Shown: piece by piece, positions 1 to 64,000 of the stretch | How positions within the stretch are numbered: the stretch's first letter is position 1 | How the letters are laid out: every line of letters begins with the position of its first letter | NCBI GenBank assembly: GCA_029261815.1 | Contig: JAJDAQ010000054.1 | Coordinates: 155-64,154 of the forward strand | Origin: Deltaproteobacteria bacterium | Lineage (GTDB): Bacteria; Myxococcota_A; UBA9160; UBA6930 | Direction of reading: 5' to 3' | Length of the DNA: 64,000 bases | Notes under the pieces: model-generated | Told to the model about the DNA's origin: nothing | Seen by the model: the letters and a program-made list of their open reading frames with translations, nothing else | Databases searched by the model: none | Made by a program: the position numbers and the translations under genes

Positions 1-979
1 GATGATTGAGGCTCGACATCCGATTCGCGTAGTCGTTGCTGCAAAACCACAGATCGACCAGTTGGAAATGCCAGTAACGGGCGTCCGGGACCTCGGCCTC
101 GATCAGCCAGGCTTCGTCGGCATCCCCCAGCTTGTAGGCATCGTTGCCGTAGCGGATGTCGTCGGCCCCGCCGGCGAAGAGCTTGGCCGGCGCCAGCACG
201 CCATCCTCGCGGCGCTCACGATAGTCGCGCACCCACTCGTTCCACATCCGTGCGGTGACATCGATCCACTCCGCGGCTTCATCGAGTGTTCGTGCGACAC
301 GTCGCGGTGTCAGGAGTTCCGGTGCGACGCCCTCCGAGTCGACGTCCCAGATCTCGAAGCGCGCCGCCTCGTCCTGTTCCCAGTCGACCAGGTACTGGCG
401 GATCAGCACCTGGGTCGCCTCCGGATGAAGCGGAACCCAGTTCCCCTCGTGAGGCTCCACGGACAGCACGATCTCGAAGCTGCCATCGGCAGCGATCGTC
501 ATCTCCTCGGAATCGAGCGTTGCGTAGTTGGCCATGTCGCCAAGCTGCATGTAGCCCTGTTTGATCTCGAGCAGGAACGCGAATGCCGAGTTGCGTTCGC
601 CCCGGATCCGATAGGTCCGGTCGCTTCGGATCTTGGCGAGGTGGTAGAGGTTGTCGGCGTTCTCGGCGCCGTACTTGGCCGTGCTGTCGGGATGCCGCAG
701 GAACCTTGGATACAACGGATCCAGATTGAATGCGTGCCGGATGCCCGCTTGGGTCAGGTTCGCGAGGTAGCGATACCCCTCCGCCCGATCGAGCGGCGTA
801 GAGGGTGCTGTGGGATCGAGCACATGGCGCCCCGCCCGCTTCAGTCGATCGCAGAACTCATCCCACGCGGCGCCCGACATCAGTCGCTCATCGTCAACAG
901 GGTCGTCGTGGGTCGCGCGGCGTTCGAGATCGAACTCCGAGCCGAATCCGCCGACTTCCCGATCATCCGCGCTCATCAT
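1..979 (-). CDS. DUF1214-like protein (3' end runs off the left edge of the window)
   Basis: Absent from the ORF track because its stop lies outside the window. I translated the minus strand by hand from ATGATG at 979-974 (AAGGAGG upstream). There are no TTA/CTA/TCA triplets in phase down to position 2. The product reads MMSADDREVGGFGSEF...RYLANLTQAGIRHAF...YGNDAYKLGDADEAWLIEAEVPDARYWHFQLVDLWF, which resembles DUF1214-type proteins. The + ORF 2..1216 is its antisense shadow. Confidence 0.55.
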   Translation of the reverse strand, partial: MMSADDREVGGFGSEFDLERRATHDDPVDDERLMSGAAWDEFCDRLKRAGRHVLDPTAPSTPLDRAEGYRYLANLTQAGIRHAFNLDPLYPRFLRHPDSTAKYGAENADNLYHLAKIRSDRTYRIRGERNSAFAFLLEIKQGYMQLGDMANYATLDSEEMTIAADGSFEIVLSVEPHEGNWVPLHPEATQVLIRQYLVDWEQDEAARFEIWDVDSEGVAPELLTPRRVARTLDEAAEWIDVTARMWNEWVRDYRERREDGVLAPAKLFAGGADDIRYGNDAYKLGDADEAWLIEAEVPDARYWHFQLVDLWFCSNDYANRMSSLNH

Positions 980-2252
980 GCCCTCCTTCGATCGTCACTT
1001 CAGATGCCACGCCGTAACGCGATTGATAGGCCGAATAGCGCGCGCGTTCGGTTTCGAAATCGAGGCCCAGGTCGTGAAAGGAGTAGAAGTGCTTTCCGAA
1101 CTTCCCTCGCGGCTTGTTCGCGAGGTAGGTGCGCATACGCCCTTCGGCATCCTCGCTGTAGGTCCAGCCGAAGCTCGCATACAGCCCTCGAATCGTTTCG
1201 AACGGGTCGGCCATGAGATCGTGGAAGCGAACGTCGTGGAAACGCTCGGCCGGGTACGCGCCACTGTCGCGAAGCCGCATCATGTTCGTGAGCTGCGGCT
1301 CATAGTACGCGGGGCCAAACGCGAGTTGGATCGGACCGGGATCCACTTCCGAGGCACGCATCCAGACGATGGCCGCGATCAAGCTGACCGTAGAGCCCAT
1401 CACCTGCAGCGGGTCCCGGTGCGTCTGTACGACCCGCGCATCCGGATAGACGTCCATCAACGTATCAAGCCAGTTCATGTGCGCGGGCGCCTTCAGGACC
1501 CAGCGACGCTGGCCCGTCTTCCACTGCAGGATCTGGAGGACCTGCTTGTGGATTTCGTAGGCAGGCCGCATGTCGCGCGTCGCCAGGAAAGCCGCGTAGC
1601 TGGGTACTTGATGAAGAGCGACCAGGTGATCGCCGATGAACGCATTCGCCGTGATGTCTCCGCATTCGGCCTGGATGCGCCCGCCCATCTCGTGCATCGC
1701 CTCGAACGCCGGAACGATCGCGGGCCAGCGGCGCAGCTCGCGGTGCGCCTTCGCGATCCGGGGGTCGGTTTCGTAGCCCGCCGACTCGGGCGGCGGGCAG
1801 GGATAGCGCGCTTCCCAGCTCTCGATACTTCGGAGCGCTGGGTCCTGCGACATCAGCTCGTGCAGAATGGACGTGCCGGAACGCGCGAGGCCCATAATGA
1901 AGAGCGGCTCGCGGACTTCTTGCTCCGCGATCTCCGGATTCCGTTTCAGGACGTCGGCAATTTCCAGACGATTACAGAGCTTCACGAAGACGTCGCGACG
2001 TGCCATCCAGCGGCCGAGCGGTGTCAGATGCGCCTCGTCCTCGAGTGCGGTCAGGAAGACGCGAAGCGGCTCCCAGAAGTCGTCGCTCCCAAAGTCCGAC
2101 AACCCGGTGTGCTTCCGCGCGACGCGGACGAGCGTGTCTTCGTCCAGTCGGATCGCGGACGCGAAGGGACGCAGAAACGCATTCGTCGCACGCGCCCAGA
2201 GCGCGCGCTTCGCCGAGAAGTCCGTCAGTGCAGCGATATCGGCTGTCGACAT
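963..2252 (-). CDS. sulfotransferase family protein
   Basis: Part of ORF 963..2561(-). The start is moved to the internal ATG at 2252 (MSTADIAALTDF), just downstream of the SDR stop. Contains a PAPS-binding-like loop GLARSGTSILHELM and RWVLKAPAHM, typical of bacterial sulfotransferases. Confidence 0.75.
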   Translation of the reverse strand: MSTADIAALTDFSAKRALWARATNAFLRPFASAIRLDEDTLVRVARKHTGLSDFGSDDFWEPLRVFLTALEDEAHLTPLGRWMARRDVFVKLCNRLEIADVLKRNPEIAEQEVREPLFIMGLARSGTSILHELMSQDPALRSIESWEARYPCPPPESAGYETDPRIAKAHRELRRWPAIVPAFEAMHEMGGRIQAECGDITANAFIGDHLVALHQVPSYAAFLATRDMRPAYEIHKQVLQILQWKTGQRRWVLKAPAHMNWLDTLMDVYPDARVVQTHRDPLQVMGSTVSLIAAIVWMRASEVDPGPIQLAFGPAYYEPQLTNMMRLRDSGAYPAERFHDVRFHDLMADPFETIRGLYASFGWTYSEDAEGRMRTYLANKPRGKFGKHFYSFHDLGLDFETERARYSAYQSRYGVASEVTIEGGHDERG

Positions 2253-2260
2253 CGGCTCGC

Positions 2261-3088
2261 CTACGGCATGTACGCGCCACCGCTGACGCTCACGAGTTGT
2301 CCGGTCACGAAGCCGGCGCGATCCGAGGCAAAGAAGAGCGCGAGATCGGCAATGTCTTCGGGGCGACCGACGCGCCGGATCGGTTGGCTCTCGATATTGA
2401 AGAGGGTTCCCGCCTCCGCCTGCTCGGCCATCTGCTCCGGGGTTCCGAAGAACTCGTATCCGTACTTCTTCCAGAAGCTTCCTTCGCCGACATCTTCGGC
2501 CTTCCGCGGAACGATCCAACCCGGTGCAATGCAGTTGACGCGTACGCCGTGCGGGCCCCACTCCTGCGCGAGCCCCTTCGAGAGCGACATCACATAGCCC
2601 TTGGTCCCGCCGTAGTGGGCGACTTGCTCCGCGGCGGGACCGAGGAGTGCCGAGTTCGAGGTGATGTTGACGATCGCGCCCTGCTCTCTCTCGATCATCT
2701 CTCCGCCGACGGCGCGCGTGCAGTTCACGACACCCCAGATGTTGAGATCGAGCTCCCAGTCGAGTTCATCCGCGGGTTTCTCGAGGAAGGGTCGCGGATA
2801 GGCCACACCCCCGGAGTTGTTCACGAGGACATCGATGGGTCCAAAGCGTTTGCGGGTTTCGGCGACCAGCACCTCGACTTGTTCTCGATCGGTGATGTCG
2901 GTCTGGATCACGTCGACGGTTCCGGGTTTCCCGGCACAGGTCGCCGCAACCTCGTCGCCCTTGACCTTGTCGCGCCCCGCGATCACGACCCTGCAACCTT
3001 CGTCCGCGAAGCCCTGCACCAGACCGCGACCGATCCCTCCGCTTCCCCCGGTGATGATGACGGTCTTGTCTGCAAGTCCGAGATCCAT
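2261..3088 (-). CDS. SDR family oxidoreductase
   Basis: ORF 2261..3088(-). Has the TGGSGGIG Rossmann motif, NNSG, and a YxxxK-like YGGTKGYV catalytic segment. Confidence 0.9.
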   Translation of the reverse strand: MDLGLADKTVIITGGSGGIGRGLVQGFADEGCRVVIAGRDKVKGDEVAATCAGKPGTVDVIQTDITDREQVEVLVAETRKRFGPIDVLVNNSGGVAYPRPFLEKPADELDWELDLNIWGVVNCTRAVGGEMIEREQGAIVNITSNSALLGPAAEQVAHYGGTKGYVMSLSKGLAQEWGPHGVRVNCIAPGWIVPRKAEDVGEGSFWKKYGYEFFGTPEQMAEQAEAGTLFNIESQPIRRVGRPEDIADLALFFASDRAGFVTGQLVSVSGGAYMP

Positions 3089-3176
3089 GTCGCCTCCCTC
3101 GCAGGACCGTAACCCGGATTCTGCTGGCCCCGCCGCTGAATCGCCGGGCTACGCTTTCGCCTTGCAGGAGAACCGT

Positions 3177-3389
3177 ATGCACGTCGCAATGGCCTCGATC
3201 TTCCAGAGTTCGGGGCAGCCCCAGAGCGACGGCCGCGTCTACCGGAATGAGGTGACGATGGCCGATCTGGCGGAGCCGCCGGGCTTCGATTCGGTCTTCA
3301 GCAACGCCGGAATGCCCTGTAAAGAAGCGGAGCGAAACCTCCGGCTCTTCGCCGCCGAGACCCTGTCGGTCCTCCAGAACTGGAAATGA
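3177..3389 (+). pseudogene. internally deleted remnant of an LLM-class (luciferase-like) flavin oxidoreductase
   Basis: A 70-aa reading frame preceded by an AGGAG RBS. MHVAMASIFQ...VYRNEVTMADLAEPPGFDSVF resembles an LLM N-terminal segment. It is joined directly to MPCKEAERNLRLFAAETLSVLQ, which resembles an LLM C-terminal tail. The roughly 250-aa barrel core between them is missing. Confidence 0.4.
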
Positions 3390-3901
3390 CCGCTCCAATG
3401 GCCCGTCGGCCGATTCGCGTGCAGTTCATCCACGGCCTCGAATCCAACCCGCAGAGTCGCAAGGCTCGGGTGCTGGACGATTCCTTCGTCGCGCTGACGC
3501 CGGCGATGGATACGCGCGATTTCGAAGCGTGCGTGCAGCTGCAGTCCGAGGTCGCGGCCATGTGGGGCCCCGTCGTGCTCATCGGGTCGTCGTTCGGAGG
3601 CGCCGTTGCCACCGCGATGCTGCAGCGTAGGCTGTGGCAGGGCACCACCCTCCTGCTTGCGTCGGCGAGTGTTCGCAAGGGACTCCCCGAATCGCTTCCA
3701 GGCGGCGTGCGCGTGCGACTTGTTCATGCGACCGCCGACGACATCGTGCCCGTGGACGATGCGCGCCGGATCCTCACCGCATCCCCGCAAGCGCTCGTCG
3801 ACCTCGTGGAAGTCGATGACGATCACGCCCTCACCCATCATGTGCGTGACGGCGCACTGGCCCGATGGGTCCACACGCTTGCGGACGAGGCGCTCGCCTA
3901 A
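3386..3901 (+). CDS. small alpha/beta-fold hydrolase (YqiA-like esterase)
   Basis: ORF 3386..3901(+). Has a GSSFGG nucleophile elbow, C-terminal D...H residues (DDDHAL), and a size of about 170 aa. The ATG overlaps the upstream stop (ATGA). Confidence 0.7.
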   Translation: MTAPMARRPIRVQFIHGLESNPQSRKARVLDDSFVALTPAMDTRDFEACVQLQSEVAAMWGPVVLIGSSFGGAVATAMLQRRLWQGTTLLLASASVRKGLPESLPGGVRVRLVHATADDIVPVDDARRILTASPQALVDLVEVDDDHALTHHVRDGALARWVHTLADEALA

Positions 3902-4998
3902 CTCAGGTCCAGCACCGTCCGAATCCCACGACCGGCGCGCATGTCGTCGAAGCCCTGGTCGATCTCGGCGAGCGGTCGCCGGTGGCTGATCATCGTTTCG
4001 AGCTGGAGCAGGCCCTGCTGCCAGAGGGCCAGGAATCGCGGGATGTCGCGGTGGGCGTGGCAACTCCCGAGCAGCGAACCCCGGAGCACCTTCTCCTGGG
4101 AGAGGAACATCGCGACCACATCGATCGGAAGTGCGTCTGCGCCCATCGACGCACCGACCATCACCGTGGTCCCGCCGATGCGCGAGGCCGCGATGCAGTC
4201 GCGGATCAGCGGGACGTAGCCGGCTCCGTCGAAGGCATAGTCAACGCCGATTCCGTCGGTCAGTTCTCGCGCTCGTGCGGGGACGTCTTCTTCATTCGGG
4301 TCAAGGATGTGCGTGGCGCCGAAGTTTGCGGCGTGATCCCGACGCTCGGCCACCGGATCCGACACGATGATCTTTGTGGCACCAGCGATCCGGGCTCCCT
4401 GGACGATCGAGAGTCCGATGCCACCAAGGCCGGTGACGAGCACGGTGGCCCCTTCCTCGACCTCGGCCGTATTGAGCACGGCGCCGACGCCGGTCTGGAT
4501 CGCGCATCCGATGACGCACGCGGTCTCGAGCGGGATCTCGGGGTCGATCCGCACCGCGGCCAATTCACTCACCATGGCGAATTCGCCGAAGCCACCGACA
4601 CCGAAGCCGCGATAGACCGCCGCGCCATCTCGCGAGAAAGGTGTCGTGCCGTCGGGGAAAGTGCCGCTCATGAACGACTGGGCTTCGATGCACAGGGTCG
4701 GCTGATGGCGCACGCAGTAGTAGCAGTGGCCGCAGGGCGCGAGCGGCGTGAGGACGACGTGATCACCGCGCTGGAGACGGTTCACGTTCGAGCCGACGGC
4801 CTCGACGACGCCGGCGGCTTCGTGCCCGAGGATGATCGGCAGTTTGGCGCTGCCCATTTCGACCGACGTCAGGTCGGAGTGGCAGATCCCGCAGTGCGCG
4901 ACCTTGACCAGCACCTGGTTCGGGCCGGGGTCTTCGACCTGGACATCGGAAACGATCGAAAGCGGTTTCCCGATCTCTTCGAGCAGTGCAGCGCGCAT
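3898..4998 (-). CDS. zinc-dependent alcohol dehydrogenase family protein
   Basis: ORF 3898..5019(-). The start is chosen at ATG 4998 (MRAALLEE), 7 nt after AAGGAG. Has GICHSD zinc-ligand and GLGGIG Rossmann motifs. Confidence 0.9.
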   Translation of the reverse strand: MRAALLEEIGKPLSIVSDVQVEDPGPNQVLVKVAHCGICHSDLTSVEMGSAKLPIILGHEAAGVVEAVGSNVNRLQRGDHVVLTPLAPCGHCYYCVRHQPTLCIEAQSFMSGTFPDGTTPFSRDGAAVYRGFGVGGFGEFAMVSELAAVRIDPEIPLETACVIGCAIQTGVGAVLNTAEVEEGATVLVTGLGGIGLSIVQGARIAGATKIIVSDPVAERRDHAANFGATHILDPNEEDVPARARELTDGIGVDYAFDGAGYVPLIRDCIAASRIGGTTVMVGASMGADALPIDVVAMFLSQEKVLRGSLLGSCHAHRDIPRFLALWQQGLLQLETMISHRRPLAEIDQGFDDMRAGRGIRTVLDLS

Positions 4999-5048
4999 GG
5001 CGGACTCCTTCTTGAACATTGACGAGAGTGGAATGAAGCGGCGGCCGC

Positions 5049-6200
5049 CTAGGCCGTGACGCCGGTCCGGCCCTTCGCGATTTCTTCGTAACTGCGGCGA
5101 TCCACGAAGATGTGGAGGCCGCCGGTAAAGATGTCGCGGAAGCAGCGCTGTACCGCACTCGGGTTGCGAAGGCCCTGGCTTCCGGCCGAACGATAGGCGA
5201 AGAGCGTGCAGTCCTCGGCGACCTCGGTCAGGTAGGCGGTTGACGCCATGACTTCCTGCTGGAGCGCCGGCGTCATCGCATCGCCCTTCGACAGATGCTC
5301 GATCACGCGACCAAATACATCGTGCGAGAGAAGCCGCACGCTTTGCAGCGCCATCTCACGCTTTCCCAACTCGCGTTGAAAGTACTGCTGGTCGCGCAGT
5401 GCAAGCCCGCCCATCCGAGCGCGACCGCCTTCCGCGATTTGTTCGATCTCATCGAGTGCGCGTCGCGCGACACCCAGACCCCACCCCGCGTGTCCCAGGC
5501 CCGCGAGCGGCGCTGGTCCCATGCCGAATAGCGGTCCGCCGGTCTTCACCTCGTAGTGGAAGAGCCCGAACGTCTGGCCCGGTGCGATGACCTGCTCCTT
5601 GATGTGATAGTCGTAGCTGCCGGTACCGCGCAGCCCCATCACGTCCCAGCCACCCTTCATCTCCACGCCGTCCTTGGGGACGAAGAAGCAACGGTAGTTG
5701 GGGAGGCCGTCTTCCATCATTTCGGGGTTGCCGTCGTCGCCGGTCACGAAACCGGCACCGCCGATGTAGCTCGCGTGGCCACTCCCGCTCCCGAACTGGA
5801 AATCGCCGGTTACGCGATAGCCTTCGCCATCTCGCTTCACGGTGCCGAACGGGCTGAACTGTCCAGCCGTCGTCGAGTCCGGGCGACCTTGAACCATCTC
5901 CGCAGCGACGGCGGGGTCCAGGAACGAGACGTAGGAAGTCGCGCTCGCGTTGGCCATCAGCGTCCAGCCGATCGATCCATCGGCGATGGCCATCTCCTCG
6001 AAGACATCGAGCAACGTCGAAGCGTCCGCTTCGATCCCGCCAAATTCCTTGGGAACCATCAGCTGGAAGAGCCCAGCATCGGCCGCAGCTTCGACGACCT
6101 TCGGTGTGAGCGTCAGTTTCTCGTCGACGGCGAGCGCTTCCGCCTCGAAGAGCGGACGCAATGCTCGGGTGGCGGCGACAGGATCAGGTGCGGCGGACAT
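5049..6200 (-). CDS. acyl-CoA dehydrogenase family protein (flavin-dependent)
   Basis: ORF 5049..6227(-). The start is at ATG 6200 (MSAAPD), after GAGGAG. ACAD-like layout: GWDVMGLRGTGSYDY in the middle domain and a C-terminal helical domain. Confidence 0.8.
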   Translation of the reverse strand: MSAAPDPVAATRALRPLFEAEALAVDEKLTLTPKVVEAAADAGLFQLMVPKEFGGIEADASTLLDVFEEMAIADGSIGWTLMANASATSYVSFLDPAVAAEMVQGRPDSTTAGQFSPFGTVKRDGEGYRVTGDFQFGSGSGHASYIGGAGFVTGDDGNPEMMEDGLPNYRCFFVPKDGVEMKGGWDVMGLRGTGSYDYHIKEQVIAPGQTFGLFHYEVKTGGPLFGMGPAPLAGLGHAGWGLGVARRALDEIEQIAEGGRARMGGLALRDQQYFQRELGKREMALQSVRLLSHDVFGRVIEHLSKGDAMTPALQQEVMASTAYLTEVAEDCTLFAYRSAGSQGLRNPSAVQRCFRDIFTGGLHIFVDRRSYEEIAKGRTGVTA

Positions 6201-6245
6201 GGCGGCTCTCCTCGGTGAAGGCCGCATTCTACCAACTGACAGTCG

Positions 6246-7679
6246 TCAGCGGGAGGACGCCCCCGGGGTCCGGCCGGCAACCACGGTGCCGTCGAAGAAC
6301 GCCGGATTCGTGTGCTCGAGCATGTTGGCCACGTTGTCGCAAACGAAGGCGCGGAACTCCGGCTCGCCCAGATGCCCGTCTTCCACCAGCTCCCAGGCTT
6401 CAGGAAGCACCCCACGAATGTCGGGCACGTCCCAGTGACTGATGTCGCTGGCGAAGATCGCCCGCAGCCGGGCTCCGTGTGGCGCCACCTTCGAATCGAA
6501 GGCGAGTGCATTCATGGGGTCGTCGGCTTCGCATCCGAAGAAGAACTGCTTTTCGAAGATGCGTTTGACCTCGGCCGCATCCTCGATGCCGCTTTCGGCA
6601 AACTCGTCACTCGTGGCGCGGTCTTCGCCCGGGTCACTCAACATCACCAGGCCCTGGTCGAGCGCACCCATGCGTTCCCGTACAGCGGCCGGTGCATACT
6701 CCTCGAAATACCTGGCCAGTGCGTCGCGGTCGAGGTTCTCGGGGTCGTAGTGGCCGATCTGGTGACGATTGCGCTTCTCGAAGTGGCCCAGGAAGTCGGC
6801 GTAGAGGTTCAAGCCCCACGCCACGCCGCCTTCGAGAAAGCCGAACGTGAGTTCGGGAAAGCGCATCGGCGCGCCGCCCATCAGCAGTGAACGGCAAGCC
6901 GCCTCTCCGGCCGCGGCAAAGTTCCCGATGTGATTGAAGACATAGTTGGTCCGTGACATCCGCGTGCCCCATCCCTGCCCGCCTGCATGGAACGTGGGCG
7001 TCACACCGAGTTCGACGCAACGCTTCCACACCGGGTCGTAGTCGTACTCGCTGTCGTGGCCGAGGCAATCGATCCACTGGGCTCCGCGCGTACCTTCGGC
7101 GCCGGGAACCGGCCGAGGCACGACGCCGGCCATCATCACGGCCTTGAGTCCCCGCTCGCCGACCGCGTGGTCGAGTTCGGCGATGGCCTCTTCAGGCGTG
7201 AACATCGGAATCGCGGCCACCGGTTCGAGCCGGTCTCGATGGCCGCCCCAGACTTCGGCGTAGTACCGGTTGAAGGCGCGCGCCATCGCGCAGCGCAGCT
7301 CGTCGTCGCCGAGCGCGGTCACCACGAGACCGTACGTCGGGTAGAGCAGCGCATAGTCCACACCGAGTTCGTCGAGCCGCGCGTACATCAGGTCCGGCAA
7401 CATGGCGGTCGCGCGGTCCAGCGTGTTCCGCGTCGGGAGCGCCCACCAGGCCGTCCGACTCGAGCCGAACTCGCGCTTTTTCTCGTACGGAATCTGCCGT
7501 TGAAGTGCCGCGCCCTCGACGACCATGTCGAACCGCTTGGCGAGTTCCTCACCGGCCTCTTCGGCGATGAAGTCCCGGACGGTGGGGGTGAATTCGATCA
7601 GATGGCCGTCACCGTCGATCACGGGGTGATCGAGGCGCTTGCGAATCGCATCAACGGCACGGCTGGCTGTGAAGGGCAT
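6246..7679 (-). CDS. amidohydrolase family protein (metal-dependent TIM-barrel hydrolase)
   Basis: ORF 6246..7922(-). The start is at ATG 7679 (MPFTASRAVD), after AAGGAG. Has a DGDGH metal-binding start and the general pattern of amidohydrolase-2 proteins. Confidence 0.75.
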   Translation of the reverse strand: MPFTASRAVDAIRKRLDHPVIDGDGHLIEFTPTVRDFIAEEAGEELAKRFDMVVEGAALQRQIPYEKKREFGSSRTAWWALPTRNTLDRATAMLPDLMYARLDELGVDYALLYPTYGLVVTALGDDELRCAMARAFNRYYAEVWGGHRDRLEPVAAIPMFTPEEAIAELDHAVGERGLKAVMMAGVVPRPVPGAEGTRGAQWIDCLGHDSEYDYDPVWKRCVELGVTPTFHAGGQGWGTRMSRTNYVFNHIGNFAAAGEAACRSLLMGGAPMRFPELTFGFLEGGVAWGLNLYADFLGHFEKRNRHQIGHYDPENLDRDALARYFEEYAPAAVRERMGALDQGLVMLSDPGEDRATSDEFAESGIEDAAEVKRIFEKQFFFGCEADDPMNALAFDSKVAPHGARLRAIFASDISHWDVPDIRGVLPEAWELVEDGHLGEPEFRAFVCDNVANMLEHTNPAFFDGTVVAGRTPGASSR

Positions 7680-7698
7680 TCGGAACTCCTTGTTCGCG

Positions 7699-8505
7699 AT
7701 GCTACTCCACGCCGCGTGGGCAGAGCTAGGATGCAGCACAGGCCGCACAGTGGGGGATGCCTTGGACTGGACCGGGAACGACTTCACGCGAAACGAACTC
7801 CGCGAGCGCGGCTTCACGCTCGACGTCGGGGGCCGAAGCGTCCCCGGTGTGTTGTGGACGCCGGAAACGCCGACGCCGGGGCGCCCGCTGCTCTTGCTCG
7901 CACATGGCGGAACCCACGACAAGCACGCCGACTACATCCAGATGATCGCGCGAAACGTCGTGCGCAAGCACGGGGGTTGCGCGGTTGCGATCGACGGCCC
8001 CGGCCACGGGGACCGCCTAGCGAATCGTCCCGAATCACCGGAGGAAGCACGCAGGGCATTCGAGGCTGCGTGGACAGACCCGGGCACGACCGACACGATC
8101 GTGGCCGATTGGAGAGCGACCCTCGATGCCGCGCTCGCCGAAACGGCGGCTGGCCCCGTTGGCCTGTTCGGATTCTCCATGGGCACGATGGTCGGCGCGC
8201 CAGTCTGTGCGGCAGAGCCGCGCGTGCGGGCCGCCGTCCTCGGATTGATGGGGTTCTGGGGACCCAACAGCCGACGCCTGCGAGACGACGCCGGCAAGAT
8301 CGACCTCGACCAGCTGCGTTTCTATCTACAGTGGGACGACGAAGTGGTCCCGCGAGAACGAGGGCTGGCTCTGTTCGAAGCCTTTGGAACGAAGCGCAAG
8401 CAGCTCCGTGCACATCCCGGCGCCCATGCGGCGGTGCCTGTCGGCGAGATGCGCCAGATCGCCGACTTCCTCGTGGCCGCGCTCGAGAAAAGCGCTCCGG
8501 GCTGA
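7699..8505 (+). CDS. alpha/beta hydrolase (dienelactone-hydrolase-like)
   Basis: ORF 7639..8505(+). Has a GFSMG nucleophile elbow and a C-terminal HPGAH. The start is uncertain: ATG 7699 or in-frame GTG 7750. Confidence 0.7.
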   Translation: MLLHAAWAELGCSTGRTVGDALDWTGNDFTRNELRERGFTLDVGGRSVPGVLWTPETPTPGRPLLLLAHGGTHDKHADYIQMIARNVVRKHGGCAVAIDGPGHGDRLANRPESPEEARRAFEAAWTDPGTTDTIVADWRATLDAALAETAAGPVGLFGFSMGTMVGAPVCAAEPRVRAAVLGLMGFWGPNSRRLRDDAGKIDLDQLRFYLQWDDEVVPRERGLALFEAFGTKRKQLRAHPGAHAAVPVGEMRQIADFLVAALEKSAPG

Positions 8506-8513
8506 CCGCGCCG

Positions 8514-9170
8514 TCAGCGCGCCGAGAACTGGGGCGTCGGTGCCGGCACAGCCGAAATAACCCCTTCTGCGACAAGCCGTTCCGCGATCTTCCCCATGTT
8601 CTCGTTGAGGTAGGAGACGATCTGCGACTCGGTCGCCGAACGCGGCCCCCAGAGCCCGAGTGGGCCGACGAAGCGGTCGAGTTCCTCCTCGAAGATCCGG
8701 TCCGGATCTTCGCCCTGGACCAGGACCCGATAGAGAGCCGTCGCGCCCGCCGCACGTCGCACCCCGCTGGCGCAGTGCACCAGGGCTTGTCCGCCGGCCT
8801 CGCGGGTCTCGTGGACCGCCTTCAGCGCCGTCACGTAGTCCTCGGGGTCGCCGGTCCCGTTCCCGCGAAGGTTCACATTCACGAAGCGAAGCCCGCGTTG
8901 CTCGATCGCGGCCTTTTCGGCGACATGGTCGGGCCGTTCCGGGTCGAAGCCCACGAGTGAGATGACCGTGTCGATCCCCTTGTCATCGATCACGCCGCCG
9001 ATCAGCCGCGCCGAGATCTGCCCGCTCCGGTAGAGAAAGCCCTCTTCCACGGCAACGAGGCGCTTGGGAAAGACGTCGTAGCGAAACCGGGTCCAGACCA
9101 GCGCGACAGCGGCCATGACGGCGACGGTGAGGCCCAGGAGCAAGATGCGATTCGGCATGCGGGAGAACAT
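8514..9170 (-). CDS. membrane-anchored Cys-based protein phosphatase (tyrosine/dual-specificity phosphatase fold)
   Basis: ORF 8514..9176(-). Has an N-terminal TM helix ILLLGLTVAVMAAVALVW and a CX5R P-loop HCASGVRRAG. The track start is TTG 9176; ATG 9170 is chosen. Confidence 0.7.
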   Translation of the reverse strand: MFSRMPNRILLLGLTVAVMAAVALVWTRFRYDVFPKRLVAVEEGFLYRSGQISARLIGGVIDDKGIDTVISLVGFDPERPDHVAEKAAIEQRGLRFVNVNLRGNGTGDPEDYVTALKAVHETREAGGQALVHCASGVRRAAGATALYRVLVQGEDPDRIFEEELDRFVGPLGLWGPRSATESQIVSYLNENMGKIAERLVAEGVISAVPAPTPQFSAR

Positions 9171-9239
9171 GGCCAATGGCGGCGGGGACGCAATCCGACA
9201 GCCCTACCGCGGCCGCGCCATCCGCGGAACCATGCCTGG

Positions 9240-10193
9240 ATGATGCCCGACACCGCTTCCATCCGAGTGGGTGCGCTCGCCGACGAAACCATGCTGTACG
9301 GCGACCACGCCCTTCGCCGCGCGCTGTTCGACCGAGCGGCTGCAGGCGGCCTCGATCACGTCTTTGTCGCCGACCACGTGAGCTTTCACGCCGGCGTTGG
9401 CATGGACGGCCTGACCCAGGCCGCCATCGCCTCCACGCTCGAGCCTCGGCTCCCGGTGTACGTGGGCGTCTACCTCTTGGCTCTGCGCCGCATGGCCCCG
9501 GTGGCGCGACAGATCGAAACCCTCGTCCGCGCGCGGCCGGGCGGGCTCATCCTTGGCGTCGGCGTTGGCGGCGAAGACCGTCACGAGATGGAGGTCTGCG
9601 AGATCGACCCCGGCACCCGCGGCCGCCGCACCAACGAGTGCATCGAAGTCCTTCGCGGGCTCTTGTCCGGCGAGCCGGTGACGTACGCGGGCGAGTTCAT
9701 CCAACTCGAAGAAGCCTGGATCCGACCCGCACCCGATCCTCCGCTCCCGATCATCGTCGGCGGCCGAAGCGAAGCCGCCGTCCGGCGTGCCGCACGCTTC
9801 GGAGACGGTTGGCTCGCAACGTGGTGCAGTCCGAAACGCTTCGCAGAGGTGACGGGCCAGATCGAACACCTTGCGGCAGAGGCTTCGCGCGGGAACGTTC
9901 CGTGGCGGCACGGTCTCCAGGTCTGGTGCGGGGTCGATCCAGACCGGGACCGCGCGCGGAACTTCGTCAAGCAGGGCATGGAACAGCTCTACCGGATCCC
10001 GTTCGAGCGCTTCGAGCGCTACACGCCATATGGGACGGCCGAGGACATCGCCGAGTTCTTGTGGCCCTACGTCGAAGCCGGCTCCAGCGATTTCAACGTC
10101 ACCGCCCAGGCGGCAAGCGCCGAGGCCGCCATCGATGCCACGGCCGAGATCCGGGCGCGGCTTCACGAAAGATCGGCACGCCCGCCGGGTTGA
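9240..10193 (+). CDS. LLM class flavin/F420-dependent oxidoreductase
   Basis: ORF 9240..10193(+). Has DHVFVADH, GVGVGG and IIVGGRSEAAVRRAARFGDGW segments typical of luciferase-like monooxygenases. Confidence 0.85.
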   Translation: MMPDTASIRVGALADETMLYGDHALRRALFDRAAAGGLDHVFVADHVSFHAGVGMDGLTQAAIASTLEPRLPVYVGVYLLALRRMAPVARQIETLVRARPGGLILGVGVGGEDRHEMEVCEIDPGTRGRRTNECIEVLRGLLSGEPVTYAGEFIQLEEAWIRPAPDPPLPIIVGGRSEAAVRRAARFGDGWLATWCSPKRFAEVTGQIEHLAAEASRGNVPWRHGLQVWCGVDPDRDRARNFVKQGMEQLYRIPFERFERYTPYGTAEDIAEFLWPYVEAGSSDFNVTAQAASAEAAIDATAEIRARLHERSARPPG

Positions 10194-10252
10194 GTGCCCT
10201 ATTCTGCCGGTCGGGCTCGCAGCACCAGGCTCGCAGCACTCAGGAGGGCAAG

Positions 10253-11110
10253 ATGGCTTCCCGCAAAGGCGTGGCGTTCGTGACGGGTGCCAGCCGTGGC
10301 ATCGGTCGCGCGACCAGCATCCAACTCGCCGAGGCCGGGTACGACATCGTCGTCGCCGCCCGCACCGTGGCCGGAGGCGAGGTCCAGGACTATTCGCCGT
10401 CGGCCAAGCTCTCGGTGAAACAAGCGATGCCCGGCACGCTCGAAGAAACGGCCGCCCTCATCGAGGAACGCGGTCAACGGGCGGCCATCGTTCGCCTCGA
10501 CCTGCTCGATCGTCAATCGGTGGAAAGCGCCGCCAAGGCGGCAACCGAAGCCTTCGGTGTCGTCGACGTCCTGGTCAACAACGCCGTCTACCAGGGACCC
10601 GGAACGATGGACGCGGTCGCCGACCTGACGCCCGAGATGGTCGAGACGGTATTTCGCGCGAACGTGGTCCATCAGCTCCTGCTGGTTCAGCGGCTGTTGC
10701 CGGCAATGCTCGAACGAGACCGTGGAGTCATCGTCAACGTGGTGTCCGCTGCCGGGATGAGCGACCCCACGCGACCGCCCGATCGCGGCGGCTGGGGCTT
10801 TGCGTACGGTTCGTCGAAGGCCGCACTCATCCGCCTGGCAGGGTCCCTGCGCGCCGAACACGGCAAGACCGCGGTCCGCTTCCACAACATGGAACCCGGA
10901 TTGATCCTGACCGAGAGCATGAAGGCCCAGGGTCTCGATGATGCGCTGGTCGAACAGTTTGGGGGCGCCCCGTCAGTCGTGCCCGCGACCGTCGTCCGCT
11001 GGCTGGTGACCGACCCGGCCGCGGAAGCCTGGGACGCCAAGACGGTTCATGCGCAGGACTTGGCGGAAGAACTGGCACTCGTCCCCGGCTGGCCGCCCGA
11101 AAAACCTTGA
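10253..11110 (+). CDS. SDR family oxidoreductase
   Basis: The 3' part of track ORF 9176..11110(+). The start is ATG 10253, after CAGGAGGG. Has TGASRGIG, NNAV and YGSSK motifs. The 5' extension of the track ORF is Arg/Pro-rich noise. Confidence 0.9.
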   Translation: MASRKGVAFVTGASRGIGRATSIQLAEAGYDIVVAARTVAGGEVQDYSPSAKLSVKQAMPGTLEETAALIEERGQRAAIVRLDLLDRQSVESAAKAATEAFGVVDVLVNNAVYQGPGTMDAVADLTPEMVETVFRANVVHQLLLVQRLLPAMLERDRGVIVNVVSAAGMSDPTRPPDRGGWGFAYGSSKAALIRLAGSLRAEHGKTAVRFHNMEPGLILTESMKAQGLDDALVEQFGGAPSVVPATVVRWLVTDPAAEAWDAKTVHAQDLAEELALVPGWPPEKP

Positions 11111-11124
11111 AGGATCTCGTCGCC

Positions 11125-13077
11125 ATGCCCCATCGATTCGGTGTCGTACTCGTACTCGCACTCACCGTCTCAGCCCTCGCTGCTTTCGCGGCCGGATGCG
11201 GAGAGCCCCAGGCCGCTCCCTCAGTGGGGAAGGAACCCGTCACCGAGGTCTCCGAGGCCGGCAGTTGTGAGAACCATCAACCCGATCGTCAGGTGCTCTG
11301 GGGCGATCTGCACGTCCACACCGGCGTCTCGATGGACGCGTACATGTTCGGCACCCGGCTGCGACCCAAAGACGCGTACGCGTTTGCTCGTGGCGAGACA
11401 GTGCGAACTCGGCCGTTCGACGAGAACGGCGAGCCGACGCGCGCCGTCACGCTAGACCGCCCGCTCGACTTCGCCGCCATCACCGACCATGCCTCGAACT
11501 TCGGGGCCGTCAGCCTTTGCAGCACGCCGGGATCGGCCTCCTACGACTCCGAGTTCTGTGCGACCTACCGGAGTCCCATTCAGCTCGAGGGACGCCCCCT
11601 CGGCGAGATCGTCGCAGACATCCAGAGCCGATCCGGAGCTGGGCTGAGCTCGGTTGAGGTTTGCGGGGAGAACGGCGAGCGCTGTCGCGACGCCGCCATC
11701 GATGTCTGGCAGGAAACCCAGGACGCAGCCGCCGCCTACGACGACGACACCGCATCCTGTCGCTTCACCACATTCGTGGCGTACGAGTACACCGCCACAC
11801 CGAACCTCAGCAAGATCCACCGCAACGTGATCTTCCGGAACGATCAGGTCCCGGTGCTCCCCATTGCGTACGACGACCAACCCAGTGCCATCGGCCTCTG
11901 GCGCGACCTCAAGGAGCAGTGCCTCGACGCCGGCACCGGCTGCGACGTGCTCGCGATCCCGCACAACCCGAATCTCTCCAATGGCCTCATGTTCGCACTC
12001 GACTACGAGGGTGAGACCGACCCCGCGGCGCAGGCCGACATCGCGCGCTTGCGCGCCGCCATGGAGCCCGTCGTCGAGATGAGCCAGATGAAGGGCGACT
12101 CAGAGTGTCGCAACGGCATGTGGAACGTCCTGGGCGACACCGACGAGTTCTGTGACTTCGAGAAGATCCGCAAGCCCGAGAGCCCCGACTGCGAGGACGG
12201 AACCGGCCAGGGCGCGCTCGCCCAGACCGGCTGCGTGTCCCGCAGAGACTTTGTTCGCTATGCGCTGGTCGATGGCCTCCAGGAAGCCGACCGCATCGGC
12301 GTGAACCCGTATCCGTTCGGCTTCATCGCAGCGACCGATGGCCACGATGGGACCCCGGGCGCGGTGGAAGAGGATCGCGTCGATCTCCCGATGTCACCGG
12401 CGAACCCGTCGGTGGGGCGCAACCTGGGCGGACTTGCTGGCGTTTGGGCCGAGGAGAATTCGCGCGAGTCCATCTTCAACGCGATCCGGCGGCGTGAGAC
12501 CTACGGCACGAGTGGCCCGCGCATCAGCGTCCGCTTCTTCGGCGGCTGGGACTACGACGCCGACCTCTGCAATGCCGACGACCTGGTGGGTCAGGGTTAT
12601 GCGGGCGGTGTCGCGATGGGCGGCGAACTCGCAGCACCCGAAGGCGACGACACTGCTGCACCCACGTTCGTGGTTCACGCCATGCGGGACCCCGGTGCTG
12701 GCGATCAACCCGGCACTGCGCTCCAACGCGTCCAGATCATCAAAGGCTGGGCAGACGCCGAGGGTCGCGTCCATCAGTCCGTGGTCGATGTCGCCGGCGG
12801 CCCCAACGACGCATCGGTGGACCTCGCGACGTGTGCGCCGCAGGGCACCGGGCACAACGCCTTGTGTGGCGTTTGGAGCGACCCCGACTTCGACCCGGCC
12901 GATCGCGCCGTCTACTACGCGCGGGTGCTCGAGAACCCCACTTGTCGCCAGACCGGCTGGGCCTGTCTTGCCGGGCCCGGTCGACCCGCGTGGTGTGACT
13001 CCGCGCCTGTCCCGCTGACCCTGCAGGAGCGCGCCTGGACATCGCCCATCTGGTACCGGAGCGGCGCACCCGAGTGA
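11125..13077 (+). CDS. DUF3604 domain lipoprotein
   Basis: ORF 11107..13077(+). The signal/lipobox is LAAFAAGC. Has the PHP-like WGDLHVHTGVSMDA motif and a C-terminal ERAWTSPIWY, as in DUF3604 proteins. The start is ATG 11125 or TTG 11107 (TTGA overlap). Confidence 0.75.
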   Translation: MPHRFGVVLVLALTVSALAAFAAGCGEPQAAPSVGKEPVTEVSEAGSCENHQPDRQVLWGDLHVHTGVSMDAYMFGTRLRPKDAYAFARGETVRTRPFDENGEPTRAVTLDRPLDFAAITDHASNFGAVSLCSTPGSASYDSEFCATYRSPIQLEGRPLGEIVADIQSRSGAGLSSVEVCGENGERCRDAAIDVWQETQDAAAAYDDDTASCRFTTFVAYEYTATPNLSKIHRNVIFRNDQVPVLPIAYDDQPSAIGLWRDLKEQCLDAGTGCDVLAIPHNPNLSNGLMFALDYEGETDPAAQADIARLRAAMEPVVEMSQMKGDSECRNGMWNVLGDTDEFCDFEKIRKPESPDCEDGTGQGALAQTGCVSRRDFVRYALVDGLQEADRIGVNPYPFGFIAATDGHDGTPGAVEEDRVDLPMSPANPSVGRNLGGLAGVWAEENSRESIFNAIRRRETYGTSGPRISVRFFGGWDYDADLCNADDLVGQGYAGGVAMGGELAAPEGDDTAAPTFVVHAMRDPGAGDQPGTALQRVQIIKGWADAEGRVHQSVVDVAGGPNDASVDLATCAPQGTGHNALCGVWSDPDFDPADRAVYYARVLENPTCRQTGWACLAGPGRPAWCDSAPVPLTLQERAWTSPIWYRSGAPE

Positions 13078-13904
13078 ACGACGATGACGCGGGTGAAGGC
13101 CTCGCTCTCAATCGCCGGTGGTGGGAAGAGCGCGCACCGCTCCATGTGAGCGGCGACTTCTACGACATCGACCGCTTCCTCGACGGCACGAACACGCTGC
13201 TGCCCTGGGAAACGGAAGAGCTACCGGACGTTTCTGGGCGCTCGCTCGTGCACCTACAGTGCCACTTCGGCCTCGACACGCTCTCGTGGGCAAGGCTAGG
13301 CGCGCAGGTCACCGGCCTCGACTTCTCAAAGAATGCGACCGCAGCCGCGTGCGATATCGCAGACCGTGCTGGCATCGACGCGCGCTTTGTCGCTGCCGAT
13401 GTCTACGACGCGATCTCCGCACTGGGAGCTACCTACGACATCGTCTACACCGGCCACGGCGCCTTGAACTGGTTGCCCGACCTTGACCGCTGGGCCAGCA
13501 TCGTTTCAGAGCTGCTGAATCCAGGCGGCGAGCTGTACCTCGCCGAGTTCCATCCCGGCATCGACGTGATGAGTCTGACCGAGCTCGAAGTCGACACCGA
13601 TTTCTTCGACCTGGCTGCCGGGCTTCGCTTCGACGACGCGGCCGGAAGCTACGCCACTGCCAAGACCGACACCGCGAACAACTCGGTGATGGAGTGGACG
13701 CACGGCCTCGGGCGCGTTGTCACCGCGCTCGCGAGTACCGAACTCAGGATAGAGCGGCTCGTCGAGCACGATGCGATCGCCTACCCGCGCTTTCCGTTCC
13801 TCGAAAGAGGCGCCGACGGCGCCTATCGCATGCCAGCCGGCAAGCCGCGCATTCCGCTCAGCTACAGCCTCAAGGCTCGAAAGCCCGGCGACAGCGGACG
13901 CTAG
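13074..13904 (+). CDS. class I SAM-dependent methyltransferase
   Basis: ORF 13074..13904(+). The GTG start overlaps the upstream stop (GTGA). Motif I reads LVHLQCHFGLD, followed by an acidic loop VTGLDFS. Confidence 0.8.
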   Translation: MNDDDAGEGLALNRRWWEERAPLHVSGDFYDIDRFLDGTNTLLPWETEELPDVSGRSLVHLQCHFGLDTLSWARLGAQVTGLDFSKNATAAACDIADRAGIDARFVAADVYDAISALGATYDIVYTGHGALNWLPDLDRWASIVSELLNPGGELYLAEFHPGIDVMSLTELEVDTDFFDLAAGLRFDDAAGSYATAKTDTANNSVMEWTHGLGRVVTALASTELRIERLVEHDAIAYPRFPFLERGADGAYRMPAGKPRIPLSYSLKARKPGDSGR

Positions 13905-14326
13905 GCCGCCGCTACGCGCATGCGTTCCATCTCTTCCCACCCGATGTAGTGGGTGAGCCCTTCACGATCGAAGAAGACGAGCGGTCCGTTGCAGATGAAC
14001 AGGTATTCGGTGTCTTCGAGCGCCGCGGTCTTCTCGTGGATCATGCCGTTGGCTTCGTAGAGATAGTCGCCAGCTTCGAGGACCCCATCGCGCACCTGCA
14101 GGCGTCCCTTCAGGATGTAGGTGTGCGCGTCGCTCAGGTGCTTGTGCGCGTCGGCCTCGTAGCCCTTGCCCCAGCGGAAGAGCGCGGCCCAGCTGCCGCT
14201 CTCGGCCCCGGTCCAGAGCACCTTGATCGAGGCGTTCTCGCCGGTCGGGAGCCAGCCTCCGCCGGCCGCAGTGACGAGCGTATCAATGAGCTCCGGGTTC
14301 ACCGGGCCGAGGTCTTGCAGGGCCAT
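13901..14326 (-). CDS. cupin domain protein (ChrR-type cupin)
   Basis: ORF 13901..14326(-), with AAGGAGG upstream. Has a cupin core H.H...H-like segment ADAHKHLSDAHTYILKG...EANGMIH. Confidence 0.7.
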   Translation of the reverse strand: MALQDLGPVNPELIDTLVTAAGGGWLPTGENASIKVLWTGAESGSWAALFRWGKGYEADAHKHLSDAHTYILKGRLQVRDGVLEAGDYLYEANGMIHEKTAALEDTEYLFICNGPLVFFDREGLTHYIGWEEMERMRVAAA

Positions 14327-14383
14327 GGGGCCTCCTTGGGAATCGTTTCCTGAAAAGGTTTGAGAACGAACGAGCGGCCTCGC

Positions 14384-15073
14384 CTAGCGAGCCAAGTAGG
14401 CCTCGATTTCCGCTTCCCATTCGGCCGGCCGGAAAAACATCGGTCCCATGCCGCCCTTGTAGACGACCTCGCCGCCCTTGCCGATGAGGTACAGGCGCTC
14501 GGGCATGGCCGCGTAGTCCTTGGCCACGGCGTCGTCCATCTCGTCGACGAGCGCCGGCATCTCGAGCGCCAGTTTCAGCATGCAGGCCTGGCCTGTCTCG
14601 ACACGCTCGTCCATGGATTGGTGCTGCTGGAAGAGCACGGCGTCCTGCTCGTTCTCCTTGACCTGCCAACCGTCGGTCGGATGGATCTCGCGCAGGTAGA
14701 CGACGTAGAAATCGACCTGATCGTGGTACGCCTGATAGATGCGATTGAGGGTCCCAGCCTGGGCCCTGAAAGGCGGTCAGGTGTAGGAACCAAAGATCAG
14801 CGCCACCGGGCGCTCTGCAAAGCGCTCGGACAGGCACAGGCGCTCACCGTCGCCGCCGCCCTGGCCGGGCAGGAACGGAAGCTCGAAGTCCCGTGCCGGC
14901 TCGCCTTGCTGGACCGAGGTCGCTTCGAGCGGAATCAGCTCAGCCACTGTCTCGGCGGCCTTGGGATGAGACATTGCCGCCTCGAGATCCGCTTTGGAGA
15001 GGCCCTGCATTTCGCCGTCGGAGACCTGATCGAGGATTCCGGCCTTTCGAGCTTCGAAGTCATCGGTCGCCAC
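14384..15073 (-). CDS. iodothyronine deiodinase-like thioredoxin-fold selenoprotein (in-frame TGA = Sec at codon 99)
   Basis: Track ORFs 14777..15124(-) and 14384..14638(-) are in the same frame, separated only by TGA at 14779-14777. Hand translation across the gap gives no other stop: LIFGSYT-U-PPFRAQAGTLNRIYQAYHDQVDFYVVYLREIHPTDGWQV...MPERLYLIGKGGEVVYKGGMGP. This matches deiodinase motifs FGSxT-U-PPF, VYIxEAHPSDGW and PERLYxI...YKG..GP. The GTG start at 15073 lies 7 nt after AAGGAGG. Confidence 0.8.
14748..14767 (-). promoter_or_regulatory. candidate bacterial SECIS hairpin
   Basis: The RNA 9 nt downstream of the UGA reads AGGGCCCAGGCUGGGACCCU. It folds as an AGGG/CCCU lower stem, one bulged A, a CCC/GGG upper stem and an apical loop AGGCU containing GG. 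The apical loop begins about 16 nt after the UGA. Confidence 0.45.
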
Positions 15074-15215
15074 GGCAGAGCCTCCTTGAGCGTGTGCCCT
15101 CAACGCTAGCGCGCCGCACCGCACCCCTCACGCCAGGGCTCCGGATGGTCGATGACGATCCTGCTGGGCCTGCCCGACCCCGCGCGCGTCGGCTCAGGCG
15201 GGAGAACACCACAGC

Positions 15216-15914
15216 GTGTCAAAACAGCAGCCCATCCTCGTCCACGGTGGACGTCCGATCGACAACATCGGGAACAAACTCCTGGTGTTGGGCTTTCGGC
15301 CGCACCGGGTCCGCACGCGAGACGAGGCCTTCGCGAAAGCCGACCAGCTGGGGTCGGAGCTCCGGGTCGCGCTCGTCGACGCGCTGGCACCTCCGGAGGA
15401 TGTCCGGGCGCTCGCCATGCGTGGCCTTGCCGTTGTCGTCGCTGGCGAACGACCAAGCGATGCGACCCTCAAGCAGCTTCGCGAAGCCGGCGCCCAGGTC
15501 GCCCTATGGGAACCCGTGGACGATGCCGCCGTGCAGTTCGTGCTCGGCCAGGCGGGCCTCTCGGACCGCGGCGCCGAGGGCCGACGTCATGGACGCGTCC
15601 CCACCGATCTCAAGGCCCTGGTTCGCGCCAAAGCCGGAAACCGGACGGCATCGGTGCATGAGATGAGCGAGAGCGGCGCGTACCTGGCGACGCTTCGCCC
15701 CCTCATGAAGGGTGCTGTCGTGCCGATCGAACTGCGCTTGCCCGACACCGAGGTCGAAGTCGAGGCCCAGGTCGTCTGGTCGAACGTGATCGGCAACCTG
15801 AGAAAGGACGGCCACCCCACCGGCATGGCCGTCAAATTCCTGGACCTCCCGGGGGACGTCCGCGGCCAACTGCTGCGCTACCTCGGGTCCCAACTGGAGC
15901 GCTTTCAGATCTGA
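15216..15914 (+). CDS. PilZ domain protein (probable c-di-GMP receptor) with N-terminal receiver-like domain
   Basis: ORF 15216..15914(+), with a GTG start after GGGAGAA. Has the RRHGR (RxxxR) motif and a downstream EMSESG ((D/N)xSxxG-like) motif. Confidence 0.7.
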   Translation: MSKQQPILVHGGRPIDNIGNKLLVLGFRPHRVRTRDEAFAKADQLGSELRVALVDALAPPEDVRALAMRGLAVVVAGERPSDATLKQLREAGAQVALWEPVDDAAVQFVLGQAGLSDRGAEGRRHGRVPTDLKALVRAKAGNRTASVHEMSESGAYLATLRPLMKGAVVPIELRLPDTEVEVEAQVVWSNVIGNLRKDGHPTGMAVKFLDLPGDVRGQLLRYLGSQLERFQI

Positions 15915-15982
15915 AGCAGCGTGGGGTTCCTAGTTGTGGCATTGTAACTGTCGTTACAATCTCCAACGCGGGAGGACCCGTC

Positions 15983-16888
15983 ATGCGGATCTTCGTTTGG
16001 ATCGTTTCGATCGTCCTGGTTGTGGCCGTTCTGGCCGTTGCCCTGCAGCACTTCCGGTACCTGCGGACGCGACGAAATGTCGTGGCCGACCGGCAGGCCG
16101 TGTTTCACTCCAACGCGGCATTCCACGTCGTCACCGTCGTCGCACTCGACTCCGATCAGGAACTGCTCTCGGCCACCCGGTCGTTCGTCTCCGCCAGCGA
16201 AGCCGCGGGCGGCAAGGCGATCTACGCGGGCAAGATGGCCGCGAACGCCCTCGTCTCGAACCAGATCCCGAAACACGACTGGGACGCGTTCGTGTTGGTG
16301 GAGTATCCCTCGCGCCAGGCATACGACGTCGCGGCACAGGACGCGGCGCTCGTCGCTGCCCGTGCGTCGTTCGCCAGCAGCTACGCCCTCGGTATGAAGC
16401 GCTCCCGCAACGCAAACCTGGCCATCCCGATCGTTTTGCTAGGCATCCGTGTCCGCGACATCCTGACCGGAACTCCTTCTCGCTACCCCTTCACGCCTGG
16501 AGAGATACCGGCTCACCTTCGCCCAGACCCGGACCCGCGAAAGCCCCTGGTCGACGGCCTCCTCGCGAACCGCGAATTCGGCGGCGAGGCCGTCGTCGTG
16601 CTCAACTTCATCAAGAACGGTTCCAAGGAAGAGAAGCAGGCCAATGCCGGCTACGGCGCTGCGATGTTCAGCCTGATGGCCGAGATGGGAAACGGACCCA
16701 TGCACATGGGCCGCGCCGTCACCCTCGAGGGTGACGCCCACTTCGACAACGTCATCATCGTCTACTACCCCGGCGTCCAGTACTTCGCCGACATGGTCCG
16801 CAGCGAGTTCTTCGGCGGGATCGTGGGCGGGAAGCAGCTGGGGGACTCGCTCTCGTCGCCAAGCGTGCCGTTGTTGCCGCATCTGTAA
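15983..16888 (+). CDS. membrane-anchored protein with two DUF1330-like domains
   Basis: ORF 15983..16888(+), with GGGAGGA upstream. Has an N-terminal TM helix IFVWIVSIVLVVAVLAVAL. Two modules follow, with VLVEYPSRQAYD and IIVYYPGVQYFADM, resembling the DUF1330 core. Confidence 0.55.
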   Translation: MRIFVWIVSIVLVVAVLAVALQHFRYLRTRRNVVADRQAVFHSNAAFHVVTVVALDSDQELLSATRSFVSASEAAGGKAIYAGKMAANALVSNQIPKHDWDAFVLVEYPSRQAYDVAAQDAALVAARASFASSYALGMKRSRNANLAIPIVLLGIRVRDILTGTPSRYPFTPGEIPAHLRPDPDPRKPLVDGLLANREFGGEAVVVLNFIKNGSKEEKQANAGYGAAMFSLMAEMGNGPMHMGRAVTLEGDAHFDNVIIVYYPGVQYFADMVRSEFFGGIVGGKQLGDSLSSPSVPLLPHL

Positions 16889-17044
16889 GGCGCGATTCAA
16901 TCGACTCCGGGTCGATACGAGCCAACCCCCGGCCGAGCGAACGGGAAGTCGTGGCTTCTGTTCGGTTGACGCCCGGTTCGCCTGGGGCATCCATCACGAG
17001 CTAGCATGCGTTTGGCGCTGTCGCCGAAGCCAGGAAAGAAAGAC

Positions 17045-17392
17045 ATGCGACGACCGCAAGGCCAGAATCGCCTCCGACAAGTTCTCTTCATGGGTTTCCA
17101 GATCCTGATCGCGACTGCACTGTCCGCATCTGTGGCGGTCAGTTCCCAAGCACAAGACGAGGAGGCCGAGGAGCCGGTCTTCTTTGAGTGTTCGCTGGAA
17201 ACCGGTGACTGCACGTGCGAGATCAACTCGGTGGTCGGCGTCGGCGGCTGCGCGCAGCTCCAAGGCACGCAGTGCTGGGAGGAGCTGATCATGTGCGACT
17301 TCACGAAGCTCCCGACGACGTGCACGTGCACCCTCAAGGGAGAAGATGGCGAACCCTTCGAGCCGGACATGGAAGATCTAGACGACGAATAG
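17045..17392 (+). CDS. small secreted cysteine-rich acidic protein
   Basis: ORF 17006..17392(+). The signal peptide is FMGFQILIATALSASVAVSSQA. The mature part has 8 Cys and an acidic tail PDMEDLDDE. Start candidates are 17045 and 17090. Confidence 0.5.
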   Translation: MRRPQGQNRLRQVLFMGFQILIATALSASVAVSSQAQDEEAEEPVFFECSLETGDCTCEINSVVGVGGCAQLQGTQCWEELIMCDFTKLPTTCTCTLKGEDGEPFEPDMEDLDDE

Positions 17393-17519
17393 CCGCCCCG
17401 ATCGGCGCATCATGGTGTCGACTTCGAGCGGGTCTTTGACGGCAGCTGAATCGCCCGGACCGAGGGCGGAGTTCGTTCTTGGCGGCTGACAGACTGAGCC
17501 ACCCGCATGTGGGAAAGGC

Positions 17520-19553
17520 TCAGCGCTCTCGACGCGGCAAGATGCTCGAGATCATCCAGCGATCGCCACCCTGATGGATCACGGTCGCCGTCATCTTCGA
17601 TCGTTGTTCTCCGCTTCGCATCAGGCAGCTCGGCCCGGAGAAACGCAGACGCTGATCGAAATGGACGTAGACCATGCCGGGCGTCGTCTCGACACCCACT
17701 TCGGCGACCTGCAGATCGACCTCATTCGCGCACTCGAACAAGTCCTTCATCGAGTCGCGTTGTTGCGGGTTCATTGCCCAGACGCCTTCGAGTCGGCCGA
17801 AGTCTCGGCCGGAATAGGCTTCCTGGTAACGCTGCAGGATGGCGCGTCCCGCTTCGCCGGGATCGTTCAGGTCCGTCTCCGTACCGACGACGATCACAGG
17901 CCGCTTCGTATCCTTCTGGGCCTTCCAATGCGCCACTTGCCGAGTGGCCTTCTTGCGCCACTCATCGTCCTTGCGCGAGTGGGGATTGTCGGTGGAGTAC
18001 GCGTCCAGGAACTGCTGCCAGATCCCGGCCTTCACGCTCGAGGGCAAACCGCGTCCCTCATGACTCTTTGCTTCCGCAAAGACCTCACCCATCTCCTTGT
18101 CCCGTTCTTCCCAATGCCGCAGTTCGAGCTGCACGATCTGTTGCCGGTCGAGGGCCGTCACACGTTCACCGTCGTCGGTGGTATTCCAGTGCGCCACTCG
18201 CTCGGCGGCCTTCCGGCGCATCACGTCATCGACGTCCGTTCCGAGGATGTCGTTGCTGAACGTGTCGATGAAGCGTTGCCACATGGACGCCTTCACCGCG
18301 GCCGGCAGATCCCGCGCCTCGGTCTTGCGGCCGTCGCTGAACGCGACCTCCATCCGCTCGACGCCTTGTTCGCGCCGCTGGCGCGAAGCGTCCAGCAGAT
18401 CCTCGATGTCGAAGTTCGGGTCCTCCCATGACGAGGCCTTTCCCTGCCAGTGCTTGACCCTGGCCAGCGCCTCCTTGCGCAGGGTGTCGTCTTCCTTCGT
18501 ATGCGGATTGTTCTGTTCGTAGAGATCGAGGAAGCGCTGCCAGGCGATCACCTTGAGGTCGGGCGGATTGTTCGCGGCCTCATAGCTACGGGCCTGGGCC
18601 GCTTGGTGCTTCATGTCCTCCAGGCGAGCGGTCCAACGTCGGCGTCCTTGCGCCGACAGATCATCGAGCTGCATCCCCGGAGCACTCACGACCCCACGGC
18701 GAAAATAGAACTCGCCAGTGACGGAGGTATCGAACGAAGGGCGTTGGTCTCCCGAAGTCGCGCGGCCAACGTCCTTCATGACGTCGAGGAAGACCTCGTG
18801 CAGTTCGAGGCCTGGCTCTGCCAGCGTCTTGAGCAGATGGGTCGTGTAGAGACCGTTCTTGCCGTCGCCGTCGGCGGCGACCGAACCCGGCGAAGTCGCG
18901 TAGGCCACCAGCGTACCGTGGGGAGCCGGCGTGGGCGCCAGGCCGTCGGAGGCCGTACTGCGCCAGAGGCTCCGAAACGGATTGTTCCGGCAGGCATCGA
19001 GAATGACGATGTTGAGCCGGTTGCGGGCCGACGCGAACTCGTCCAGCACGCGCCCGAGTTCCACCGCCTTGTAGCGGACGTCGTTCTTCGCCTTGATCTG
19101 CCGGTCCGCGGCGATCGGGATCAGGTAGTTGGTGTTCTCGACCTGGACGCCGTGCCCGGCATAGTAGAAGAGGCCGACGCCTCCCTTCTTGAGCTTCTTG
19201 CCGAACGCCCGGATCGCATTCTCCATGTCCTCCTGGTCGGCGTTCGTCGCGAGCACCACCTCGAAGTCCAGTTTGCGGAGAACTGCGGCGATGCTCTTGG
19301 CATCGTTGACCGGGTTCGCCAGCGGACTCGTCGCGTAGCGACCGTTGCCGATCACGAGTGCGACGCGCTGCTCATCCTCGGCGCCATCGGCGTCCGCGGT
19401 CACGCGCACACCCCGATCATCGCGATCGAGCCAGCTCTCGGCGTGGACCGCCCCGCTCGTCGTCCCCACCACGGGCGCCAGTGCGAGCACCAGCATGGTT
19501 GCCGCGATCCTCGGCAGCGCTCGGAGACATCGGCGAGGGTCCGGGACGTTCAT
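17520..19553 (-). CDS. secreted caspase-family (peptidase C14) protein with three internal repeats and a C-terminal NTF2/SnoaL-like region
   Basis: ORF 17520..19589(-). The start is ATG 19553 (MNVPDPRR...), followed by signal peptide IAATMLVLALAPVVGTTSGAVHA. The His/Cys dyad motifs are FYYAGHG and VILDACRNNP. Three repeats of about 66 aa end in WQ(R/Q)F(L/I)D...RK.A..(R/Q)V.HW. Confidence 0.85.
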   Translation of the reverse strand: MNVPDPRRCLRALPRIAATMLVLALAPVVGTTSGAVHAESWLDRDDRGVRVTADADGAEDEQRVALVIGNGRYATSPLANPVNDAKSIAAVLRKLDFEVVLATNADQEDMENAIRAFGKKLKKGGVGLFYYAGHGVQVENTNYLIPIAADRQIKAKNDVRYKAVELGRVLDEFASARNRLNIVILDACRNNPFRSLWRSTASDGLAPTPAPHGTLVAYATSPGSVAADGDGKNGLYTTHLLKTLAEPGLELHEVFLDVMKDVGRATSGDQRPSFDTSVTGEFYFRRGVVSAPGMQLDDLSAQGRRRWTARLEDMKHQAAQARSYEAANNPPDLKVIAWQRFLDLYEQNNPHTKEDDTLRKEALARVKHWQGKASSWEDPNFDIEDLLDASRQRREQGVERMEVAFSDGRKTEARDLPAAVKASMWQRFIDTFSNDILGTDVDDVMRRKAAERVAHWNTTDDGERVTALDRQQIVQLELRHWEERDKEMGEVFAEAKSHEGRGLPSSVKAGIWQQFLDAYSTDNPHSRKDDEWRKKATRQVAHWKAQKDTKRPVIVVGTETDLNDPGEAGRAILQRYQEAYSGRDFGRLEGVWAMNPQQRDSMKDLFECANEVDLQVAEVGVETTPGMVYVHFDQRLRFSGPSCLMRSGEQRSKMTATVIHQGGDRWMISSILPRRER

Positions 19554-19628
19554 GGCGTTCTTCCTGCGAGCCATTCTTGATCGGTCCAATGGCCGGGCTT
19601 CAGGATACCCAATCCTTCCCTGGGGGGA

Positions 19629-20324
19629 TCAAGGTTCAGCGCAGAGCGATGCCATCGGGAAGGAGAGTCCGGCGCCCTCGCCGGCGGCCAACGAAGGCCG
19701 GCCGTCGGGTGCGGGGCCGTACAGGAGATCGAAGCCCTCTCCCTCGCCCGGATCGAGGTTCACCTGCACATGGGGCGCCAGCGGCATGGGACGATCGAAG
19801 CGCAGGACGGCCTGCCCCGTTTCGGCGTCGTAGACCACGAGATCGTGCAGGATGGGCTGATCGTCCCAATGCAGCACGAAGCGGCCGTAGCGCCCCGCCG
19901 TGGTCTGGATGACACCGATGGCGCCCCCTTCGCGCGGGCCCGTCAGGCGAATCCCGCCGAGCGCCAGGGATTCGAAAGCGCGTTGGCTCAGCTCACCGTC
20001 CAGGGTCGAAACGAAGCGCCCGGGCGAGCGGATCACGTCTCCGACGTAGAGCGCGAGTTCGTCGTCGACCGCGGCACAGTCCGGTTTCTCGATGCTGCGG
20101 CTCCCGAAGCCCTCCACACCCCGCCCACTCGTCGTCCAGGCTTGTCCCCAGCGATCTTCGGTTTCATAGGTGACGTAGTCCGCGAAGCCTTCCAGCGCAC
20201 CTTCGCCGACTGCGCCGCCCAACTCCTTCGCGAAGTCGCCAGCTCCGGCGCAACCGAGTGCAGCGACGGCCAGGGCCGACGCCGCCACACGCGCCGCGTT
20301 TCGAAGAACTGCTCGTTGTGTCAT
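19629..20324 (-). CDS. probable lipoprotein, unknown family
   Basis: ORF 19629..20393(-). The start is ATG 20324, after AGGAGGAAGG, and overlaps the upstream stop (ATGA). The signal/lipobox is ALAVAALGC. Confidence 0.65.
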   Translation of the reverse strand: MTQRAVLRNAARVAASALAVAALGCAGAGDFAKELGGAVGEGALEGFADYVTYETEDRWGQAWTTSGRGVEGFGSRSIEKPDCAAVDDELALYVGDVIRSPGRFVSTLDGELSQRAFESLALGGIRLTGPREGGAIGVIQTTAGRYGRFVLHWDDQPILHDLVVYDAETGQAVLRFDRPMPLAPHVQVNLDPGEGEGFDLLYGPAPDGRPSLAAGEGAGLSFPMASLCAEP

Positions 20325-20869
20325 CGACCTTCCTCCTGCGCGTCCGACGGGGCCACGATTTCCACGTGGGTGTCGGCCGCTTTGATGAGCCACTCGCCAT
20401 CGGGCGTCTGGATCGCTTCTCCGGATCCAGCCGCGCTGAGGCGCGTCGCGCCGGCGAGCCGTTCCACCTGGCCTTGCGGCGCCCCGCGGCGCGATGCCAG
20501 CTGGGTATAGTCGGAGCGCCGTCCTGAATTGACCTCGTCGACCAGGGCGCGATCCGTCGGTGCGACTGATCGAGGCGTCACATCGAGATAGCCGTCGGCT
20601 CGCTCGCCCACCGCGCCCGCCTGCTTGGCGCGGGCGAGCCGCTGGGACAGCGTCGCGTCGACGCTGCGGGTCGACAACGCCGCCTCACCGCGTTCCGAAG
20701 CGAGGGTCTTCCCCAGGTCGCCCTCCAGGGTCACGCGCACTTCATGGTGGAGGTCGATCCGAATCTCGATCGGCTCCGTCGCGATCTTCACCGTCGGTCC
20801 CTGACACCCGCTCGATGCCAGGGACACCAGAGAAAGGCTCAGACACACCGATACCAGCGAGGGCTTCAT
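20321..20869 (-). CDS. fused YnbE-like / YdbL-like (DUF1318) lipoprotein
   Basis: ORF 20321..20977(-). The start is ATG 20869, overlapping the upstream stop (ATGA). The lipobox is SLASSGC. The N-part GCQGPTVKIATEPIEIRIDLHHEVRVTLEGDL resembles E. coli YnbE as I recall it (CTPRIEVAAPKEPITINMNVKIEHEI). The C-part AKQAGAVGERADGYL...VNSGRRSDYTQLA...QTPDGEWLIK fits the DUF1318/YdbL pattern. Confidence 0.65.
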   Translation of the reverse strand: MKPSLVSVCLSLSLVSLASSGCQGPTVKIATEPIEIRIDLHHEVRVTLEGDLGKTLASERGEAALSTRSVDATLSQRLARAKQAGAVGERADGYLDVTPRSVAPTDRALVDEVNSGRRSDYTQLASRRGAPQGQVERLAGATRLSAAGSGEAIQTPDGEWLIKAADTHVEIVAPSDAQEEGR

Positions 20870-22656
20870 CCGGAGGCCGCCTCGGCTTCGAGGTCGGCCG
20901 GCACTTCGTCGAAGAAGATCACGCCCGAGTCGTCGTTGCCTGACACCACGGCCGGTGGCTTTCCACGACGAATCCATGTGATGGTGTAGTCATAGTCGTC
21001 GGTGTCCAGAGGAAGCGTGATCTCGATTTCCTTACCGTCGATCTCGTCGTTCGTCCGCAAGGCGACCTCGCGACTCCGGCGTCCGTCGAAGAAGTCGTAC
21101 TCGACGAGGACCGAGACCGCGCGAACGTCCTGCTCCTTGAGTAGCTCCGCATTGCCGACCAGCTCGACGGTGCTTCGTCGGTAGGGTGCAAAGAGATCGA
21201 TCATGTTGGTTTCGGTCGTCGTCCAGTCCGTCTCGAGCAGCCCGCCGCCCTTGAAGCTCCAGCGCGTCCGATAGTCGTACTGGAGCCACGCGTCGCGGTC
21301 GGCGTCGCCGTTCCAGCCGTAGATCATCCGGAAATCACGGCTCTCCTGATTGAAGGTGTTTCGGTCAACGACCACTTCCTCGAGCGTTTGCGCGCCGTTC
21401 TCGTGGCGCTTGCGCATCGTCACCGTCACGCTGTTGATGTACTTGTCAAACTCGGGAAGGATCGCGCCGTCGATCCCCACGTGGACCTCGCGCTGTTGAT
21501 AGGCAGGGCTCCCGATATTGACCGTGCGAAACCGGTTGCCATCCTCGCCATAGCGACGGTAGAGATCCCCGATGTTGGCGACCATTGTGACATAACGATC
21601 AGCGGGCTCCTGGTGGTTCAGGCTCATCGTGGTCGTGCCCGACTTCTTCAGTTCCTTCTTCTCGTAGTGAAAGGAAGCGCCGAGGTACATCGCGGAACCT
21701 CGCGCATCCCCGGTGGCGGCCTGCTTGACGAGCGGGTTGCCACTGGCCGCCATCACGCCCGCGATCATGCCCAGCCCTGCGTCGCTCGGCCCCTGCTTCG
21801 GCTTCGGCGGCGGCACCTTCTTGAACATCAGGTCCAGGATCTTCGTCATCGCCTTGTCGAGCAGCGCCTCGCTGCTGTCGTTGGCGCCACGGGTGACCAA
21901 CTGGATGGCGTTGTTCTTGCGCAGCTCGTCGAGCGTCTTGCTCACGTCCGCGTTGATCATCCCGGACAACGCCGAAACGCCACCACCCATCGTCTCGTGT
22001 TTCTGCACCTCGTCCCAGTTGACGATCAGATCTGCTTGATAGGCGTCCGTCAGGCCTGTGAAGGTCATCTCGAACATGATCGAGACGTCGGGCGTCGTCA
22101 TCTTGAAGCTCTCCAGCAGGAGCTTCGAAGACTGGGGATCGATGTCGAACGAGAACGCGACCTCGTTCCCTTCGAAGACCGGCGCGTTGCCCGTCGCTAG
22201 GACGCGGCGCCCGTCCTCTCCCTCGTCAGCCAGGACCGACGAGACCAGGACATAGCGGCCTTCTGTGAAGATGACAGGGCCCCGCAGGATCGCTTCTTCG
22301 TTCTCTGACGCCTGCTTGATTGCCCGCTGGGCCTTCTTGACGACCTCGGGGGGCGTGTCGTAGGTCGCCATCAGTGTGACGATGCCACCGCCCTCTGCGT
22401 CCGTGATCCCCTTGGTCGAGCCCGCGTCGCTAGGCGCATTCTTGACATAGCGGAGAAAGGAGAAGACCGGCTCGCCATTCTCGTCCTGAGCCAGCCGGGC
22501 GCTCTGCGGAATGTAGTACCAGGCATTGGGATCCGAGGCCGATGGGAACACCCAGAGATTCTCGACGTACGCACCACCTTCGAGACTGACCTGCTGCGCT
22601 TGCAAAGGAGCCGCGACCAGCAGCATGGCGACGAGCAACCAGGGGATTCTCTGCAT
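20866..22656 (-). CDS. secreted protein, YYxP-module paralog A (unrecognised family)
   Basis: ORF 20866..22656(-). The signal peptide is MQRIPWLLVAMLLVAAPLQA. N-module: WVFPSASDPNAWYYIPQ, FSFLRYV, GGGIV, GPVIFTEGRY, ATGNAPVFEG. C-module: FRTVNIG..QQREVHVGIDG, YINSVTVTMRKRH, FRMIYGWNGDADRDAWLQYDYRTRWSFKGGG. Ends in an acidic tail. Alignable end to end with paralog B. Confidence 0.85.
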   Translation of the reverse strand: MQRIPWLLVAMLLVAAPLQAQQVSLEGGAYVENLWVFPSASDPNAWYYIPQSARLAQDENGEPVFSFLRYVKNAPSDAGSTKGITDAEGGGIVTLMATYDTPPEVVKKAQRAIKQASENEEAILRGPVIFTEGRYVLVSSVLADEGEDGRRVLATGNAPVFEGNEVAFSFDIDPQSSKLLLESFKMTTPDVSIMFEMTFTGLTDAYQADLIVNWDEVQKHETMGGGVSALSGMINADVSKTLDELRKNNAIQLVTRGANDSSEALLDKAMTKILDLMFKKVPPPKPKQGPSDAGLGMIAGVMAASGNPLVKQAATGDARGSAMYLGASFHYEKKELKKSGTTTMSLNHQEPADRYVTMVANIGDLYRRYGEDGNRFRTVNIGSPAYQQREVHVGIDGAILPEFDKYINSVTVTMRKRHENGAQTLEEVVVDRNTFNQESRDFRMIYGWNGDADRDAWLQYDYRTRWSFKGGGLLETDWTTTETNMIDLFAPYRRSTVELVGNAELLKEQDVRAVSVLVEYDFFDGRRSREVALRTNDEIDGKEIEITLPLDTDDYDYTITWIRRGKPPAVVSGNDDSGVIFFDEVPADLEAEAASG

Positions 22657-24461
22657 CAGTTCTTCCCCAACGTGGCGCCAGCCACTTCTTCGCTCGGGGC
22701 CGGCTCCGGAAGCTCGTCGATGAAGATGATGCCGGTGCTGTCGTCGCCCTCTTCAATGACCTTGCCGCCGCGGGAGACGATCCAGGTGATCTTGTAGTGA
22801 TAGGCGTTGGTGTCGTGTGGCAGGGTCAGCTCGAGGGTCTGGTCCTCGATCGGTCGGTCGGCTCGGATTCGTAGCTTGTCGGTCTTTCTGCCCTCGAAGA
22901 ATGGATAGTCGACCTCGACCAGGACGGCGCGAACGCCCTGCTCTACCAAGGCTTCGTGATCGCCGTAGACCTTGACCACCTTTCGATGATATGGCGCATA
23001 CAGATCGATCATGTTCGCTTCGGCGAGCGTCCAGCCGGTTTCGTACTTGCCGCCTCCCTTGAAACTCCAACGCGTCCGGAAGTCGTACTGGAGCCAGGCA
23101 TCGCGGTCGTCGTCGCCCGACCAGCCGTAGATCATGCGGAAGTCGTTGCCCGCCGATTCCTTGAAGGTCTGGTGGTCAACGACCACTTCGCGGACCGTGA
23201 CGTTGCCATCCTGGTGCTGTTTACGGAGCACCGTCGTCACACTGTTGATGTAGGCCTCGAACTCCGGAAGGATCGCGCCGTCGATCCCGACGTGAATCTC
23301 ACGCTGCTTGAAGGCGTCGTCCGCGAGGTTGACGGTCTTGAAGATGTTCGGATCGTCCCCGTATTCCTCCCAGAGATTCCCGACGTTGAACCCGATCGTC
23401 GAAACGCGCGTTACCGAAGACATATGGTTCATGCTGAGCACCGTCTCGCCGCTGGAACGCGTCTCCTTCATCTTGTATCCGGCGCTCACACCCATTCCGG
23501 TGATCGGTTTGCGACCGTAGGCGTCGGTCTTCTTGTCTTTGCCGAAGTTCTGGATGGCGCCGAAGGCGCTGTTGTCACTCTCGTCGCTGCTCTGGTCGAT
23601 CGGGATCGGTTCGAACATCAGCTCGAGGAGCTGGTTGTGGACCTTGTCCAGCAACGCCTCCATGTTGTCGTTCGCACCGCGCGTCTTGAGCTCGACCGAC
23701 TTGTTCTGCATGAGCTCGTCGAACATCATGCCCATATCGCCGCTGAGGCCCGCGTAATAGACGTTGACCTCGGCCTTGACGCCCATCCGCTTGCTCTTGT
23801 GCACGTCGTCCCAGCGAATGATCAGGTCCGCCTCGAACGCATCGGTGACGCCTTCCACGGTCATCTCGAAGATGAGCGAGATATCGGGCGTCGCCATCTT
23901 CAGGCTCTCCATCAGGAGCGTGGCGCGGTCGGGTGGAAGGTCGAATGACAGCGCGATCTGGCTGCCCTCGAGCACGGGCGCGTTGCCGGTCGCAAGGAGA
24001 TGCCCCTCTTCCTCCCCCGTCTCGGTATTCACGATCGACGAGATCAATGCGTAGCGGCCCTCCTTGAAGATCACGGGGCCCATGAGCTTCAGGTCCTCGT
24101 TCTCCGGATCGAGCCTTCGGACAGCCCGCTCGGCCCGCTTTCGCACCTCCTCGGGTACCCCGTACGTGACCAGGAAGTGGAGGATCCCGCCACCTTCCGC
24201 TTCGGTGATGCCCTGACTCGTCGCGCCTTCGCTTGGCTTGTTGATCACATAACGAAGGAACGAGAACTGGGGATCCCCGTTGTCGTCCGGCACGATCCAG
24301 GAGTCGTTCGGAAGGTAGTAGTAGTGGTTCGGATTGGCGGCGGCCGGAAAGACCCAAAGGCCTTCGATCCGAGCTCCCCGGTCGAGCATGATCTGCTGTG
24401 CAGACAACCCGGCCGGGGCGAACACCCATAGGAACAGGGTCGCGAGAATCGTGAAACGCAT
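22656..24461 (-). CDS. secreted protein, YYxP-module paralog B
   Basis: ORF 22656..24497(-). The start is ATG 24461 (MRFTILATLFLWVFAPAGLSA signal peptide). Shares the motifs of A: WVFPAAANPNHYYYLPN, FSFLRYV, GGGILHFLV, GPVIFKEGRY, ATGNAPVLEG, FKTVNL..KQREIHVGIDG, FRMIYGWSGDDDRDAWLQYDFRTRWSFKGGG. Confidence 0.85.
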   Translation of the reverse strand: MRFTILATLFLWVFAPAGLSAQQIMLDRGARIEGLWVFPAAANPNHYYYLPNDSWIVPDDNGDPQFSFLRYVINKPSEGATSQGITEAEGGGILHFLVTYGVPEEVRKRAERAVRRLDPENEDLKLMGPVIFKEGRYALISSIVNTETGEEEGHLLATGNAPVLEGSQIALSFDLPPDRATLLMESLKMATPDISLIFEMTVEGVTDAFEADLIIRWDDVHKSKRMGVKAEVNVYYAGLSGDMGMMFDELMQNKSVELKTRGANDNMEALLDKVHNQLLELMFEPIPIDQSSDESDNSAFGAIQNFGKDKKTDAYGRKPITGMGVSAGYKMKETRSSGETVLSMNHMSSVTRVSTIGFNVGNLWEEYGDDPNIFKTVNLADDAFKQREIHVGIDGAILPEFEAYINSVTTVLRKQHQDGNVTVREVVVDHQTFKESAGNDFRMIYGWSGDDDRDAWLQYDFRTRWSFKGGGKYETGWTLAEANMIDLYAPYHRKVVKVYGDHEALVEQGVRAVLVEVDYPFFEGRKTDKLRIRADRPIEDQTLELTLPHDTNAYHYKITWIVSRGGKVIEEGDDSTGIIFIDELPEPAPSEEVAGATLGKN

Positions 24462-24512
24462 GAATCTGTCACCACCACGGTGTCCCTGCGGCTGCACAGG
24501 AGCACCGGAACA

Positions 24513-26765
24513 TCAGTCCGCCGTAGCGAAGAGCTCCTTGAACTTGTCGAGCACCTTTTCTGCGCCGATCTTGCCCAGCTTGCGAGCCGCTGCCTTCGCC
24601 TGCTCGCGCGGATCACCGGCCACCAGGATATCCTCGGGGAGCGCCGCGTAGACGTAGCGATCGCCAACCCGCGTGGTCCAATCAGTGACCATCCGCCCCT
24701 CGGTCTTGTGGTGGGCGATGAGCCGATACGCGAAGCCTCGGGTTCCGCGATCGACGTAGATCTTCTGACCGACCAGGTCCTCACCTGCCCGCGGCGACAA
24801 GGGGATTACGGTGAATTCTTCCTGTCCGAATAGCGGGTAGTGGAGTTCGACCGTGATCCGGGCGATGTCGCTGTCCGTCATCTGGGCGAGGTCGCCTTCC
24901 ACCTCGACGTACCACTCCTCGATCGGCGGTGAGAGGGTCACCCCCTCGTAAGTGCCTTTGATCCAGCGGGGCCGAGCTGGGAAGAGGTTCCCACCGCGAA
25001 TGCTCCACTGGGTCTGGTACTGGTACATCTCCGGGTTCCGGTCGTCGCCTTGCGCATAGGTCAGCGACGCCATGATCCCGCGGTTGGCCAGGTGATCCGC
25101 ATCGATCGTGACCGCGTCGGTGAAGTCATTGCCCTTGTTGCGTCGCTTCTTCACCTGGACGGTCACGTAGTTGACCATCTCGTCGAACATGTCCTTCGCA
25201 TCGAGGTCCAGGATGAAGCGAAGCTCCCGTTGTTTGAAGAACGGATCGCTCAGGTTCACCGACTGGATACAGCAGGCTTTCCCGCGCACGCTGTTGTACC
25301 AGCTGGCCATGTTGCCCACGACCTGGAAGCGACGCTTGACGGCGAGGCCGGCATCGAGTCGGATCACCTGCTTCTTGGTCGCGTACTTCTCCGACCAGGC
25401 GCTGCGATCGATCGTGTAGTTGACGGTGCCACGTCGACCGAGTTGCTCGGGACGGTTGTCCTCGCCCCCCTCATCTTCGTCGTCACCCCCCATCAGCATC
25501 GAGACGTCTTCGGCCGGCTTCATCATGGAGTTCAGGAAGTACTCCATCATGGCGTCCATGATCTTGGCCGTGTACTCCGAATCCGGGTTGTATCCCTCGA
25601 AGACGAACTCGACCACGCTGTTCTCGACCATGTAGTCGAAGAACGCCTGCGTCTCTTCCTCGCTGACAACGAGTTCGTTGTCGTCGGCGTCCCACTTGCC
25701 GTGCTCGTCGTTCGTGCTCTCGAAGTTGGCCGAGTACTCCTCGGCCGTGATCTGCAGACGGTCCCAGTTGAAGATGATCTCGCCCTTGGCTGCGGGCAGT
25801 TGCACGTTGTATTTGAAGTCGAGCTCCACCGAGAGGTCGGCGATGGACGCGCCCTGCTCCAGGGACGCCAGGAACAGGGCGGCGCCCTTCGCGGTCATGT
25901 TGGCCGCGGCTGCGACCTTTCCGCCGGGCATCGTTGGCGCGTGCCCAGACTGAACCATCGAACGGGTAAAGCCTTCATCGGACAGCGTGGCCGAGATGAT
26001 CCGGAACGAACCCTCATCCTCATCGGCCTCCGAGAGTTCAGCGGCACCAACGAGCACGCCATCGAACGTGCCTTCGGAGTTCGTGACCTTGCAGCTCTTC
26101 TTCACCTGGCGCCGCAGGTCGCGCTCCTGCGCCTGGGTGAGGCGCCACTCCATCAAGAAGTGGAGCAAACCGCCCTGCACACCGCCCTCTTCCTCGCTCT
26201 CGTCCGAGGTGTACTTCACGAACAGGAATTCGGGGTTCCCGTCCTTGCGCTTGGAGAGGCGAAGGCTGTTTCCGGGCGGCAGGTAATAGAAGCACGGTGT
26301 CTTCTTGTGCTCGCGGAAGTCCTTGGCGCCCTGGCTCGTGTACTGCTGGCGAGCTGAAGCTGCCGAATCGCGAAGGGAGCTGCCCATCGCCGCCGACTTC
26401 GTCTCGCCGCTCTCTGTGCCGCCGCTCCGCGTCGCGACCCCACCCTCGAGCGCATCGAGGAACCCCTTCTGGCGATAACCCGAGAGCGCCGACAGCCGAG
26501 GCGTCTCGTCGTCTTCCACGCCTCGTTGCGAGACACAGCTGGTGGTTCCACCGCCAAGCTTGCTCTTGAACTCGCCGTACAGCACGACGTCGGTTCCATC
26601 TCGCAGCTTGACCGTGCACTGATTCGCACCGTCCAGGATCACTGCCGCGGCCGGTGCGGCCGGCAGTGCCAGCAGCAGCCCAAGCACACAGAGAAGCGCT
26701 CGTCGCGCCGAGCTTCGGGAGTCACGGGTCATCGTTCTGCCTTTCATGTCGTCGGTCGTATTCAC
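24513..26765 (-). CDS. secreted protein, YYxP-module paralog C (divergent, longer)
   Basis: ORF 24513..26765(-). The signal peptide is ALLCVLGLLLALPAAPAAA. Motifs: CFYYLPPGNSLRL, EFLFVKY, GGLLHFLM, SGHAPTMPGG, SVNLSDPFFKQRELRFILD, VNYVTVQVKKRR, QYQTQWSIRGG. The start is GTG 26765 (GTGA overlap with the D stop) or ATG 26747/26732. Confidence 0.8.
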   Translation of the reverse strand: MNTTDDMKGRTMTRDSRSSARRALLCVLGLLLALPAAPAAAVILDGANQCTVKLRDGTDVVLYGEFKSKLGGGTTSCVSQRGVEDDETPRLSALSGYRQKGFLDALEGGVATRSGGTESGETKSAAMGSSLRDSAASARQQYTSQGAKDFREHKKTPCFYYLPPGNSLRLSKRKDGNPEFLFVKYTSDESEEEGGVQGGLLHFLMEWRLTQAQERDLRRQVKKSCKVTNSEGTFDGVLVGAAELSEADEDEGSFRIISATLSDEGFTRSMVQSGHAPTMPGGKVAAAANMTAKGAALFLASLEQGASIADLSVELDFKYNVQLPAAKGEIIFNWDRLQITAEEYSANFESTNDEHGKWDADDNELVVSEEETQAFFDYMVENSVVEFVFEGYNPDSEYTAKIMDAMMEYFLNSMMKPAEDVSMLMGGDDEDEGGEDNRPEQLGRRGTVNYTIDRSAWSEKYATKKQVIRLDAGLAVKRRFQVVGNMASWYNSVRGKACCIQSVNLSDPFFKQRELRFILDLDAKDMFDEMVNYVTVQVKKRRNKGNDFTDAVTIDADHLANRGIMASLTYAQGDDRNPEMYQYQTQWSIRGGNLFPARPRWIKGTYEGVTLSPPIEEWYVEVEGDLAQMTDSDIARITVELHYPLFGQEEFTVIPLSPRAGEDLVGQKIYVDRGTRGFAYRLIAHHKTEGRMVTDWTTRVGDRYVYAALPEDILVAGDPREQAKAAARKLGKIGAEKVLDKFKELFATAD

Positions 26766-28615
26766 GAATCGTCCCCATCTGTCGGCGCAGGCTCCGGTAT
26801 TGGCTCCGGTGCGAGTTCTTCGGGTGGGACGAGGTACAAGTAGGTCGAGTCGAGGCCGGCCGTCTCGGCGTGCTCAGCACCCTTTTTCGAGTGCCATGTG
26901 ACACGCCAACCGACGTCCGTGCCGCGGTCATGATATACCGAGACGGTGGTCGTAGGTTCAGCATCTGCGACTCGGAGCGTCGCTTTCCGCTGGAGCTTGG
27001 GCTTTCCCCCGATCGGAACCGCAAAGTCCACGACTGCAGTGCGAATCCCATACTCGGCGAACTGATCGCGATCGGCGTCGATTTCGATGACTTCTTTCTG
27101 GAACGGCGGTGTCAGCGAAATCACCGGGTCTTCGCTCGGGATCCACTTTTCCTCGTCGCGGGGAATGTTCATGGTGGGGCGATCGCGAACGCTCCAGCGC
27201 ACCTGGTACTCGTAGCCGAGCCAGCTGGCATCGTCTTCGCCCAACCGGGGATAGGTGATCGCCTGCATGATCCCACCGTTCTTCACCTCTTCGTGTGTGA
27301 AGACCAGCGATTCGGTCTTGGTCGCTTGCGACCTGTCGGCGTAGACCTTTCGGAAATTCACCGAGACGAAGTTGACGGTGTCCTGGAAGGCGTCGATGTA
27401 GTCGCCATCGACCTGGAAGTGCACATCGCGCTTCTGGAAGGTGGTGTCGTCGAGGTTCACGACGCGGAAGTAACGCTCATCCTCGCCGTACTCCGAGTAG
27501 ATCCCGCCGAGGTTGCCCGACGTATCGAAGGGCACGCGGATGGTTGTTGAACGCGAAAGGTTGAGCGTGAACTCGTTGCGCGAAATGTCCTTGCGGTTCT
27601 TCAGGACGTACTGATTGTCGGAGATGTACTCCTGGTTCCCGGTCCCTGCGAAGAACTTCGCGAAGCCACCGCGTGACTGACGCCCCGCGAGCTGACCGCC
27701 CTCGACCGCCTGTTCCTTCGGCGGTGCCTTCGACCAGCCCATCTCGCTGTCGAACATCAGCGTGGTCAACTTCGTCGTGACGAGGTCCACGATGCCCTGC
27801 ATGTCACCCGAGTCGATCCCGAGGCCCTGGCTTCGGTCCATCACCTCGATGGTGATGTCTCCAGTCTTGACGAGTTCGTCGGTGATGTCGCGGAGCTGGC
27901 GCTTCTTGAAGCCCTTCTGATACGAGAACACGCGGCTGAAGTGCTCGTAGACGACGTCCATCTTCGCATGGATGCGTGCGTTGTAGGCCTTCACCTTGGC
28001 TTCGTAGTAGGCGGTGATCGAAACCGAGACGTCGGACGTGGGCGCATGGAAGGTGTCGAACAAGAGCGTCGCCCCCTCCTGGGAGAGCCTCGCAGCGACG
28101 ACGGCCTTCGAACCCGGCGTCAGCGGCGCGCGCCCCGACGTGATCAGGTTGCGCGTGAAACCACCCTCTTCCGTGTCGGTCAGGGTCGCAGAGACCACAC
28201 GGAAACCACCAAGCCCCTTCTCACCGTCCTCGACCGACTCCATCAGGGGAACCGGGCCGGCGATCCGGGCGCCGCCAATCTCCTTCTGCAACGCCTTCTC
28301 GAGGGACGCCTCCTCTTCGGGGAGGAGGCTGAGCGTCACCAGCGCATGGAAGATTCCACCGCTTTCCGCGTTGCCCGCCCCCACGAACTTGACGCACAGG
28401 AACTCGAGCGTCTCGCCGCCGTCCTTCGTCGCCAGACGTGGGTAGGTCGGCAGGTACCAGTAGAGGTACTCGTCGTCCGCGTCCTGCAGGAGTTGGATGC
28501 CGTTGACGATCATCCGCCCCTCGTCGTACTTCACCAATGCTTCCGTACTGGTTGCACCGCCGGACACCCAGCAGATGGCCAATGCCGTCGCGATCCAGAA
28601 CCTCGAGGGGCTCAT
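26762..28615 (-). CDS. secreted protein, YYxP-module paralog D
   Basis: ORF 26762..28615(-). The ATG follows GAGGAGGAAGG and overlaps the E stop (ATGA). The signal peptide is FWIATALAICWVSGGA. Motifs: EYLYWYLPTYPRL, LEFLCVKF, GGIFHALV, SGRAPLTPGS, FRVVNLDDTTFQKRDVHFQVDG, VNFVSVNFRK, YEYQVRWSVR. Ends in an acidic/Pro tail. Confidence 0.85.
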   Translation of the reverse strand: MSPSRFWIATALAICWVSGGATSTEALVKYDEGRMIVNGIQLLQDADDEYLYWYLPTYPRLATKDGGETLEFLCVKFVGAGNAESGGIFHALVTLSLLPEEEASLEKALQKEIGGARIAGPVPLMESVEDGEKGLGGFRVVSATLTDTEEGGFTRNLITSGRAPLTPGSKAVVAARLSQEGATLLFDTFHAPTSDVSVSITAYYEAKVKAYNARIHAKMDVVYEHFSRVFSYQKGFKKRQLRDITDELVKTGDITIEVMDRSQGLGIDSGDMQGIVDLVTTKLTTLMFDSEMGWSKAPPKEQAVEGGQLAGRQSRGGFAKFFAGTGNQEYISDNQYVLKNRKDISRNEFTLNLSRSTTIRVPFDTSGNLGGIYSEYGEDERYFRVVNLDDTTFQKRDVHFQVDGDYIDAFQDTVNFVSVNFRKVYADRSQATKTESLVFTHEEVKNGGIMQAITYPRLGEDDASWLGYEYQVRWSVRDRPTMNIPRDEEKWIPSEDPVISLTPPFQKEVIEIDADRDQFAEYGIRTAVVDFAVPIGGKPKLQRKATLRVADAEPTTTVSVYHDRGTDVGWRVTWHSKKGAEHAETAGLDSTYLYLVPPEELAPEPIPEPAPTDGDDS

Positions 28616-29898
28616 CCTTCCTCCTCTTCGTCGTCCACTCGTTCGAGCGGTGCCGACGTGATGTCCAGAATCGGAGCCCAGCTACCACGCTCGGTCCAGG
28701 CTCCAGTCGTGGTGACGCCGTCGCGCGCCGCGGTCGTGACCCGGTACCGGTACGGCTTGTCCATTCGGATGGCGACCGGGAAACGGAGCGTTCGGGCATA
28801 AAGGTCCGGTTGGCTGAACAGGAACTTGGCGTCGATCGGAACGCGGCGTCCGCCGACGGCCTCCGCCTCCAACTCGATCTTCGTGTAGAACAGATCCGGG
28901 CGTTGGCGATTGGCGAAGTCGTAGCAATAGACCTTGACCGCCGCGTAGCCGGGCGGCGCCTTCTCGTTGAAGTCGACACGTTCAACGAGTTCCGGCCAAC
29001 GTGCGACATCGATCGAGATCCCGGTCGCCCCCGCACGCACCATCTGGGATTCGACGGGCGCCTCGAAGGTCGCCTCGTCGAGCGAGAGATCGCCGGGCCG
29101 ATCCTTGCCGCGCGCCTTGCGGTCGAGCTTGCGAAGTAGCTTGGCGGCGACGCCGGTGGGTCGATCGTCGGCGATCGGAACGCCCTGGGCCCGTAGGTTC
29201 TCGATCAGGTCTTCTTCGATCTCGGACTCCGTAGACATCGCCGAGACCTGGGCGTGCTCCGCGCTGTGGACACCCTTGCTGAAGAACGCGTACGAGACAC
29301 TCAGCGCCACCTTCCCGCGGTTCATCATCTCGAGCAGGAGCGTAGCCGTGTGCGGGTCCATCGGAACCGTAAACACGCGCTCGCGCCAATAGGCATCTCG
29401 GCTCGTGCGGCCACCCTTCGAGCCGTCAGCTTCGAAATAGCCTTCCTCGACGACCTGGGGTTCGACGCCGCTCTCGCCGATGGGTGCGTAGGCCAGCAAC
29501 GCCTCGAAGCGGCTGATCGGCAACGGGCGAAGCTCGGCGCGCCCGAGGTTCTCGTAGGCGAGCAGTGCGCGGCGGAGGAAGCGAAGCTCGGCCGGTCCCG
29601 GTGCATCCATCCGCATGTGGAAGGTCAGCGTGTTGAGCGCACCGAACTCTCCCTGGTTTCCATAGGCGGCCGTGCCCGTGTAACGCATCTGCAGGAACCG
29701 GACATCGGGGCGCCCCGTCAGGTCGCGCACGATCTCGAGCCCGCCGGGAGCGAAATAGAACAGACGGCTGTCGTCGAAGTCCGGATAGGTGACGAACTTC
29801 CCAATTTGGCGCGGTGCGCTCAGATCCGGCGCGGCCTCGAGCGCCAGTGGCGCCAGAAACAACGGGAGGAGCAAGAGCATCAGGACTGACCGCGGCAT
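28612..29898 (-). CDS. secreted protein, YYxP-module paralog E (short; different C-terminal module)
   Basis: ORF 28612..29976(-). The start is ATG 29898, overlapping the F stop by 1 nt (TGATG). The signal peptide is MPRSVLMLLLLPLFLAPLALEA. The N-module aligns with A-D: TYPDFDDSRLFYFAPGG, VRFLQMRY, ELRPLP, RERVFTVPMDPHTATLLLEMM..VALSVSYAFF. The tail is DDEEEEG. Confidence 0.8.
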   Translation of the reverse strand: MPRSVLMLLLLPLFLAPLALEAAPDLSAPRQIGKFVTYPDFDDSRLFYFAPGGLEIVRDLTGRPDVRFLQMRYTGTAAYGNQGEFGALNTLTFHMRMDAPGPAELRFLRRALLAYENLGRAELRPLPISRFEALLAYAPIGESGVEPQVVEEGYFEADGSKGGRTSRDAYWRERVFTVPMDPHTATLLLEMMNRGKVALSVSYAFFSKGVHSAEHAQVSAMSTESEIEEDLIENLRAQGVPIADDRPTGVAAKLLRKLDRKARGKDRPGDLSLDEATFEAPVESQMVRAGATGISIDVARWPELVERVDFNEKAPPGYAAVKVYCYDFANRQRPDLFYTKIELEAEAVGGRRVPIDAKFLFSQPDLYARTLRFPVAIRMDKPYRYRVTTAARDGVTTTGAWTERGSWAPILDITSAPLERVDDEEEEG

Positions 29899-32009
29899 CA
29901 GGGTTCCGGCTCTCCCAGCGCGGATCTCAGGGAGGCGGAACCGAGCAGGTAGTCGAGCCTTCGTGACTCGAGCCACATCGACTCCCGGATACTCCCGTCA
30001 CGCATCACGATGTCGAGCTTGTACTCGTAGAACGGCTCCTTGGCGTCTCCTCGGTTCATCTCGGCATCGGTCAGGAACAGACGCGCGATCGGAACCTCCT
30101 CGCCATCCTCCTCCAATACGACCGCGGGTCGGGTCAGCACACGCGTGCGCTGTGGGTCGAGGAACTGGGAGCGCACGTGGACCAGGATCTGATGGGCCCC
30201 CGTCGACTCGAAGACGTCGCCCGTGGTGAACACGAGCTGCCGCGTGGAAGGCGGCGGCGGAATGAACTTCTCGGTGAAGACGAGATCGTCGCAGGGCTCG
30301 CAGTCGCCTTCGACCGAATACCGCACCCAGAGCAGCTTGGCCGTTCTGTCGACCCAGCCCGGAACCTGCTCGGCTTGCCAGATCACTTTGTCGCCCGGTG
30401 CGGCGACGGGGTCGCCGAGATCCCATGTCAGGATGACGGGTTGATCCTTGCGCAGCCCGTTGCCATCACTCGGCGAAAGCAGCAGGGCATGCAGGCTGTG
30501 CAGCCGGATCGGATAACGCGAGCCGTTGGTCCAGCCTCCGCGACGATCGAACGGAATGCGACCGAAGGTCTCGGGTTCGGCGACCGCGATCTGCAACGGG
30601 ATGGACCGCGAGAAGCGCGACTCCCCAGCCGCGTGCAACACGACGCTGCCATGGATTCCGGCGTCGGTGCGCAGGAGGCTCTCGACGTTGAGCAGGCGCT
30701 GGATGTCGGTGGCCCAGGAGACATCCATCGAACCGAGCAACCCGGAGATTCCCTGGACGCTGATCTTGTCGGGCGGAATCGTGAACTGGTTCTCGGCACC
30801 CCCAAAGAGTTCGACGTTCGAGCTCGAATCGAGCGGCAGCGGCCGCAGCTCGCGGAAGCGCATGCTGCCGTCGGGGTGGTTGCGACGCAGATACGCGCGC
30901 AAGAGATCCTCGGCGATCCGCAGTTCGGCGAGATTGACCCCGGCGCGCAGACGCGCCGCCATGAAGACTTCGCCGTCCGAGGATTGCTGTCCCGCCATCC
31001 CGTAGATGACCGTCATCGCGTACTGCTGCAGCGGATCCCACTGCAGGTCGTAGCGCTTGGGCGCGTAATAGAAGAGCCCGGTCTGCGGGTTCTCGTCCTG
31101 ATAGACGTGGTGGTCGATCTGCAGGATCTGTCCCTGGTGCAGCTCGATCTGACGATCGACGCGCAACCCCTCGAACAGGTTGATCGCTTGCAGCTGGCTC
31201 GGCCCGCGGATGTCGCGCATCTCGGCCAGCTTTTCGGCCGTGCGTTGCTGGCGCTCCGCGCGCATCTCGCCGATCTCCTCGACCTTCTCGCGCAGGATGT
31301 CGTACACACGACCCTGTTGCTCGACCTCGAGTTGTCGGCGGCGCTCCATGATCTGCATGCGTTCCATGCTCTCGAGGTAGGTCGCAAGCGGATCCGCTGC
31401 AGGCTCGGCGGCCGGAGTGGGCGCCTGCGTCGGATTGGGCGGTACTGGATTGAGGGTCGGCCGGCCGGTGTTAGGCCGGGTGTTGACGTTGTACGCGCCC
31501 ACGGCGGGTGCTGGTTTGTTGTACGTGGTGGTCGTCGGCGGTGGACTCGCCTGGACGGGCACGGCCACTCGCTGGGGAATGATCACGTTGGTCGTCGTGA
31601 CCGCGGTCGAGGGCTTGGCCGACAGACTCTGCGTGTAGACCGTGGCGCTCGGTCGGTAGACCAGCATCCCGGCCGACTGGGTTCGGGAGAGCGAAGTCGT
31701 CGCTAGGAGCTCGGAAGTCGTCGCCCGGCTTCGCACGTCCGGATTTGGGGCTGCTGGAGCCCCGACGAGCAGCTCTGATGCCGTCGCCGGCAACTGGGCG
31801 CTCGCGTCCACGCTCCGCCCCGAGACCAGCTCCCGGGCCAGCCCCACGGCTTCGGGCACGATCACCACGGTCTCCGCGAGGGCGGCGCCCCCGGTGGTCA
31901 GAACCAGCGCAGTCACAGCCAACCACCAGACGGTTGTCAGACGGGCGTCCGGGCGCGCCGACGGGGCCTCCCCCTGGTGTCCGGCTGCGTGCTCGCCCTG
32001 TCGCTCCAT
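29898..32009 (-). CDS. membrane-anchored protein, YYxP-module paralog F (S/T/P-rich stalk plus coiled coil)
   Basis: ORF 29898..32126(-). The start is ATG 32009 (MERQGEH), 5 nt after GGAGGAGGG. Has a TM/signal anchor TTVWWLAVTALVLTTGGAALA, a long S/T/P-rich segment and a charged heptad-like segment MERRRQLEVEQQ...AEKLAEMRD. The shared module then follows: NPQTGLFYYAPKRYDL, ELRPLPL. Confidence 0.8.
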   Translation of the reverse strand: MERQGEHAAGHQGEAPSARPDARLTTVWWLAVTALVLTTGGAALAETVVIVPEAVGLARELVSGRSVDASAQLPATASELLVGAPAAPNPDVRSRATTSELLATTSLSRTQSAGMLVYRPSATVYTQSLSAKPSTAVTTTNVIIPQRVAVPVQASPPPTTTTYNKPAPAVGAYNVNTRPNTGRPTLNPVPPNPTQAPTPAAEPAADPLATYLESMERMQIMERRRQLEVEQQGRVYDILREKVEEIGEMRAERQQRTAEKLAEMRDIRGPSQLQAINLFEGLRVDRQIELHQGQILQIDHHVYQDENPQTGLFYYAPKRYDLQWDPLQQYAMTVIYGMAGQQSSDGEVFMAARLRAGVNLAELRIAEDLLRAYLRRNHPDGSMRFRELRPLPLDSSSNVELFGGAENQFTIPPDKISVQGISGLLGSMDVSWATDIQRLLNVESLLRTDAGIHGSVVLHAAGESRFSRSIPLQIAVAEPETFGRIPFDRRGGWTNGSRYPIRLHSLHALLLSPSDGNGLRKDQPVILTWDLGDPVAAPGDKVIWQAEQVPGWVDRTAKLLWVRYSVEGDCEPCDDLVFTEKFIPPPPSTRQLVFTTGDVFESTGAHQILVHVRSQFLDPQRTRVLTRPAVVLEEDGEEVPIARLFLTDAEMNRGDAKEPFYEYKLDIVMRDGSIRESMWLESRRLDYLLGSASLRSALGEPEP

Positions 32010-32165
32010 CGAGGCCCTCCTCCTGCTCAGCTCGGCCGTGGTGCCAAGAGTGTCCAGATGTTGAAGCCCCGCTTCGATGGCAGCTTGCCGGACCCGAGGC
32101 GAAACCGAACGACGTCCAGGCTGCATGAAAGCGTTTTCCGTGCGCGGCCGCGAGCCCGGGCGAGT

Positions 32166-34856
32166 CTAATCGGAGGCATTGTCATCTCTGCGGTCTTCAA
32201 CGTCCTGGCCCGCCCTCGCGGCCAGCCGGTCGAGCAGGTCCGAGAATACCGGCAACTGGCGGACGGCTTCTGCGAAGGCGCTGCTGATGTTCACAGTCAG
32301 GTGGACCGGCCTTCCGTCCTGAAAATTCGGATTGCGGCCCTTCAACAGCACCCTCATCTCGGCGCCCTCGTCGAGTTGTCCGGACGCCTGGACCTCGAGT
32401 GACTCGTAGTGGAAGTCCCTCAGTGCCTCCATCAGGATTTCGCCCTGCGACCCGGTGCCCGCAATGGCAGCCGCGGACCCGGTGGGCGCATAGCGCAGCC
32501 GTCCGCCTCCGGGTGCCTGGAACCGGGCACCCCGCAGCACCGGCCGGCCCGAGACCAGGGCCAGCTCAAATCTGCCGGTGAGCCAGCCGGAAATGTCGAG
32601 TCCCTCGACGGGGGCAAGCGCGAGAAGCGATGCGATATCGAGATCGTCCGCTTCGAACGTGAGACCCTGGTCTGCTCTTCCGGACAGATCCAGCGTCCCC
32701 TCGATCCGGACCTCCCCGCCGGCCAGACGGAAGCGCCCCTCCCGGATGACGAGATCATCCGGCCCCGCCAGTGCCCACTGCAGCGCGCCCTCCTCGAGCA
32801 CGAGGTCGGGCGCCAACTCCACCCGCGAGAAGACGAGATCCTGATCGGGCGCGGTCTCCAGGGGATCGAAGCCGACCAGCCGTGCCGACGCCTGCAGCCC
32901 CTTCGCTCGGGTCGATCCGACGCCGACCGCGGCACGCCGGACGAATACCTGGATGTCGGGACGGAGCTGTTCGCCCCACTGCAGGGTTCCGGCGCCCTCG
33001 AGTTCGCCCGCCTCCACCTCGAGCACCTCGGCGAGGGCTGGAATCAGCGCTGCGAAGTCGACCCCGGTTTCGCCGAAGCGCACCGGAGCGAGTTCGAATG
33101 ACACACTCCCTTTTCCATCGACGAGCGAGTGGGCCCCGCTCCCCCGAAGCCGAGCACCCTGTGGCGAGCGAGCGTCGAACCCGAAGGTCGCTGAATCTGG
33201 ACCTCCGGAGATCTGCCCCTCCACCGCCAACTCGGCAACCACGGGGTTCTGACGGCCGATCCTCAACCGCGAGACCGAAAAGGGTCCGGAGAACTCGGAA
33301 CCCGACGGCGTCCAACGCGCGGCAACGGGCGCCTCGATGCCGGCCAACGCCACGTCCGCGAAGGGGAGTGCGAACTCGCCTCCGCTCGCCACGACCTGCG
33401 CTCGGATCTCTTCCGCCTCGCGAACGGCCTCGACACGCACGGTAGGCGTCGTCCCGCTCCACCAGGCCTCGCCGCGCAGGGGTCCCACTTCGAGTTCGAA
33501 CGGCTCGATCTCGATCGTCCCGGCGAGGCTTGTGTCCCCGTCCGCATCCGATTCAACCACGAGAGGACCCGCCGCGGGACTCTTCACGCATAACGATGCG
33601 TCTTCCCACAGCCGTGCCGCGCCGGCCAGGTCGCCGGCATCGACTTCGAGGGAGAGGCAGCGCCCCCCCGTATGGACGCCCAACCGCCGCCCGTCCCACT
33701 CGATTTCGAAGTCGCCCGCGATGCGCCCGGACGGGACCGCATCCGGTCGTCCGCTGCCCATGACCGCTCCCTCCAGGTGGACGTCCATTTGCGCAGCATC
33801 GGTGCTGATCGCGCCCTTCCCCTGGATCGCAATCGAACCGGTCCCGTCTGGAAACTCCCACGCATCCGCAAACATGGAAAACGCAGCCTGCGCAGCCGCT
33901 CCCGGCTCTGCGTCCCAGGCCATGTCAAGTCCGGCACGAAACGGAAGCGTGCTCTGGTCGGCACGAACCAGGGCCGCCTGCCCCACATCGACACTCAACG
34001 CACCGTCTCGATAGGTGGCGTCGACGACGGCTCGGGCACGCTCGATCTCGAGGACGGGATCGATTACGGCGACGACGGTTGCGTGGAGCTCCGCGAACGC
34101 GACCGAGTCAACAAGCGGGGTCTGGTTGAAGATCGGACCGCCGAGTTCGGCATGCGCGCGCAGCTCGGCGTCGACCGAGTCCACACCGGCCATCCCGAAC
34201 AGTTCGAGGAGTTCGCGCGGGAACCTGCCGACCAGGTGGGCATCGACGCGGGGCGATGCCAACTCGAGGGAGCCCCGCAGCCCGGGGTCCGAGGAAGCCT
34301 CGGGGGCATCTCGCAACGGACCCACCGGCCCGGCCTGGAACTCGAGATCTCCCTGCCAGTCGTTCGTGAGATCGGCGGCGCCGTGCGCCTCGATCCGCCA
34401 TGGATCCCCTCCCACTGTGGTCACGAAGACCAGGTCCTCCGCATGGATCGCACGCGGCAACCAGGAGTCGCGCAGGGAAAAACCCCTACCGACCTCGTCC
34501 GACTCCTCGCCCATGTCGAGTTCGTTCCCACACACGGACCAGCCCGCGGGAATTCGTTCGACGCGGCATCGAATACCGCGGACCGTTGCGCGGTCCAATC
34601 GGCGCGCCAGCAGGCCGCGGGCGCTCCACTGGAGACTCGCATGCTCGATCTCAAGGTCGCCGATCGAGGTGCGCGCCAGAGCAACGCCACTCCAGCCGAT
34701 CTCTTCGACCTCCACTCGCGTGGGGCCGAAGCCGTTTTGCTCCAACAACCCCGGGCCCCAGCGCTCGAGCGCGACTGCGATCATTCCAGGGAGACCGAGC
34801 ACCAGGAGCATGAGTACCGCGAGCGCAGCCGTGAGTCCTTTCACAGCACGCCACAT
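32166..34856 (-). CDS. ydbH: YdbH-like AsmA-family protein (intermembrane bridge-type)
   Basis: ORF 32166..34856(-), 896 aa. Has an N-terminal anchor LTAALAVLMLLVLGLPGMIAVAL and a long repetitive beta-rich body. The C-terminus GRLRYAP...EALRDFHYESLEVQASGQLDEGAEMRVLLKGRNPNFQDGRPVHLTVNIS fits my recollection of the DctA-YdbH domain. The operon also carries YnbE/YdbL-like sequence. Confidence 0.65.
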   Translation of the reverse strand: MWRAVKGLTAALAVLMLLVLGLPGMIAVALERWGPGLLEQNGFGPTRVEVEEIGWSGVALARTSIGDLEIEHASLQWSARGLLARRLDRATVRGIRCRVERIPAGWSVCGNELDMGEESDEVGRGFSLRDSWLPRAIHAEDLVFVTTVGGDPWRIEAHGAADLTNDWQGDLEFQAGPVGPLRDAPEASSDPGLRGSLELASPRVDAHLVGRFPRELLELFGMAGVDSVDAELRAHAELGGPIFNQTPLVDSVAFAELHATVVAVIDPVLEIERARAVVDATYRDGALSVDVGQAALVRADQSTLPFRAGLDMAWDAEPGAAAQAAFSMFADAWEFPDGTGSIAIQGKGAISTDAAQMDVHLEGAVMGSGRPDAVPSGRIAGDFEIEWDGRRLGVHTGGRCLSLEVDAGDLAGAARLWEDASLCVKSPAAGPLVVESDADGDTSLAGTIEIEPFELEVGPLRGEAWWSGTTPTVRVEAVREAEEIRAQVVASGGEFALPFADVALAGIEAPVAARWTPSGSEFSGPFSVSRLRIGRQNPVVAELAVEGQISGGPDSATFGFDARSPQGARLRGSGAHSLVDGKGSVSFELAPVRFGETGVDFAALIPALAEVLEVEAGELEGAGTLQWGEQLRPDIQVFVRRAAVGVGSTRAKGLQASARLVGFDPLETAPDQDLVFSRVELAPDLVLEEGALQWALAGPDDLVIREGRFRLAGGEVRIEGTLDLSGRADQGLTFEADDLDIASLLALAPVEGLDISGWLTGRFELALVSGRPVLRGARFQAPGGGRLRYAPTGSAAAIAGTGSQGEILMEALRDFHYESLEVQASGQLDEGAEMRVLLKGRNPNFQDGRPVHLTVNISSAFAEAVRQLPVFSDLLDRLAARAGQDVEDRRDDNASD

Positions 34857-34915
34857 CGATTCGATGCTACACCCTGATGCGATTGCAGGTAAACCACGCT
34901 GGAGGACCGTAACGG

Positions 34916-37144
34916 ATGCGGTCGAGGCTCACTTTCCTACCGCTCATCCCGTGGCTCGCCGTCTGTGCCGCTCTGACAGTCGCACTCGCGCCGCTGAGTG
35001 CGCGCGCGGAGTCGCGCGCGCTGTTGATCGGCATCAACGAGTACGTTGCCGTGCCGGATCTGCGCGGTGCGCTCAACGACATCGAACTCGTGCGCGGCAT
35101 CCTGATCGATCGCTTCGGTTTCGCCGCATCCGACATCGAGATGATTGTCGACGATGACGCCACGCGAGAAGGAATCCTGCTCGGCCTCGATCGACTCGCC
35201 GAGCGGACGAACCCGGGCGATATCGTCTACCTCCACTACTCGGGCCACGGCTCACAGGTCGCCGACTTCGACGGCGACGAGGCCGATGGCCGTGACGAGA
35301 CGCTGATCGCCCAAGATGGTCGGACCCCGGGTGTTCCCGACATCACCGATGACGAACTGGGCGACAAGCTGGCCGCCATCCCCGCCGAGACGCTGGTCGT
35401 CGTCCTCGACTCCTGCCATTCCGGGACCGCGACCCGCAGCCTCGGCGCACTTAGCGTCGGCACGGACCTCCTCGGCGGTTTGCGGCCACGCTTCGTTCCC
35501 GCCGACGACCGACTCGATCTCTACCGTGGGCTCCGCCGCGACGGCACCCGGACCCGATCCGTCGTGCCTCTTGCCACGAGTGGACATGTCCTATTGACGG
35601 GCGCGGCCTTCAACGAGGAAGCACTGGACGGCCCGGTGGATTCCAAACTCCACGGCCTGTTCTCGTACGCGCTCGCCCAGACCCTGCGCCGTTCCGCGCC
35701 GGACGCGACGCCGTCTCAGGTGTTCAGCCAGGTCGGACGCGAGTTCGAGCGCATCCGGGCGCAGTTGAGCCTGCGCAAGATGCCGAACCCCCAGCTCGAG
35801 GCCGAGGCCGACCGGCTCGAAGCCCCGCTCTTCCCCGCCCCGTCGACCCCCGCGCCCGGCGCCCCGCCCGCCGATTTGGCGCGCCTCGCCTGGGTCGGCG
35901 CCTCGCCGTCAGGCGCCGGACGCGCCCGACTCGCGCGCGGCTTTGCCGAAGGGGCGACGTTGGGTGCCCTCTGGGCCATCTACCCTCCAGGCGAAACCCG
36001 CTTCGAGCCTGGCGCTGCACTCGCAGAGGCCGAGATCATCGAACGCGACGGCGCCGACGCCATCGCCCAGCTCGACCCGCTAGACGCCGAGGTGCCGAAC
36101 GGTGCGCGCGCCGTCGTGATCGCGCCGCCGCCCGCGGCCGGCGACATCCCCATCGTGATTGCCGGCGGGGAAGCATCGCGCGTCGAGGCGTTGCGGACGG
36201 CCCTTCAAACGCGACTGGAGACGCTCCGTTTCGTCGACTCCGATGAGTTCGCGCGCTTCGTCATCCGACTCGACGGCGACGAGTGGACGGTGACGGGTGC
36301 GGACGGATTGTTCGAAATCGCGCGCGTCGACGCGTCGGACGTGGCTGGTGCTGCCGATCGCCTCGCCCAACGCCTGGCCCGCTCGTTGACGGCCTCCGAA
36401 CTGCTCGCACTCGACAATCCATCCACCACGATCGACCTCGAACTAACCGTCGTGGCCGAGGAGCCGGCGACGCTTTCGCAAGGCGACGAGCGCGGAATGG
36501 TCCTGGTTGGCTCGAACGATTCCGCGCTGTTCCGCATCCGTCGCGATGGCGAGCCTCGATCGCGGCGCAACAGTCTCCAGTTGCGCGTTCGATCCTCTGT
36601 GGAGTGCTACCTGACCGTGGCCGATGTCGATTCGGAGGGCGGCGTCCACGTCCTGTTCCCCAATCGCTTCTCCGACGCGAAGGGATATTTCGAAGGCGGC
36701 CGACTCCCCGCCGAGCAGGAGTTGCTGATTCCCGACTCGCTCCAGTCCGGCAACGCAGCCGGATTCCACGTCGACTACGCACCGCCGGCTGGAACCGACA
36801 CGGTCCGCGCCTTCTGTTCCGAAGACGCGCGCGCCGCGGACGCGCTTCGCAGCGCGTTGGCGAGCCTCGACCCTTCTGGCAACACCGGCTCTCCGGCCGC
36901 TCGCGGAACTGGCTTCGATCGATTGCGACGTCAACTCGCCCGCCTGGCATCGCGCGGAATGAAGCTGGTACCGGACGAAGTCGCGGAACCGGTGCTCGCC
37001 GAAGCGACCCCAGAGGACGAAGCCGCCGCCCCGATTCCGGAGCCGCCGGTCACGGTCCCCGACGCCCCGGATGCGAGTCCCGACTCCCAGCGTTGGTTCG
37101 CGGACTGGACCGCTTCGTCGGTCACGATCGAGGTGCGGGAATGA
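34916..37144 (+). CDS. secreted caspase-family (peptidase C14) protein with C-terminal DUF4384-like domain
   Basis: ORF 34916..37144(+), with GGAGGA upstream. The signal peptide is LTFLPLIPWLAVCAALTVALAPLSARA. The dyad motifs are LHYSGHG and VVLDSCHSG. The C-terminal CYLTVADVDSEGGVHVLFPN...LLIPD...GTDTVRAFCSE is DUF4384-like. Confidence 0.85.
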   Translation: MRSRLTFLPLIPWLAVCAALTVALAPLSARAESRALLIGINEYVAVPDLRGALNDIELVRGILIDRFGFAASDIEMIVDDDATREGILLGLDRLAERTNPGDIVYLHYSGHGSQVADFDGDEADGRDETLIAQDGRTPGVPDITDDELGDKLAAIPAETLVVVLDSCHSGTATRSLGALSVGTDLLGGLRPRFVPADDRLDLYRGLRRDGTRTRSVVPLATSGHVLLTGAAFNEEALDGPVDSKLHGLFSYALAQTLRRSAPDATPSQVFSQVGREFERIRAQLSLRKMPNPQLEAEADRLEAPLFPAPSTPAPGAPPADLARLAWVGASPSGAGRARLARGFAEGATLGALWAIYPPGETRFEPGAALAEAEIIERDGADAIAQLDPLDAEVPNGARAVVIAPPPAAGDIPIVIAGGEASRVEALRTALQTRLETLRFVDSDEFARFVIRLDGDEWTVTGADGLFEIARVDASDVAGAADRLAQRLARSLTASELLALDNPSTTIDLELTVVAEEPATLSQGDERGMVLVGSNDSALFRIRRDGEPRSRRNSLQLRVRSSVECYLTVADVDSEGGVHVLFPNRFSDAKGYFEGGRLPAEQELLIPDSLQSGNAAGFHVDYAPPAGTDTVRAFCSEDARAADALRSALASLDPSGNTGSPAARGTGFDRLRRQLARLASRGMKLVPDEVAEPVLAEATPEDEAAAPIPEPPVTVPDAPDASPDSQRWFADWTASSVTIEVRE

Positions 37145-37650
37145 CTCCCGCTCGAGAGGTTCATGCAATGCATCGAAGACACTCCCTGCACGCGATCCTG
37201 GGCTGCGCCTTGCTCATGGCGAGCAGCTTCGCAGTCGGCTGCTCGTCGGGTGGCGGCGTTCAACCGGTCAGCCAGATGCGCTACGTCGACTCGCAGATCT
37301 GGGAGAAACAGCTCCAGGCATCGCTAGGCGCCGGGTTGCCGACGGTCAACGTCGCCTTCGCGGGCAAGGATGCCACGATGAGCAACATGCCCGAACGACT
37401 CGAGAAATGGTTGTTCGTGATCAACGAACGCGACGATGGCAACGTCCGCTTCGAGCCGGACCCCGGCTTCGCGGCACCAAAGAGCCCGATCGGCCTCGTG
37501 TTCACCGTCGGCATGCAGGCGTGGCGGCTGTTCTCGGAGTACGCGCACTACGCGCCGGCCGCGAATTACAATGCGCTGGTCTTCTACCACCCGACCGAGG
37601 CCTATCTGACCAAGGTCGTGTTCGTCCGCAAGGCCGGCGCGGATTCCTAG
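37141..37650 (+). CDS. probable lipoprotein, unknown family
   Basis: The 3' part of track ORF 36283..37650(+). ATG 37141 overlaps the caspase stop (ATGA); an alternative ATG is at 37168. The lipobox is MASSFAVGCSSGG. Confidence 0.6.
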   Translation: MTPAREVHAMHRRHSLHAILGCALLMASSFAVGCSSGGGVQPVSQMRYVDSQIWEKQLQASLGAGLPTVNVAFAGKDATMSNMPERLEKWLFVINERDDGNVRFEPDPGFAAPKSPIGLVFTVGMQAWRLFSEYAHYAPAANYNALVFYHPTEAYLTKVVFVRKAGADS

Positions 37651-37662
37651 CAGGAGATTCCC

Positions 37663-38931
37663 ATGCTTCGCGCATCCACCGATCCGACTCGTTCGCCCGC
37701 GGGACCCACCGGGCCGCGATCCAGTTTCTTTCGCCGAGCCGCGATCGTGACCATCGTCGCCCTATCCGTCGGCGCCGTTTCGTGCAGGAGCATCGAGAAA
37801 TCGCTGCCGTACCTCGTCGTGGCAGGCGGTGCAATCGCATCGGTCGTGGCGCTCAACTACCTGTCCGACTGCACGAGCGAATGGGCAGTATGCAGCGCCG
37901 ACCCCTTCACCGGCGAAGAAGTGCGCGACCTCGGGTACACCGAACAGGTCCTGATGATGATCGGGACGATCACCACCGTCGGGGGTGCTGCGGCCGATTA
38001 CTGGGTGGAGGCTCGCGAGAAGCAGCGCGAACTCGCGCGCCTCGACGAAGTCGAGCAGCGGGTCGAACAGGAGTACGCCCAACTACAGGGTGGACCGCCG
38101 GTTTCGGCGTGGGGTGCGCCGCCGCAGGCGTCGCCCGGCGCGACCCGCTGGGGCCAGGCGCCGAGCCAGAACCCGGGTTACGGATGGGCCCAGGCCCAGC
38201 CGAACCCGCAGGGAGCACCGCCCTACGGAGGTCCGCCCGGCAGCGGCGCACCGGGCGCGGGTGCGCAGGCAATGCCACCGCAAGCCGGCGGACCGCCGCA
38301 CGGAATGCCCAAGGGCGTCCAGCCGCGGAGCTTCTCGGAACCGATGGCCATCGACACCGCGCTACTCAAACGCGCCGGGAACCAGGCCATTCCGGTTCCG
38401 GACAACGACATCCTGTTCGATGGCATTGGCGAGTCGATCCGGGACGAATTCCGCGTGCTCTTCAGCCCCAACCAGGAAGCCTGGGTCTACGTCGTCGGAA
38501 TCGACGCGGTCGGACGTGCGCAGCCGCTCTACCCCCAACGCTTCCCGGACGACAGCAATCCGATCCGCCCGGGTGAAAAGGTCCTGCTGCCCAGCGGCGA
38601 CGACTGGTACGGGCTCGATCAGTACACGGGGCTCCAGCACGTCTACTTCTATGTCAGCCCGGAACGGGACGAGAACCTGGAGAAGCAATTCGCGGTGCTC
38701 GCGTCGAAGCCGCCGCCCGAACCCTCGCGCGTCAACGGACAGGTGTTCTACGTCGATACGCCGACGGTGCTCCAGTACGGCCGCACGCGAACCAAGGGAC
38801 TGGTCCTGCCGACCGCGGGCTCGGCCCTGCGAATTCCCGGCGACGCGGCCATCGAGATTCCGACGGCCCGGGTCACGGGTACGGTGCCGGGTGAACCCAT
38901 CGTCGCGACCCGGGTCTTCCAGCACCAATAG
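37663..38931 (+). CDS. membrane protein with Gly/Pro/Gln-rich linker and C-terminal DUF4384-like domain
   Basis: ORF 37663..38931(+), with AGGAG upstream. Has hydrophobic helices near the N-terminus and a low-complexity PQ/G-rich linker. The C-terminal AWVYVVGIDAVGRAQPLYPQ...VLLPSGDDWYGLD...HVYFYVSPE is DUF4384-like. Confidence 0.7.
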   Translation: MLRASTDPTRSPAGPTGPRSSFFRRAAIVTIVALSVGAVSCRSIEKSLPYLVVAGGAIASVVALNYLSDCTSEWAVCSADPFTGEEVRDLGYTEQVLMMIGTITTVGGAAADYWVEAREKQRELARLDEVEQRVEQEYAQLQGGPPVSAWGAPPQASPGATRWGQAPSQNPGYGWAQAQPNPQGAPPYGGPPGSGAPGAGAQAMPPQAGGPPHGMPKGVQPRSFSEPMAIDTALLKRAGNQAIPVPDNDILFDGIGESIRDEFRVLFSPNQEAWVYVVGIDAVGRAQPLYPQRFPDDSNPIRPGEKVLLPSGDDWYGLDQYTGLQHVYFYVSPERDENLEKQFAVLASKPPPEPSRVNGQVFYVDTPTVLQYGRTRTKGLVLPTAGSALRIPGDAAIEIPTARVTGTVPGEPIVATRVFQHQ

Positions 38932-38942
38932 GTTCGTCGGCC

Positions 38943-40307
38943 GTGTCCAATGGAGTCGCCAGCGGCCGCGGTCGGATCATCGCAGAGACCCTGCTCTATG
39001 TGACCGCTGGGATTCTCGCCGTCGTCATGCTTCGTGCACTCGACGATTGGCCGTGGTTCCAAACCCAGCAAGATCGCGTCATGGACTGGATGATCTCGAT
39101 TCACGCGGGAACGGACCCACTCGGCTACGAAGGCCCGCCGTTCGTGTTCATCGACATCGACGAACGCACGCACCGTGAGTGGGGAGAGCCGCATCGGGTT
39201 CCGCGACTTCCGCTCGCCGACATGATCCAACAGGCCAGCGCAGCGAACGCGGCCGCGATCCTCGTGGACATCGACCTGAGCGGCGCGCGCACCCCCGCAG
39301 ACGTGCCGCTCGAACGAGCGCTCGAGCAGGTCGGCAACGGACCGGTTCACGTCCTGCTGGCCCGCACCTTCCGATTGCCCCTCGGCGCGGGGAAGAGCAA
39401 CTCCCTCGAAGAACGCGCCTCGTTCCTGGATCCACTCGCGGCATCGGCGCCGTTCGTGAGTTTCGCGTCGACCCTTTTCGGACGGGAAGACGATTGGATG
39501 ATCCGGCGCTATCGGTCCTTCGAGCCGACGTGCACGGCTGGCGTGCCCAATGTCATACCGGCCATGCATCTCGTGGCCGCCGCGATCCTGCTGGAACCGG
39601 CCGAGGGTCAGGACCGCGTAACGGAACTGCTGAAAGGCCAGCTTCCGGTGTGCGACGGCAGCATGCGGGCGGCACCTCCGCGCGCATCCGCCACCTTCGG
39701 CGATGTCGAAGTCACCGTGCCGAGCGACCGCATGTCGCGCCGCATCCTTTATGGGGCCATGCTCTCCAGCCCCGCCGGGGGCTTTCGAGCGCCCGACATA
39801 CGGTTCCGCGGTGCGCAGGTGCCGCTGTTTACACGTGTCTCGGCTGGCGCCCTCTTCGGCGCTTCGCGCATCGACCCGGCGATGCTCGAGGGTCGGATCG
39901 TCATGATCGGCGCGAGCCACGCCGACAGCCGAGATGTCCACCGGACCCCGGTCGGCGATCTGCCCGGCGCCGTGGTCCTGATGAACGCGACCTACTCATT
40001 GATGCGTTTCGGCGGGCTCCGCGTCCCACCAGGCTGGCTGTTCCTTGCGGCCCAGGTCATCGTGATCGCGGCCCTGAGTTTTCTCTTCGCTCGCTTCAGT
40101 CTCTACTGGGCGGCCCTGCTCGGCCCGGTGATCATTGCGGTACTCATGGTCCCGCTGTCATTGTGGTTGTTCCGGCGCGGCCTCTGGCTCGACGTCGCGA
40201 TCCCGTTGGTGATCGTGCAGAGTTTTACGCTGCTCCAGAAACACTCCGCCCAGTTCCGACGCATGCGCGATGCGGCACGACAGGCCAACGAGAAGGAGGC
40301 GCAGTGA
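38943..40307 (+). CDS. CHASE2 domain membrane protein without recognisable output domain
   Basis: ORF 38943..40307(+), with a GTG start. Has an N-terminal TM helix and a periplasmic CHASE2-like region (FVFIDIDERT, ILVDIDLSG, IVMIGASHADSRDVHRTPVG). Three C-terminal TM helices follow, then only a tail of about 20 aa. Confidence 0.7.
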   Translation: MSNGVASGRGRIIAETLLYVTAGILAVVMLRALDDWPWFQTQQDRVMDWMISIHAGTDPLGYEGPPFVFIDIDERTHREWGEPHRVPRLPLADMIQQASAANAAAILVDIDLSGARTPADVPLERALEQVGNGPVHVLLARTFRLPLGAGKSNSLEERASFLDPLAASAPFVSFASTLFGREDDWMIRRYRSFEPTCTAGVPNVIPAMHLVAAAILLEPAEGQDRVTELLKGQLPVCDGSMRAAPPRASATFGDVEVTVPSDRMSRRILYGAMLSSPAGGFRAPDIRFRGAQVPLFTRVSAGALFGASRIDPAMLEGRIVMIGASHADSRDVHRTPVGDLPGAVVLMNATYSLMRFGGLRVPPGWLFLAAQVIVIAALSFLFARFSLYWAALLGPVIIAVLMVPLSLWLFRRGLWLDVAIPLVIVQSFTLLQKHSAQFRRMRDAARQANEKEAQ

Positions 40308-41227
40308 AGTTTCTCCTTCCGTTTCTTGCCCTGGCATTGCTCGGCGCGACGGCCGCCAGCGCCGAACGCGTGCAGACGGGCTTCGTAGAGGGCTTCGACG
40401 GTTCGGCCGACGGGTATGCGATCGAACGCGGAACGGAATCGATCCGGGTTTCGGTGCTGACGCCGGTCGAGGTCGGCGACCAGATCAGGGTGCACGAGGA
40501 CGACGGCGCGATCCGGCTGATGCTCGGCGGGACGCGCTCAACGCTGATTCAACACGCCCAGGACGGCTTCGTGGTGCGCGGGGGCGAGCGTGGCGCGACC
40601 GTACTGGGCAACCTCGCCGACTGGTTGTTCGCGTGGGCGGTCCCGTCCAACGCCCCGGGGTCAAACATGCGTGTGTCGTTGACGACGCGGGGCCTCCAGG
40701 AACTCGAGAGCCAACTCTGTGACCCAGAGGTGATCCAACAAATTCGCGCCGGCCGCGACACCATGCGAGTCGCCTGGTCCGGTGGCGTCCTCCCGATCCG
40801 CGTCGAGTTGTGGGAGGGCGAAACCCTTCGCTCACTCACGACGTCGTTCGACGCCGCCCGCGCACTCCTGGCCTTTCCTCGCGCCCAGGTCTCCGGGCCG
40901 AGAGAAATCCGGATCGTCGACGCGAGCGGCCAGCAGATCTCCTGGCAAGTGGCCGAAGTCGCCGCCGGTGTCCAAAGGCCGCTTGCGCTCGAGTCCAATG
41001 GGCTCCCCCCAGTCGAACGAATCATGGGGGCGCTCGAACGCCTGGCGGAAGGTGGTGCTGCCGCCCGACTCGAGGCGTATCAGGAGTTCTCCGAGATGTC
41101 CGGATCCTACCCGCCCGCAGCGGTCCTCCTCGATGCGCTCGAGGCGGGCCGAAGCCCGAACCGACCTCCCCCTTGGGCCAACGGCGAGGAACGGTCCCTC
41201 AATCGAGAGACGTCTCCCAGACCGTGA
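40304..41227 (+). CDS. secreted protein with FecR-like N-terminal beta domain
   Basis: The 3' part of track ORF 39179..41227(+). GTG 40304 lies after AAGGAGG and overlaps the CHASE2 stop (GTGA). The signal peptide is KFLLPFLALALLGATAASA. GFVEGFDGSADGYAIERG...VEVGDQIRVHEDDGAIRLMLGG fits the FecR-domain pattern. Confidence 0.5.
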   Translation: MKFLLPFLALALLGATAASAERVQTGFVEGFDGSADGYAIERGTESIRVSVLTPVEVGDQIRVHEDDGAIRLMLGGTRSTLIQHAQDGFVVRGGERGATVLGNLADWLFAWAVPSNAPGSNMRVSLTTRGLQELESQLCDPEVIQQIRAGRDTMRVAWSGGVLPIRVELWEGETLRSLTTSFDAARALLAFPRAQVSGPREIRIVDASGQQISWQVAEVAAGVQRPLALESNGLPPVERIMGALERLAEGGAAARLEAYQEFSEMSGSYPPAAVLLDALEAGRSPNRPPPWANGEERSLNRETSPRP

Positions 41228-42863
41228 AGAAGGACTCTTCGTGCACGGGCGCCACGGTCTGTCCGTCCCGGTCCACGAGGAACGCACCGTGGGTGCCCGC
41301 AAATAGCAATGGCATCCGAAGCCGCGTGGCGTGCAGGATCGCGGCCCTGCGGAATTGCTCGATCGCGACGGTGGAGGCGCCGAAACCATCCAGGTCCGAT
41401 GGAACGACGAGCAAGTCGGCATCGCCGCGTGAGATACCGCGGCGCTGAAAGATGCCGGGGACCAGGATCTCCCAGCACAGCGCGGATCCCGCACGTCGTC
41501 CGGCATCCAACGAGATCGTGCCCTGGGTCCGCTCTGCGACGAGTTGGGTATAGGAACGGCCCATGACCCGCTCCGAGATCCAATGGCCCAGGCCAGCAAG
41601 ACCGGCTTGATCCTGGAACAACGCCGACTCACCGAGCGGCGCGAAGACCAGTTTGTCGACCGGGTCGGCGCAGGTCAGGCGCCGACCCGCATCCACCGAC
41701 AGACGGCACGCGACGTTGCGCATCTCGCGAACCCACACCCGTTCCCGAACCAGCGCGAAGGCACCAGCGACGACGGACATCGATCCGGGCCGGAAGGGCG
41801 GCGCGGAATCGAGTTCGCGCGGCCCGAGTTTGACGCTGTACTCCGGCAGAACGACGATCTCGCAATCGAGGCCATGCTCGGCTCGTTGCAGGAGCGCCGA
41901 GACGGCGACGTGCCCGCCCCCATCGAATGCCGCACTCCCTTGCTCGACCCGGAATGGATCCGATACCGCACACACGCGGACCTCACCCGGCGCGCGGGCC
42001 GACGCATCGGCGCCCGGCCGGACGCCGGCCGCCCGAGGAGCGAACCACGCGAGGACCATGCCCAACGCGAAGACGCCGGCGAGGCTGCGCACGAGCCCCC
42101 ATCCTGCCGCGTGTCTCAGGAGCAGCGCAGTCACCAGCCCAATCGTCGCGACGGCGAGGCCCTGCAACCATTCGCCCCCCGCGCCGTCGAAGAGCGCGGC
42201 CAGCGGAAGGAGTCCACTCTCGGCGGTGGCGTGGGCAAGGAAAAGTCCTGGCAGGGGCGGATCCATCCAACCGCCGCGCACCCAATCGATGAAGGCCCAG
42301 AGCACGGGCGCCGCCCCTAGTGCGGCACCGCGTTGCGCCAGGCTACGCGTCGCACCTCCTGCAAACGCCCATAGGACGGCCGCGATCAGTCCCGTTGCCA
42401 GGGCCGGAAAAGCCGGCCGATCGAAGTAGTGGAAGATCCAAGCCGCGGAGCCCAGGATCTGGCCGGCTCCGGCGAGGCCCGCGAGCAGCGCCGCATCGCG
42501 GATTCGCCGAGCGCCCAGGATCGCCATGAACAGCGGCGCGATCATGAATGGAGTGAGCAGTGCAGGAGCGAGCGGCAGCTGTGCCCAGGCCGGAATCGAG
42601 ACCGCCAGCCACTCCAGCAAGGCACGCAACGTCGCCCCGCGGAGCGCGAAGAGCACGGCCAGCGAAGCGAACTGGATCGACACCATCCGCTGCGCGAGCG
42701 TCACGTCGCCGGCGGCGAGGCCGACCATTCCGCCGTCAGCTCGGGGAAAGCCCAGCGCCGCCGCGAAACCGAGAACCGCGGCTCCGACGCAAACGAACCG
42801 AAGCGCCCGGCCGCGAGAGCCCGGACCGGGCGCGATGGATTCGGAGCCCTCTACTGGCTGCAC
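41199..42863 (-). CDS. apolipoprotein N-acyltransferase (Lnt)-like polytopic CN-hydrolase protein
   Basis: ORF 41199..43127(-). Has multiple N-terminal TM helices and then a nitrilase-type domain. Candidate E/K/C catalytic residues lie in VVLPEYS, DKLVFAPLGE and SALCWEIL. The start is uncertain: GTG 42863 (would include the first TM helix) or ATG 42728. No C-terminal TM helix is visible. Confidence 0.55.
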   Translation of the reverse strand: MQPVEGSESIAPGPGSRGRALRFVCVGAAVLGFAAALGFPRADGGMVGLAAGDVTLAQRMVSIQFASLAVLFALRGATLRALLEWLAVSIPAWAQLPLAPALLTPFMIAPLFMAILGARRIRDAALLAGLAGAGQILGSAAWIFHYFDRPAFPALATGLIAAVLWAFAGGATRSLAQRGAALGAAPVLWAFIDWVRGGWMDPPLPGLFLAHATAESGLLPLAALFDGAGGEWLQGLAVATIGLVTALLLRHAAGWGLVRSLAGVFALGMVLAWFAPRAAGVRPGADASARAPGEVRVCAVSDPFRVEQGSAAFDGGGHVAVSALLQRAEHGLDCEIVVLPEYSVKLGPRELDSAPPFRPGSMSVVAGAFALVRERVWVREMRNVACRLSVDAGRRLTCADPVDKLVFAPLGESALFQDQAGLAGLGHWISERVMGRSYTQLVAERTQGTISLDAGRRAGSALCWEILVPGIFQRRGISRGDADLLVVPSDLDGFGASTVAIEQFRRAAILHATRLRMPLLFAGTHGAFLVDRDGQTVAPVHEESFFTVWETSLD

Positions 42864-43690
42864 ACACGGGTGCAGGGCGGGCAGAGTTCCCCCGCTGCAC
42901 TGTTCATCGCAGTCGCGCAGGCGGCCCCGATCCCGGTGCCCCCGCCCCAACCGCTGCTCCAGGACTTCCCGGCGCCCGCCGTCACCGACGCTCCTACCTT
43001 GACCTCGCCCTCGGCAACGAACGGAACGCCCGCCTTCCCGCTGACCTCGGTCGAGATCGTTGCGGAGCCCGAGATGCTCTTCTGTACCGATTCGTTCGGA
43101 TGGCTCACGATGTAGCCCTCGACGCACGAATCTACCTGAGGTCCGCTGCAGACAGATCGAACCACGCGCATCTGGCCCGTCACCGGGTCTTGCCGTGTGA
43201 CGTCACTGCACTCGAGATCGGCGCGCGTGTAGTTCAGACGCCGACCGGCCCAGTCGAACACACCCACGTCTTGGAAGGGGGTGCAGGAAGTCCTGGCGGC
43301 TGCTCGACCATTTTCAACGCAGTCCCGACGCGCTCGCTGCAGGATGTCGCTGCACTGTGCGCGTCGTTCCTCACAGATCTCGCACTCGGATCCGCAGTAC
43401 CAATTGCCGGTGTCCGGATCCTGGTGGATCACACCCGCCGGGCAGCTGAGGTCGGGACCCGTCGGCGTGGGCTCGGCCGCCGGCTCAGGGCAGTACCAGC
43501 CGTCGCTGTGAAAGTACGGCTCCTCCATCCCGCAAGAGATGTTGACCGGCGGCGCACACACCCAACTCTCGCTGGCCTCGTCGTACGCCTCCGGGTAGTC
43601 GGGAGAACACGTCTGCTGCGCGAGCGCACCACTGGCACCCACCATGCACATGAACAAGGCCGCGGTCACGGCCATCAACAATCGAGTCAT
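42851..43690 (-). CDS. secreted cysteine-rich protein, unknown family
   Basis: ORF 42851..43702(-). The start is ATG 43690, after GGGAGAA. The signal peptide is MTRLLMAVTAALFMCMVGASGALA. The mature protein has 18 Cys, and its C-terminal third is Gly/Ser/Ala-rich. Confidence 0.7.
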   Translation of the reverse strand: MTRLLMAVTAALFMCMVGASGALAQQTCSPDYPEAYDEASESWVCAPPVNISCGMEEPYFHSDGWYCPEPAAEPTPTGPDLSCPAGVIHQDPDTGNWYCGSECEICEERRAQCSDILQRARRDCVENGRAAARTSCTPFQDVGVFDWAGRRLNYTRADLECSDVTRQDPVTGQMRVVRSVCSGPQVDSCVEGYIVSHPNESVQKSISGSATISTEVSGKAGVPFVAEGEVKVGASVTAGAGKSWSSGWGGGTGIGAACATAMNSAAGELCPPCTRVCSQ

Positions 43691-43765
43691 CGGTTCTCCC
43701 ATTCTTCGTTTCTTTGTGGGCTGGCCACGCGTATCGGTCTAAGGCCATCCGGCGATGGCCTGTTT

Positions 43766-46700
43766 CTAATCGTCGGACGCCTCGAGTTCGTCCGTCAGCA
43801 GATCGCTTACGAATAGCAGCGGGAAGTTCGAGGTGCGCCTTCCGGTCTGGTACCCGCGACCTCCCGAGGCCATCCATCTCACTTCGTAGTCGAAATCAGA
43901 GGCCCCTTTGGGCAACATGAAATGGACGCGACTGGCAAGGTCGGGACTGCGCAACGTGGTCCGCTTCCGGTTCGTCTTCCCTGCGAGGTCGTAGTAGACG
44001 TCCACGACGGCCGCCCGCACGCCGCGTTCGTCCCAGCTGTCCGGGTCCGCATCGACATCGACGTAGGTGCGCTCGTAGGGTGGAAGCACCGCGATCGCAC
44101 TCGCGGTGGCCGGTTGCCATTCCCCTTCGACCGAATTGCCGCCGAAGAAACTCCAGAGCGCACGCCACTCGTAGCCCTGCCAGGCATCGCGATCGTCGTC
44201 GCCCTTCCAGCCGTACAAGAGGCTGAACTGGTTGTCGGATGCCTCTGCATTGGTCCGATCGATGCGGATTTCGTCCCGCGTGACCTCACCACTCTCGTGG
44301 GTCTTTCGCAGCTGTACGGTGACAAAGTTGATGTATTCCTTGAAGTCGTCGAGTTGCTTCATGTCGACGAAGACAGCGAGTTCGCGCTGCTTCAGGAATG
44401 CGTCATCCAGATTGACGCTCCGGAACACGCGATCGTCATCGAGATAGCGCCGGAGGCTCCCGATGTTCACTCCGAAGTCCACCGGAATCCGGGTTTCGCG
44501 GGACTTGTTGAAGTCGAGCTGGAACTTGAACTGGTGGCGCTGCTTTTTCATCTCGAACTTGGCAACGACGGCGGTTGCATCCTCGACCGACGCCGCGCTT
44601 TCCCGAGCGTCATCGGCCTCCTCTTGCAACGAGTTGGCCCTGGCGCGCTGCTCGCTCGCGATCGTCTCGTAGCGCGTCCCCTCGCCCTGCACGTAACTCA
44701 CCCAGCTGGCCAATTCGGCCGCGGGCGTATCCGCCAATTGCGTTTGCGTCGGGCAGGAAAAGGCACCGATGGTTGTCGCAGCACTCGGTCGCGTCGAGGC
44801 CGAACTCGTCGTCGGGCGTCGCCCGGGGGTGGTCGCCGTCGGCCGGGTGCTCGTGGGGCGCGTAGGGGTCGGGCGGGTGCTCGTAGTCGCAGGACGCTGA
44901 CGGGTCGTGCCGGTCGCCGTCGTGTTGCGGCGCGTGCCGCTGGTACTCGCCGTCTGACTGGTCCGGGAACCGCTGTTAGGCCCCGTTGTGTTGCCAGCCG
45001 GAGGTGATGCCTGACGCCGCGTCCGGCGAGGCGGCGTACGCGTGGCGACATCGGTCGAGAGATCCGCTGACTCGTCGTCGATGCCACGCGGAGCCGGTGT
45101 CCCATCGGCGTTGCGGGGGGGCGAGGTCGAATTGCCACTCGGCGGTGTGCCACCACTTCCGCTCGAAGGAGACGGCGGCGCTGCCCCTGCGGGTCCGTTG
45201 GCCGGCGGATTCGCGGAAATCCGGACCGGCGGCAATGTCACAACGTCGTCGGGCCCTGACCCGCCAGCCGGAGGAGTCGCGTCTCCGGCCGGCCCCGATC
45301 CACTCCCATTCGTGGCAGGCGTCGGAGGCTTCACGCCGGCCGGTGTCGGGCTAGCGGCTCGCTGCGGCGGCGTCGGCGCGGGCGGTGTCGGGCTGGCGGT
45401 TCGCTGCGGCGGCGCCGGAGTGGGCGGTGTCGGGCTGGCGGTTCGCTGCGGCGGCGTCGGAGTGGGCGGTGTCGGGCTGGCGGTTCGCTGCGGCGGCGTC
45501 GGAGTGGGCGGTGTCGGACTAGCGGTCCGCTGCGGCGGCGTCGGAGTGGGCGGTGTCGGACTAGCGGTCCGCTGCGGCGGTGTCGGGCTGGCAGTCAATC
45601 CCGGCGCCGGAGGAGACGGCGGTGCGGTGGGGCTGGCACTCAACAAGGACGGCGTCTGGGTGACGGTCCCGCCCTGCGTTCGGATCTGCGCCGCGACGGC
45701 CGCGATCTGGCGCAGCTTTTGTTCCGACGCTGCCGAATCGAGTGTGCTCTTCGTCGCTTCGTAGTCCTCGACGAGCCTCCGGTGGCGTTCCGTAAGCTGC
45801 TCGAGATCGGCCTTCTCCCGTTCCTCGCCCGCCTGGCGATTCGCAAAGGCCGTCACGGTCTGGATGCAAGATCGAGCAGCCTGCGCGTTCTGCTCGGCCT
45901 GGGTCGCGAGGTTGCGGGCTTCGGTTGCCTCGGTCTTGGCACGGGTGGCGGCGGCGAGGCGCTCACTACGCCGGTCATCGCGAAGTTTCTCGGCCGCAGT
46001 CATCAGGTCGTCCCCGCCGGTCGAAGCAGCCGCCATCTGTGTTCGGCCCGCGGCGACCAACCCGGTCGAGGGGTTGAACATCAGGTCTCGCAACTTGTCG
46101 TAGGTCTCGTCGATCAGCTCCTCGACTTTCGCATCCGTCCCGACCTGGGTGATCTGGATGGCGCCCGATTGCTTCAGCTCATCGAAGGCGACATCGATCT
46201 GGGCCTGGGTCATCGGAGCCGAGATCCCCGCCTGGAACCGTTGGTGGTCGTAGATCTGGTCCCAATCGGCGACAAGCTTGGCGCGCACGGGCGTGCGGAA
46301 GCCATCGAGCTTCATCTTGAACGAGAAGCTCAGATCGGCGGTATCGGTATTGAAGCTCTCCCAGAGCCTCTCCACGCCGGCCTCGGTCAGCCGGATCGAG
46401 ATCGGTGCGCGCGCGCCCTCCAATACCGGCGCCGTGCCCGTCCCGACGACGGCTGTGGCGAGCGCGGGAAGCTCTCCTTCTCCGCTCCCCGTCGGCCCTT
46501 CCTGGGGTTGGAATTGGGTCACGAGCGCCAGCTCTCCTTCGCTGAAGGTCGCCGCGGCCACGATCTTGCCGGCGGGATTGAAATCCTTCAGTGCGCGCTC
46601 AGCCTCGCGGAGCGCTTCCTCCCGTTGGCTCTCCGGCACGCCGAGTTGGACCACCGCGTGCACGATGCCGTCGACCAGGGGCTGCGCCGCTTCCTCGGCG

Positions 46701-46993
46701 CCGGCCTCGGTCTTGCGGTTCTTCACGTAACGCACGAACGAGAACTTGGGCCGGCCGTTCTCGATGGCCAGGCTCGCGGTCCGGGGCACGTAGTAATATT
46801 CGTTCGGATCGTCCACCGTCGGAAACAGGGTGTAGGCACCCGCGGTCACCGCGCGGTCGATGAAGATCGCCTGGGTCGCACCGCCATCGGCTCCCCGGGT
46901 CACCACGATCAGCTGCGCGCCGACCGGGTTCGCAGAAAGTCCCACGCAGATCGACAGCAGGACACCGATGGCTTGTCGCGTGCCAGAACGCAT
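43766..46993 (-). CDS. secreted protein, YYxP-module paralog G with coiled-coil and Pro/Thr-rich insertion
   Basis: ORF 43766..46993(-), with GGGAGAA upstream. The signal peptide is AIGVLLSICVGLSANPVGA. N-module: DDPNEYYYVPRTASL, KFSFVRYV, GTGTAPVLEG. The C-module matches A/B: FRSVNLDDAFLKQRELAVFVD, YINFVTVQLRKTH, FSLLYGWKGDDDRDAWQGYEWRALWSFFGG. The two modules are separated by about 420 aa of coiled-coil plus low-complexity sequence. Confidence 0.85.
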   Translation of the reverse strand: MRSGTRQAIGVLLSICVGLSANPVGAQLIVVTRGADGGATQAIFIDRAVTAGAYTLFPTVDDPNEYYYVPRTASLAIENGRPKFSFVRYVKNRKTEAGAEEAAQPLVDGIVHAVVQLGVPESQREEALREAERALKDFNPAGKIVAAATFSEGELALVTQFQPQEGPTGSGEGELPALATAVVGTGTAPVLEGARAPISIRLTEAGVERLWESFNTDTADLSFSFKMKLDGFRTPVRAKLVADWDQIYDHQRFQAGISAPMTQAQIDVAFDELKQSGAIQITQVGTDAKVEELIDETYDKLRDLMFNPSTGLVAAGRTQMAAASTGGDDLMTAAEKLRDDRRSERLAAATRAKTEATEARNLATQAEQNAQAARSCIQTVTAFANRQAGEEREKADLEQLTERHRRLVEDYEATKSTLDSAASEQKLRQIAAVAAQIRTQGGTVTQTPSLLSASPTAPPSPPAPGLTASPTPPQRTASPTPPTPTPPQRTASPTPPTPTPPQRTASPTPPTPTPPQRTASPTPPTPAPPQRTASPTPPAPTPPQRAASPTPAGVKPPTPATNGSGSGPAGDATPPAGGSGPDDVVTLPPVRISANPPANGPAGAAPPSPSSGSGGTPPSGNSTSPPRNADGTPAPRGIDDESADLSTDVATRTPPRRTRRQASPPAGNTTGPNSGSRTSQTASTSGTRRNTTATGTTRQRPATTSTRPTPTRPTSTRPTATTPGRRPTTSSASTRPSAATTIGAFSCPTQTQLADTPAAELASWVSYVQGEGTRYETIASEQRARANSLQEEADDARESAASVEDATAVVAKFEMKKQRHQFKFQLDFNKSRETRIPVDFGVNIGSLRRYLDDDRVFRSVNLDDAFLKQRELAVFVDMKQLDDFKEYINFVTVQLRKTHESGEVTRDEIRIDRTNAEASDNQFSLLYGWKGDDDRDAWQGYEWRALWSFFGGNSVEGEWQPATASAIAVLPPYERTYVDVDADPDSWDERGVRAAVVDVYYDLAGKTNRKRTTLRSPDLASRVHFMLPKGASDFDYEVRWMASGGRGYQTGRRTSNFPLLFVSDLLTDELEASDD
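45342..45595 (-). repeat. 42-bp in-frame tandem repeat (about 5.5 copies plus a degenerate end) encoding PPQRTASPTPPTPT
   Basis: Read directly on the + strand. The unit ggtgtcgggctggcggttcgctgcggcggcgtcggagtgggc repeats at 45342, 45384, 45426, 45468 and 45510, with a partial copy at 45552. A few substitutions occur between copies. Confidence 0.9.
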
Positions 46994-47177
46994 TCAGTTT
47001 CTCCCACGGGACAGCGGCCGCATCAACGGCACCGCACCCGAAACCACACCGAACAACGGTCGGCGAAACGCCGATCCCCGCAGTGACGCATTTCACCACA
47101 TCCTGAGGCGCAGCGAAATCGTGTCAAAAGACACCCGGCCAAATAAATCCCTCAGCTCGCATCCGTTGGATTCGATG

Positions 47178-47206
47178 TTGACCTCCCGCAGGCTGCGGGG
47201 TTGAAT
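47178..47206 (+). promoter_or_regulatory. candidate sigma70-type promoter for the amidase-to-TPS gene string
   Basis: TTGACC (47178-47183), a 17-nt spacer, then TTGAAT (47201-47206). It lies about 30 nt upstream of ATG 47238, in the only sizeable lower-GC intergenic region (46994-47237). Confidence 0.3.
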
Positions 47207-47237
47207 GACTTCTGGGTGAACGGAGGCCAGCCTCGAA

Positions 47238-48035
47238 ATGCAGTTCCTGAGAACCCGACGTGTCGCTGCGCTGTTTCATTCAGCGCTGTGGGGGGCCATC
47301 TCCGCTGGGGCCCGGATCTCGGCGCTGCTCGCCGCCGGAATCCTCCTGGGCTCCGCGTCTGCAAGCGCCCAACTCGAGGACGACTTCGAAGCGGCCGCCC
47401 CGGAAGGCGAGGTCACGCGACCGACCGAGGCTGTGCGCGGGCAAGGGATCCGTCGCCGCAGCGTGGGTTGCTCGATCCTCGATCAGACCGCATTCACCCC
47501 GGTCGAGAAGCGAAAGGCCGAGCGTCCGCTCTCGGCGATCCAAGGCATCGTGCTCCACCAGACCGGCTTCCGGCGCGGAAGCGACGCGGACCGCTATCGC
47601 CGGGTCACCTCCCACTTCGTGATCCTGCCGGATGGCCAGATCGTGAAGAACCACCCTGAAACGTCAGTCGTCTGGGCATCGAACGGTTTCAACGCGTACA
47701 CCGTGGCCATCGAGTTCGCCGGAAACTTTCCCAGTGCGCGGGGGCGATGGTGGAAGCCGGATGACTACGGGCGACATCGCCCGACGAGCGCCCAGATCGC
47801 CTCGGGACAATGCCTCGTCCACAAGCTCTACTTCGACATCGAGTCCATCGTCTGGATCCTTGCGCACCGGCAGGCGAGTCCACGGCGCGGGAACGACCCC
47901 GGACCCGATATCTGGTACGAGGTCGGTGACTGGGCCGTTGCCGAACTCGAGATGAACGACGGCGGACTCGGCTTCTCGATCAACGGGGGCCGATCGATTC
48001 CGGACAGTTGGAGAACCCCGCCGGGTGAGCGCTGA
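47238..48035 (+). CDS. secreted N-acetylmuramoyl-L-alanine amidase (amidase_2 / PGRP-type)
   Basis: ORF 47238..48035(+). Has an N-terminal hydrophobic signal region. IQGIVLHQTG, AIEFAGNF and ILAHRQASPRRGNDPGPDIW resemble the AmpD/T7-lysozyme-type amidase fold. Confidence 0.7.
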   Translation: MQFLRTRRVAALFHSALWGAISAGARISALLAAGILLGSASASAQLEDDFEAAAPEGEVTRPTEAVRGQGIRRRSVGCSILDQTAFTPVEKRKAERPLSAIQGIVLHQTGFRRGSDADRYRRVTSHFVILPDGQIVKNHPETSVVWASNGFNAYTVAIEFAGNFPSARGRWWKPDDYGRHRPTSAQIASGQCLVHKLYFDIESIVWILAHRQASPRRGNDPGPDIWYEVGDWAVAELEMNDGGLGFSINGGRSIPDSWRTPPGER

Positions 48036-48075
48036 AGCGCACCCAACGTCCTCGTGCCCACCAAGGAGTCCGACC

Positions 48076-48783
48076 ATGCGTATCGAGATCCTCCACCGCT
48101 CACTCGCGGTCCTGTTCGCTGCAACGCTGTTGCTTCCGATCGCGGGCGCAGCCCAGGAAGAAGAGGAAGAGCTGACTTTGGCTGTGCGGGTCGAGAAGCG
48201 CACCAGCGACGAATTCGTGCGGACCGTCAAGGATCCCGAGGTCCGCTCCCGGGTGGCCGCACAGTCTTGTAGCGCCGCGAACACCACCAAGGCCGAGGAA
48301 GCGCGCCGGGCCGGCGCCATCCGCGCTCAGGTCGCGACGGATCGCGCCCGCGGAATCCATCCCACAACGGGCCAAAGTGATCGCATGCGGACACGGAGTC
48401 TGGCAGCGGAACTGATTGGATGGGACGTCAACTACGACCAGGTCATCGAGATCACCGAGGAGATCCGCGACAAGCTCACCAATCACAACCTCCAGGTGGC
48501 CTGCACGACCGCGCGCGATCCCTATTGCTCTGGACGCAACGCCTATGTGGTCGACTACTCGCGGCCGATTCATCTCTGCCCGTCCTACTTCAAGTCGAGC
48601 GCCGAGGAGCGCATCCGCACGATCATCCACGAGACCGCCCATCTGGCCGGCATCGGTGAGGAAGGTGGCGAGAGCTACTGCGGCCTTTTCGACTGTCAGA
48701 TCAACTGCGGTGGCTTCTACGCAGCGGACTCGTGGGCCCACTTCATCCACTGCGCGAGTGGCCGACCCGCCGACAATCCGTAG
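48076..48783 (+). CDS. secreted zinc metalloprotease-like protein (M35/aspzincin-like, HExxH)
   Basis: ORF 48025..48783(+). The start is ATG 48076, after AAGGAG. The signal peptide is LAVLFAATLLLPIAGAA. NAYVVDYSRPIHLCPSYF...RIRTIIHETAHLAG fits the bacterial Lys-specific metalloendopeptidase-like pattern. The distal GTxDxxYG motif was not seen. Confidence 0.5.
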   Translation: MRIEILHRSLAVLFAATLLLPIAGAAQEEEEELTLAVRVEKRTSDEFVRTVKDPEVRSRVAAQSCSAANTTKAEEARRAGAIRAQVATDRARGIHPTTGQSDRMRTRSLAAELIGWDVNYDQVIEITEEIRDKLTNHNLQVACTTARDPYCSGRNAYVVDYSRPIHLCPSYFKSSAEERIRTIIHETAHLAGIGEEGGESYCGLFDCQINCGGFYAADSWAHFIHCASGRPADNP

Positions 48784-48888
48784 GCCGACGGGCATGCGCG
48801 AGGCGCGGGAGAAACGCTCGGTGTGGAATCGACGAGCACACTCCGCCCTTGCGGATAGAACGCAGCCGTTTCGAAAAGGAGTTCGATC

Positions 48889-49362
48889 ATGAAGTTCATC
48901 GCAGTGCTAGTCGCAGCGGGGCTGGCGGTGACGGCGACTGCCGCATTGCACGCCGACCCCGCCGAAGACGCCATCGATGGGCCGCGCGAAGTCTACGAAT
49001 CTCGCGCCACGATCGATCTCCCGGCGGACCCCGATCCCGAACTCGCCGAACGCTGCTACGAGCATGGCGTCACGGTTCCAGCCGAGTGGAGTGACTTCCG
49101 ATCCACGATCGAACGCTGGATCGCGACCTGCGTCTCGTCGCGAACGGTCGTCAATGGAAAGCCCATCCGCCGCGAGCGACAGCTCGTTCGCGGCAATGCA
49201 TCGCTCACCGACGTCTGGAACCTCCTGCAGGACGACGGTGTCACCGGCGAGCCGGTCCAGATCTTCGCGGACTACGAGTTCGAGGGACGTCGCGTGGTCG
49301 ACATCTTCTTCTTCCTCTACGAAGCACCGGATCCGGAGGACGCGGGCACAACGAACCCATAA
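48889..49362 (+). CDS. secreted hypothetical protein
   Basis: ORF 48889..49362(+), with AAGGAG upstream. The signal peptide is MKFIAVLVAAGLAVTATAALHA. No family was recognised. Confidence 0.6.
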   Translation: MKFIAVLVAAGLAVTATAALHADPAEDAIDGPREVYESRATIDLPADPDPELAERCYEHGVTVPAEWSDFRSTIERWIATCVSSRTVVNGKPIRRERQLVRGNASLTDVWNLLQDDGVTGEPVQIFADYEFEGRRVVDIFFFLYEAPDPEDAGTTNP

Positions 49363-49416
49363 GACCCGCCCTGCTCCTCGCCGCGATCGTGTGCGGCGGC
49401 GCGCTAGGCTGGGCGG

Positions 49417-50466
49417 ATGATGCCGTCCCTCCGCACAGCGATCGCGACTGGGTCGCTCCTGCTGGGCCTCGGCGTGCTGCCGGCGTTCGGCGACGGTTTC
49501 GACTCGAGTGAGGCGCGTGCCAAGGCGATCGAGGCGTTGCGCCACGCCACGCCCGCCGACGCGACGCGGCTCGACTTCGTGATGGAGGCACCGTCGGGTG
49601 CGGCGCTCGATCGCGGCGCCAACGAACGAAGGATCGGAGATGGCGTCCGCTACCACCTACGGACCGATGGCCGCCGCCACCTCCTCGTCGTACAGGTGGA
49701 CGCCCAGGGCGTCGTCACCGTCCTCGCGCGAACAACGACCGCGGCGGGCGAGAAGGTCAGCAAGCTTCCGCCGGCCGGAGAAAAGGAGTGGGTCGCCCTG
49801 CCCCCAGTTGGCCCTGTTGAGGTATTCGCCTGGGCCACGTTCGCGCCGATCGAAGTACCTGACCTGCCGGACGATCCCACAATCGCGTTCTTCGAAGGCA
49901 AAGCGGCCGTCGCGTTCGCGAACGGAATCAGTGAGGCCCTCGATCGGTTGGGACCGGATCAGGTCGCTTCCGCGGAGCTGCAGACGACCACCCTTGGACG
50001 AGCCGGTAGACGCGGTGTCCAACTGGTGGGGAGTAGCAACGCCCCGATCCCCGACTACCTCGCGAGCGACGTCGTCGCCTATTTCACCTCCGAGCGCGCG
50101 CAGCGTGTCCAGGCGGCAAGGCTTGACCTGCAGGTCCGCTTCGCCTCGGGTTCGGACCAGCTGGGTGCCGAGACACGGGCCAACCTGGAGATCATCGCCG
50201 TCGCGCTGCTGGCAGAGCGGCTGCGCGATCGTGGGTTCGTGGTCGGCGGCCACACGGATGACACCGGCCCGGCCGCCTTCAACCTGGAGCTTTCCAGGAG
50301 GCGTGCGGAGGCCGCCCGCGACTACCTCATCGAACGCGGGGTAGCGGAGAGCCGGTTGCGGGTTCAAGGATATGGGGAGACACGCCCCTTGCAGGCGGAC
50401 GCGAGCGCACAAGCACGAGCCTTGAATCGGCGCGTGGAGTTCGAGATGCAGGCGGACGGCGGCTAG
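49417..50466 (+). CDS. OmpA-family peptidoglycan-binding protein with N-terminal DUF4384-like domain
   Basis: ORF 49417..50466(+). Has a signal peptide and HLLVVQVDAQGVVTVLAR...VEVFAWATF (DUF4384-like). The C-terminal OmpA_C-like core reads VGGHTDDTGPAAFNLELSRRRAEAARDYL...NRRVEF. Confidence 0.8.
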   Translation: MMPSLRTAIATGSLLLGLGVLPAFGDGFDSSEARAKAIEALRHATPADATRLDFVMEAPSGAALDRGANERRIGDGVRYHLRTDGRRHLLVVQVDAQGVVTVLARTTTAAGEKVSKLPPAGEKEWVALPPVGPVEVFAWATFAPIEVPDLPDDPTIAFFEGKAAVAFANGISEALDRLGPDQVASAELQTTTLGRAGRRGVQLVGSSNAPIPDYLASDVVAYFTSERAQRVQAARLDLQVRFASGSDQLGAETRANLEIIAVALLAERLRDRGFVVGGHTDDTGPAAFNLELSRRRAEAARDYLIERGVAESRLRVQGYGETRPLQADASAQARALNRRVEFEMQADGG

Positions 50467-50557
50467 ACGCCCAACGCCAAGGGAAATCACCGGTTGACAT
50501 TGCGAATGGCCCAGACATAACATGCCTACCCTTGGGGGGCTTTGCGGAGTCCAGTCG

Positions 50558-52222
50558 ATGCGGATTGCTGCCGCTGTTGCAGCTTGCCTGCTTGCGTTTC
50601 CAGCCGTTGCACAAGAGTTGCCGCCCGCTGCGGATCCGGGCGTCGTCCAGCGACGTTTCGAGATTCCCCGCCCGTCCGTCCCGGACACAGACGGGCTGGC
50701 ACCGGCTGCACCTCGGCTCGTGCCTCCGCCCGGCGCCGAGTCCGTGCAGTTCATCCTTCGCGAGGTCATCGTCGAGGGGAGCCAGGTCTACGACGCGGAG
50801 CAGCTCGCGCGCGCCTGGGCACCGCATCTTTCGAAGCAGGTCTCACTGGCCACGGTCTTCGAGATCGCTGGCCGGCTGACCGCCCGCTACCGCAATGATG
50901 GCTTCGTTCTTTCCCAGGTAATCGTGCCTCCGCAGGAGGTCGATGACGGCCGCATCCGTCTACGGGCCATTGAGGGCTTCGTGGAAGAGGTCCTGATCGA
51001 GGGCGAGGCACACCTTCCCGCCCTCTGGGAGGCGCACGCGGAGAGAATCCGCACGGCCCGCCCTTTGGACGCGAACACCCTGGAACGGGCGGTGTTGCTT
51101 CTCAATGACCTGCCCGGCGCCGGCGTGCGCGCCGTGCTGCGGCCGTCCGGCAAGACCGTGGGCGCTTCGCACCTCGTCCTGCTCGCGGCCCAGGAACCCG
51201 CCCTCGCCTATCTCGACACGAACAATCGTGGCACGCGCTTTCTCGGTCGCTATCAGGGCGAAATCGGTGTGACGTTGAACTCGTGGCTCGACCGCTATGA
51301 GGAGACCCAACTTCGCTTCACCCACACCTTCGACAATGAGCTCGCCTTGCTCAGTCTCGATCACAGCGAACAGATCGGCACGAACGGCACCCTGCTCACG
51401 CTCTCCTTCTCCTACGCCGACACGGAGCCGGGCGGGACACTGCGCGCGTTCGATGTCGAGGGCGAAGCCGTCTCGGGTGCGATCAGCCTGCGCCATCCCT
51501 TCATCCGCTCGCGCACACAAAACCTGGTCGGCTGGGCACGATTCGACTACCTCGACTCCAGCAACGACATCCTGCGTCGCTCCCTGTCCGAGGATCGCAT
51601 CCGAGCCCTGCGGATTGGCGCATCCTACGACATCGTCGATCGCTTCGAAGGAATCAATCTGCTCGTCGCGGAGCTAAGCCGCGGCGTGGACGTGCTGAAC
51701 GCGACCGATTTCGGGGACGCGAACAATTCGCGACTGGGTGCCAAAGGTTCGTTCGCGAAGGTCCACGTGAGTGCCTCCAGGCTCCAACGGCTCGGCGGCG
51801 GATTCAACGTGCTGGGCACCCTGTCCGGCCAGTACGCGTTCGACCTCCTGCTCTCGGCCGAACAGTTCACGTTCGGTGGGGCCGATCTCGGACGGGGTTA
51901 CGACGCGGCCGAGATCATCGGGGATCACGGCCTCGCGAGCTCGATCGAACTGCAGTGGGGCCGCGCGCTCGGTTTCGCAGCGCTCGAGGGAATCCAGTTG
52001 TTCGCCTCATACGACTTCGGGGTCGTCTGGCAACGTGACGAGCGCCTGCCCGTTCGGCGCAGTACGGCCTCCTCGGTGGCCGTTGGCGCCCGCCTCAATC
52101 TGACGCCTTGGCTTTCCGCACGGGTGTCCGTTGCGTTGCCACTGACCCGACCCGCCACCGTCGACCGCGACGACGGTGCACACAAGCCCCGCCTCTTCTT
52201 CGGCCTAACGGCCCGCTACTGA
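50558..52222 (+). CDS. ShlB/FhaC/HecB-family two-partner secretion transporter (TpsB)
   Basis: ORF 50522..52222(+). The start is ATG 50558 (MRIAAAVAACLLAFPAVAQE signal peptide). Has POTRA-like segments (FILREVIVEGSQVY, IRLRAIEGFVEEVLIEG) and a beta-barrel body ending in FFGLTARY. Confidence 0.8.
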   Translation: MRIAAAVAACLLAFPAVAQELPPAADPGVVQRRFEIPRPSVPDTDGLAPAAPRLVPPPGAESVQFILREVIVEGSQVYDAEQLARAWAPHLSKQVSLATVFEIAGRLTARYRNDGFVLSQVIVPPQEVDDGRIRLRAIEGFVEEVLIEGEAHLPALWEAHAERIRTARPLDANTLERAVLLLNDLPGAGVRAVLRPSGKTVGASHLVLLAAQEPALAYLDTNNRGTRFLGRYQGEIGVTLNSWLDRYEETQLRFTHTFDNELALLSLDHSEQIGTNGTLLTLSFSYADTEPGGTLRAFDVEGEAVSGAISLRHPFIRSRTQNLVGWARFDYLDSSNDILRRSLSEDRIRALRIGASYDIVDRFEGINLLVAELSRGVDVLNATDFGDANNSRLGAKGSFAKVHVSASRLQRLGGGFNVLGTLSGQYAFDLLLSAEQFTFGGADLGRGYDAAEIIGDHGLASSIELQWGRALGFAALEGIQLFASYDFGVVWQRDERLPVRRSTASSVAVGARLNLTPWLSARVSVALPLTRPATVDRDDGAHKPRLFFGLTARY

Positions 52223-52257
52223 TCGGATTCTCGACCGCCTCCAAAGGAGCCACCCCC

Positions 52258-55200
52258 ATGTTGCCTCTTCCGCGCTGCTACCGGGCTCTCAAGCGCACCT
52301 CGAGTGCCGCTCTCGTCACACTGTTGATATGTCAGATGATGACGCTGCCCGCCTGGGCCAACCCCCAGGGCGGAAGCGTCGTCGCGGGCGATGCGCAGAT
52401 CCAGCAGCGTTCGCCGTCGCGTCTCGATGTCATCCAGGGCAGCCAGCGGGCCATCATCGACTGGCGATCCTTCTCGATCGGCGCGGGCGAGCACACGCAC
52501 TTCGACCAACCTTCCGCTAGTGCAGTGGTCCTGAATCGCGTTCCCAACGGTGACGTCTCGCGCATCTTCGGAACCCTGACCGCCAACGGAAAGGTCATCC
52601 TGGTCAACCCGCGCGGTATCCACTTCGGAGCCTCCTCAAACGTCGACGTCGCCGGAATGCTTGCAACGACGGCCGACATCGCCAACGACGACTTCATGGC
52701 GGGCAAGCTGAACTTCGCAATCCCGGGCAACCCCGACGCGCGGATCCTGAACGAGGGCACGATCACCGCGCGCAATGGCGGCCTCGTCGCACTCGTGGCG
52801 CCCTGGGTGGAGAATCGCGGCGCGATTCACGCGACGCTGGGACGCGCGACCCTGGCCTCCGGCGACACCTTCACGCTGGACCTCTATGGCGACGGCCTGA
52901 TCGAGTTGGCGGTATCCGATGACACCGCGCAACGCCTCGTCGGTACCGCATCGAACACGGGCCTGATCGAAGCCGACGGCGGAGTCGTCTCCATGCTCGC
53001 GGCCGACGCCGCGAACGCGGTCGACAATGTCATCAATCTGGATGGCGTTGCCCTCGCGCGCTCGTTCGCCCAGATCGACGGACGGATCGCCTTGCTAGGC
53101 GGTGACACCTCAGCCGTCACCGTCGCCGGGACCCTGGACGCATCCGGCTCGCATGGCGGCGCGATCGACGTCGCCGGCGGCGATCTCCACCTCACCTCCA
53201 CAGCGCGACTCGACGCCTCCGGCGATTCAGGCGGCGGGAACATTCGCGTCGGTGGCGAACTGCAAGGCGGCCCCGGCCTGCTCGCGGCGCAGCGGGTCCG
53301 GATCGACGCCGGTGCAGAACTCCTCGCCGACGCGCGGGAGTCCGGCGATGGTGGCACGATCATCGCGTGGTCGGACGGCACGATGGACTACGAGGGCGCG
53401 CTCTCTGCTCGCGGCGCTGCTGGCGGCTCGGGCGGGTTCGCCGAGATCTCGGGGCTACAAGGGCTTCGCTATCGCGGGACCGCCCAGCTCGGGGCCGGTG
53501 GCCGCCTGTTGCTTGACCCCCACGACATGGTCGTCGGCGTCGGACTCGACGCCACCATCGGCGTCGATGCGATCCGACGCCAGATGATCGCGGGAACCAC
53601 CGTCGAACTCGTCACGACCGACGATCTGACGGTGACCAGCACGATCGACGGTCGGGTTTCGACAGGGGGCACCTCCGGTGGCGGACTCGTACTTCACTCC
53701 CTGACCGGCAACGTGTTCATCGACGCGGACATCATCACCCATGATGGGGCGATCGGCGTCGAGGCGCTGCAGCAGGTCGTCATGTCACCGACGTTGGGAG
53801 GCCTCAGCGGAGACGGGGTCGCCCTCGTCGTAACGGACGGAGCGGGCGCGCTCGGGAACGCGCCCATCTCGATCACCTCGGGCGGAACCGCGGACCTCCA
53901 GTATCTCGCGACACTGGGCGATGTCAGCGTCGATGCCGGCGGCCAGGCGATCCTGAATCGCGACCTCGGAACCCTCAACAACCCGCTCGGATCCCTGAGC
54001 GTCCAGGGCAACGGCGTGACGCTGCCGGCCAATGTGATCACGGCCAACGGCAACATCAGCGTCATGTCCACCGGGGCCCTCCAGATGGCCCAGCACATGC
54101 TCGTGTCCGATGGATCCGGAACGGCCGCTGCGGGAGTCGGCGATGTCTTCCTTTCCTTCGGCAGTGGCGACCTCGACCTCGGCGACCTCGAGACCCGGGG
54201 GTTGATCGATGTCGACTTCACGGGTTCCGCTGGCGGGAAGGTGACGATCTCCGAGGCACTGGGCGGCAGCGGCAGCCCGATCGGCGGGCTCGACATCGAC
54301 GCCCCCGACGTCGACCAGCGAGCCGAGATCGTGGCGCTCGGCGATGTCCGCCTCGGCCGCGTCGCCGGCGACGTGACCCTGCGGCGCGACATCTTCACCG
54401 GTGGCGGCGACTTCGAATCCCGCGGCCACACGATCATCGATCCGCGACGGCCGCTACTCGACGCGATGGGCAACCCGATCATGGTCACCAAGGTCTTTGG
54501 CATCACCGACGCGGGCGAACTCATCTATGGCTTCGATCCGATGACCGGTGCCCCGATCGTCGACCCGACGCACCTGGAGCCGGCACTTGGTGTCCAAGAC
54601 CTGGCCGACTACCGATACCGGCTGATCCAGGGGCAAGGTGACTTCACGATGACCCCGTTTACGGCAGCCGAGCAGTTCGTCCTGAACCTCGCCCAGGACA
54701 AGCCGGCAATCGCGGCGTTGATCCCAAACCTCTATCAGGCCAGCGAGACTGCGAACACCTTCAACGGCAACATCGGAAAGATCGTCACGACGACGTGGAC
54801 GCTCACGATCGACACGATCGGCGCGTTGGGAAGCGGCGACGTCAATTTCAACGGCACGGTCGGTCCGCCCGACATGTGGGGTGGCGCCATTTCTCTTTCC
54901 CAGGCCCCATTCCAGAGCACCGGACACCTGCCGCCCGGAATCACCGGCGAGGTCTTCTCGTCACCCGCGTTCACGGACCCGTTCGATGGGACGCCCGTCA
55001 GCGCCAAATTCTTTGCCCATGGCGACGGCTGGGTCGCTGGACCTGTCTTCCCCGGCCCGACGAACGGGTGGGACGCAGGCGCGCAGGGAACCTTCGAGCG
55101 CGTCGAACTCGCAATCAACGCAGGCACCGGCAACATCGACTTCGGCGGCGAACTCGCATCGATCCAGCGCAGCATCCAGGGCATCAGCTACGACGCCCTG

Positions 55201-56037
55201 CATCTGAACATCGAGAGCGCGGGTGGGTTGAGCTTCAACGCGGATCCTCTGTTGAACAACCGGCTGAACAGCCTGCGGATTCCGGACACGTTGGTGGCGT
55301 TGCCACTAACGTTCCCGACGACGGGCTTCCCGCGGGTCGATACCAGTCAGACCGGTTACTACCGGTTGATCACGGGCGGATTCATGATCCCGGACACCTT
55401 CCAGCTCGTGCAGGACAGCTCGGGCCTCTCGCTCGTGGACGCCACCAGCTCCGTCCCAAACGCCGTGGTCGTCCTGACCATCCCTTCCGCGTTGAATCCC
55501 AAGCCGACTACGAGCACGATCGCCTCATCCACCAACCCGGGTGCCAGCGGCACCGGATCGGCGGGCGGGTACATGTTCACAGGAGGCGGAACCGGCCTGT
55601 TCGGCGGGACCACCACGCTCCCCGGAGCGCCGGGCGCTCCGCCAACACTCCTGGGCGCGGGACCGGAAACCGGCATCACCTTTGCGCTGGAACAGAGCCT
55701 GGGCGAGTCGCACGCAACCGGCGAAGAGGATCCGGTCGAAACCACCGAAGAGCAGTTCGCCGATGGCCGGGACTGCCCGACCACGGCGCCCTCCGCCTAT
55801 CAAGCCACACCGGGCGACGCGGCCTTCGCGGGCGACCCGCGCGGCAATCCCTACTCGGTCGACGCGTTCTGCGGGAGCTATGACCTCGTTGACACCCAGG
55901 ACCCGCGCGGCGAACACTACGGCGATCTGACATTCGCGACCCGCGACTTCTGGACCGACGCAGAGCAGGCGCGTAGCCCACTTCCGATCGAAGCCGTCAA
56001 CGTGGCCGCACCGCCGCCCACGGAGGAGAAGCGCTGA
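52258..56037 (+). CDS. two-partner secretion exoprotein (TpsA) with filamentous-hemagglutinin N-terminal TPS domain
   Basis: Track ORF 52108..56037(+). The start is moved to ATG 52258, after AAGGAG. Has a signal peptide and then the TPS domain: ANPQGGSVVAGDAQI, IIDWRSFSIGAGEHTHF, VVLNRV, GTLTANGKVILVNPRGIHFG. A long Gly/Asp/Thr-rich beta-helix-like body follows. No recognisable C-terminal toxin domain. Confidence 0.85.
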   Translation: MLPLPRCYRALKRTSSAALVTLLICQMMTLPAWANPQGGSVVAGDAQIQQRSPSRLDVIQGSQRAIIDWRSFSIGAGEHTHFDQPSASAVVLNRVPNGDVSRIFGTLTANGKVILVNPRGIHFGASSNVDVAGMLATTADIANDDFMAGKLNFAIPGNPDARILNEGTITARNGGLVALVAPWVENRGAIHATLGRATLASGDTFTLDLYGDGLIELAVSDDTAQRLVGTASNTGLIEADGGVVSMLAADAANAVDNVINLDGVALARSFAQIDGRIALLGGDTSAVTVAGTLDASGSHGGAIDVAGGDLHLTSTARLDASGDSGGGNIRVGGELQGGPGLLAAQRVRIDAGAELLADARESGDGGTIIAWSDGTMDYEGALSARGAAGGSGGFAEISGLQGLRYRGTAQLGAGGRLLLDPHDMVVGVGLDATIGVDAIRRQMIAGTTVELVTTDDLTVTSTIDGRVSTGGTSGGGLVLHSLTGNVFIDADIITHDGAIGVEALQQVVMSPTLGGLSGDGVALVVTDGAGALGNAPISITSGGTADLQYLATLGDVSVDAGGQAILNRDLGTLNNPLGSLSVQGNGVTLPANVITANGNISVMSTGALQMAQHMLVSDGSGTAAAGVGDVFLSFGSGDLDLGDLETRGLIDVDFTGSAGGKVTISEALGGSGSPIGGLDIDAPDVDQRAEIVALGDVRLGRVAGDVTLRRDIFTGGGDFESRGHTIIDPRRPLLDAMGNPIMVTKVFGITDAGELIYGFDPMTGAPIVDPTHLEPALGVQDLADYRYRLIQGQGDFTMTPFTAAEQFVLNLAQDKPAIAALIPNLYQASETANTFNGNIGKIVTTTWTLTIDTIGALGSGDVNFNGTVGPPDMWGGAISLSQAPFQSTGHLPPGITGEVFSSPAFTDPFDGTPVSAKFFAHGDGWVAGPVFPGPTNGWDAGAQGTFERVELAINAGTGNIDFGGELASIQRSIQGISYDALHLNIESAGGLSFNADPLLNNRLNSLRIPDTLVALPLTFPTTGFPRVDTSQTGYYRLITGGFMIPDTFQLVQDSSGLSLVDATSSVPNAVVVLTIPSALNPKPTTSTIASSTNPGASGTGSAGGYMFTGGGTGLFGGTTTLPGAPGAPPTLLGAGPETGITFALEQSLGESHATGEEDPVETTEEQFADGRDCPTTAPSAYQATPGDAAFAGDPRGNPYSVDAFCGSYDLVDTQDPRGEHYGDLTFATRDFWTDAEQARSPLPIEAVNVAAPPPTEEKR

Positions 56038-58916
56038 CACCGGACCGCTCCAAAGCGAGGTGGCACTGCGCCTTCGCGACCTTCTTCGCATCGGTACTGG
56101 CCATCCCCGCCCTGGCCACAGACCCACCGCCTGGCCCATTCATCCAGGTCGAAACCGGCATGCACGCGTCGAGCATTCGCGCCTCCGCCCTGGCGCCCTC
56201 CGGCGAGTACGTCGTTACCGGCTCGGCCGACAAGACCGTGCGCCTCTGGGAGCTTCCGTCGCTGCGCCTTCGACGCGTGTTCCGACTCCCCATCGGGAGC
56301 GGCAACGAGGGCCGCGTGCACGATGTCGCGGTTTCCGCCGACAGCCGGGTGGTCGCGGCGGCCGGTTGGACGGGTTGGGAATGGGATGGCAGCGCATCGA
56401 TCTACTTCTTCGACGTCGCCACCGGCGAGATCGCGGCGCGTCTCTCGGGGCTCCCGGCGGCCGTGCGAAACCTGGCCTTCTCCCCCGACGGTCGTCATCT
56501 GGCCGTCGGGTTGATGGGTCGCGCGGGCCTCCGCATCTACCGCACGTCTGATTTCACGCTCGTGCACGAAGACGCGGGGTATCGCGAACGAATTGTCTCT
56601 CTCGATTTCGCCCGCGATGGCCGACTGGCCACGGCCTCCGTGGACGGCCGCATCCGTATCTACTCAAAGGCGTTCGACCTCACGGTCGCGGCCGACGTCC
56701 CCGCTGGATCGACGCCGCTCGAAGTGCGGTTTTCCCCGGACGGGAGCCGTGTGGCGATTGGCTACCACGACCTCCCCCGCGTCGATGTCCTCGACGCCGA
56801 GGATCTCTCCCTCCGCTTCTCGCCGAAGGTTCCGGCGGCCGGACTGGAAGCCCTCTACGCGGTCGAGTGGTCCGAAGACGGCAAAACGCTCTATGCCGGA
56901 GGCCGCCACGACGGCAAGGGACGCAATCCGATCCTCGCGTGGCCGCAGGCCGGCCGCGGCAAGCCACTGCGGCTGCCCGCCTCGCGTGCGCGAATGGGCC
57001 GCCTTCTGCCGCTTCGCGACGGCGGTCTCTTCTGGGGAGCAGAGGATCCTGCGATCGGGTTGTTCGCACGCGACGGGAGCCTGCTCGAAAGAATCGAACC
57101 CCAGACGCTGGACTTTCAGGACCTGGGTGACGAATTGAGGCTCTCGGCCGATGGGTCGGCCGTCGGGTTCCTGACGAGCGACGTGCCTCGCAAGCGCGCC
57201 CACTACTCCTTTCCACGCCGGGGCATCGTCGCGGGCCCGCCCTCCTCGTTCAGGCTGCACGAACCCCGGCGCATCGGCCCCGCCCCTGTGGAGGTCGGAC
57301 TCGACCGCCGCAGCCTCACGATCGGGGGGCGACCGGTGCCGCTCGAACCGTTCGAAGACGTTCGACACTGGGCGTGGTCGGCCGATGGTCAACGTCTCGC
57401 GGTAGCCACCGAATGGGCGGTGCGTGTCTTTGACGCGAACGGCTCGGAGCTCTGGCGACACGCGATGCCCGTGGTGGTGCACGCCGTCAACATCAGCCGT
57501 GATGGCGCGTTCGTCGTGGCCGCGATCTCTGACGGGACACTGCGCTGGTTCCGGCTCGATGACGGCACGCCTGCTGTCTCACTCTTCCCGCACGCCAATG
57601 GAGAGGACTGGGCCGCGTGGCTTCCATCGGGCCACTACGCGGCCTCCCCTCGCGGCGACCGCTACGTGGGCTGGGCGCTGAACCAGGGCGCGAACCGGGA
57701 AGCCCTCTTCTTTCGCGCCGTCCAATTCGAGCGTGTCTTCTACGAACCGCGTCGCATCGAACGTTTCCCGCGGCTCGCCAGTGCCCGAGGGTCGGTCCCA
57801 TTGCAGGCGAAGCGGCTGATGGAACTCGCGCCGCCCCAGGTCGAGATCGAGGTCGCACGCCAGATTCACCCGCGCGCAAGTGGGCCGCTCACGCGGATTC
57901 GCGTGCGGGCAAAGCGGCGCAGCGCCGAGATGGAGCGATTCACCGTCTACGTCAACAAGATCCCGCTCACCCCATTCTCGGATCGGGAACTTCTCGCCGG
58001 GGAGCGTGAATGGGTCGACCGGGAAGTCGAGATCCCGCTACAGGCTCAAATGAATGACATCCGCGTCGAGGTCGACACCGCGCACTCGAGGGCGATCGCC
58101 CGGGTCGCGGTCGAAAACGTCGGCGAGCCGATGACCCAGCAGCAGGGGGATCTCTACGTGCTCGCGGTCGGCGTGAACTTCCTGCGAAACCTCCCGGACA
58201 AGAGTCTTTCCTACGCCGCGCGGGATGCGCGCCGGGTCGGCGCGCTCCTGCAATCGCAGGAGGGCCGCGTCTTCCGCAACGTCCATCTGGAACTGGTCGT
58301 CGACCGTTTGCGCGAACCCGACAAGCGCGGAATCGAAGACGCGCTCGGGTTCCTGCGTCGCGCACGCCCCATCGACACGGTCGTCCTGTTCCTGGCGGGC
58401 CACGGTATCCGCGATGTCAGCGGCAACTACTACTTCGTGCCGTCCGATGCCTCGCGCGAGGAGATCGTTGCACTGGAGACCGGTGCGACGAAGGCTCCCA
58501 GCCTCGTGCGCTGGAACGCCTTCCTGGACGGGCTTCAATCTGCGGTCGGGCGGCGGGTATTGATCGTCGATACCTGCCATGCGCAGCAAATTCGCGGACG
58601 CCTGGAACTTGACTGGCTGGCCAAGCACTCGGCATCGGCCATGTTCGCGATGCTGGCCGCTTCGGCCCCGCAAGAACGATCGGAGGAGAACGCGCGCTTC
58701 GGTGCCGGCCTCTACACGCAGGGGCTACTCAGCGCTCTCTCGGGAAGCGGCGACGCCAACCAGGATGGCGTGGTCACGATCGTCGAAGCGCATCGCGCCG
58801 CTGGCGATTTCGTCAAGACCCACCGCAAGGGGGACCAGGAACCGCGATTCTTCGCGCCGCCCGAATTCTCCTCGATGGCGCTGACCGCCACGCCCGATGG
58901 AACCAGCGGCGACTGA
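56034..58916 (+). CDS. exported WD40-repeat / caspase-family (peptidase C14) protein; probable CTG start
   Basis: Track ORF 56160..58916(+). Has WD40 repeats (TGSADKTVRLWEL and others) and a C-terminal caspase-like domain with LFLAGHG and LIVDTCHAQQ. The frame is open from 55977. Upstream of the first ATG it encodes a signal peptide RSKARWHCAFATFFASVLAIPALA. The only start-like codon there is CTG 56034, 5 nt after GGAGGAG, overlapping the TpsA stop (CTGA). Confidence 0.7.
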   Translation: MTPDRSKARWHCAFATFFASVLAIPALATDPPPGPFIQVETGMHASSIRASALAPSGEYVVTGSADKTVRLWELPSLRLRRVFRLPIGSGNEGRVHDVAVSADSRVVAAAGWTGWEWDGSASIYFFDVATGEIAARLSGLPAAVRNLAFSPDGRHLAVGLMGRAGLRIYRTSDFTLVHEDAGYRERIVSLDFARDGRLATASVDGRIRIYSKAFDLTVAADVPAGSTPLEVRFSPDGSRVAIGYHDLPRVDVLDAEDLSLRFSPKVPAAGLEALYAVEWSEDGKTLYAGGRHDGKGRNPILAWPQAGRGKPLRLPASRARMGRLLPLRDGGLFWGAEDPAIGLFARDGSLLERIEPQTLDFQDLGDELRLSADGSAVGFLTSDVPRKRAHYSFPRRGIVAGPPSSFRLHEPRRIGPAPVEVGLDRRSLTIGGRPVPLEPFEDVRHWAWSADGQRLAVATEWAVRVFDANGSELWRHAMPVVVHAVNISRDGAFVVAAISDGTLRWFRLDDGTPAVSLFPHANGEDWAAWLPSGHYAASPRGDRYVGWALNQGANREALFFRAVQFERVFYEPRRIERFPRLASARGSVPLQAKRLMELAPPQVEIEVARQIHPRASGPLTRIRVRAKRRSAEMERFTVYVNKIPLTPFSDRELLAGEREWVDREVEIPLQAQMNDIRVEVDTAHSRAIARVAVENVGEPMTQQQGDLYVLAVGVNFLRNLPDKSLSYAARDARRVGALLQSQEGRVFRNVHLELVVDRLREPDKRGIEDALGFLRRARPIDTVVLFLAGHGIRDVSGNYYFVPSDASREEIVALETGATKAPSLVRWNAFLDGLQSAVGRRVLIVDTCHAQQIRGRLELDWLAKHSASAMFAMLAASAPQERSEENARFGAGLYTQGLLSALSGSGDANQDGVVTIVEAHRAAGDFVKTHRKGDQEPRFFAPPEFSSMALTATPDGTSGD

Positions 58917-58930
58917 GTCCGTCGGCGGTG

Positions 58931-59605
58931 CTAGGCGCTCAGGGAACGGCGCCGATGCGATACGACCGCGACGAACGGGGCCAGCATCGCGAACAGGAGC
59001 CATCGTCGCGGTTCAGGAACCGACACCGTGGTCGCGCCAGCGAAGAGCGCGTGGCGGGTGCTCGACCAACGCGCGGCCGCGTATGCCGCCACACCATCGC
59101 TGGTGGAACCCAAGAAGTCCTGCTTGTCACAGGTCTGTCCCGGCTCACAATCGACCGTGAACGCGAATACATAGGTCGAGCCCGGCGCGATTGGGGTGTG
59201 GTTCCATTGCCAGACCGAATAGTCGAAATCGCCAAAGGCCAAGGCGCTCACGTAGTAGCCGCTGTCGTAGCTGACCCATCCGCTTGGACTCGAGTACCCC
59301 TGGCTGACACCCTGGAGCGTGAGATTGCGAACGTCGCTACTCGCGTTGAAGAGCACCGCGTAGATGGAGTACGGGTCCGCGTGCGACTCGTTACGGACGG
59401 TCACGAGAAGATTCGATCCGTTGACGTCGAATTCGACGCTGCCCACGAAGCCGGGAGCCGTCCCGTCGGCAGTGGCCTCCGTCAGATCGAGCGGCGTTGC
59501 CGAGGCCGCAGAGGCCAGACCGAGCGTCAAGGAGAGCAGCAGGACCGCAATTCCCAGGCGGTCACAAGTCCCAATCCGCTTCCACTTCCACAAAGACATC
59601 CGCAT
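58931..59605 (-). CDS. PEP-CTERM sorting-domain secreted protein
   Basis: ORF 58931..59605(-), with GGAGGAA upstream. Has a signal peptide. The C-terminal VPEPRRWLLFAMLAPFVAVVSHRRR is a PEP motif plus a TM helix plus a basic tail. Confidence 0.8.
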   Translation of the reverse strand: MRMSLWKWKRIGTCDRLGIAVLLLSLTLGLASAASATPLDLTEATADGTAPGFVGSVEFDVNGSNLLVTVRNESHADPYSIYAVLFNASSDVRNLTLQGVSQGYSSPSGWVSYDSGYYVSALAFGDFDYSVWQWNHTPIAPGSTYVFAFTVDCEPGQTCDKQDFLGSTSDGVAAYAAARWSSTRHALFAGATTVSVPEPRRWLLFAMLAPFVAVVSHRRRSLSA

Positions 59606-59702
59606 CCGATTCCTCCGTCTCGGGAAGCGTGGTCCCGCGGGATCGGATGTGGCAGAAGAATTCCTGGTGGGCGTGGTACCCCACGCCCCGGCTTGCCGTG
59701 GC

Positions 59703-61055
59703 CTAGAACGTGTACTCGACGGCCACCGTCGGAATCACGTCTGCGCGGAGGCCCTCATCGTTCAGCCGCCAGAGCGCGTTGAGCGAGACCACGAAGCGAT
59801 CGAAGGGGTTGAACTTGATGCCGGTCGCTGCCGAGGTCAGCTTGTCACCGATGCCGTTGTCGTTGAACTTTCGCGATTCGAGGAAGTCGACCGACAACGT
59901 CACGCGCTCGTGCACGGCCCAGGAAGCGCCGATGTTGTACCGGAAGCTGCTTTCGGTGTGTTCGTTCACGCGGTAGGAGAATGCTGCGTTCGAGTGGACC
60001 TCGAACCGGCCGAAGTCCTTCGAGAGGATCACCATCCCACCGAGCGCCGGATCGCCGAAGCCGCGGAAGTTGTCTTCGTCGCCGGTCGGCAGCGTCAGGT
60101 CGCCTCGGACGGCCAGGTCGAACCACTCGGTCTCAAGGACGCGGGCCTTGGCGCGCACGATCACGTCGCCGAGGCCGGTGCTCGAGTCGCTCTCCGAGAC
60201 ACGGCGCACAGACTGCGCGGCACCCGTCGCCCCGTCGCGCAGGCCGCTGACCTCGACGGCCGCGTCGACATCAACCCGCAGCACCGGAATCACGACACCG
60301 ACGTCGATGCGCTCGGTCACGCCATAGTTCAGGAAGAGTGCAAAGGCATCGACCTCGACGTTCAGGTCGAGTCGCGTCACCGGATCCTGGAGGGAAAGGG
60401 AGCCGGAAGTGAACGGCGCGTTGTGGACGCCCGTGATCCCGTTGCCGTTCCAGACGCCGCCGCCGCCATCGGTGAACGGGATGCTGGCGCCGCCGCCGAG
60501 GCTGAAGCTCGATGTCGGATTGGCCAAGCCCGCGCCACCGAGGTAGGCGGCATTCCCAGGGCTCAGGTTGGACGGATTCGTGCCACCGAGCTGCACCGGA
60601 ATATCGTCGATGTCCTCACCCTCGAAGACATCGAAGTCCACGTGGGTCACTGCGAACGCGACGTTCAACTGCCCTTTACCCGTGGTATCCGCGCGCTCCG
60701 AGAGCAGCGGCCCAAGGCCTTCCGTGGAGCGCTCGACCACGTTGAGCGTGGGGTCGAATTCGAACGTGAAGGCCGCCACGGTCGAGCCGAGCGGTGTCTT
60801 CTGGAACTGGCTGGCGATCTGGCTATTCAGCCCACCGAGTGCGCCGCTCGGGTTGAAGCTCCCGGAGAGCCCTGCACCCGCGTCGGAAATGAAGGTGCCC
60901 GGATTCCCGCCGCCCTCGATCGTGACGACCGCAACGAAGCCGGTGTTCACCTGGCCGAACAGGTCGGGAATGATCTGGTCAAGGTCGCCGCCGGATGCCG
61001 GCACCGACAACAAGAGCAGCGTCAGAACGGTCGTCGTGATTCTCGCAAGCTTCAT
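59703..61055 (-). CDS. outer-membrane beta-barrel protein (MetA-pathway/transporter-like)
   Basis: ORF 59703..61055(-), with GGAGGG upstream. The signal peptide is ITTTVLTLLLLSVPASG. Shows an alternating beta-strand pattern, a GLGD motif and a terminal aromatic residue (VAVEYTF). Confidence 0.7.
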   Translation of the reverse strand: MKLARITTTVLTLLLLSVPASGGDLDQIIPDLFGQVNTGFVAVVTIEGGGNPGTFISDAGAGLSGSFNPSGALGGLNSQIASQFQKTPLGSTVAAFTFEFDPTLNVVERSTEGLGPLLSERADTTGKGQLNVAFAVTHVDFDVFEGEDIDDIPVQLGGTNPSNLSPGNAAYLGGAGLANPTSSFSLGGGASIPFTDGGGGVWNGNGITGVHNAPFTSGSLSLQDPVTRLDLNVEVDAFALFLNYGVTERIDVGVVIPVLRVDVDAAVEVSGLRDGATGAAQSVRRVSESDSSTGLGDVIVRAKARVLETEWFDLAVRGDLTLPTGDEDNFRGFGDPALGGMVILSKDFGRFEVHSNAAFSYRVNEHTESSFRYNIGASWAVHERVTLSVDFLESRKFNDNGIGDKLTSAATGIKFNPFDRFVVSLNALWRLNDEGLRADVIPTVAVEYTF

Positions 61056-61204
61056 GGAGCCCTCCGCGAGGCCACTCTAAGACGGGAGACGGCGACGCGC
61101 CACGCTTCTTCCAGCCGACCGAAACGTTCAGGGCGCACCTACTTCAGAATTGACAAGCGTCGGCGGCCAAGGACAACATGGAGGCCCGCAGACAAGGAGA
61201 CCCA

Positions 61205-62842
61205 ATGTCATCTGGACGTCCCTACGCCGCGATGGTGCGCCGCGCCGCTTTGGCGACTCTCCTGTCAGGGTTTCTCCTAGGGGTCTGGGCTTGCGCGCAG
61301 TCTCCGCCGACGTCGAACGCCGTGCCGGTGACCGGCGAACCTGCCCCGGCCGCCGGAGAAGCGCCGGCCCTCCTGTCGCCTGCGGCCACCGAGATCCTTC
61401 TGGCGACACGGAGCGTCGCGAGTTTCGACCCGAACGGGTGGTACCGGATCTCTCCGTATTGGCCGGGCGAGAACTACTCCCTCGATGTCATCGGCCAAGG
61501 AAATCACACCAACTGGCTCAAGTTGGGCGACACGGGCAACTACTCCGGCCAGGCGTGGCAGATCACGCCGATCGGCGACGGCTACCACCGCCTGACCACC
61601 GAGTACGGGGGACCCGGTCTCTCGGCGGACATCCTCAACGACGGTGCCGGCAACCAGCCCTTCCTGTCCGCGACAGGCGAGTACTCGGGACAGCAATGGT
61701 GGATCGCGCCGCTCGGCGAGGGCTACTACCGCCTGACAACGGCGTGGCAGGGCCCCGGTCGTTCCCTCGACGTTGTGAATGACGGAATGAATCGAAAGGT
61801 GACCTTGGCCGACACCGGAGATTTCACCGGCCAGTACTGGCGCATCACGCCATGGGAGGCGGGCCCCGGCTTCTGTGAATGGCGCACCTCGGACATCATC
61901 GATCCGCGCATCTCGATCGGCGCGCAGACGAGCCTCATGCGAAAGATGGCCGACGGCCCGCCGACGAGCCTGTCGGCGTCCGCCATGATCGGTGCGATCA
62001 AGCGCGGCCACCTCGCCGGGATCCTGCTCCCCCCGACACAAGCGGTTTCCGACCGCGGCGCGCGGATGCAACCGCCTCGAGGCCACTGGGACCTGATCCC
62101 GGCGGGCCAGAACTCGATCTGCCTGCAGGAGCCCGCCGGCGAGTCGCCCATGATCGTCTACCGCACGGAGTTGGAACCGTGGGCCATCGATGCAGCGCTC
62201 GACGACGCCTGGGCCCAATGCGGGCTCCAGACGCCGAACCCTCCCTGTGACTACGTCGTCGACCGTCACCGACCGCCGCCCGGAACCCCCGACCTGCCCG
62301 CACTGGATGCCGCGCTCGTGGTCCAGGTGTTGATTGGCGGCGCCGGCGCCGATGGTGCCGAGGTCGCCATCCACGTGGAGGGGACGGACTTCCAGGCCAC
62401 GCAGACCACATCGGGTGGAGGGTTCGCGTTCTTCGATCCGCCTCCCGGCGTGGGAATCGTCGCCGTGCTGCCGCCGACCGCGGCGCACAAGATGGCGACC
62501 CGGAATCGTCAGATCGACCCGGGGATGACCAACGTGCTGACGATCGAGTTGGAGCCCCAGGACCAGCCGACTCCGCAACCGACGCCCGGACCCGTGTGCG
62601 ACGAAGACCGCTGGCACGAATCGTTCAACGCATGCGGCGAGCAGGTCATCTACGGCGCGGGCGGCTGCATCCTGCAGGCATGGGAGGACTTCGCGAAATG
62701 CCGCACGAGCCCCAAGTCCTGTCTACTCGGCAAGTTCTGGGATTGCCGGCGAGAACTCGAGCACAAGAAGAAGATCCAGCAGTGCGTCGACAAGGCAAAC
62801 GCCGAGTCCGGCTGCTCGTTCGCGGGGGCGCCGGCCGGGTGA
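61205..62842 (+). CDS. lipoprotein with ricin-B-like beta-trefoil lectin domain and C-terminal carboxypeptidase-regulatory-like domain
   Basis: ORF 61178..62842(+). The start is ATG 61205, after AAGGAGA. The lipobox is LLGVWAC. Has three QxW-type repeats (SGQAWQITPIGDGYHRLTT, SGQQWWIAPLGEGYYRLTT, TGQYWRITPW). A later beta-sandwich-like segment reads EVAIHVEGTDFQATQTTSGGGFAFFD. Confidence 0.7.
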   Translation: MSSGRPYAAMVRRAALATLLSGFLLGVWACAQSPPTSNAVPVTGEPAPAAGEAPALLSPAATEILLATRSVASFDPNGWYRISPYWPGENYSLDVIGQGNHTNWLKLGDTGNYSGQAWQITPIGDGYHRLTTEYGGPGLSADILNDGAGNQPFLSATGEYSGQQWWIAPLGEGYYRLTTAWQGPGRSLDVVNDGMNRKVTLADTGDFTGQYWRITPWEAGPGFCEWRTSDIIDPRISIGAQTSLMRKMADGPPTSLSASAMIGAIKRGHLAGILLPPTQAVSDRGARMQPPRGHWDLIPAGQNSICLQEPAGESPMIVYRTELEPWAIDAALDDAWAQCGLQTPNPPCDYVVDRHRPPPGTPDLPALDAALVVQVLIGGAGADGAEVAIHVEGTDFQATQTTSGGGFAFFDPPPGVGIVAVLPPTAAHKMATRNRQIDPGMTNVLTIELEPQDQPTPQPTPGPVCDEDRWHESFNACGEQVIYGAGGCILQAWEDFAKCRTSPKSCLLGKFWDCRRELEHKKKIQQCVDKANAESGCSFAGAPAG

Positions 62843-62906
62843 CCGGACGCAGGAGTCGCTGACGTCCGCCTGCATCGGATGGAGCGAAAGAGCCTCCGGA
62901 CCGCGA

Positions 62907-63272
62907 CTAGCAGTTCGGAGGTTCGTAGGCCCCAGGCTGCGCGACCGATGGGCGGGCCGGCATATGGAGTTCGGGACGATCGCCGGGTGAAGGCAACGAT
63001 GGATCGAGCAGGAACTGGTCCATCGCCGCGCGCCACACTTGCAACTCCGCCTCGTGGGCCACATTCATCGCGCAGACCAGGTAGTAGTAGGCGTCCCACT
63101 GGGCAACTGCGACCGCGTAGGCTTGGTTCCGCGCTTCTCGCGCCTCCCATTCATCGTCCGTCATGTCCTCGAAGGGCACGCTGATCGATTCGTCATCTTC
63201 GGAAGTCGCCGGCGCGGCGAGTCCGATCGAGAGCAAGAGGACCGGGGCGACGATTCGGATCCAGGGGCGCAT
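62907..63272 (-). CDS. small secreted hypothetical protein
   Basis: ORF 62907..63272(-), with GAGGAGAA upstream. The signal peptide is WIRIVAPVLLLSIGLAAPA. Confidence 0.55.
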   Translation of the reverse strand: MRPWIRIVAPVLLLSIGLAAPATSEDDESISVPFEDMTDDEWEAREARNQAYAVAVAQWDAYYYLVCAMNVAHEAELQVWRAAMDQFLLDPSLPSPGDRPELHMPARPSVAQPGAYEPPNC

Positions 63273-63328
63273 GGCACTTCTCCTCGGTTGCTGGCCGAAA
63301 CTCTAGACCGGGCAGGCGGCCGCCGCGA

Positions 63329-63991
63329 TCAATCGTCATAGGGGTGATTGGTTCCGAACTCCGGCGGATCGGGCGTTCCTCTCCCCGAGATCGCGGCCAG
63401 CACGAGCGAGATCCAGTGCCACGCCAGCGAGAACACGAGCGCCATGGGCGCCTCCCATGGTCCCTCATGTTTGCGCCGCCCGCTCAGCAGCCGGCGCAAC
63501 TCCGTCGCTAGTTCGAGGGGATAGACGACCGCAACATGGAGCACGAGCAGCGCCGGCCCGACCCGCGAGACGAAGGCTTCCATCGGGCTCTCGGGCGCTT
63601 CGACCCGTGACTGATCGCCCGGTAGCTCGTTCCACCAGGGAAACGGAAAGATCGGCTCGCCGCCGGCACCGCTCGCATCGCTGGCGAGCGCGAAGCCAGC
63701 GGCCGCGACCAGGAACACCGCGGTCCACCACCGGGCCAGGGGTTGAAGCAACCGGAGCAGGAGCCCCGCGCAGGCGATCACAAGGATCAGGACCGGGACC
63801 GTCGCGCCCACCGATGCCTGGCGCGGATCCAAGCCCAGCGCCGCGAGGCCGGCGACCAGCGCAGCAAGCAGCCCCCCCGCGCTAAGTGCGAAACCCACCA
63901 CACAGAGCGCGGCAACGCCCGGACGCGGAACCCGTCTGACCGCAAAGCGGAGAGCCAATGTGGCCCCGAGCAGAAGGCCAATCGAGACCAC
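63329..63991 (-). CDS. polytopic membrane protein, unknown family (N-terminus may lie beyond the window)
   Basis: ORF 63329..63991(-). Has at least five hydrophobic helices. The frame may continue upstream past position 64000. Confidence 0.5.
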   Translation of the reverse strand: MVSIGLLLGATLALRFAVRRVPRPGVAALCVVGFALSAGGLLAALVAGLAALGLDPRQASVGATVPVLILVIACAGLLLRLLQPLARWWTAVFLVAAAGFALASDASGAGGEPIFPFPWWNELPGDQSRVEAPESPMEAFVSRVGPALLVLHVAVVYPLELATELRRLLSGRRKHEGPWEAPMALVFSLAWHWISLVLAAISGRGTPDPPEFGTNHPYDD

Positions 63992-64000
63992 AAGCGGCCA

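Follow-up and report, generated by a model that had tools for sequence, protein, structure and literature searches.

The window analysed here, i.e. the whole stretch of 64,000 nucleotides, carries on its minus strand a gene that very probably encodes one functional deiodinase-like selenoprotein of 229 residues, in which an in-frame UGA would be read as selenocysteine (Sec) by means of an mRNA hairpin acting as a SECIS. This selenoprotein reading, already put forward in the initial annotation, is supported by the match of the protein to the deiodinase family, by the TGA that 65 out of 75 homologous genes share at the same column, and by a covarying hairpin lying just past the codon. The gene is a further member of a family known since 2005 and brings no new principle. 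The features of the locus are gathered in Table 1.

Table 1. Features of the deiodinase-like locus (positions in the window)
Feature	Position	Strand	Evidence
Complete CDS of the predicted deiodinase-like selenoprotein: 229 codons, Sec99 among them, then stop TAG 14386-14384	14384..15073	-	Frame, Pfam, Dio3 and Dio2 matches
Shine-Dalgarno-like AAGGAGG, 7-nt spacer to GTG 15073-15071	15081..15087	-	Read from sequence
In-frame TGA at codon 99, within FGSYT-U-PPF, predicted to encode selenocysteine	14777..14779	-	Homolog column, sequencing runs, TGA scans
SECIS-like hairpin, conserved core 14766-14750, apical loop GGC 14759-14757	14748..14767	-	RNAfold, RNAalifold, covariation
EIHPTDGW, codons 129-136, edge of the deiodinase-specific insertion	14666..14689	-	Aligned to 4TR3 and 9H48
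Cys164 codon TGC, candidate resolving cysteine	14582..14584	-	Cys column in Sec-forms
Downstream ChrR-type cupin gene, 141 aa, ATG at 14326, 57 nt past the stop	13901..14326	-	Pfam Cupin_7, E 4.4e-27

Regarding the reading frame, a single run of 229 codons extends on the minus strand from GTG 15073-15071 to TAG 14386-14384, with TGA 14779-14777 as its sole interruption. The list of open reading frames splits it in two, namely 14777-15124 and a piece ending at 14384, and translation of the frame confirmed the original view that both fragments form one frame split by that TGA only; the peptides quoted at the time, i.e. FGSYT-TGA-PPF (FGSYT-TGA-PPFRAQ in its longer context), DFYVVYLREIHPTDGW and MPERLYLIGKGGEVVYKGGMGP, were all found within it, and every factual statement of the initial annotation held. 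The GTG is the likely start of the gene and makes the TGA codon 99 of 229. Besides the ribosome-binding-like motif upstream of it (Table 1), the tblastn alignments of the gene to two homologous loci, L001 and L002, start near residue 5.

The protein was analysed as the read-through product with Cys at codon 99. Over residues 86-225, it matches the Pfam family T4_deiodinase (PF00837) with 108.8 bits against a gathering cut-off of 27 (E 3.4e-31), and among PDB sequences it matches the catalytic cores of mouse Dio3 (4TR3, E 1.4e-23) and Dio2 (9H48, E 1.2e-17). In these alignments, codon 99 in FGSYT-TGA-PPF falls at the start of helix alpha1, facing FGSCT-C-PPF in 4TR3 and FGSAT-C-PPF in 9H48, both of which are Sec-to-Cys constructs, which bears out the claim that the TGA stands where deiodinases carry Sec. 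A longer match is found with the NCBIfam profile NF038285 ('deiodinase family protein', deiodinase_rel), where residues 31-222 cover positions 149-339 of the 347 in the profile (E 1.2e-54). Since the score (186 bits) is under the curated cut-off of 250 and only these positions are matched, the first 148 or so having no counterpart in the protein of the window, the latter belongs to a shorter, distinct subgroup. Judged from these matches, the gene is a deiodinase-family homolog.

At the structural level, the AlphaFold model of a Cys-form relative, P0001, was taken as a 62% identical stand-in; its mean pLDDT is 83.7 and exceeds 90 across most of the catalytic domain. Foldseek ranked Dio2 and Dio3 at the top for this model (TM-scores normalised to the target: 0.78 and 0.73, respectively), followed by thiol-disulfide oxidoreductases of the ResA and DsbE types and by the peroxiredoxins AhpE and Bcp. 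The subgroup of the window has an N-terminal extension of roughly 75 residues, acidic and predicted helical, which is modelled with low confidence in P0001; the helical part of low confidence spans about the first 60 residues. No hydrophobic segment was found in the protein of the window, where the highest Kyte-Doolittle mean over 19 residues is 0.96; in other words, it has no N-terminal transmembrane anchor and is soluble, unlike the animal deiodinases.

As in Dio1-3, the deiodinase-specific insertion is set in a thioredoxin fold and the active site reads FGS-x-T-U-PPF, and the P-E-R-L-Y and GG-x-GP motifs are retained as well. Within the insertion, E129, H131, W136 and H151 are all present and aligned with the Dio structures, the EIHPTDGW segment corresponding to Dio3 Glu200, His202 and Trp207. 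Across the 65 Sec-forms (see below), G95, Y126, H131, D134, G135, R157 and D177 are invariant, and S96, T98, E129, W136, P191, R193, L194, Y195, G210 and P211 nearly so. The proton relay proposed for Dio2 and Dio3 involves a Ser, a Thr, a Tyr, a Glu and two His, which are matched here by Ser96, Thr98, Tyr126, Glu129, His131 and His151 (PMC11592359); the last of these is a Pro in a second clade of the bacterial family. There are also differences from the animal enzymes. The residues to which a role of substrate clamp is ascribed, Dio3 Arg275 and Dio2 Lys241 (PMC11592359), are replaced by Met209, at a column variable across the bacterial family (L, M, R, V or I among Sec-forms). Dio3 Cys239 also has no counterpart in the protein of the window, where Cys164 is conserved instead; this latter column is Cys in 64 of the 65 Sec-forms, so that Cys164 stands out as the candidate resolving thiol. 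A further difference is the position of the SECIS-like hairpin, which lies in the coding region beside the UGA and is not a 3'-UTR element as in Dio1-3.

The codon at the Sec99 column was read in 75 homologous genes, the window's own gene counted, drawn from 80 loci returned by a scan of species-representative genomes. Once aligned with Cys-containing homologs, as the initial annotation had suggested, the column proved to hold TGA in 65 of these genes and a Cys codon, TGC or TGT, in the other 10. TGA was found in 26 out of 26 of the close loci that cover the column; these loci are 57-80% identical to the gene and mostly labelled Myxococcota or Deltaproteobacteria, while the TGA-form genes as a whole occur mostly in metagenome-assembled genomes labelled Myxococcota, Chloroflexota, Gammaproteobacteria, Latescibacterota or Planctomycetota. 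The conservation announced downstream of the codon is upheld by single tblastn alignments, which cross the TGA at 57-80% identity with the sequence conserved on either side. Taken together, the TGA/Cys pattern at the column and the alignments running across the codon constitute the standard signature of a selenoprotein gene, which is incompatible with a pseudogene.

A search of protein databases gave a complementary picture, with 95 relatives of which the full-length ones have Cys at the Sec99 column. More than half of the 95 are C-terminal fragments of 125-170 aa that begin just past this column, a starting point typical of gene calls broken off at a TGA. In one public gene call, P0019, the codon is translated as Trp; the DNA there being TGA, this Trp was dismissed as a gene-calling artefact. 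The Cys-form P0001, 62-63% identical to the protein of the window, has TGC at the column, a single base away from TGA.

The uniqueness of the codon in its surroundings was examined by scanning both strands for TGA codons flanked on both sides by open sequence with high GC3, with a symmetric window of 150 nt and then with an asymmetric rule of 20/80 codons. Both scans of the 64 kb returned position 14779 alone, where GC3 is at least 0.8 on either side, and neither disclosed any further selenoprotein gene in the window. Many genes of the window end with TGA, thus this codon is not reassigned genome-wide. Besides, Logan contigs span 14777-14779 without differences in four runs, which belong to two studies on biofilm and microbial-mat metagenomes, and this excludes an assembly error; in two of the runs, X1 and X2, the word depth of the contig is about 17x and 6-8x, respectively. 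With regard to this evidence, it is highly probable that the gene encodes Sec at codon 99.

As for the hairpin, the initial annotation had described a 7-bp bulged structure with a G-containing loop at 14767-14748, its start lying 9 nt past the UGA. The position, the start and the G-containing loop were recovered; the seven base pairs correspond to the conserved core, and RNAfold gives eight over the same interval, as ((((((((...)))).)))), i.e. including the outer A-U pair, one A being bulged and the loop reading GGC. The conserved core (14766-14750, 17 nt, seven pairs with a G.A mismatch or a bulged A) comes after a spacer of 10 nt. By itself, the hairpin of the window is not statistically unusual in GC-rich sequence: its folding energy has a z-score of -1.08 relative to dinucleotide shuffles, and an equally stable fold occurs in the same 30-nt frame at about 8.3% of the 1358 TGA trinucleotides of the window, the GC content of which is 65%. 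The evidence from this hairpin is therefore weak alone and becomes convincing only through comparison with other genomes.

This comparison was made in a close set of 27 sequences, with the columns numbered from the U of the UGA. The helix formed by columns 14-20 with 24-30 is paired in 91% of cells, against 16-69% in controls where the 3' partner was slid, and RNAalifold predicted the same helix unguided from the 27 sequences. Compensatory changes are seen at pairs 16-28 and 17-27, the former being a G.A mismatch in the window and G-U, U-A, C-G or G-C in other sequences. At locus L019, a perfect stem is kept by way of two amino acid replacements, Ala to Leu and Thr to Ala, plus one synonymous change. 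Among the 36 sequences that make up the second clade, the hairpin lies four bases further along and has a 5-nt loop of the CGUGA type; 88% of its cells are paired, 26 cells show double changes, and the covariation score observed was reached by none of 500 shuffles. The claim that the hairpin is placed as expected for a bacterial SECIS is thus strengthened, with a 10-nt spacer in the window and a hairpin that is conserved and covarying in two clades. Among the 10 Cys-forms from the genome scan, at most four of the seven core pairs can form in eight. The tie between hairpin and TGA is nonetheless imperfect, as L083, a close Cys-form (TGC), retains the hairpin exactly, and L080, a distant Cys-form, can form six of the seven core pairs; L083 may have gone from Sec to Cys recently, or its TGC may be a variant of low coverage.

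With its 10-nt spacer, its 17-nt stem-loop, its unpaired base and its apical G, the putative element fits the features given for bacterial SECIS elements (PMC1088965). An Rfam search of the 64-kb window returned no match. Another element for comparison is that of E. coli fdhF, the minimal form of which is reported by Liu et al. (1998) to have a core of about 17 nt starting 10-11 nt after the UGA; the element of the window is alike in both respects. Like the fdhF-type element, it is a stem-loop located directly 3' of the UGA within the coding sequence, with an unpaired base in the stem and a G in the apical loop. It differs by its unrelated sequence and by its apical loop, which is of 3 nt (GGC), or 5 nt if the closing A-U pair opens, and both its function as a SECIS and its SelB partner are predicted.

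Regarding the genomic context, the cupin gene noted from the start, 57 nt downstream on the same strand, was confirmed as such (Table 1) and is probably co-transcribed with the deiodinase-like gene at this locus; a consensus scan detected no terminator-like site between the two genes and no promoter-like site, and the two terminator-like sites found are at chance level, with 0.9 +/- 1.2 expected from shuffles. A conserved partnership did not stand up, however, as among the 80 loci the adjacency is restricted to the window and to its closest relative, L002. The idea of a conserved deiodinase-cupin operon was dropped for this reason, and all-against-all clustering of the flanking ORFs at the 80 loci gave no recurrent neighbour.

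The machinery for Sec insertion was sought around the gene and further afield. Within the 64-kb window, tRNA and Rfam searches as well as Pfam scans of about 50 ORFs revealed none of selA, selB, selC and selD, and the tRNA scan gave no tRNA gene of any kind. Nor was any machinery found by a tRNA scan of the flanks of L001-L060 together with scans for SelB, SelD and SelA motifs at all loci. Genomes were then searched for selA, with the motif of the SelA PLP site and with a SelA from Polyangia as query. Several Myxococcota carry the gene, Archangium, Corallococcus and Pyxidicoccus being among the matches listed, and none of the assemblies with selA among the matches listed overlaps the 80 deiodinase-like loci. 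For the source organism of the window, which comes from a biofilm metagenome, we infer that the UGA would be decoded as Sec.

Other explanations of the interrupted frame have to be weighed against the selenoprotein reading. That the gene normally bears Cys and owes its TGA to a nonsense mutation or to faulty assembly is extremely improbable and already largely refuted. Cys-forms do exist, with P0001 just one base off, and gene callers do split the frame, but TGA is the majority state in the family and the only one at the close loci covering the column, the frame bears no other disabling change and keeps its high GC3 on both sides, and the codon is identical in four runs from two studies. According to the initial annotation, homologs that all carried a sense codon, together with other lesions at the locus, would have pointed to a pseudogene; what is observed is TGA in 65 and Cys in 10 of the 75 genes. 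It is also hardly credible that the interval holds two separate small genes, namely one for an N-terminal product of 98 aa ending at the TGA and another for an independent C-terminal product. The list of ORFs indeed gives two, and a consensus scan places a terminator-like site at 14814-14799. Yet this site is upstream of the TGA and inside conserved coding sequence, and the count of such sites is within the expectation from shuffles; the first start past the TGA is GTG 14638, 47 codons on, with which the invariant YxxExHPxDGW motif would be lost; and both the thioredoxin fold and the alignment to Dio run across the TGA. A decoding of the UGA as Trp, Gly or Cys, by a suppressor or reassigned tRNA, including a tRNA-Sec-like molecule carrying Cys, is highly unlikely; the product would then be a Cys or Trp enzyme. 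It would agree with the lack of Sec machinery in the 64-kb window, with the Trp of P0019 in a public call, and with the Cys-forms of the family, which are clearly viable. Against it, a reassignment at the genome scale is excluded by the many genes ending with TGA and by the single coding in-frame TGA in 64 kb, the Trp of P0019 is an artefact of gene calling over a TGA, and SelB-dependent decoding calls for a hairpin of the kind observed, conserved, covarying and at a constant distance.

A last alternative accepts the selenoprotein and bears on its chemistry, in that the enzyme would be a peroxiredoxin-like peroxidase or a general thiol-disulfide oxidoreductase devoid of dehalogenase chemistry; this is possible, if doubtful. 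It is favoured by the ResA, DsbE, AhpE and Bcp structures that come after Dio2 and Dio3 for the P0001 model, by weak precomputed matches of some homologs to the Pfam families AhpC-TSA and Redoxin, by the redox role suggested by the original authors (PMC1088965), and by the conserved second Cys, which suits a resolving mechanism as in 2-Cys peroxiredoxins. On the other hand, the protein of the window itself matches neither AhpC-TSA (PF00578) nor Redoxin (PF08534) at E <= 0.01, and no part of the bacterial family is as well conserved as the insertion with E-x-H-P-x-D-G-W, the element that separates deiodinases from peroxiredoxins.

Under the selenoprotein reading, the following course of events can be proposed. 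During translation, the UGA at codon 99 would be read as selenocysteine, an event to which the comparative pattern points. The mRNA hairpin, with its G-containing apical loop and its 17-nt core placed 10 nt past the UGA, would act as a bacterial SECIS and recruit SelB with Sec-tRNA(Sec) to the ribosome. In the resulting protein, with its thioredoxin fold and deiodinase-specific insertion, Sec99 would occupy the position of the catalytic Sec of the animal enzymes, and the retained network of Ser96, Thr98, Tyr126, Glu129, His131 and His151 would be the equivalent of the proton relay of Dio2 and Dio3. The selenolate of Sec99 could then attack an electrophile, most likely the halogen of an aromatic halide of small size, by analogy with the reductive dehalogenation that Dio carries out, or alternatively a peroxide or a disulfide. 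The near-invariant Cys164 may subsequently resolve the oxidised selenium, which a thiol system of the cell would reduce again. This chemistry, from the attack of the selenolate on a halogen or another electrophile to the resolving function of Cys164, is entirely inferred. The protein is unlikely to be an enzyme of thyroid-hormone metabolism: it has no membrane anchor, Met209 stands in place of the Dio3 Arg275 clamp, and thyroid hormones would not be expected as its substrates. Marine biofilms, mats, sediments and sponges are rich in natural iodinated and brominated phenolic compounds. As a tentative proposal, which should be held with some reserve, the soluble bacterial deiodinase-like selenoproteins might be thiol-dependent reductive dehalogenases of such natural iodinated or brominated phenolics, with Cys164 as the resolving residue.

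The earlier statement that bacterial deiodinase-like selenoproteins had been predicted before is correct. Zhang, Fomenko and Gladyshev described them from Sargasso Sea data in 2005, with Sec and Cys forms and a bacterial SECIS (PMC1088965); another count was made in the GOS data (PMC2398784), and recent reviews list the family (PMC9312934; PMC13188914). In the original description, its role was expected to lie outside thyroid-hormone metabolism and perhaps to be a redox one (PMC1088965), and no assay of a bacterial member is reported in the papers searched. The gene of the window shows no essential difference from this family, with which it shares the homology to PF00837, an in-frame UGA at a column where homologs have Cys, a hairpin that closely follows the UGA and has a G in its small apical loop, and marine or environmental bacteria as hosts (PMC1088965). 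There is one point of disagreement in the literature on which it bears: the reviews give the motif 'UxxC' for the family (PMC9312934; PMC13188914), whereas the GOS table gives no redox motif (PMC2398784). All 65 Sec-forms have U-P-P-[FY] without a Cys at +3, in disagreement with the former and in agreement with the latter.

Beyond this single locus, the family is systematically mis-called in public data, where more than half of the relatives are C-terminal fragments starting after the TGA and one has a Trp in its place. Correct calling adds a selenoprotein to marine genomes of the Myxococcota type and marks these bacteria as selenium users. The near-invariant deiodinase insertion, together with the conserved Cys164, provides concrete and testable handles on the mechanism. 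If the dehalogenase reading were true, these enzymes would represent a selenium-based turnover of organohalides involving neither corrinoid nor flavin, and theirs would be the ancestral chemistry from which the deiodination of thyroid hormones in animals was recruited.

Two reviews give UxxC as the redox motif for deiodinase-like proteins (PMC9312934; PMC13188914), while the table of the GOS ocean metagenome survey gives no motif for this family (PMC2398784). Among the 65 Sec-forms examined, i.e. homologous genes with TGA at the Sec column, none encodes Cys at +3 from Sec, all reading U-P-P-F/Y. Regarding a second cysteine, Cys164 of the window protein (14582-14584) lies in a column occupied by Cys in 64 of these Sec-forms vs. 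only 4 of the 10 Cys-forms, and its position differs from that of Cys239 in the vertebrate deiodinase Dio3.

For the homologue P0019 (L084:410-1093), the public protein entry carries Trp at the Sec column where the DNA has TGA, the gene having apparently been predicted under a genetic code that assigns TGA to Trp. A TGA form accompanied by a hairpin of bacterial type is also present in a metagenome-assembled genome labelled Methanosarcinales archaeon (L057, JAIWHF010000042.1), on a contig with a coverage of 0.28x, which is probably a mis-binned bacterial contig. In some genomes, two TGA-containing deiodinase-like paralogues stand side by side, being convergent at one locus (L004:3710-4270 (-)) and 3 kb apart on a Latescibacterota chromosome (L046:6055).

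Elsewhere in the window, six large ORFs of about 460-790 aa follow one another with a strong coding signal and a GC3 of about 0.8, and none of them matches a Pfam family at E <= 1e-4; within this block, the 22-28 kb stretch exhibits a lower GC content (0.61), and its AT skew is close to -0.13. The window also encodes three caspase-domain (Peptidase_C14) proteins, including one DUF4384 fusion and one WD40-repeat fusion; near them are another DUF4384 protein and a sensor protein with CHASE2. An OmpA-family protein, an Amidase_2 protein and an M35-like peptidase are encoded upstream of a two-partner secretion pair.

Coordinates of other features in the window
Feature	Position	Strand	Description
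Six-ORF block	20869-32165	-	
YdbH-like gene	32169-34928		comes after the six-ORF block
Caspase-domain/DUF4384/CHASE2 group	17523-19589; 34913-37141; 55977-58913; 37651-40304	-; +; +; +	
Two-partner secretion pair	50498-56034	+	ShlB/FhaC-type transporter with POTRA_2, then 1332-aa protein with TPS secretion domain

As for the Cys-forms, the closest full-length one (P0001, L083:1501-2208) shares 62-63% identity with the window protein, and its gene adjoins those of a Rieske ring-hydroxylating oxygenase and a luciferase-like monooxygenase. In a Bryobacterales Cys-form (L080:3108-3155), 6 of the 7 hairpin pairs can form in the same columns, a pairing potential that may be a SECIS relic or may have arisen by chance. 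At L083, the Sec column reads TGC, yet the SECIS-like hairpin is retained base for base, and this combination suggests either that Sec gave way to Cys very recently or that the contig, whose coverage is 3.4x, carries a variant.

Follow-up and report, generated by a model that had tools for sequence, protein, structure and literature searches.

A widespread cassette of paralogous exported proteins lies within the ydbH operon of one Myxococcota clade

Introduction

In E. coli, the ydbH-ynbE-ydbL operon encodes the YdbH-YnbE intermembrane phospholipid bridge, which is modulated by YdbL (PMC11126948, PMC13464000). YdbL is there a free periplasmic protein, and its ratio to YnbE matters (PMC11126948). 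For the prokaryotic orthocaspases, DUF4384 is given as a domain partner (PMC7475262, PMC8283722). Here we analyze a ydbH operon that is divided by genes for exported paralogs and lies back to back with an exported orthocaspase operon. It was found in a 64,000-nt stretch (hereafter the window, to which all coordinates refer) of contig JAJDAQ010000054.1 from a Deltaproteobacteria bacterium, and the block under study covers positions 17520-34856. The initial annotation knew of no described system of this composition, and a literature search likewise gave none.

Results

A ydbH operon with a fused ynbE::ydbL gene

Inspection of ORFs and start codons located ten ORFs from 34856 down to 17520, all on the minus strand and most with overlapping junctions, in agreement with the initial annotation. 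On one side, 59 bp separate ydbH from a plus-strand gene that starts at 34916 and is read away from it; on the other, convergent plus-strand genes lie below 17392. With plausible start codons, the junctions of the six paralog genes A to F are -1 (A/B), -4 (B/C), -4 (C/D), +15 (D/E) and -1 (E/F), and those that follow are -4 (F/ynbE::ydbL) and -4 (ynbE::ydbL/G); spacers of +39 and of at least +39 separate ydbH from A and G from the last gene, a caspase. A terminator and promoter scan gave no more than chance. The window also contains three C14 peptidase genes in total and, near the block, a two-partner secretion system.

The first gene (32166..34856, minus strand) encodes an 896-aa AsmA-family protein, which had been proposed to be YdbH-like and does pass the PF11739 profile (E 8.5e-44, 151.1 bits, cut-off 26.3), with the best stretch pairing residues 439-881 with model positions 458-891 of 893. 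Near the N-terminus, residues 12-30 are hydrophobic (mean Kyte-Doolittle 2.66) and are predicted to anchor the protein in the inner membrane; the gene occupies the same place in relatives L163-L166. The ynbE and ydbL sequences are not immediately 3' of ydbH here, being separated from it by 12.3 kb and six genes, on the same strand and tightly packed. For comparison, 79 ydbH loci were collected through the YnbE::YdbL alignment (for YdbH relatives, a single-sequence genome scan had given none and a word-based homolog search 3); in 75 of them, including that of the Myxococcota genome L151, ydbH is followed by separate, adjacent ynbE and ydbL genes. The placement of these partners at the two ends of an operon, as pointed out initially, is confined to a clade of nine metagenome-assembled genomes (MAGs).

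The 182-aa lipoprotein encoded at 20321..20869 (minus strand) had been read as YnbE/YdbL-like, and both parts of that reading stand, on different evidence. It matches PF07027 (DUF1318) above the cut-off (E 5e-22, 78.6 bits, cut-off 27), and its residues 78-163 match the solved YdbL structure PDB 28oj_A (E 1.2e-7). The YnbE part matches PF13617 (Lipoprotein_19) weakly, below the 25.8 cut-off (E 0.018, 15.2 bits, model positions 3-32 of 34), and this match sits directly after the lipobox Cys, the expected place. A jackhmmer search seeded with the window protein connects the YnbE part to the 57-100-aa ORFs directly downstream of ydbH in 75 loci at 1e-13 to 1e-22, and its likeness to the L151 YnbE is readable by eye. 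A faint PF13617 match is also present in a relative's protein. The lipobox ASSGC is followed by QGPTVKIATEPIEIRIDLHHEVRV, and in an alignment of five clade members the Cys and the next 15 positions are invariant. Rather than a stand-alone protein of ~60 aa, YnbE is here fused in frame to the YdbL domain, which lacks a separate signal peptide and is joined behind the YnbE part through a ~20-aa linker. Judged by its sequence, the lipoprotein is a natural YnbE::YdbL fusion.

The next gene (19629..20324, minus strand) encodes lipoprotein G, with the lipobox LGC; counted from its ATG at 20324, it has about 231 residues. It has no Pfam or NCBIfam match and, among the loci examined, is found solely in the clade that combines the cassette with ydbH. 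An origin of G (G254) as a diverged copy of accessory genes of other cassettes was rejected, with hhalign probabilities of at most 0.6%.

Seven paralogous exported proteins with no named family

The six paralogous genes recognized initially between ydbH and ynbE::ydbL, all on the minus strand, are related to different extents. C (26762..28615, 617 aa), D (24513..26765, 750 aa), E (22656..24497, 613 aa) and F (20866..22656, 596 aa) are full-length paralogs (BLASTP 1e-25 to 0; hhalign 100%), and C matches E, F and D by BLASTP at 1e-20 to 1e-42. C, D and E match the HMMs of the C type (E 3e-276), D type (E 2.5e-247) and E type (E 1e-238), respectively, where the E type is the fourth gene of the canonical cassette described below; F, which is 48% identical to E, is a second copy of that type (E'). 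B (28612..29898, 428 aa from the ATG at 29898) consists of a signal peptide, the common N-terminal core and a short C-terminal part, and its hhalign matches to the C, D, E and Z types (97.5-99.1%) are confined to the first ~200 aa. A (29898..32126, a 742-aa ORF; the public gene call P0124 has 703 aa and a start at 32009) is kin to the others mainly through B (hhalign 88.7%, E 2.6e-6), and a motif alignment shows that it shares with the other paralogs a [FYW][FYW][FYW]xP...F.F..Y core. In A, an N-terminal hydrophobic segment is followed by a ~260-aa Pro/Thr/Ser/Ala-rich linker, which is conserved throughout the A family, then a coiled coil, the common core and a C-terminal beta domain. A role of A as a TonB-type inner-membrane anchor was dropped, since the hydrophobic segment of the A family lies at the extreme N-terminus, where a cleavable signal peptide is just as plausible.

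A seventh paralog, absent from the earlier reading of the block, is encoded outside it at 43766..46993 (minus strand, 1075 aa). This protein, Z, belongs to the sixth-gene type of the canonical cassette (hhalign to the Z type 100%, E 6e-116; HMM E 1.8e-196), and its variable loop carries a ~480-aa insert with a coiled coil and a Pro/Thr tandem repeat. The paralogs have ordinary signal peptides (e.g., LQAQQ). The residues that never vary in the family are chiefly Gly, Pro, Trp and Tyr, with no His or Cys among them.

That the paralogs fall in no named family, as first noted, was borne out by every collection searched. Pfam and NCBIfam, run on all ten proteins of the block, gave nothing for A-G; Pfam on 70 diverse family members gave sporadic single-member matches such as PAN and TPR; the family profile had 0 matches among PDB sequences at E <=10; and among the PADLOC defence models and PHROGs phage families there was no match for A-F or G, the block's caspase alone being matched. 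The paralog family comprises 1571 clusters at 50% identity, and in the profile search the best 150 matches listed were all clear members, with none among them bridging to a known family.

An AF2 model of paralog F (mean pLDDT 81.7) consists of an N-terminal domain at residues 20-365 and two C-terminal beta-sandwich domains. In a Foldseek search of PDB and BFVD, the full model gave generic Ig/FnIII/MG-like matches alone, with TM <=0.16. The N-domain modeled by itself contains two ~23-residue strands that flank a low-confidence, helical Gly/Ala-rich insert; its best Foldseek match in PDB had E 0.028, and since this model is only moderate (mean pLDDT 70), a known fold could have escaped detection.

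In the type V pili (FimA-E, Mfa1-5), a clan CD cysteine peptidase, gingipain, takes part in maturation. A surface fibre of paralogous subunits formed by protease-primed strand exchange, after these Fim/Mfa pili of Bacteroidota, would be consistent with the five to seven paralogs per operon and their tandem beta-sandwich domains, with the long Pro/Thr-rich spacers of A and Z, which are of the surface-protein kind, and with the clan CD peptidase partner present here, which would resemble gingipain in its role. The Mfa3 tip pilin (5nf4_A) also gave the lowest rmsd among the Foldseek matches (probability 0.96, E 4.3e-3, 8.5 A, 269 columns), but the TM-scores are very low (query-normalised <=0.16) and the large N-domain has no pilin counterpart. 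The signal peptides of the paralogs are moreover of the ordinary kind, whereas type V pilins require lipoprotein signals, and the cassette encodes neither an usher nor another component for export. We give such a pilus little credence.

The cassette is autonomous in most genomes

Of 78 genome loci with the paralogs, 75 have the C type, 72 the D type, 68 the B type and 56 the A type, compared with 4 that have ydbH, 5 that have ynbE::ydbL and 1 that has a caspase. In 21 loci the genes stand in exactly the order A-B-C-E-D-Z, and the majority of the remainder show this order cut short by the end of a contig. The distribution of the cassette over the phyla is patchy, with identities of 33-48%, and its hosts include environmental diderms: Acidobacteriota, Bacteroidota, Gemmatimonadota, Eisenbacteria, Myxococcota and some Gammaproteobacteria. 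One cultured host is Agaribacillus aureus BMA12 (locus L040). A tblastn search with paralog C gave no match on plasmids.

The initial annotation had tied the paralog array functionally to an AsmA-type bridge, which the comparison does not support in that form: paralog homologs unlinked to AsmA-like genes, an outcome that the annotation itself had named as refuting, are what most loci show. If the paralogs were subunits, extensions or cargo of an enlarged YdbH bridge, the cassette would need an AsmA-like partner. In about 70 of the 78 loci, which span more than 10 phyla, ydbH, ynbE and ydbL are all missing within 10 kb of the cassette, although a partner elsewhere in those genomes is possible; PF11739 is absent within 10 kb of the Pfam-annotated examples, and no AsmA-like family is among the recurrent gene clusters that flank the cassette. 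The Foldseek searches with the F models also gave no beta-taco or repeating beta-groove match. A part in the bridge is still suggested by the nine MAGs that place the cassette between ydbH and ynbE::ydbL with overlapping junctions, by the fusion of ynbE with ydbL and the addition of G in the same clade, which indicate that the bridge genes changed alongside the insertion, and by the prediction that E. coli YdbH is too short to span the periplasm unaided (PMC11126948). Taking both sides together, we regard it as unlikely. The cassette is autonomous, and its linkage to ydbH is lineage-specific.

Caspases and other putative exported peptidases beside the cassette

The last gene of the block (17520..19589, minus strand) encodes an exported C14 peptidase with three ~32-aa repeats. 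Its identification as a secreted caspase was upheld by the PF00656 match (E 2.3e-39), a signal peptide and a His-Cys dyad, visible in the translated sequence as YAGHG and LDACR. In none of the loci examined did a homolog of it turn up downstream of G, and its place is taken by a LysR gene in L082 and by an AMP-binding gene in L083. The terminal caspase is thus a lineage-specific neighbor and not a conserved member of the unit, and the suggestion that it matures the paralog set is not sustained. With three C14 genes in 64 kb, a single adjacent caspase carries little meaning in any case.

The protease link survives in other forms. The divergent plus-strand gene at 34916..37144 encodes a second exported C14 peptidase (PF00656 E 4e-25) with a signal peptide, both dyad residues, His in YSGHG and Cys in LDSCHSG, and a C-terminal DUF4384 domain (PF14326 E 1.5e-12). 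It is followed on the same strand by genes for a 169-aa lipoprotein (37141..37650), which overlaps the caspase gene by ATGA and has homologs in L163-L166, a 422-aa DUF4384 protein (37663..38931; PF14326 E 2e-10), conserved in L163-L166, and a 454-aa CHASE2-domain membrane protein (38943..40307; PF05226 E 2.5e-23), present in L163 and L165. This C14 and DUF4384 operon (34916-40307) is conserved beside ydbH in each of the five relatives (L065 and L163-L166) for which the region upstream of ydbH is available.

Cassettes in other phyla are accompanied by other putative peptidases. A ~480-aa putative peptidase family directly follows Z in 25 loci from many phyla, and the motif HExxHT...YG.D..H..E is present in 20 of its 28 copies and missing in 8. 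In 13 Bacteroidota loci, the cassette contains a putative papain-like His..Cys peptidase family of ~250 aa with the motif GKTGH...FNC[ST]DF. Both families were assigned by motif together with single weak Pfam matches, to Aspzincin_M35 (E 0.0026) and NlpC/P60 (E 0.012), respectively. Many cassette loci have no peptidase within the sequence available.

The recurrent peptidase partner and the fixed paralog order could also be understood as a multi-component, protease-activated pore-forming or membrane-attacking toxin, the subunits of which would assemble stepwise on the membrane of a target, as in the complement membrane attack complex. The paired ~23-residue strands around the Gly/Ala-rich insert of the N-domain model, glycine-zipper-like hydrophobic runs in this insert in some homologs and the nearby two-partner secretion system would fit such a toxin. 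However, no MACPF/CDC, aerolysin or other pore-forming domain was found by Pfam in the window proteins and 70 family members, or by Foldseek with the full F model and its N-domain. The variable insert shows no consistent amphipathic beta pattern; in D it is acidic, and in Z it forms a spacer rich in Pro and Thr. The cassette has no dedicated secretion gene, its Bacteroidota members lack the T9SS C-terminal domain, and the plasmid search with paralog C found nothing. A toxin is, on balance, quite improbable.

The ydbH-linked clade

The insertion between ydbH and ynbE::ydbL is limited to nine related MAGs, counting this window, that form one Myxococcota clade, and relatives at 48-73% identity keep its architecture. 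The paralog order here is A-B-C-D-E-E' in place of the canonical A-B-C-E-D-Z, and Z is displaced 9 kb upstream. In L164-L166, the Z-type gene lies in or adjoining the caspase operon, and in L165 and L166 it is inside. The unit is rearranged in relative L166.

The ydbH link may represent one insertion inherited by one clade, in which case it would count as a single evolutionary observation. An accidental insertion with no functional tie to YdbH-YnbE or to the caspase operon would agree with this, and also with the patchy cross-phylum distribution at 33-48% identity, which fits horizontal transfer, with the richness of this genome in caspases (three in 64 kb) and with the rearrangement already present in L166. 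Against mere accident, the arrangement is kept down to 48% identity in protein A, the stop/start overlaps are preserved at both borders of the inserted block, Z remains a neighbor of the caspase operon throughout the clade and in two relatives is part of that operon, and the ynbE::ydbL fusion co-occurs with the insertion. We therefore consider a purely accidental association improbable. The stable conservation and translational coupling indicate that co-expression of the cassette with ydbH within the clade was probably selected.

Discussion

What is new at this locus is the paralog cassette itself, its link to ydbH being lineage-specific. The explanation that we favor, with moderate confidence, is that the paralogs form a periplasmic or outer-membrane hetero-oligomer, probably matured by a peptidase and co-expressed here with the YdbH-YnbE bridge; gene content is what points to the oligomer, its location and the proteolysis. 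The block itself is composite: an ordinary ydbH-ynbE-ydbL phospholipid-bridge operon, with ynbE and ydbL fused, forms the base, a rearranged copy of an autonomous, widespread and undescribed cassette of Sec-exported paralogs is inserted in it, and the resulting unit lies back to back with the conserved exported orthocaspase/DUF4384/CHASE2 operon. The paralogs would assemble, roughly one per type, into the extracytoplasmic complex. We infer a hetero-oligomer from the lack of conserved catalytic residues, the common N-terminal core, the mostly two Ig-like C-terminal domains and the presence of one copy per type in a fixed order with overlapping genes. Because the putative exported peptidase that accompanies the cassette differs between lineages (HExxH in many phyla, papain-like in Bacteroidota, orthocaspase here), proteolytic maturation is probably part of assembly. 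The predicted transcript shared with YdbH-YnbE suggests that the structure is assembled in step with the supply of phospholipid to the outer membrane, without the paralogs being parts of the bridge. A bolder formulation, which we offer tentatively as a possibility that we would not yet bet on, is an undescribed envelope machine in which seven paralogs of a new fold and a dedicated exported peptidase make one hetero-oligomer, wired in Myxococcota to the YdbH-YnbE bridge and to an orthocaspase/CHASE2 sensor module.

Six or seven genes, about 12 kb per genome and conserved in order in more than 10 phyla, amount to a sizeable, so far unannotated part of the envelope biology of bacteria from soil and sediment. 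The YnbE::YdbL fusion is a natural experiment that fixes a ratio that E. coli must balance. In a second one, the bridge genes are predicted to share a transcript with those of a large exported complex and lie 59 bp away from the operon of an exported caspase; either could reveal what AsmA-like bridges coordinate with beyond E. coli. To our knowledge, very few substrates of prokaryotic orthocaspases have been identified, and the paralogs are concrete candidate substrates for the exported ones.

Compared with known systems, the cassette resembles the type V pili in that one operon encodes about five related exported subunits, each containing beta-sandwich domains in tandem, and in a weak Foldseek match to Mfa3. 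It differs in that the paralogs have no lipoprotein signals, possess an additional large N-domain that resembles nothing in PDB, share no sequence similarity with pilins and extend far beyond Bacteroidota. With the complement membrane attack complex and bicomponent toxins it has in common a recurring protease partner and several diverged paralogs that have stayed together, a pattern suggestive of an ordered hetero-oligomer, whereas a MACPF/CDC or aerolysin signature is absent in sequence and fold. The second caspase is like the orthocaspases associated with DUF4384 and CHASE2 in its C14 His-Cys dyad, its DUF4384 domain and the DUF4384 and CHASE2 genes that follow it. Unlike them, it is exported, lies back to back with a ydbH operon and shares an operon with a Z-type paralog in relatives; the literature search gave no description of an orthocaspase linked to a ydbH operon or to Z-type paralogs.

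The E. coli ydbH operon is matched, as far as sequence comparison can tell, in the N-terminal anchor and PF11739 profile of YdbH, the YnbE-like segment after a lipidated Cys, the DUF1318 domain and the preserved order of ydbH, ynbE and ydbL. The differences are that 12.3 kb with six unrelated exported-protein genes splits ydbH from its partners, and that an extra lipoprotein gene, G, stands at the end. Since ynbE and ydbL are one gene here, YdbL would be tethered 1:1 to YnbE and lipid-anchored, unlike the free periplasmic protein of E. coli.

The gene run and its YdbH-like components

The window (G+C about 65%) contains a run of ten minus-strand ORFs from 34856 to 17520. The run is flanked on one side by a plus-strand gene that diverges from it and starts at 34916, and on the other by convergent plus-strand genes, which end at 17392. 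From ydbH the order is six paralogous exported-protein genes (A to F), ynbE::ydbL, a lipoprotein gene (G) and a C14 caspase-like peptidase gene. With start codons chosen to yield sensible signal peptides, the junction lengths are A/B −1, B/C −4, C/D −4, D/E +15, E/F −1, F/ynbE::ydbL −4 and ynbE::ydbL/G −4, and real gaps are found only between ydbH and A (+39) and between G and the caspase (at least +39). Terminators and promoters, scanned for by consensus, were no more numerous than chance predicts. The initial annotation described this run of mostly overlapping genes accurately, and the identities it proposed for the YdbH-like, YnbE/YdbL-like and C14 proteins were borne out. The 896-aa YdbH-like protein, which has a single N-terminal hydrophobic anchor, easily passed the PF11739 model (151 bits, E 8.5e-44).

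The 182-aa lipoprotein encoded by ynbE::ydbL (20321-20869, minus strand) contains a DUF1318/YdbL domain (E 5e-22), and over its C-terminal half it can be matched to the YdbL of known structure, 28oj_A (E 1.2e-7). The YnbE model gave a weak match under the cut-off (15.2 bits, E 0.018), placed directly C-terminal to the lipobox Cys. This post-lipobox segment is identified as YnbE because the motif C..PTV..AT..PIEI.I.L.HEVRV is invariant across five clade members, because an iterated search from the window protein matches ORFs of 57-100 aa located after ydbH in 75 other loci (1e-13 to 1e-22), and because the canonical YnbE (65 aa) of one Myxococcota genome (L151) can be aligned with it by eye. 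Together with the C-terminal YdbL match, the segment shows that 20321-20869 is a natural YnbE::YdbL fusion. A search with the YnbE::YdbL alignment recovered 79 loci, and in 75 of these, a Myxococcota genome among them, ydbH, ynbE and ydbL are adjacent, separate genes.

Seven paralogous exported proteins

All of the paralogs possess N-terminal hydrophobic signal sequences. C, D, E, and F are paralogous over their full length (BLASTP 1e-25 to 1e-42; hhalign 100%), E and F being 48% identical by BLASTP. The homology of B to the others is confined to its first ~200 residues (hhalign 97.5-99.1%), and A is joined to the family through B (hhalign 88.7%, E 2.6e-6). A also has the common core, which opens with [FYW][FYW][FYW]xP followed by F.F..Y, preceded by a ~260-aa Pro/Thr/Ser/Ala-rich linker and a coiled coil that are kept throughout the A family. 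A seventh paralog of 1075 aa, of the Z type, which is the sixth gene of the cassette (43766-46993, minus strand; hhalign E 6e-116, HMM E 1.8e-196), lies outside the range of the initial annotation; HMMs of all six types detected no further paralogs in the window. The variable loop of Z houses a ~480-aa low-complexity segment of coiled coil and Pro/Thr repeats. Inside this insert, at the variable-loop position of the other paralogs, is a 42-bp tandem repeat (45341-45586; 5.9 copies, 95% matches) with the encoded unit TASPTPPTPTPPQR.

No known relative of the paralogs was detectable. They matched no model in Pfam, NCBIfam, PADLOC, or PHROGs, 70 diverse relatives gave no Pfam match beyond isolated ones in single members, and a family profile found no match among PDB sequences. 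The AF2 model of paralog F (596 aa, mean pLDDT 81.7) comprises an N-terminal domain (residues 20-365), in which two ~23-residue strands flank a poorly predicted Gly/Ala-rich insert, and two C-terminal beta-sandwich domains. Foldseek of this model against the PDB returned only Ig/FnIII/macroglobulin-type matches (TM ≤ 0.16), a BFVD search gave the same generic picture, and the N-terminal domain modelled alone had a best match no lower than E 0.028. Gly, Pro, Trp, and Tyr make up most of the invariant residues of the paralogs, with no His and no Cys, a pattern that favours a structural over an enzymatic role.

The cassette within and beyond the ydbH operon

The order ydbH, A to F, ynbE::ydbL, G is present in nine MAGs including the window, labelled as delta proteobacterium, Myxococcota, or Spirochaetales (the last probably wrong), with identities to the window proteins of 61-73% for F and 48-69% for A. 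The local architecture is clade-specific yet stable. In one clade member (L166, 1-21968), ydbH is called as two genes of 433 and 435 aa, and the distal half (E, F, ynbE::ydbL, and G) is inverted relative to A-B, with a gene for an Lnt N-terminal domain (LNT_N) between them; the unit has either been genuinely rearranged in L166 or been misassembled.

A genome scan detected the cassette at 78 loci in Acidobacteriota, Eisenbacteria, Gemmatimonadota, Bacteroidota (among them the cultured Agaribacillus aureus BMA12, locus L040), Gammaproteobacteria (Arenicella, Nitrotoga), Desulfobacterota, Planctomycetota, Methylomirabilota, and Myxococcota. When the ORFs of these loci plus L001 and L002 were searched with the window proteins, the C type was found in 75 loci, D in 72, B in 68 and A in 56, ynbE::ydbL in five, ydbH in four, and the caspase in one. 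On Pfam-annotated contigs there was no PF11739 gene within 10 kb of the cassette. The rarity of ydbH, ynbE::ydbL, and the caspase, the absence of nearby PF11739 genes and the broad distribution identify the cassette as an autonomous, widely distributed unit. For the paralog family, an exhaustive profile search found 1571 clusters (50% identity, E ≤ 1e-3). The proposal that the paralog array is tied to an AsmA-type bridge holds for one lineage only, that of the nine MAGs; a lack of AsmA linkage elsewhere, which the initial annotation itself named as grounds for refuting it, is largely what was observed. Three loci (L010, L014, and L015) are labelled Limnocylindrales, Armatimonadota, and Dormiibacterota, with a similarity to the window about that of the Eisenbacteria loci; the labels could reflect mis-binning, or the cassette may reach lineages of uncertain envelope type, which bears on whether it requires an outer membrane.

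Caspases, putative peptidases, and neighboring genes

The terminal exported C14 peptidase (17520-19589, minus strand; E 2.3e-39) retains the His and Cys motifs. After the C14 domain, residues ~340-560 contain three ~32-aa repeats (WQRF.D.....N.....DD..R..A..RV.HW) that matched no Pfam model. The gene is not conserved, its position being occupied by a LysR gene in L082 and an AMP-binding gene in L083, and the suggestion that the terminal caspase matures the set names the wrong gene. A third C14 peptidase in the window (56160-58916, plus strand, 918 aa) is fused to WD40 repeats; with caspases this abundant in the genome, any single caspase adjacency carries less weight. The protease idea survives on another gene, the second exported caspase, C14+DUF4384 (34916-37144, plus strand), the dyad of which is intact. 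It is separated from ydbH by 59 bp and followed by a 169-aa lipoprotein gene (ATGA overlap), a DUF4384 gene, and a CHASE2 gene. L065 and L163-L166 have this divergent operon in the corresponding position, and in L165 and L166 it contains a Z-type paralog.

Clustering of the ORFs flanking the 78 cassette loci revealed two further families that are putative peptidases by their motifs. An exported family of ~480 aa directly follows Z in 25 loci, and 20 of its 28 copies carry HExxHT...YG.D..H..E; one member has a weak Aspzincin_M35 match. Tandem sets of two or three copies lie 3' of Z in L039 (14977-19517), L015 (7629-12226), L029, L033, and L070. Some copies may be inactive, the HExxH motif being absent from all three in L039 and one of two in L029. 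An exported family of ~250 aa, found within the cassette in 13 Bacteroidota loci, carries GKTGH...FNC[ST]DF, in which His precedes Cys as it does in permuted papain-like enzymes, and one member weakly matches NlpC/P60. The association of three unrelated putative peptidase types with the same cassette in different lineages argues that proteolysis belongs to its mode of action.

Between Z and the CHASE2 gene is a 642-aa protein (41199-43127, minus strand) with the Lnt N-terminal membrane domain alone (PF20154, E 9e-8). LNT_N genes also adjoin the unit in L163 and lie within the rearranged unit of L166, and it is conceivable that this protein acylates the three local lipoproteins. At 49417-56037 (plus strand) an OmpA-family gene precedes a two-partner secretion pair, which consists of a 566-aa TpsB (ShlB/POTRA_2) and a TpsA of 1309 aa that carries a TPS domain. 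Downstream of the block on the opposite strand (plus), the PilZ-domain (15216-15914) and DUF3604 (11107-13077) genes have no evident link to it.

Proposed mechanism and relation to the E. coli system

The block is composite, with a cassette embedded clade-specifically, a gene fusion, and a conserved divergent caspase operon. The presence of one copy per type, the constant order of the genes, their translational coupling, and the non-catalytic nature of the conserved residues suggest that the paralogs assemble into a single extracytoplasmic hetero-oligomer. A dedicated peptidase probably matures them. In the window's clade, assembly could be coordinated with phospholipid supply through YdbH-YnbE. 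The paralogs might alternatively be pore-forming, pilus-like, or bridge subunits; none of these readings gained direct support.

In E. coli, YdbL, which binds YnbE at its C-terminal helix, restrains YnbE multimerisation, and the YdbL:YnbE ratio is critical (PMC11126948; PMC13464000). Neither article mentions a natural YnbE-YdbL fusion, and the fusion described here is of interest for that model. The analysis leaves an undescribed multi-paralog envelope cassette, with a function that we infer, and an atypical form of the YdbH system.

Follow-up and report, generated by a model that had tools for sequence, protein, structure and literature searches.

Why should six consecutive genes for exported proteins, none of them belonging to a recognised family, sit together in one operon, and are their products different subunits or recent copies of one another? 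The question arises in a 64,000-nt stretch of a Deltaproteobacteria contig (the window), where six genes (F, E, D, C, B, and A, in the order in which they are read) occupy 20866–32126 on the minus strand and a seventh copy, G, lies on the same strand at 43766–46993. An initial annotation, made from the letters of the sequence, had described the six as tandem paralogs with a common N-terminal module and had read their graded divergence as that of distinct homologous subunits.

Structural annotation of the locus

All six ORFs were recovered at the positions first described, and are listed in Table 1 with G and the neighbouring genes. The C protein possesses an additional segment of ~110 aa behind its first N-terminal strands, and its C-terminal tail is helical, while G carries between its N- and C-modules an insert of ~480 aa made up of a coiled coil, a tandem repeat, and S/T/P/R-rich disorder. 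F is laid out as a signal peptide, ~200 aa of Pro/Thr/Ala-rich low complexity, a coiled coil, a divergent N-module (LFYYAPK), and β-rich C-terminal domains; as read from the sequence, its long N-terminal region probably reflects a mis-called start ahead of an ordinary signal peptide (...VWWLAVTALVLTTGGAALA/ETVV). Two further start codons should likely be moved downstream, that of E to Met27 at 29898, which would overlap the stop codon of F by 1 nt (TGATG), and that of B to Met13, at about 24461.

Stop and start codons overlap at six of the eight operon junctions in the window, namely F/E (TGATG), E/D (ATGA), D/C (GTGA), B/A (TGATG), A/ynbE-ydbL (ATGA), and ydbL/next gene (ATGA), and the array genes are, to judge from these junctions, translationally coupled. 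Promoter and terminator scans were uninformative.

Table 1. Positions of the array genes, their parts, and their neighbours in the window
Feature	Position	Strand	Description
Small predicted lipoprotein	19629..20324	minus	ATGA start overlaps ydbL stop; kept after ynbE-ydbL in this lineage only
YnbE-YdbL fusion lipoprotein	20321..20869	minus	Pfam DUF1318, E 8e-22; start overlaps A stop (ATGA)
A	20866..22656	minus	596 aa; full-length paralog
A, C-module	20869-21558		Residues 367-596
A, N-module	21559-22593		Residues 22-366
B	22656..24497	minus	613 aa; full-length paralog
C	24513..26765	minus	750 aa; full-length paralog
D	26762..28615	minus	617 aa; full-length paralog, N-module + C-module
E	28612..29976	minus	454 aa; shortened member, N-module + part of C-module
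F	29898..32126	minus	742 aa; first of six; ORF + translation
YdbH-like gene	32166..34856	minus	AsmA-family, intermembrane phospholipid transport; Pfam PF11739, E 8.5e-44; immediately upstream of F
G	43766..46993	minus	Seventh paralog, elsewhere in window; HMM match in two stretches
Tandem repeat in G	45341-45586		42-bp unit encoding TASPTPPTPTPPQR

Signal-peptide-like N-termini can be recognised by eye in all seven window proteins and in the orthologues of Agaribacillus. The export signals first proposed for the six are borne out by an n-region, a hydrophobic core, and an AxA-like site in each, with Kyte–Doolittle maxima of 1.6–2.7; these signal peptides lack a lipobox. A hydrophobicity check found no internal transmembrane helix in any orthogroup, and α-helical membrane proteins can be set aside on that ground.

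Homology among the members

From sequence comparison, all members form one superfamily without previous annotation, the homology of F itself being only probable. A and B share 48% identity over 601 columns and are a comparatively recent, lineage-specific duplicate pair; the pairwise comparisons of A, B, C, and D otherwise give 22–26% identity over 514–619 columns, with BLASTP E values, computed at a database size of 1e8, of 1e-21 to 1e-35 (1e-30 to 1e-35 for D against A, B, and C; 1e-21 to 1e-31 for C). An HMM built from A–D matches G with E 7.5e-108, and the homology among A–D and G extends over the whole length of the proteins, with BLASTP E values from 1e-21 to 0 and HMM E values as low as 1e-108.

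The two remaining genes are more distant. E reaches just E 0.06 with the A–D HMM, and F does not score with it. When profiles of orthologues are compared by hhalign, E matches A/B, D, and G with a probability of 98% (E 7e-15 to 5e-13), its residues 35–447 aligning with A/B, and matches C, within the first 72 columns only, with a probability of 96% (E 1.6e-9). Residues about 335–489 of F align with residues 55–221 of E (probability 91%, E 1e-6); this is the only match of F, which is probably homologous but is the weakest member and the sole one whose membership is weak.

The aromatic-Pro motifs (AWYYIPQ, HYYYLPN, CFYYLPP, LYWYLPT, LFYFAPG, and LFYYAPK) and the strand motifs (EFLFVKY, LEFLCVKF, and VRFLQMRY) from which the paralogy was first recognised are all found in the translations, and the sharing that they suggested is significant by BLASTP, HMM, and hhalign statistics. 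The C-terminal motifs need qualification: QRE.H, VTV..RK, and GW.GD.DRDAW are present, though the last is strict in A, B, and G only. Likewise, E and F had been described as N-modules with different C-terminal halves, but E retains part of the C-module and the membership of F is weak.

Searches against known families and structures

Functional annotation by family libraries gave almost nothing. Nothing below E 0.05 was found for A–F in Pfam or NCBIfam; A–F and G had no match in PADLOC, G none in Pfam, and A, C, D, E, and F none in PHROGs. The same libraries (Pfam, NCBIfam, PADLOC, and PHROGs) returned nothing for the Agaribacillus orthologues, the signal-less relatives described below, or the HExxH protein encoded near some relatives, and for nine unusually long members nothing except a TPR insert in one protein. 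Sub-threshold noise only was obtained with 45 aligned homologues (13 of which matched DUF736, best E 0.0015), and neither these nor ~30 members and operon neighbours reached a family threshold. Sequence and profile searches of the PDB returned noise, e.g., coronavirus nsp8 and a designed PPR protein. The module was thus absent from Pfam, NCBIfam, PADLOC, PHROGs, and the PDB, as the initial annotation's "unrecognised family" had implied. Literature searches did not find a description of the family, and the keyword-matched passages of the conflict-system paper that defines EAD1 (PMC7159879) do not show such paralog arrays. The kind of system appears to be new.

Two origins or roles can be dismissed here: a known anti-phage defence system, given the empty PADLOC searches (despite the conflict-type neighbours of some relatives, see below), and a phage or mobile element, given the empty PHROGs searches and a tblastn search of plasmids that returned distant chromid-borne relatives only.

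AlphaFold2 models are of medium confidence (pTM 0.48–0.53; mean pLDDT 77.5 for A; below 50 in the hairpin insert). The predicted N-module opens with a β-sandwich of ~195 aa, whose start coincides exactly with that of the mature protein; behind it comes a very long β-hairpin, a single strand-insert-strand unit in which strands of 21–23 residues flank a low-confidence helical insert. The hairpin loop is hypervariable, ranging from 125 aa in A to about 600 aa in G, where it is made up of coiled coil and Pro/Thr repeats; a conserved amphipathic hairpin or hydrophobic segment was not seen in the insert, and some members have Gly/Ala-rich hydrophobic stretches within it. With two such models, Foldseek gave just generic Ig/Fn3-like sandwiches: full-length A matched only tandem Ig-like arrays in the PDB (complement C3/C4/C5 and adhesins, TM about 0.1) and generic virion or Ig-like proteins in BFVD, and the N-module alone matched nothing in the PDB below E 1e-3, the best being an Fn3-like domain of GH3 glucosidases (E 7.6e-3). 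Of the pore-forming, lipid-binding, and adhesin folds raised at the outset, the structure searches confirmed none.

Conservation of gene order across phyla

Clustering at 50% identity gives at least 2,532 protein clusters with the N-terminal module, 1,501 of which score E 1e-10 or better, and A has at least 390 homologues, every one unnamed and without Pfam domains. Gene order was compared in 78 loci from about ten phyla, including Myxococcota, Acidobacteriota, Eisenbacteria, Gemmatimonadota, Bacteroidota, Gammaproteobacteria, Gallionellaceae, Desulfobacterota, Planctomycetota, and others. The full order F-E-D-X-C-G, where X is an A/B-type gene and a G-type gene follows C, is present in 23 of them, E-D-X-C in 39, and D-X-C in 46; a variant, E-X-D-C, occurs in 13, and copy number varies in some loci (e.g., D-X-C-C-C-G-G). 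Orthologues of E are found in at least 60 loci, with F orthologues directly upstream of E in about 50; D, third in the conserved order, and C each form an orthogroup of their own, and in the canonical operon the sixth gene is the one orthologous to G.

Such one-for-one orthology in a constant order strongly supports the view that the genes represent distinct homologous subunits and not a recent duplication. The paralogs are old, as their orthologues in the order F-E-D-(A/B)-C-G in many phyla indicate, and the claim of distinct subunits made in the initial annotation is well supported, with coupling also on its side. Recent tandem duplication is rejected as the general origin and holds for A/B only.

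The same arrangement has a counterpart without export. A signal-less sister operon in Actinobacteria and Proteobacteria again encodes four full-length paralogs, together with two other genes, and this independent occurrence of four different full-length copies argues that several different copies are needed together. In all 150 matches listed among the 2,532 cluster representatives, the N-module starts between residue 1 and about residue 90, and Met1 of the signal-less forms lines up with the point at which the mature exported forms begin. Signal-less relatives also occur in monoderm Actinobacteria, so the family is not intrinsically an envelope machine. In Paracoccus, signal-less paralog arrays lie beside genes for a trypsin-like peptidase, an EAD1 protein, a STAND-type ATPase, and a PLD-like protein.

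Local gene context

In the window, the six genes are nested in a ydbH ... ynbE-ydbL operon on the same strand. The YnbE-YdbL fusion has a lipobox (LASSGC) followed by a YnbE-like segment, as read in the sequence, and its counterpart in locus L002 matches Lipoprotein_19 (faintly) and DUF1318. The position of the array inside the YdbH-YnbE-YdbL operon, whose bridge biology has been described (PMC13464000), points to a role between the two membranes. This context belongs to one lineage only (the window, L002/L003, L006, L007, and L056), where it is preserved in related MAGs with proteins just 60–73% identical; a YdbH-like gene beside the operon was undetected in most of the 78 loci and in every phylum outside this lineage.

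Peptidase genes recur nearby. A gene for an HExxH protein (conserved motif HE..HTQ...W......YG.D..H...E) is present in 11–18 loci, often directly after G, and is absent from the window, and genes for exported caspase-like peptidases flank the locus in the window and L056 only.

Interpretation

We favour the reading that the six genes and G encode subunits of one obligate hetero-oligomeric complex, Sec-exported and located in the periplasm or cell envelope, and give it roughly even odds (about 0.5). Gene co-occurrence, fixed order, and coupling are all observed, and a hetero-oligomer would in addition show physical association of its subunits; conserved order and coupling would also fit a pathway of separately acting proteins. 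In the predicted complex, the common N-module may be the assembly unit that packs different subunits side by side, with the hypervariable hairpin loop and the C-terminal Ig-like sandwiches giving each subunit an individual role, and the long Pro/Thr-rich linker and the coiled coil of F could make it a spacer or a scaffold. Processing by a dedicated protease is a guess: in most phyla the candidate would be the conserved HExxH protein whose gene follows G, and in this genome the task might fall to the flanking exported caspase-like peptidases.

A wider version of the same idea is tentative, and we regard it as possible but doubtful: an ancient, hitherto unrecognised multi-subunit machine that combines at least four paralogous β-rich subunits with dedicated accessory proteins, among them an HExxH protease of its own. 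Diderms would have a Sec-exported form of it, and Actinobacteria, Proteobacteria, Cyanobacteria, and Chloroflexota a form without signal peptides. The exported machine would either work with the YdbH-YnbE lipid bridge, as a new structure spanning the envelope, or attack membranes, as a heteromeric complex triggered by a protease.

The main alternative, which we consider unlikely, is a multi-component, protease-activated pore-forming system, analogous to the complement membrane attack complex or to bicomponent and tripartite toxins, whose paralogs co-assemble and whose insert refolds into the membrane after cleavage. The long strands around a low-confidence helical insert do recall the refolding regions of β-pore formers, some inserts have Gly/Ala-rich hydrophobic stretches, and proteases occur nearby in three settings (the HExxH protein after G, the caspase-like flanks, and the trypsin-like peptidase in Paracoccus), although their adjacency is lineage-specific and could be coincidence. 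Pneumolysin (5cr6) is among the Foldseek matches, at rank 16 with E 5.6e-4, but with a probability of 0.23 and a TM of 0.09–0.10, and the best 50 listed matches of the N-module alone include no MACPF/CDC, aerolysin, gasdermin, or leukocidin. The Pfam models of pore-former families are likewise unmatched. Also against this reading, the insert accommodates in G a coiled coil and Pro/Thr repeats totalling ~480 aa, and neither an amphipathic hairpin nor a hydrophobic segment is conserved in it.

It would surprise us more if the paralogs were independently acting secreted proteins (adhesins, binding proteins, or fibre- or pilus-type subunits) with different specificities and no single complex. Their all-β multi-sandwich architecture, with Ig/Fn3-like matches to adhesins and complement MG-domain arrays, the variable inserts and tails, and the differing copy number (as in D-X-C-C-C-G-G) are what such proteins might show; one-to-one orthology and fixed order kept across phyla, overlaps running through the operon, and a sister system with four different full-length copies of its own argue against them. 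Signal-less versions cannot serve as surface adhesins, and neither an usher nor a sortase, a T9SS tail, or any other sign of surface sorting was seen.

Least probable of the three is an accessory role in the YdbH-YnbE lipid bridge of this lineage, in which the proteins might, for instance, build a β-sandwich stack or sheath that extends or supports the short YdbH groove across a wide periplasm. YdbH by itself is described as too short to bridge the envelope (PMC13464000), and the six genes lie exactly between ydbH and the ynbE-ydbL fusion in an arrangement that outlasts considerable protein divergence, with A overlapping the fusion gene. Against this, the operon has no detected YdbH-like neighbour outside this lineage and has signal-less relatives in monoderms, and searches of its proteins gave neither a fold nor a Pfam match of the LptA, AsmA, or MCE kind.

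Should the hetero-oligomeric reading hold, the products would form a new envelope assembly, possibly a new membrane-active or intermembrane machine, and the wider machine, if real, would be a class of system without a described bacterial counterpart. The six- or seven-gene operon is functional dark matter across roughly ten phyla, with carriers among abundant soil and sediment groups (Acidobacteriota, Gemmatimonadota, Bacteroidota, Myxococcota, and Desulfobacterota), and its nesting between ydbH and ynbE-ydbL opens a way to study by experiment how bacteria other than E. coli complete or regulate short AsmA-like bridges. The question is directly testable because cultured carriers exist, at least one for the exported form (Agaribacillus aureus BMA12) and, for the signal-less form, Amycolatopsis sp. 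cg5, Starkeya sp. ORNL1, and Pararhizobium qamdonense.

Comparison with known systems

Among pore formers, MACPF/CDC proteins have a bent four-stranded sheet and two helical clusters that refold into hairpins. The array resembles these proteins, the complement MAC, and the leukocidins in its paralogous subunits (co-assembling, as proposed here), its long strands flanking a flexible segment, and its nearby proteases; it differs in having no MACPF or Thiol_cytolysin Pfam match and only the weak pneumolysin match given above, and in having only one strand-insert-strand unit, with a hypervariable insert of up to about 600 aa. Aerolysin and ETX-MTX2 proteins have elongated sheets, and their insertion loop, of about 40 aa, is amphipathic and Ser/Thr-rich, whereas the array insert spans 125–600 aa and is not amphipathic; the array proteins matched no aerolysin-type family in Pfam, and none is among the listed Foldseek matches. 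Bacterial gasdermins are cytoplasmic, and an adjacent caspase-like protease removes their C-terminal inhibitory peptide. Caspase-like genes flank the array locus too, but the array proteins have no Gasdermin match in Pfam or PADLOC, and a gasdermin is also missing from the listed Foldseek matches; they have signal peptides, and their length is two to three times that of a gasdermin.

Type V pilins (FimA/Mfa) possess a lipoprotein signal, two FimA-type β-sandwich domains, and an N-terminal strand released by a protease. Their operons in Bacteroidota (FimA-E and Mfa1-5) also encode tandem paralogous all-β exported subunits, and just as pilus assembly depends on a protease and a terminal strand, the array module starts exactly at the mature N-terminus. 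The array proteins, however, lack a FimA/Mfa Pfam match, have ordinary instead of lipoprotein signals, are much larger, and have cytoplasmic signal-less relatives.

The Lpt and AsmA-like bridges are built on the OstA/LptA β-jellyroll and the AsmA-like β-taco groove; A–F are unmatched to these in Pfam and among the listed Foldseek matches, and only the upstream neighbour matches YdbH-like proteins. To the YdbH-YnbE-YdbL bridge of E. coli the array is linked by co-orientation with ydbH and the ynbE-ydbL fusion and by the coupling of A to that fusion, in this lineage only; none of the six proteins is a homologue of YdbH, YnbE, or YdbL.

The Mce (MlaD-domain) operons of Actinobacteria, finally, encode six tandem paralogs that form a heterohexamer with permease and ATPase partners. 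The array proteins differ in having no MlaD/MCE Pfam or fold match, no YrbE-like permease or ATPase genes in or beside the operon in the loci examined, and predicted cleavable signal peptides instead of N-terminal anchors. The resemblance is one of organisation only, and in that respect it extends to tandem paralogs with a conserved N-terminal module and divergent C-terminal parts, exported or anchored, in a conserved gene order, and to a joint envelope hetero-oligomer (proposed here) in a lipid-transport neighbourhood (here YdbH/YnbE/YdbL).

Relatedness of the seven genes

The six tandem minus-strand paralogs (F, E, D, C, B and A) occupy the interval described in the initial annotation, and every motif quoted there can be read in the translations. 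A and B share 48% identity, and pairwise identities among A, B, C and D are otherwise 22-26% over 514-619 columns, with BLASTP E-values of 1e-21 to 1e-35 (for a database size nominally set to 1e8), so the motif sharing is significant. An HMM built from A-D and applied to all long ORFs in the window also places G, a seventh copy, in the family, its N and C modules (the shared N-terminal, YYxP-containing part and the shared C-terminal part) lying ~480 residues apart; E is marginal (E-value 0.06), and F gives no match.

Orthologues of each gene were then gathered from 78 related loci and compared profile to profile (hhalign). E matches A/B, D and G with a probability of 98% (E-values 7e-15 to 5e-13) and C with 96% (E-value 1.6e-9, confined to the first 72 columns). 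Since its residues 35-447 align with A/B residues 7-496, E is a shortened family member retaining part of the C module, and not, as proposed earlier, an N module with a different C-terminal half. F matches E with a probability of 91% (E-value 1e-6) across E residues 55-221 and F residues ~335-489, the LFYYAPK motif included, and its C-terminal part weakly resembles the C-module sandwiches (~52%). F's membership of the superfamily is probable.

Table. Features of the window and examples from related loci
Feature	Position	Strand	Junction with following gene	Remark
ydbH-like		minus	40-nt gap	PF11739, E-value 8.5e-44
F	29898-32126	minus	TGATG, 1-nt overlap; E start then Met27	long ORF
E	28612-29976	minus	ATGA overlap	long ORF
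D	26762-28615	minus	GTGA overlap	long ORF
C	24513-26765	minus	gap ~50 nt	long ORF
B	22656-24497	minus	TGATG overlap	long ORF
A	20866-22656	minus	ATGA overlap	long ORF
ynbE-ydbL	20321-20869	minus	ATGA overlap	matches DUF1318 (YdbL)
Small lipoprotein	19629-20324	minus		predicted, …LAVAALGC
Caspase-like	17520-19589	minus		Peptidase_C14
Caspase-like	34916-37144	plus		Peptidase_C14, DUF4384
ORF	37663-38931			DUF4384
N-acyltransferase-like	41199-43127	minus		LNT_N
G	43766-46993	minus		A-D HMM, E-value 7.5e-108
Repeat in G	45341-45586	minus		42 bp, 5.9 copies, 95% matches
Amidase	47238-48035	plus
HExxH gene	L010:15788-17227, L023:15952-17376, L038:16157-17557, others			after G
Signal-less arrays (L081)	1-18705			Paracoccus sp. 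SMMA_5_TC plasmid pNSM5TCa

Genomic setting

The gene 5' of F is YdbH-like. At the start of the gene 3' of A, a lipoprotein signal (…LVSLASSGC) and a YnbE-like segment (PTVKIATEPIEIRIDLHHEVRVTL) precede the DUF1318 match, which makes this gene a YnbE-YdbL fusion; its homologue in locus L002 carries Lipoprotein_19 (faint) and DUF1318. The six paralogs thus lie inside a ydbH ... ynbE-ydbL operon. This nesting recurs in related MAGs, whose proteins are merely 60-73% identical, and was not seen in other phyla within the 78-locus set.

Several neighbours should be recorded. The small predicted lipoprotein, translationally coupled to ynbE-ydbL, has no Pfam match and is conserved behind ynbE-ydbL in related MAGs only. 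Caspase-like proteins with signal-peptide-like N-termini lie on both sides of the operon, one with three ~60-aa helical motif copies (…WQRF(L/I)D…HW…) after its protease domain (17520-19589); in L056, a Casp2-like gene is likewise upstream of ydbH. The genes flanking G (apolipoprotein N-acyltransferase-like and N-acetylmuramoyl-L-alanine amidase) are envelope-related, their link to G not being evident.

Searches for known relatives and predicted structure

A-F gave no match with an E-value < 0.05 in Pfam or NCBIfam, and there was none for A-F and G in PADLOC, for G in Pfam, or for A, C, D, E and F in PHROGs. Family scans of 45 single homologues yielded sub-threshold noise alone, and the PDB, searched by sequence and by profile, yielded noise. 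Searched against 5.8 billion proteins, A has at least 390 homologues, all unnamed or 'hypothetical' and none with a precomputed Pfam domain.

The model of A, built from a 45-sequence alignment (mean pLDDT 77.5, pTM 0.48), predicts a beta-sandwich at the N-terminus that includes two helices (residues ~22-190; pLDDT mostly 85-92). In the middle of the chain, strands 191-213 and 341-361, both very long, enclose an insert that is helical and disordered (214-340; pLDDT often < 50), and two confident beta-sandwich domains make up the C-terminal part (365-596). In Foldseek searches of the PDB, the whole model retrieves only tandem Ig-like arrays (complement C3/C4/C5, adhesins; TM ~0.1), with pneumolysin at rank 16 (probability 0.23). 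The N-module modelled separately finds nothing with an E-value < 1e-3, its best match being the Fn3-like domain of GH3 glucosidases (E-value 7.6e-3, TM < 0.2), and BFVD returns generic Ig-like virion proteins. In the libraries searched, the family thus lacks both an annotation and a structural match, which bears out its earlier description as unrecognised.

The hairpin insert is 125 aa long in A and ~600 aa long in G, whose insert contains disordered sequence, coiled coil and a tandem repeat of 42 bp; in F there is a coiled coil and a long linker rich in Pro/Thr. The repeat of G, which encodes TASPTPPTPTPPQR units within a long S/T/P/R-rich disordered insert, accounts for the AT-skew/GC-skew anomaly at 44001-46000.

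Conservation of gene order

With each GTDB species represented by one genome, the scan yielded the 78 loci, from Myxococcota-like MAGs, Acidobacteriota, Eisenbacteria, Gemmatimonadota, Bacteroidota (including the cultured Agaribacillus aureus BMA12), Desulfobacterota, Gammaproteobacteria (Arenicella, Wenzhouxiangellaceae), Gallionellaceae/Nitrotoga, Sedimentisphaerales and Limnocylindrales. ORFs were labelled by their best-matching window protein (X, an A/B-type gene). Many loci end early at contig ends; the complete order F-E-D-X-C-G is present in 23/78, E-D-X-C in 39/78 and D-X-C in 46/78, while E-X-D-C (13/78) is mostly found in Desulfobacterota. In the lineage of the window the order is F-E-D-C-B-A, and G lies elsewhere. 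These recurring orders indicate that each paralog has its own orthologue across phyla and that the paralogs are old. The earlier view of distinct subunits and not recent duplication is thus supported, except for A/B, the sole recent duplicate, which is lineage-specific.

Behind G, phmmer places an extra gene in 11 loci and BLAST clustering in 18, across several phyla. Its predicted product is exported, ~470 aa long, and conserves HE..HTQ...W......YG.D..H...E; no Pfam, PDB or named relatives were found, and the gene is absent from the window.

A signal-less sister system

Using tblastn against plasmids, distant relatives were found on Paracoccus and Pararhizobium replicons as tandem paralog arrays (745-897 aa each) that start MLSL.../MLYLD..., without a signal peptide. 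A six-gene operon, c1-c6, is conserved in Amycolatopsis sp. cg5, Starkeya sp. ORNL1 and Pararhizobium; c1, c2, c3 and c6 are related to A-D over their full length (hhalign probability 97-99.9%, 450-530 columns), and c4 and c5 are unrelated and unannotated. Profile scores are 365-1208 among exported groups, 729 for c1-c2 and 400 for c3-c6 but only 38-250 across the two systems, which shows that each reached four full-length copies independently.

Met1 of the signal-less forms aligns with the mature N-terminus of the exported forms. The N-sandwich profile, searched against 1.84 billion cluster representatives, matches 2,532 proteins at E-values <=1e-3 (1,501 at <=1e-10), and each of the 150 matches listed has its module starting either at residue 1 or right after a leader peptide.

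Neighbours of the Paracoccus array encode a trypsin-like peptidase, an EAD1 protein, a STAND-type ATPase and a PLD-like protein; the PLD-like gene sits inside the array. The neighbourhood looks like a conflict system, and no PADLOC or known defence system was matched there.

Interpretation

The proteins are best explained as different subunits of one complex, since one-to-one orthology is fixed, gene order is conserved, stop and start codons overlap, and two independent systems each keep four different full-length copies. Since every member carries a signal peptide and none has internal hydrophobic helices, the complex would lie in the periplasm or envelope. The N-terminal module has an invariant position at the very N-terminus, which suggests an assembly unit; the variable hairpin inserts, and the linker and coiled coil of F, look like spacers or subunit-specific arms.

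The main rival is a protease-activated, membrane-attacking complex, as proteases recur near the family and the strand-insert-strand layout would suit it, but neither fold nor sequence searches lend it support. The proteins might instead be accessory to a YdbH bridge: in E. coli, YdbH works with YnbE and YdbL to form and regulate a phospholipid bridge between the membranes, and on its own it has been described as not long enough to cross the envelope (PMC13464000). This fits the window's lineage only. Whereas E. coli has ynbE and ydbL as two separate genes, the window has one fused gene. Taken together, the analysis confirms the earlier observation; it supports, and takes a good deal further, the proposal of an unrecognised family whose members are homologous but distinct subunits. 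The system as a whole matches no known kind.
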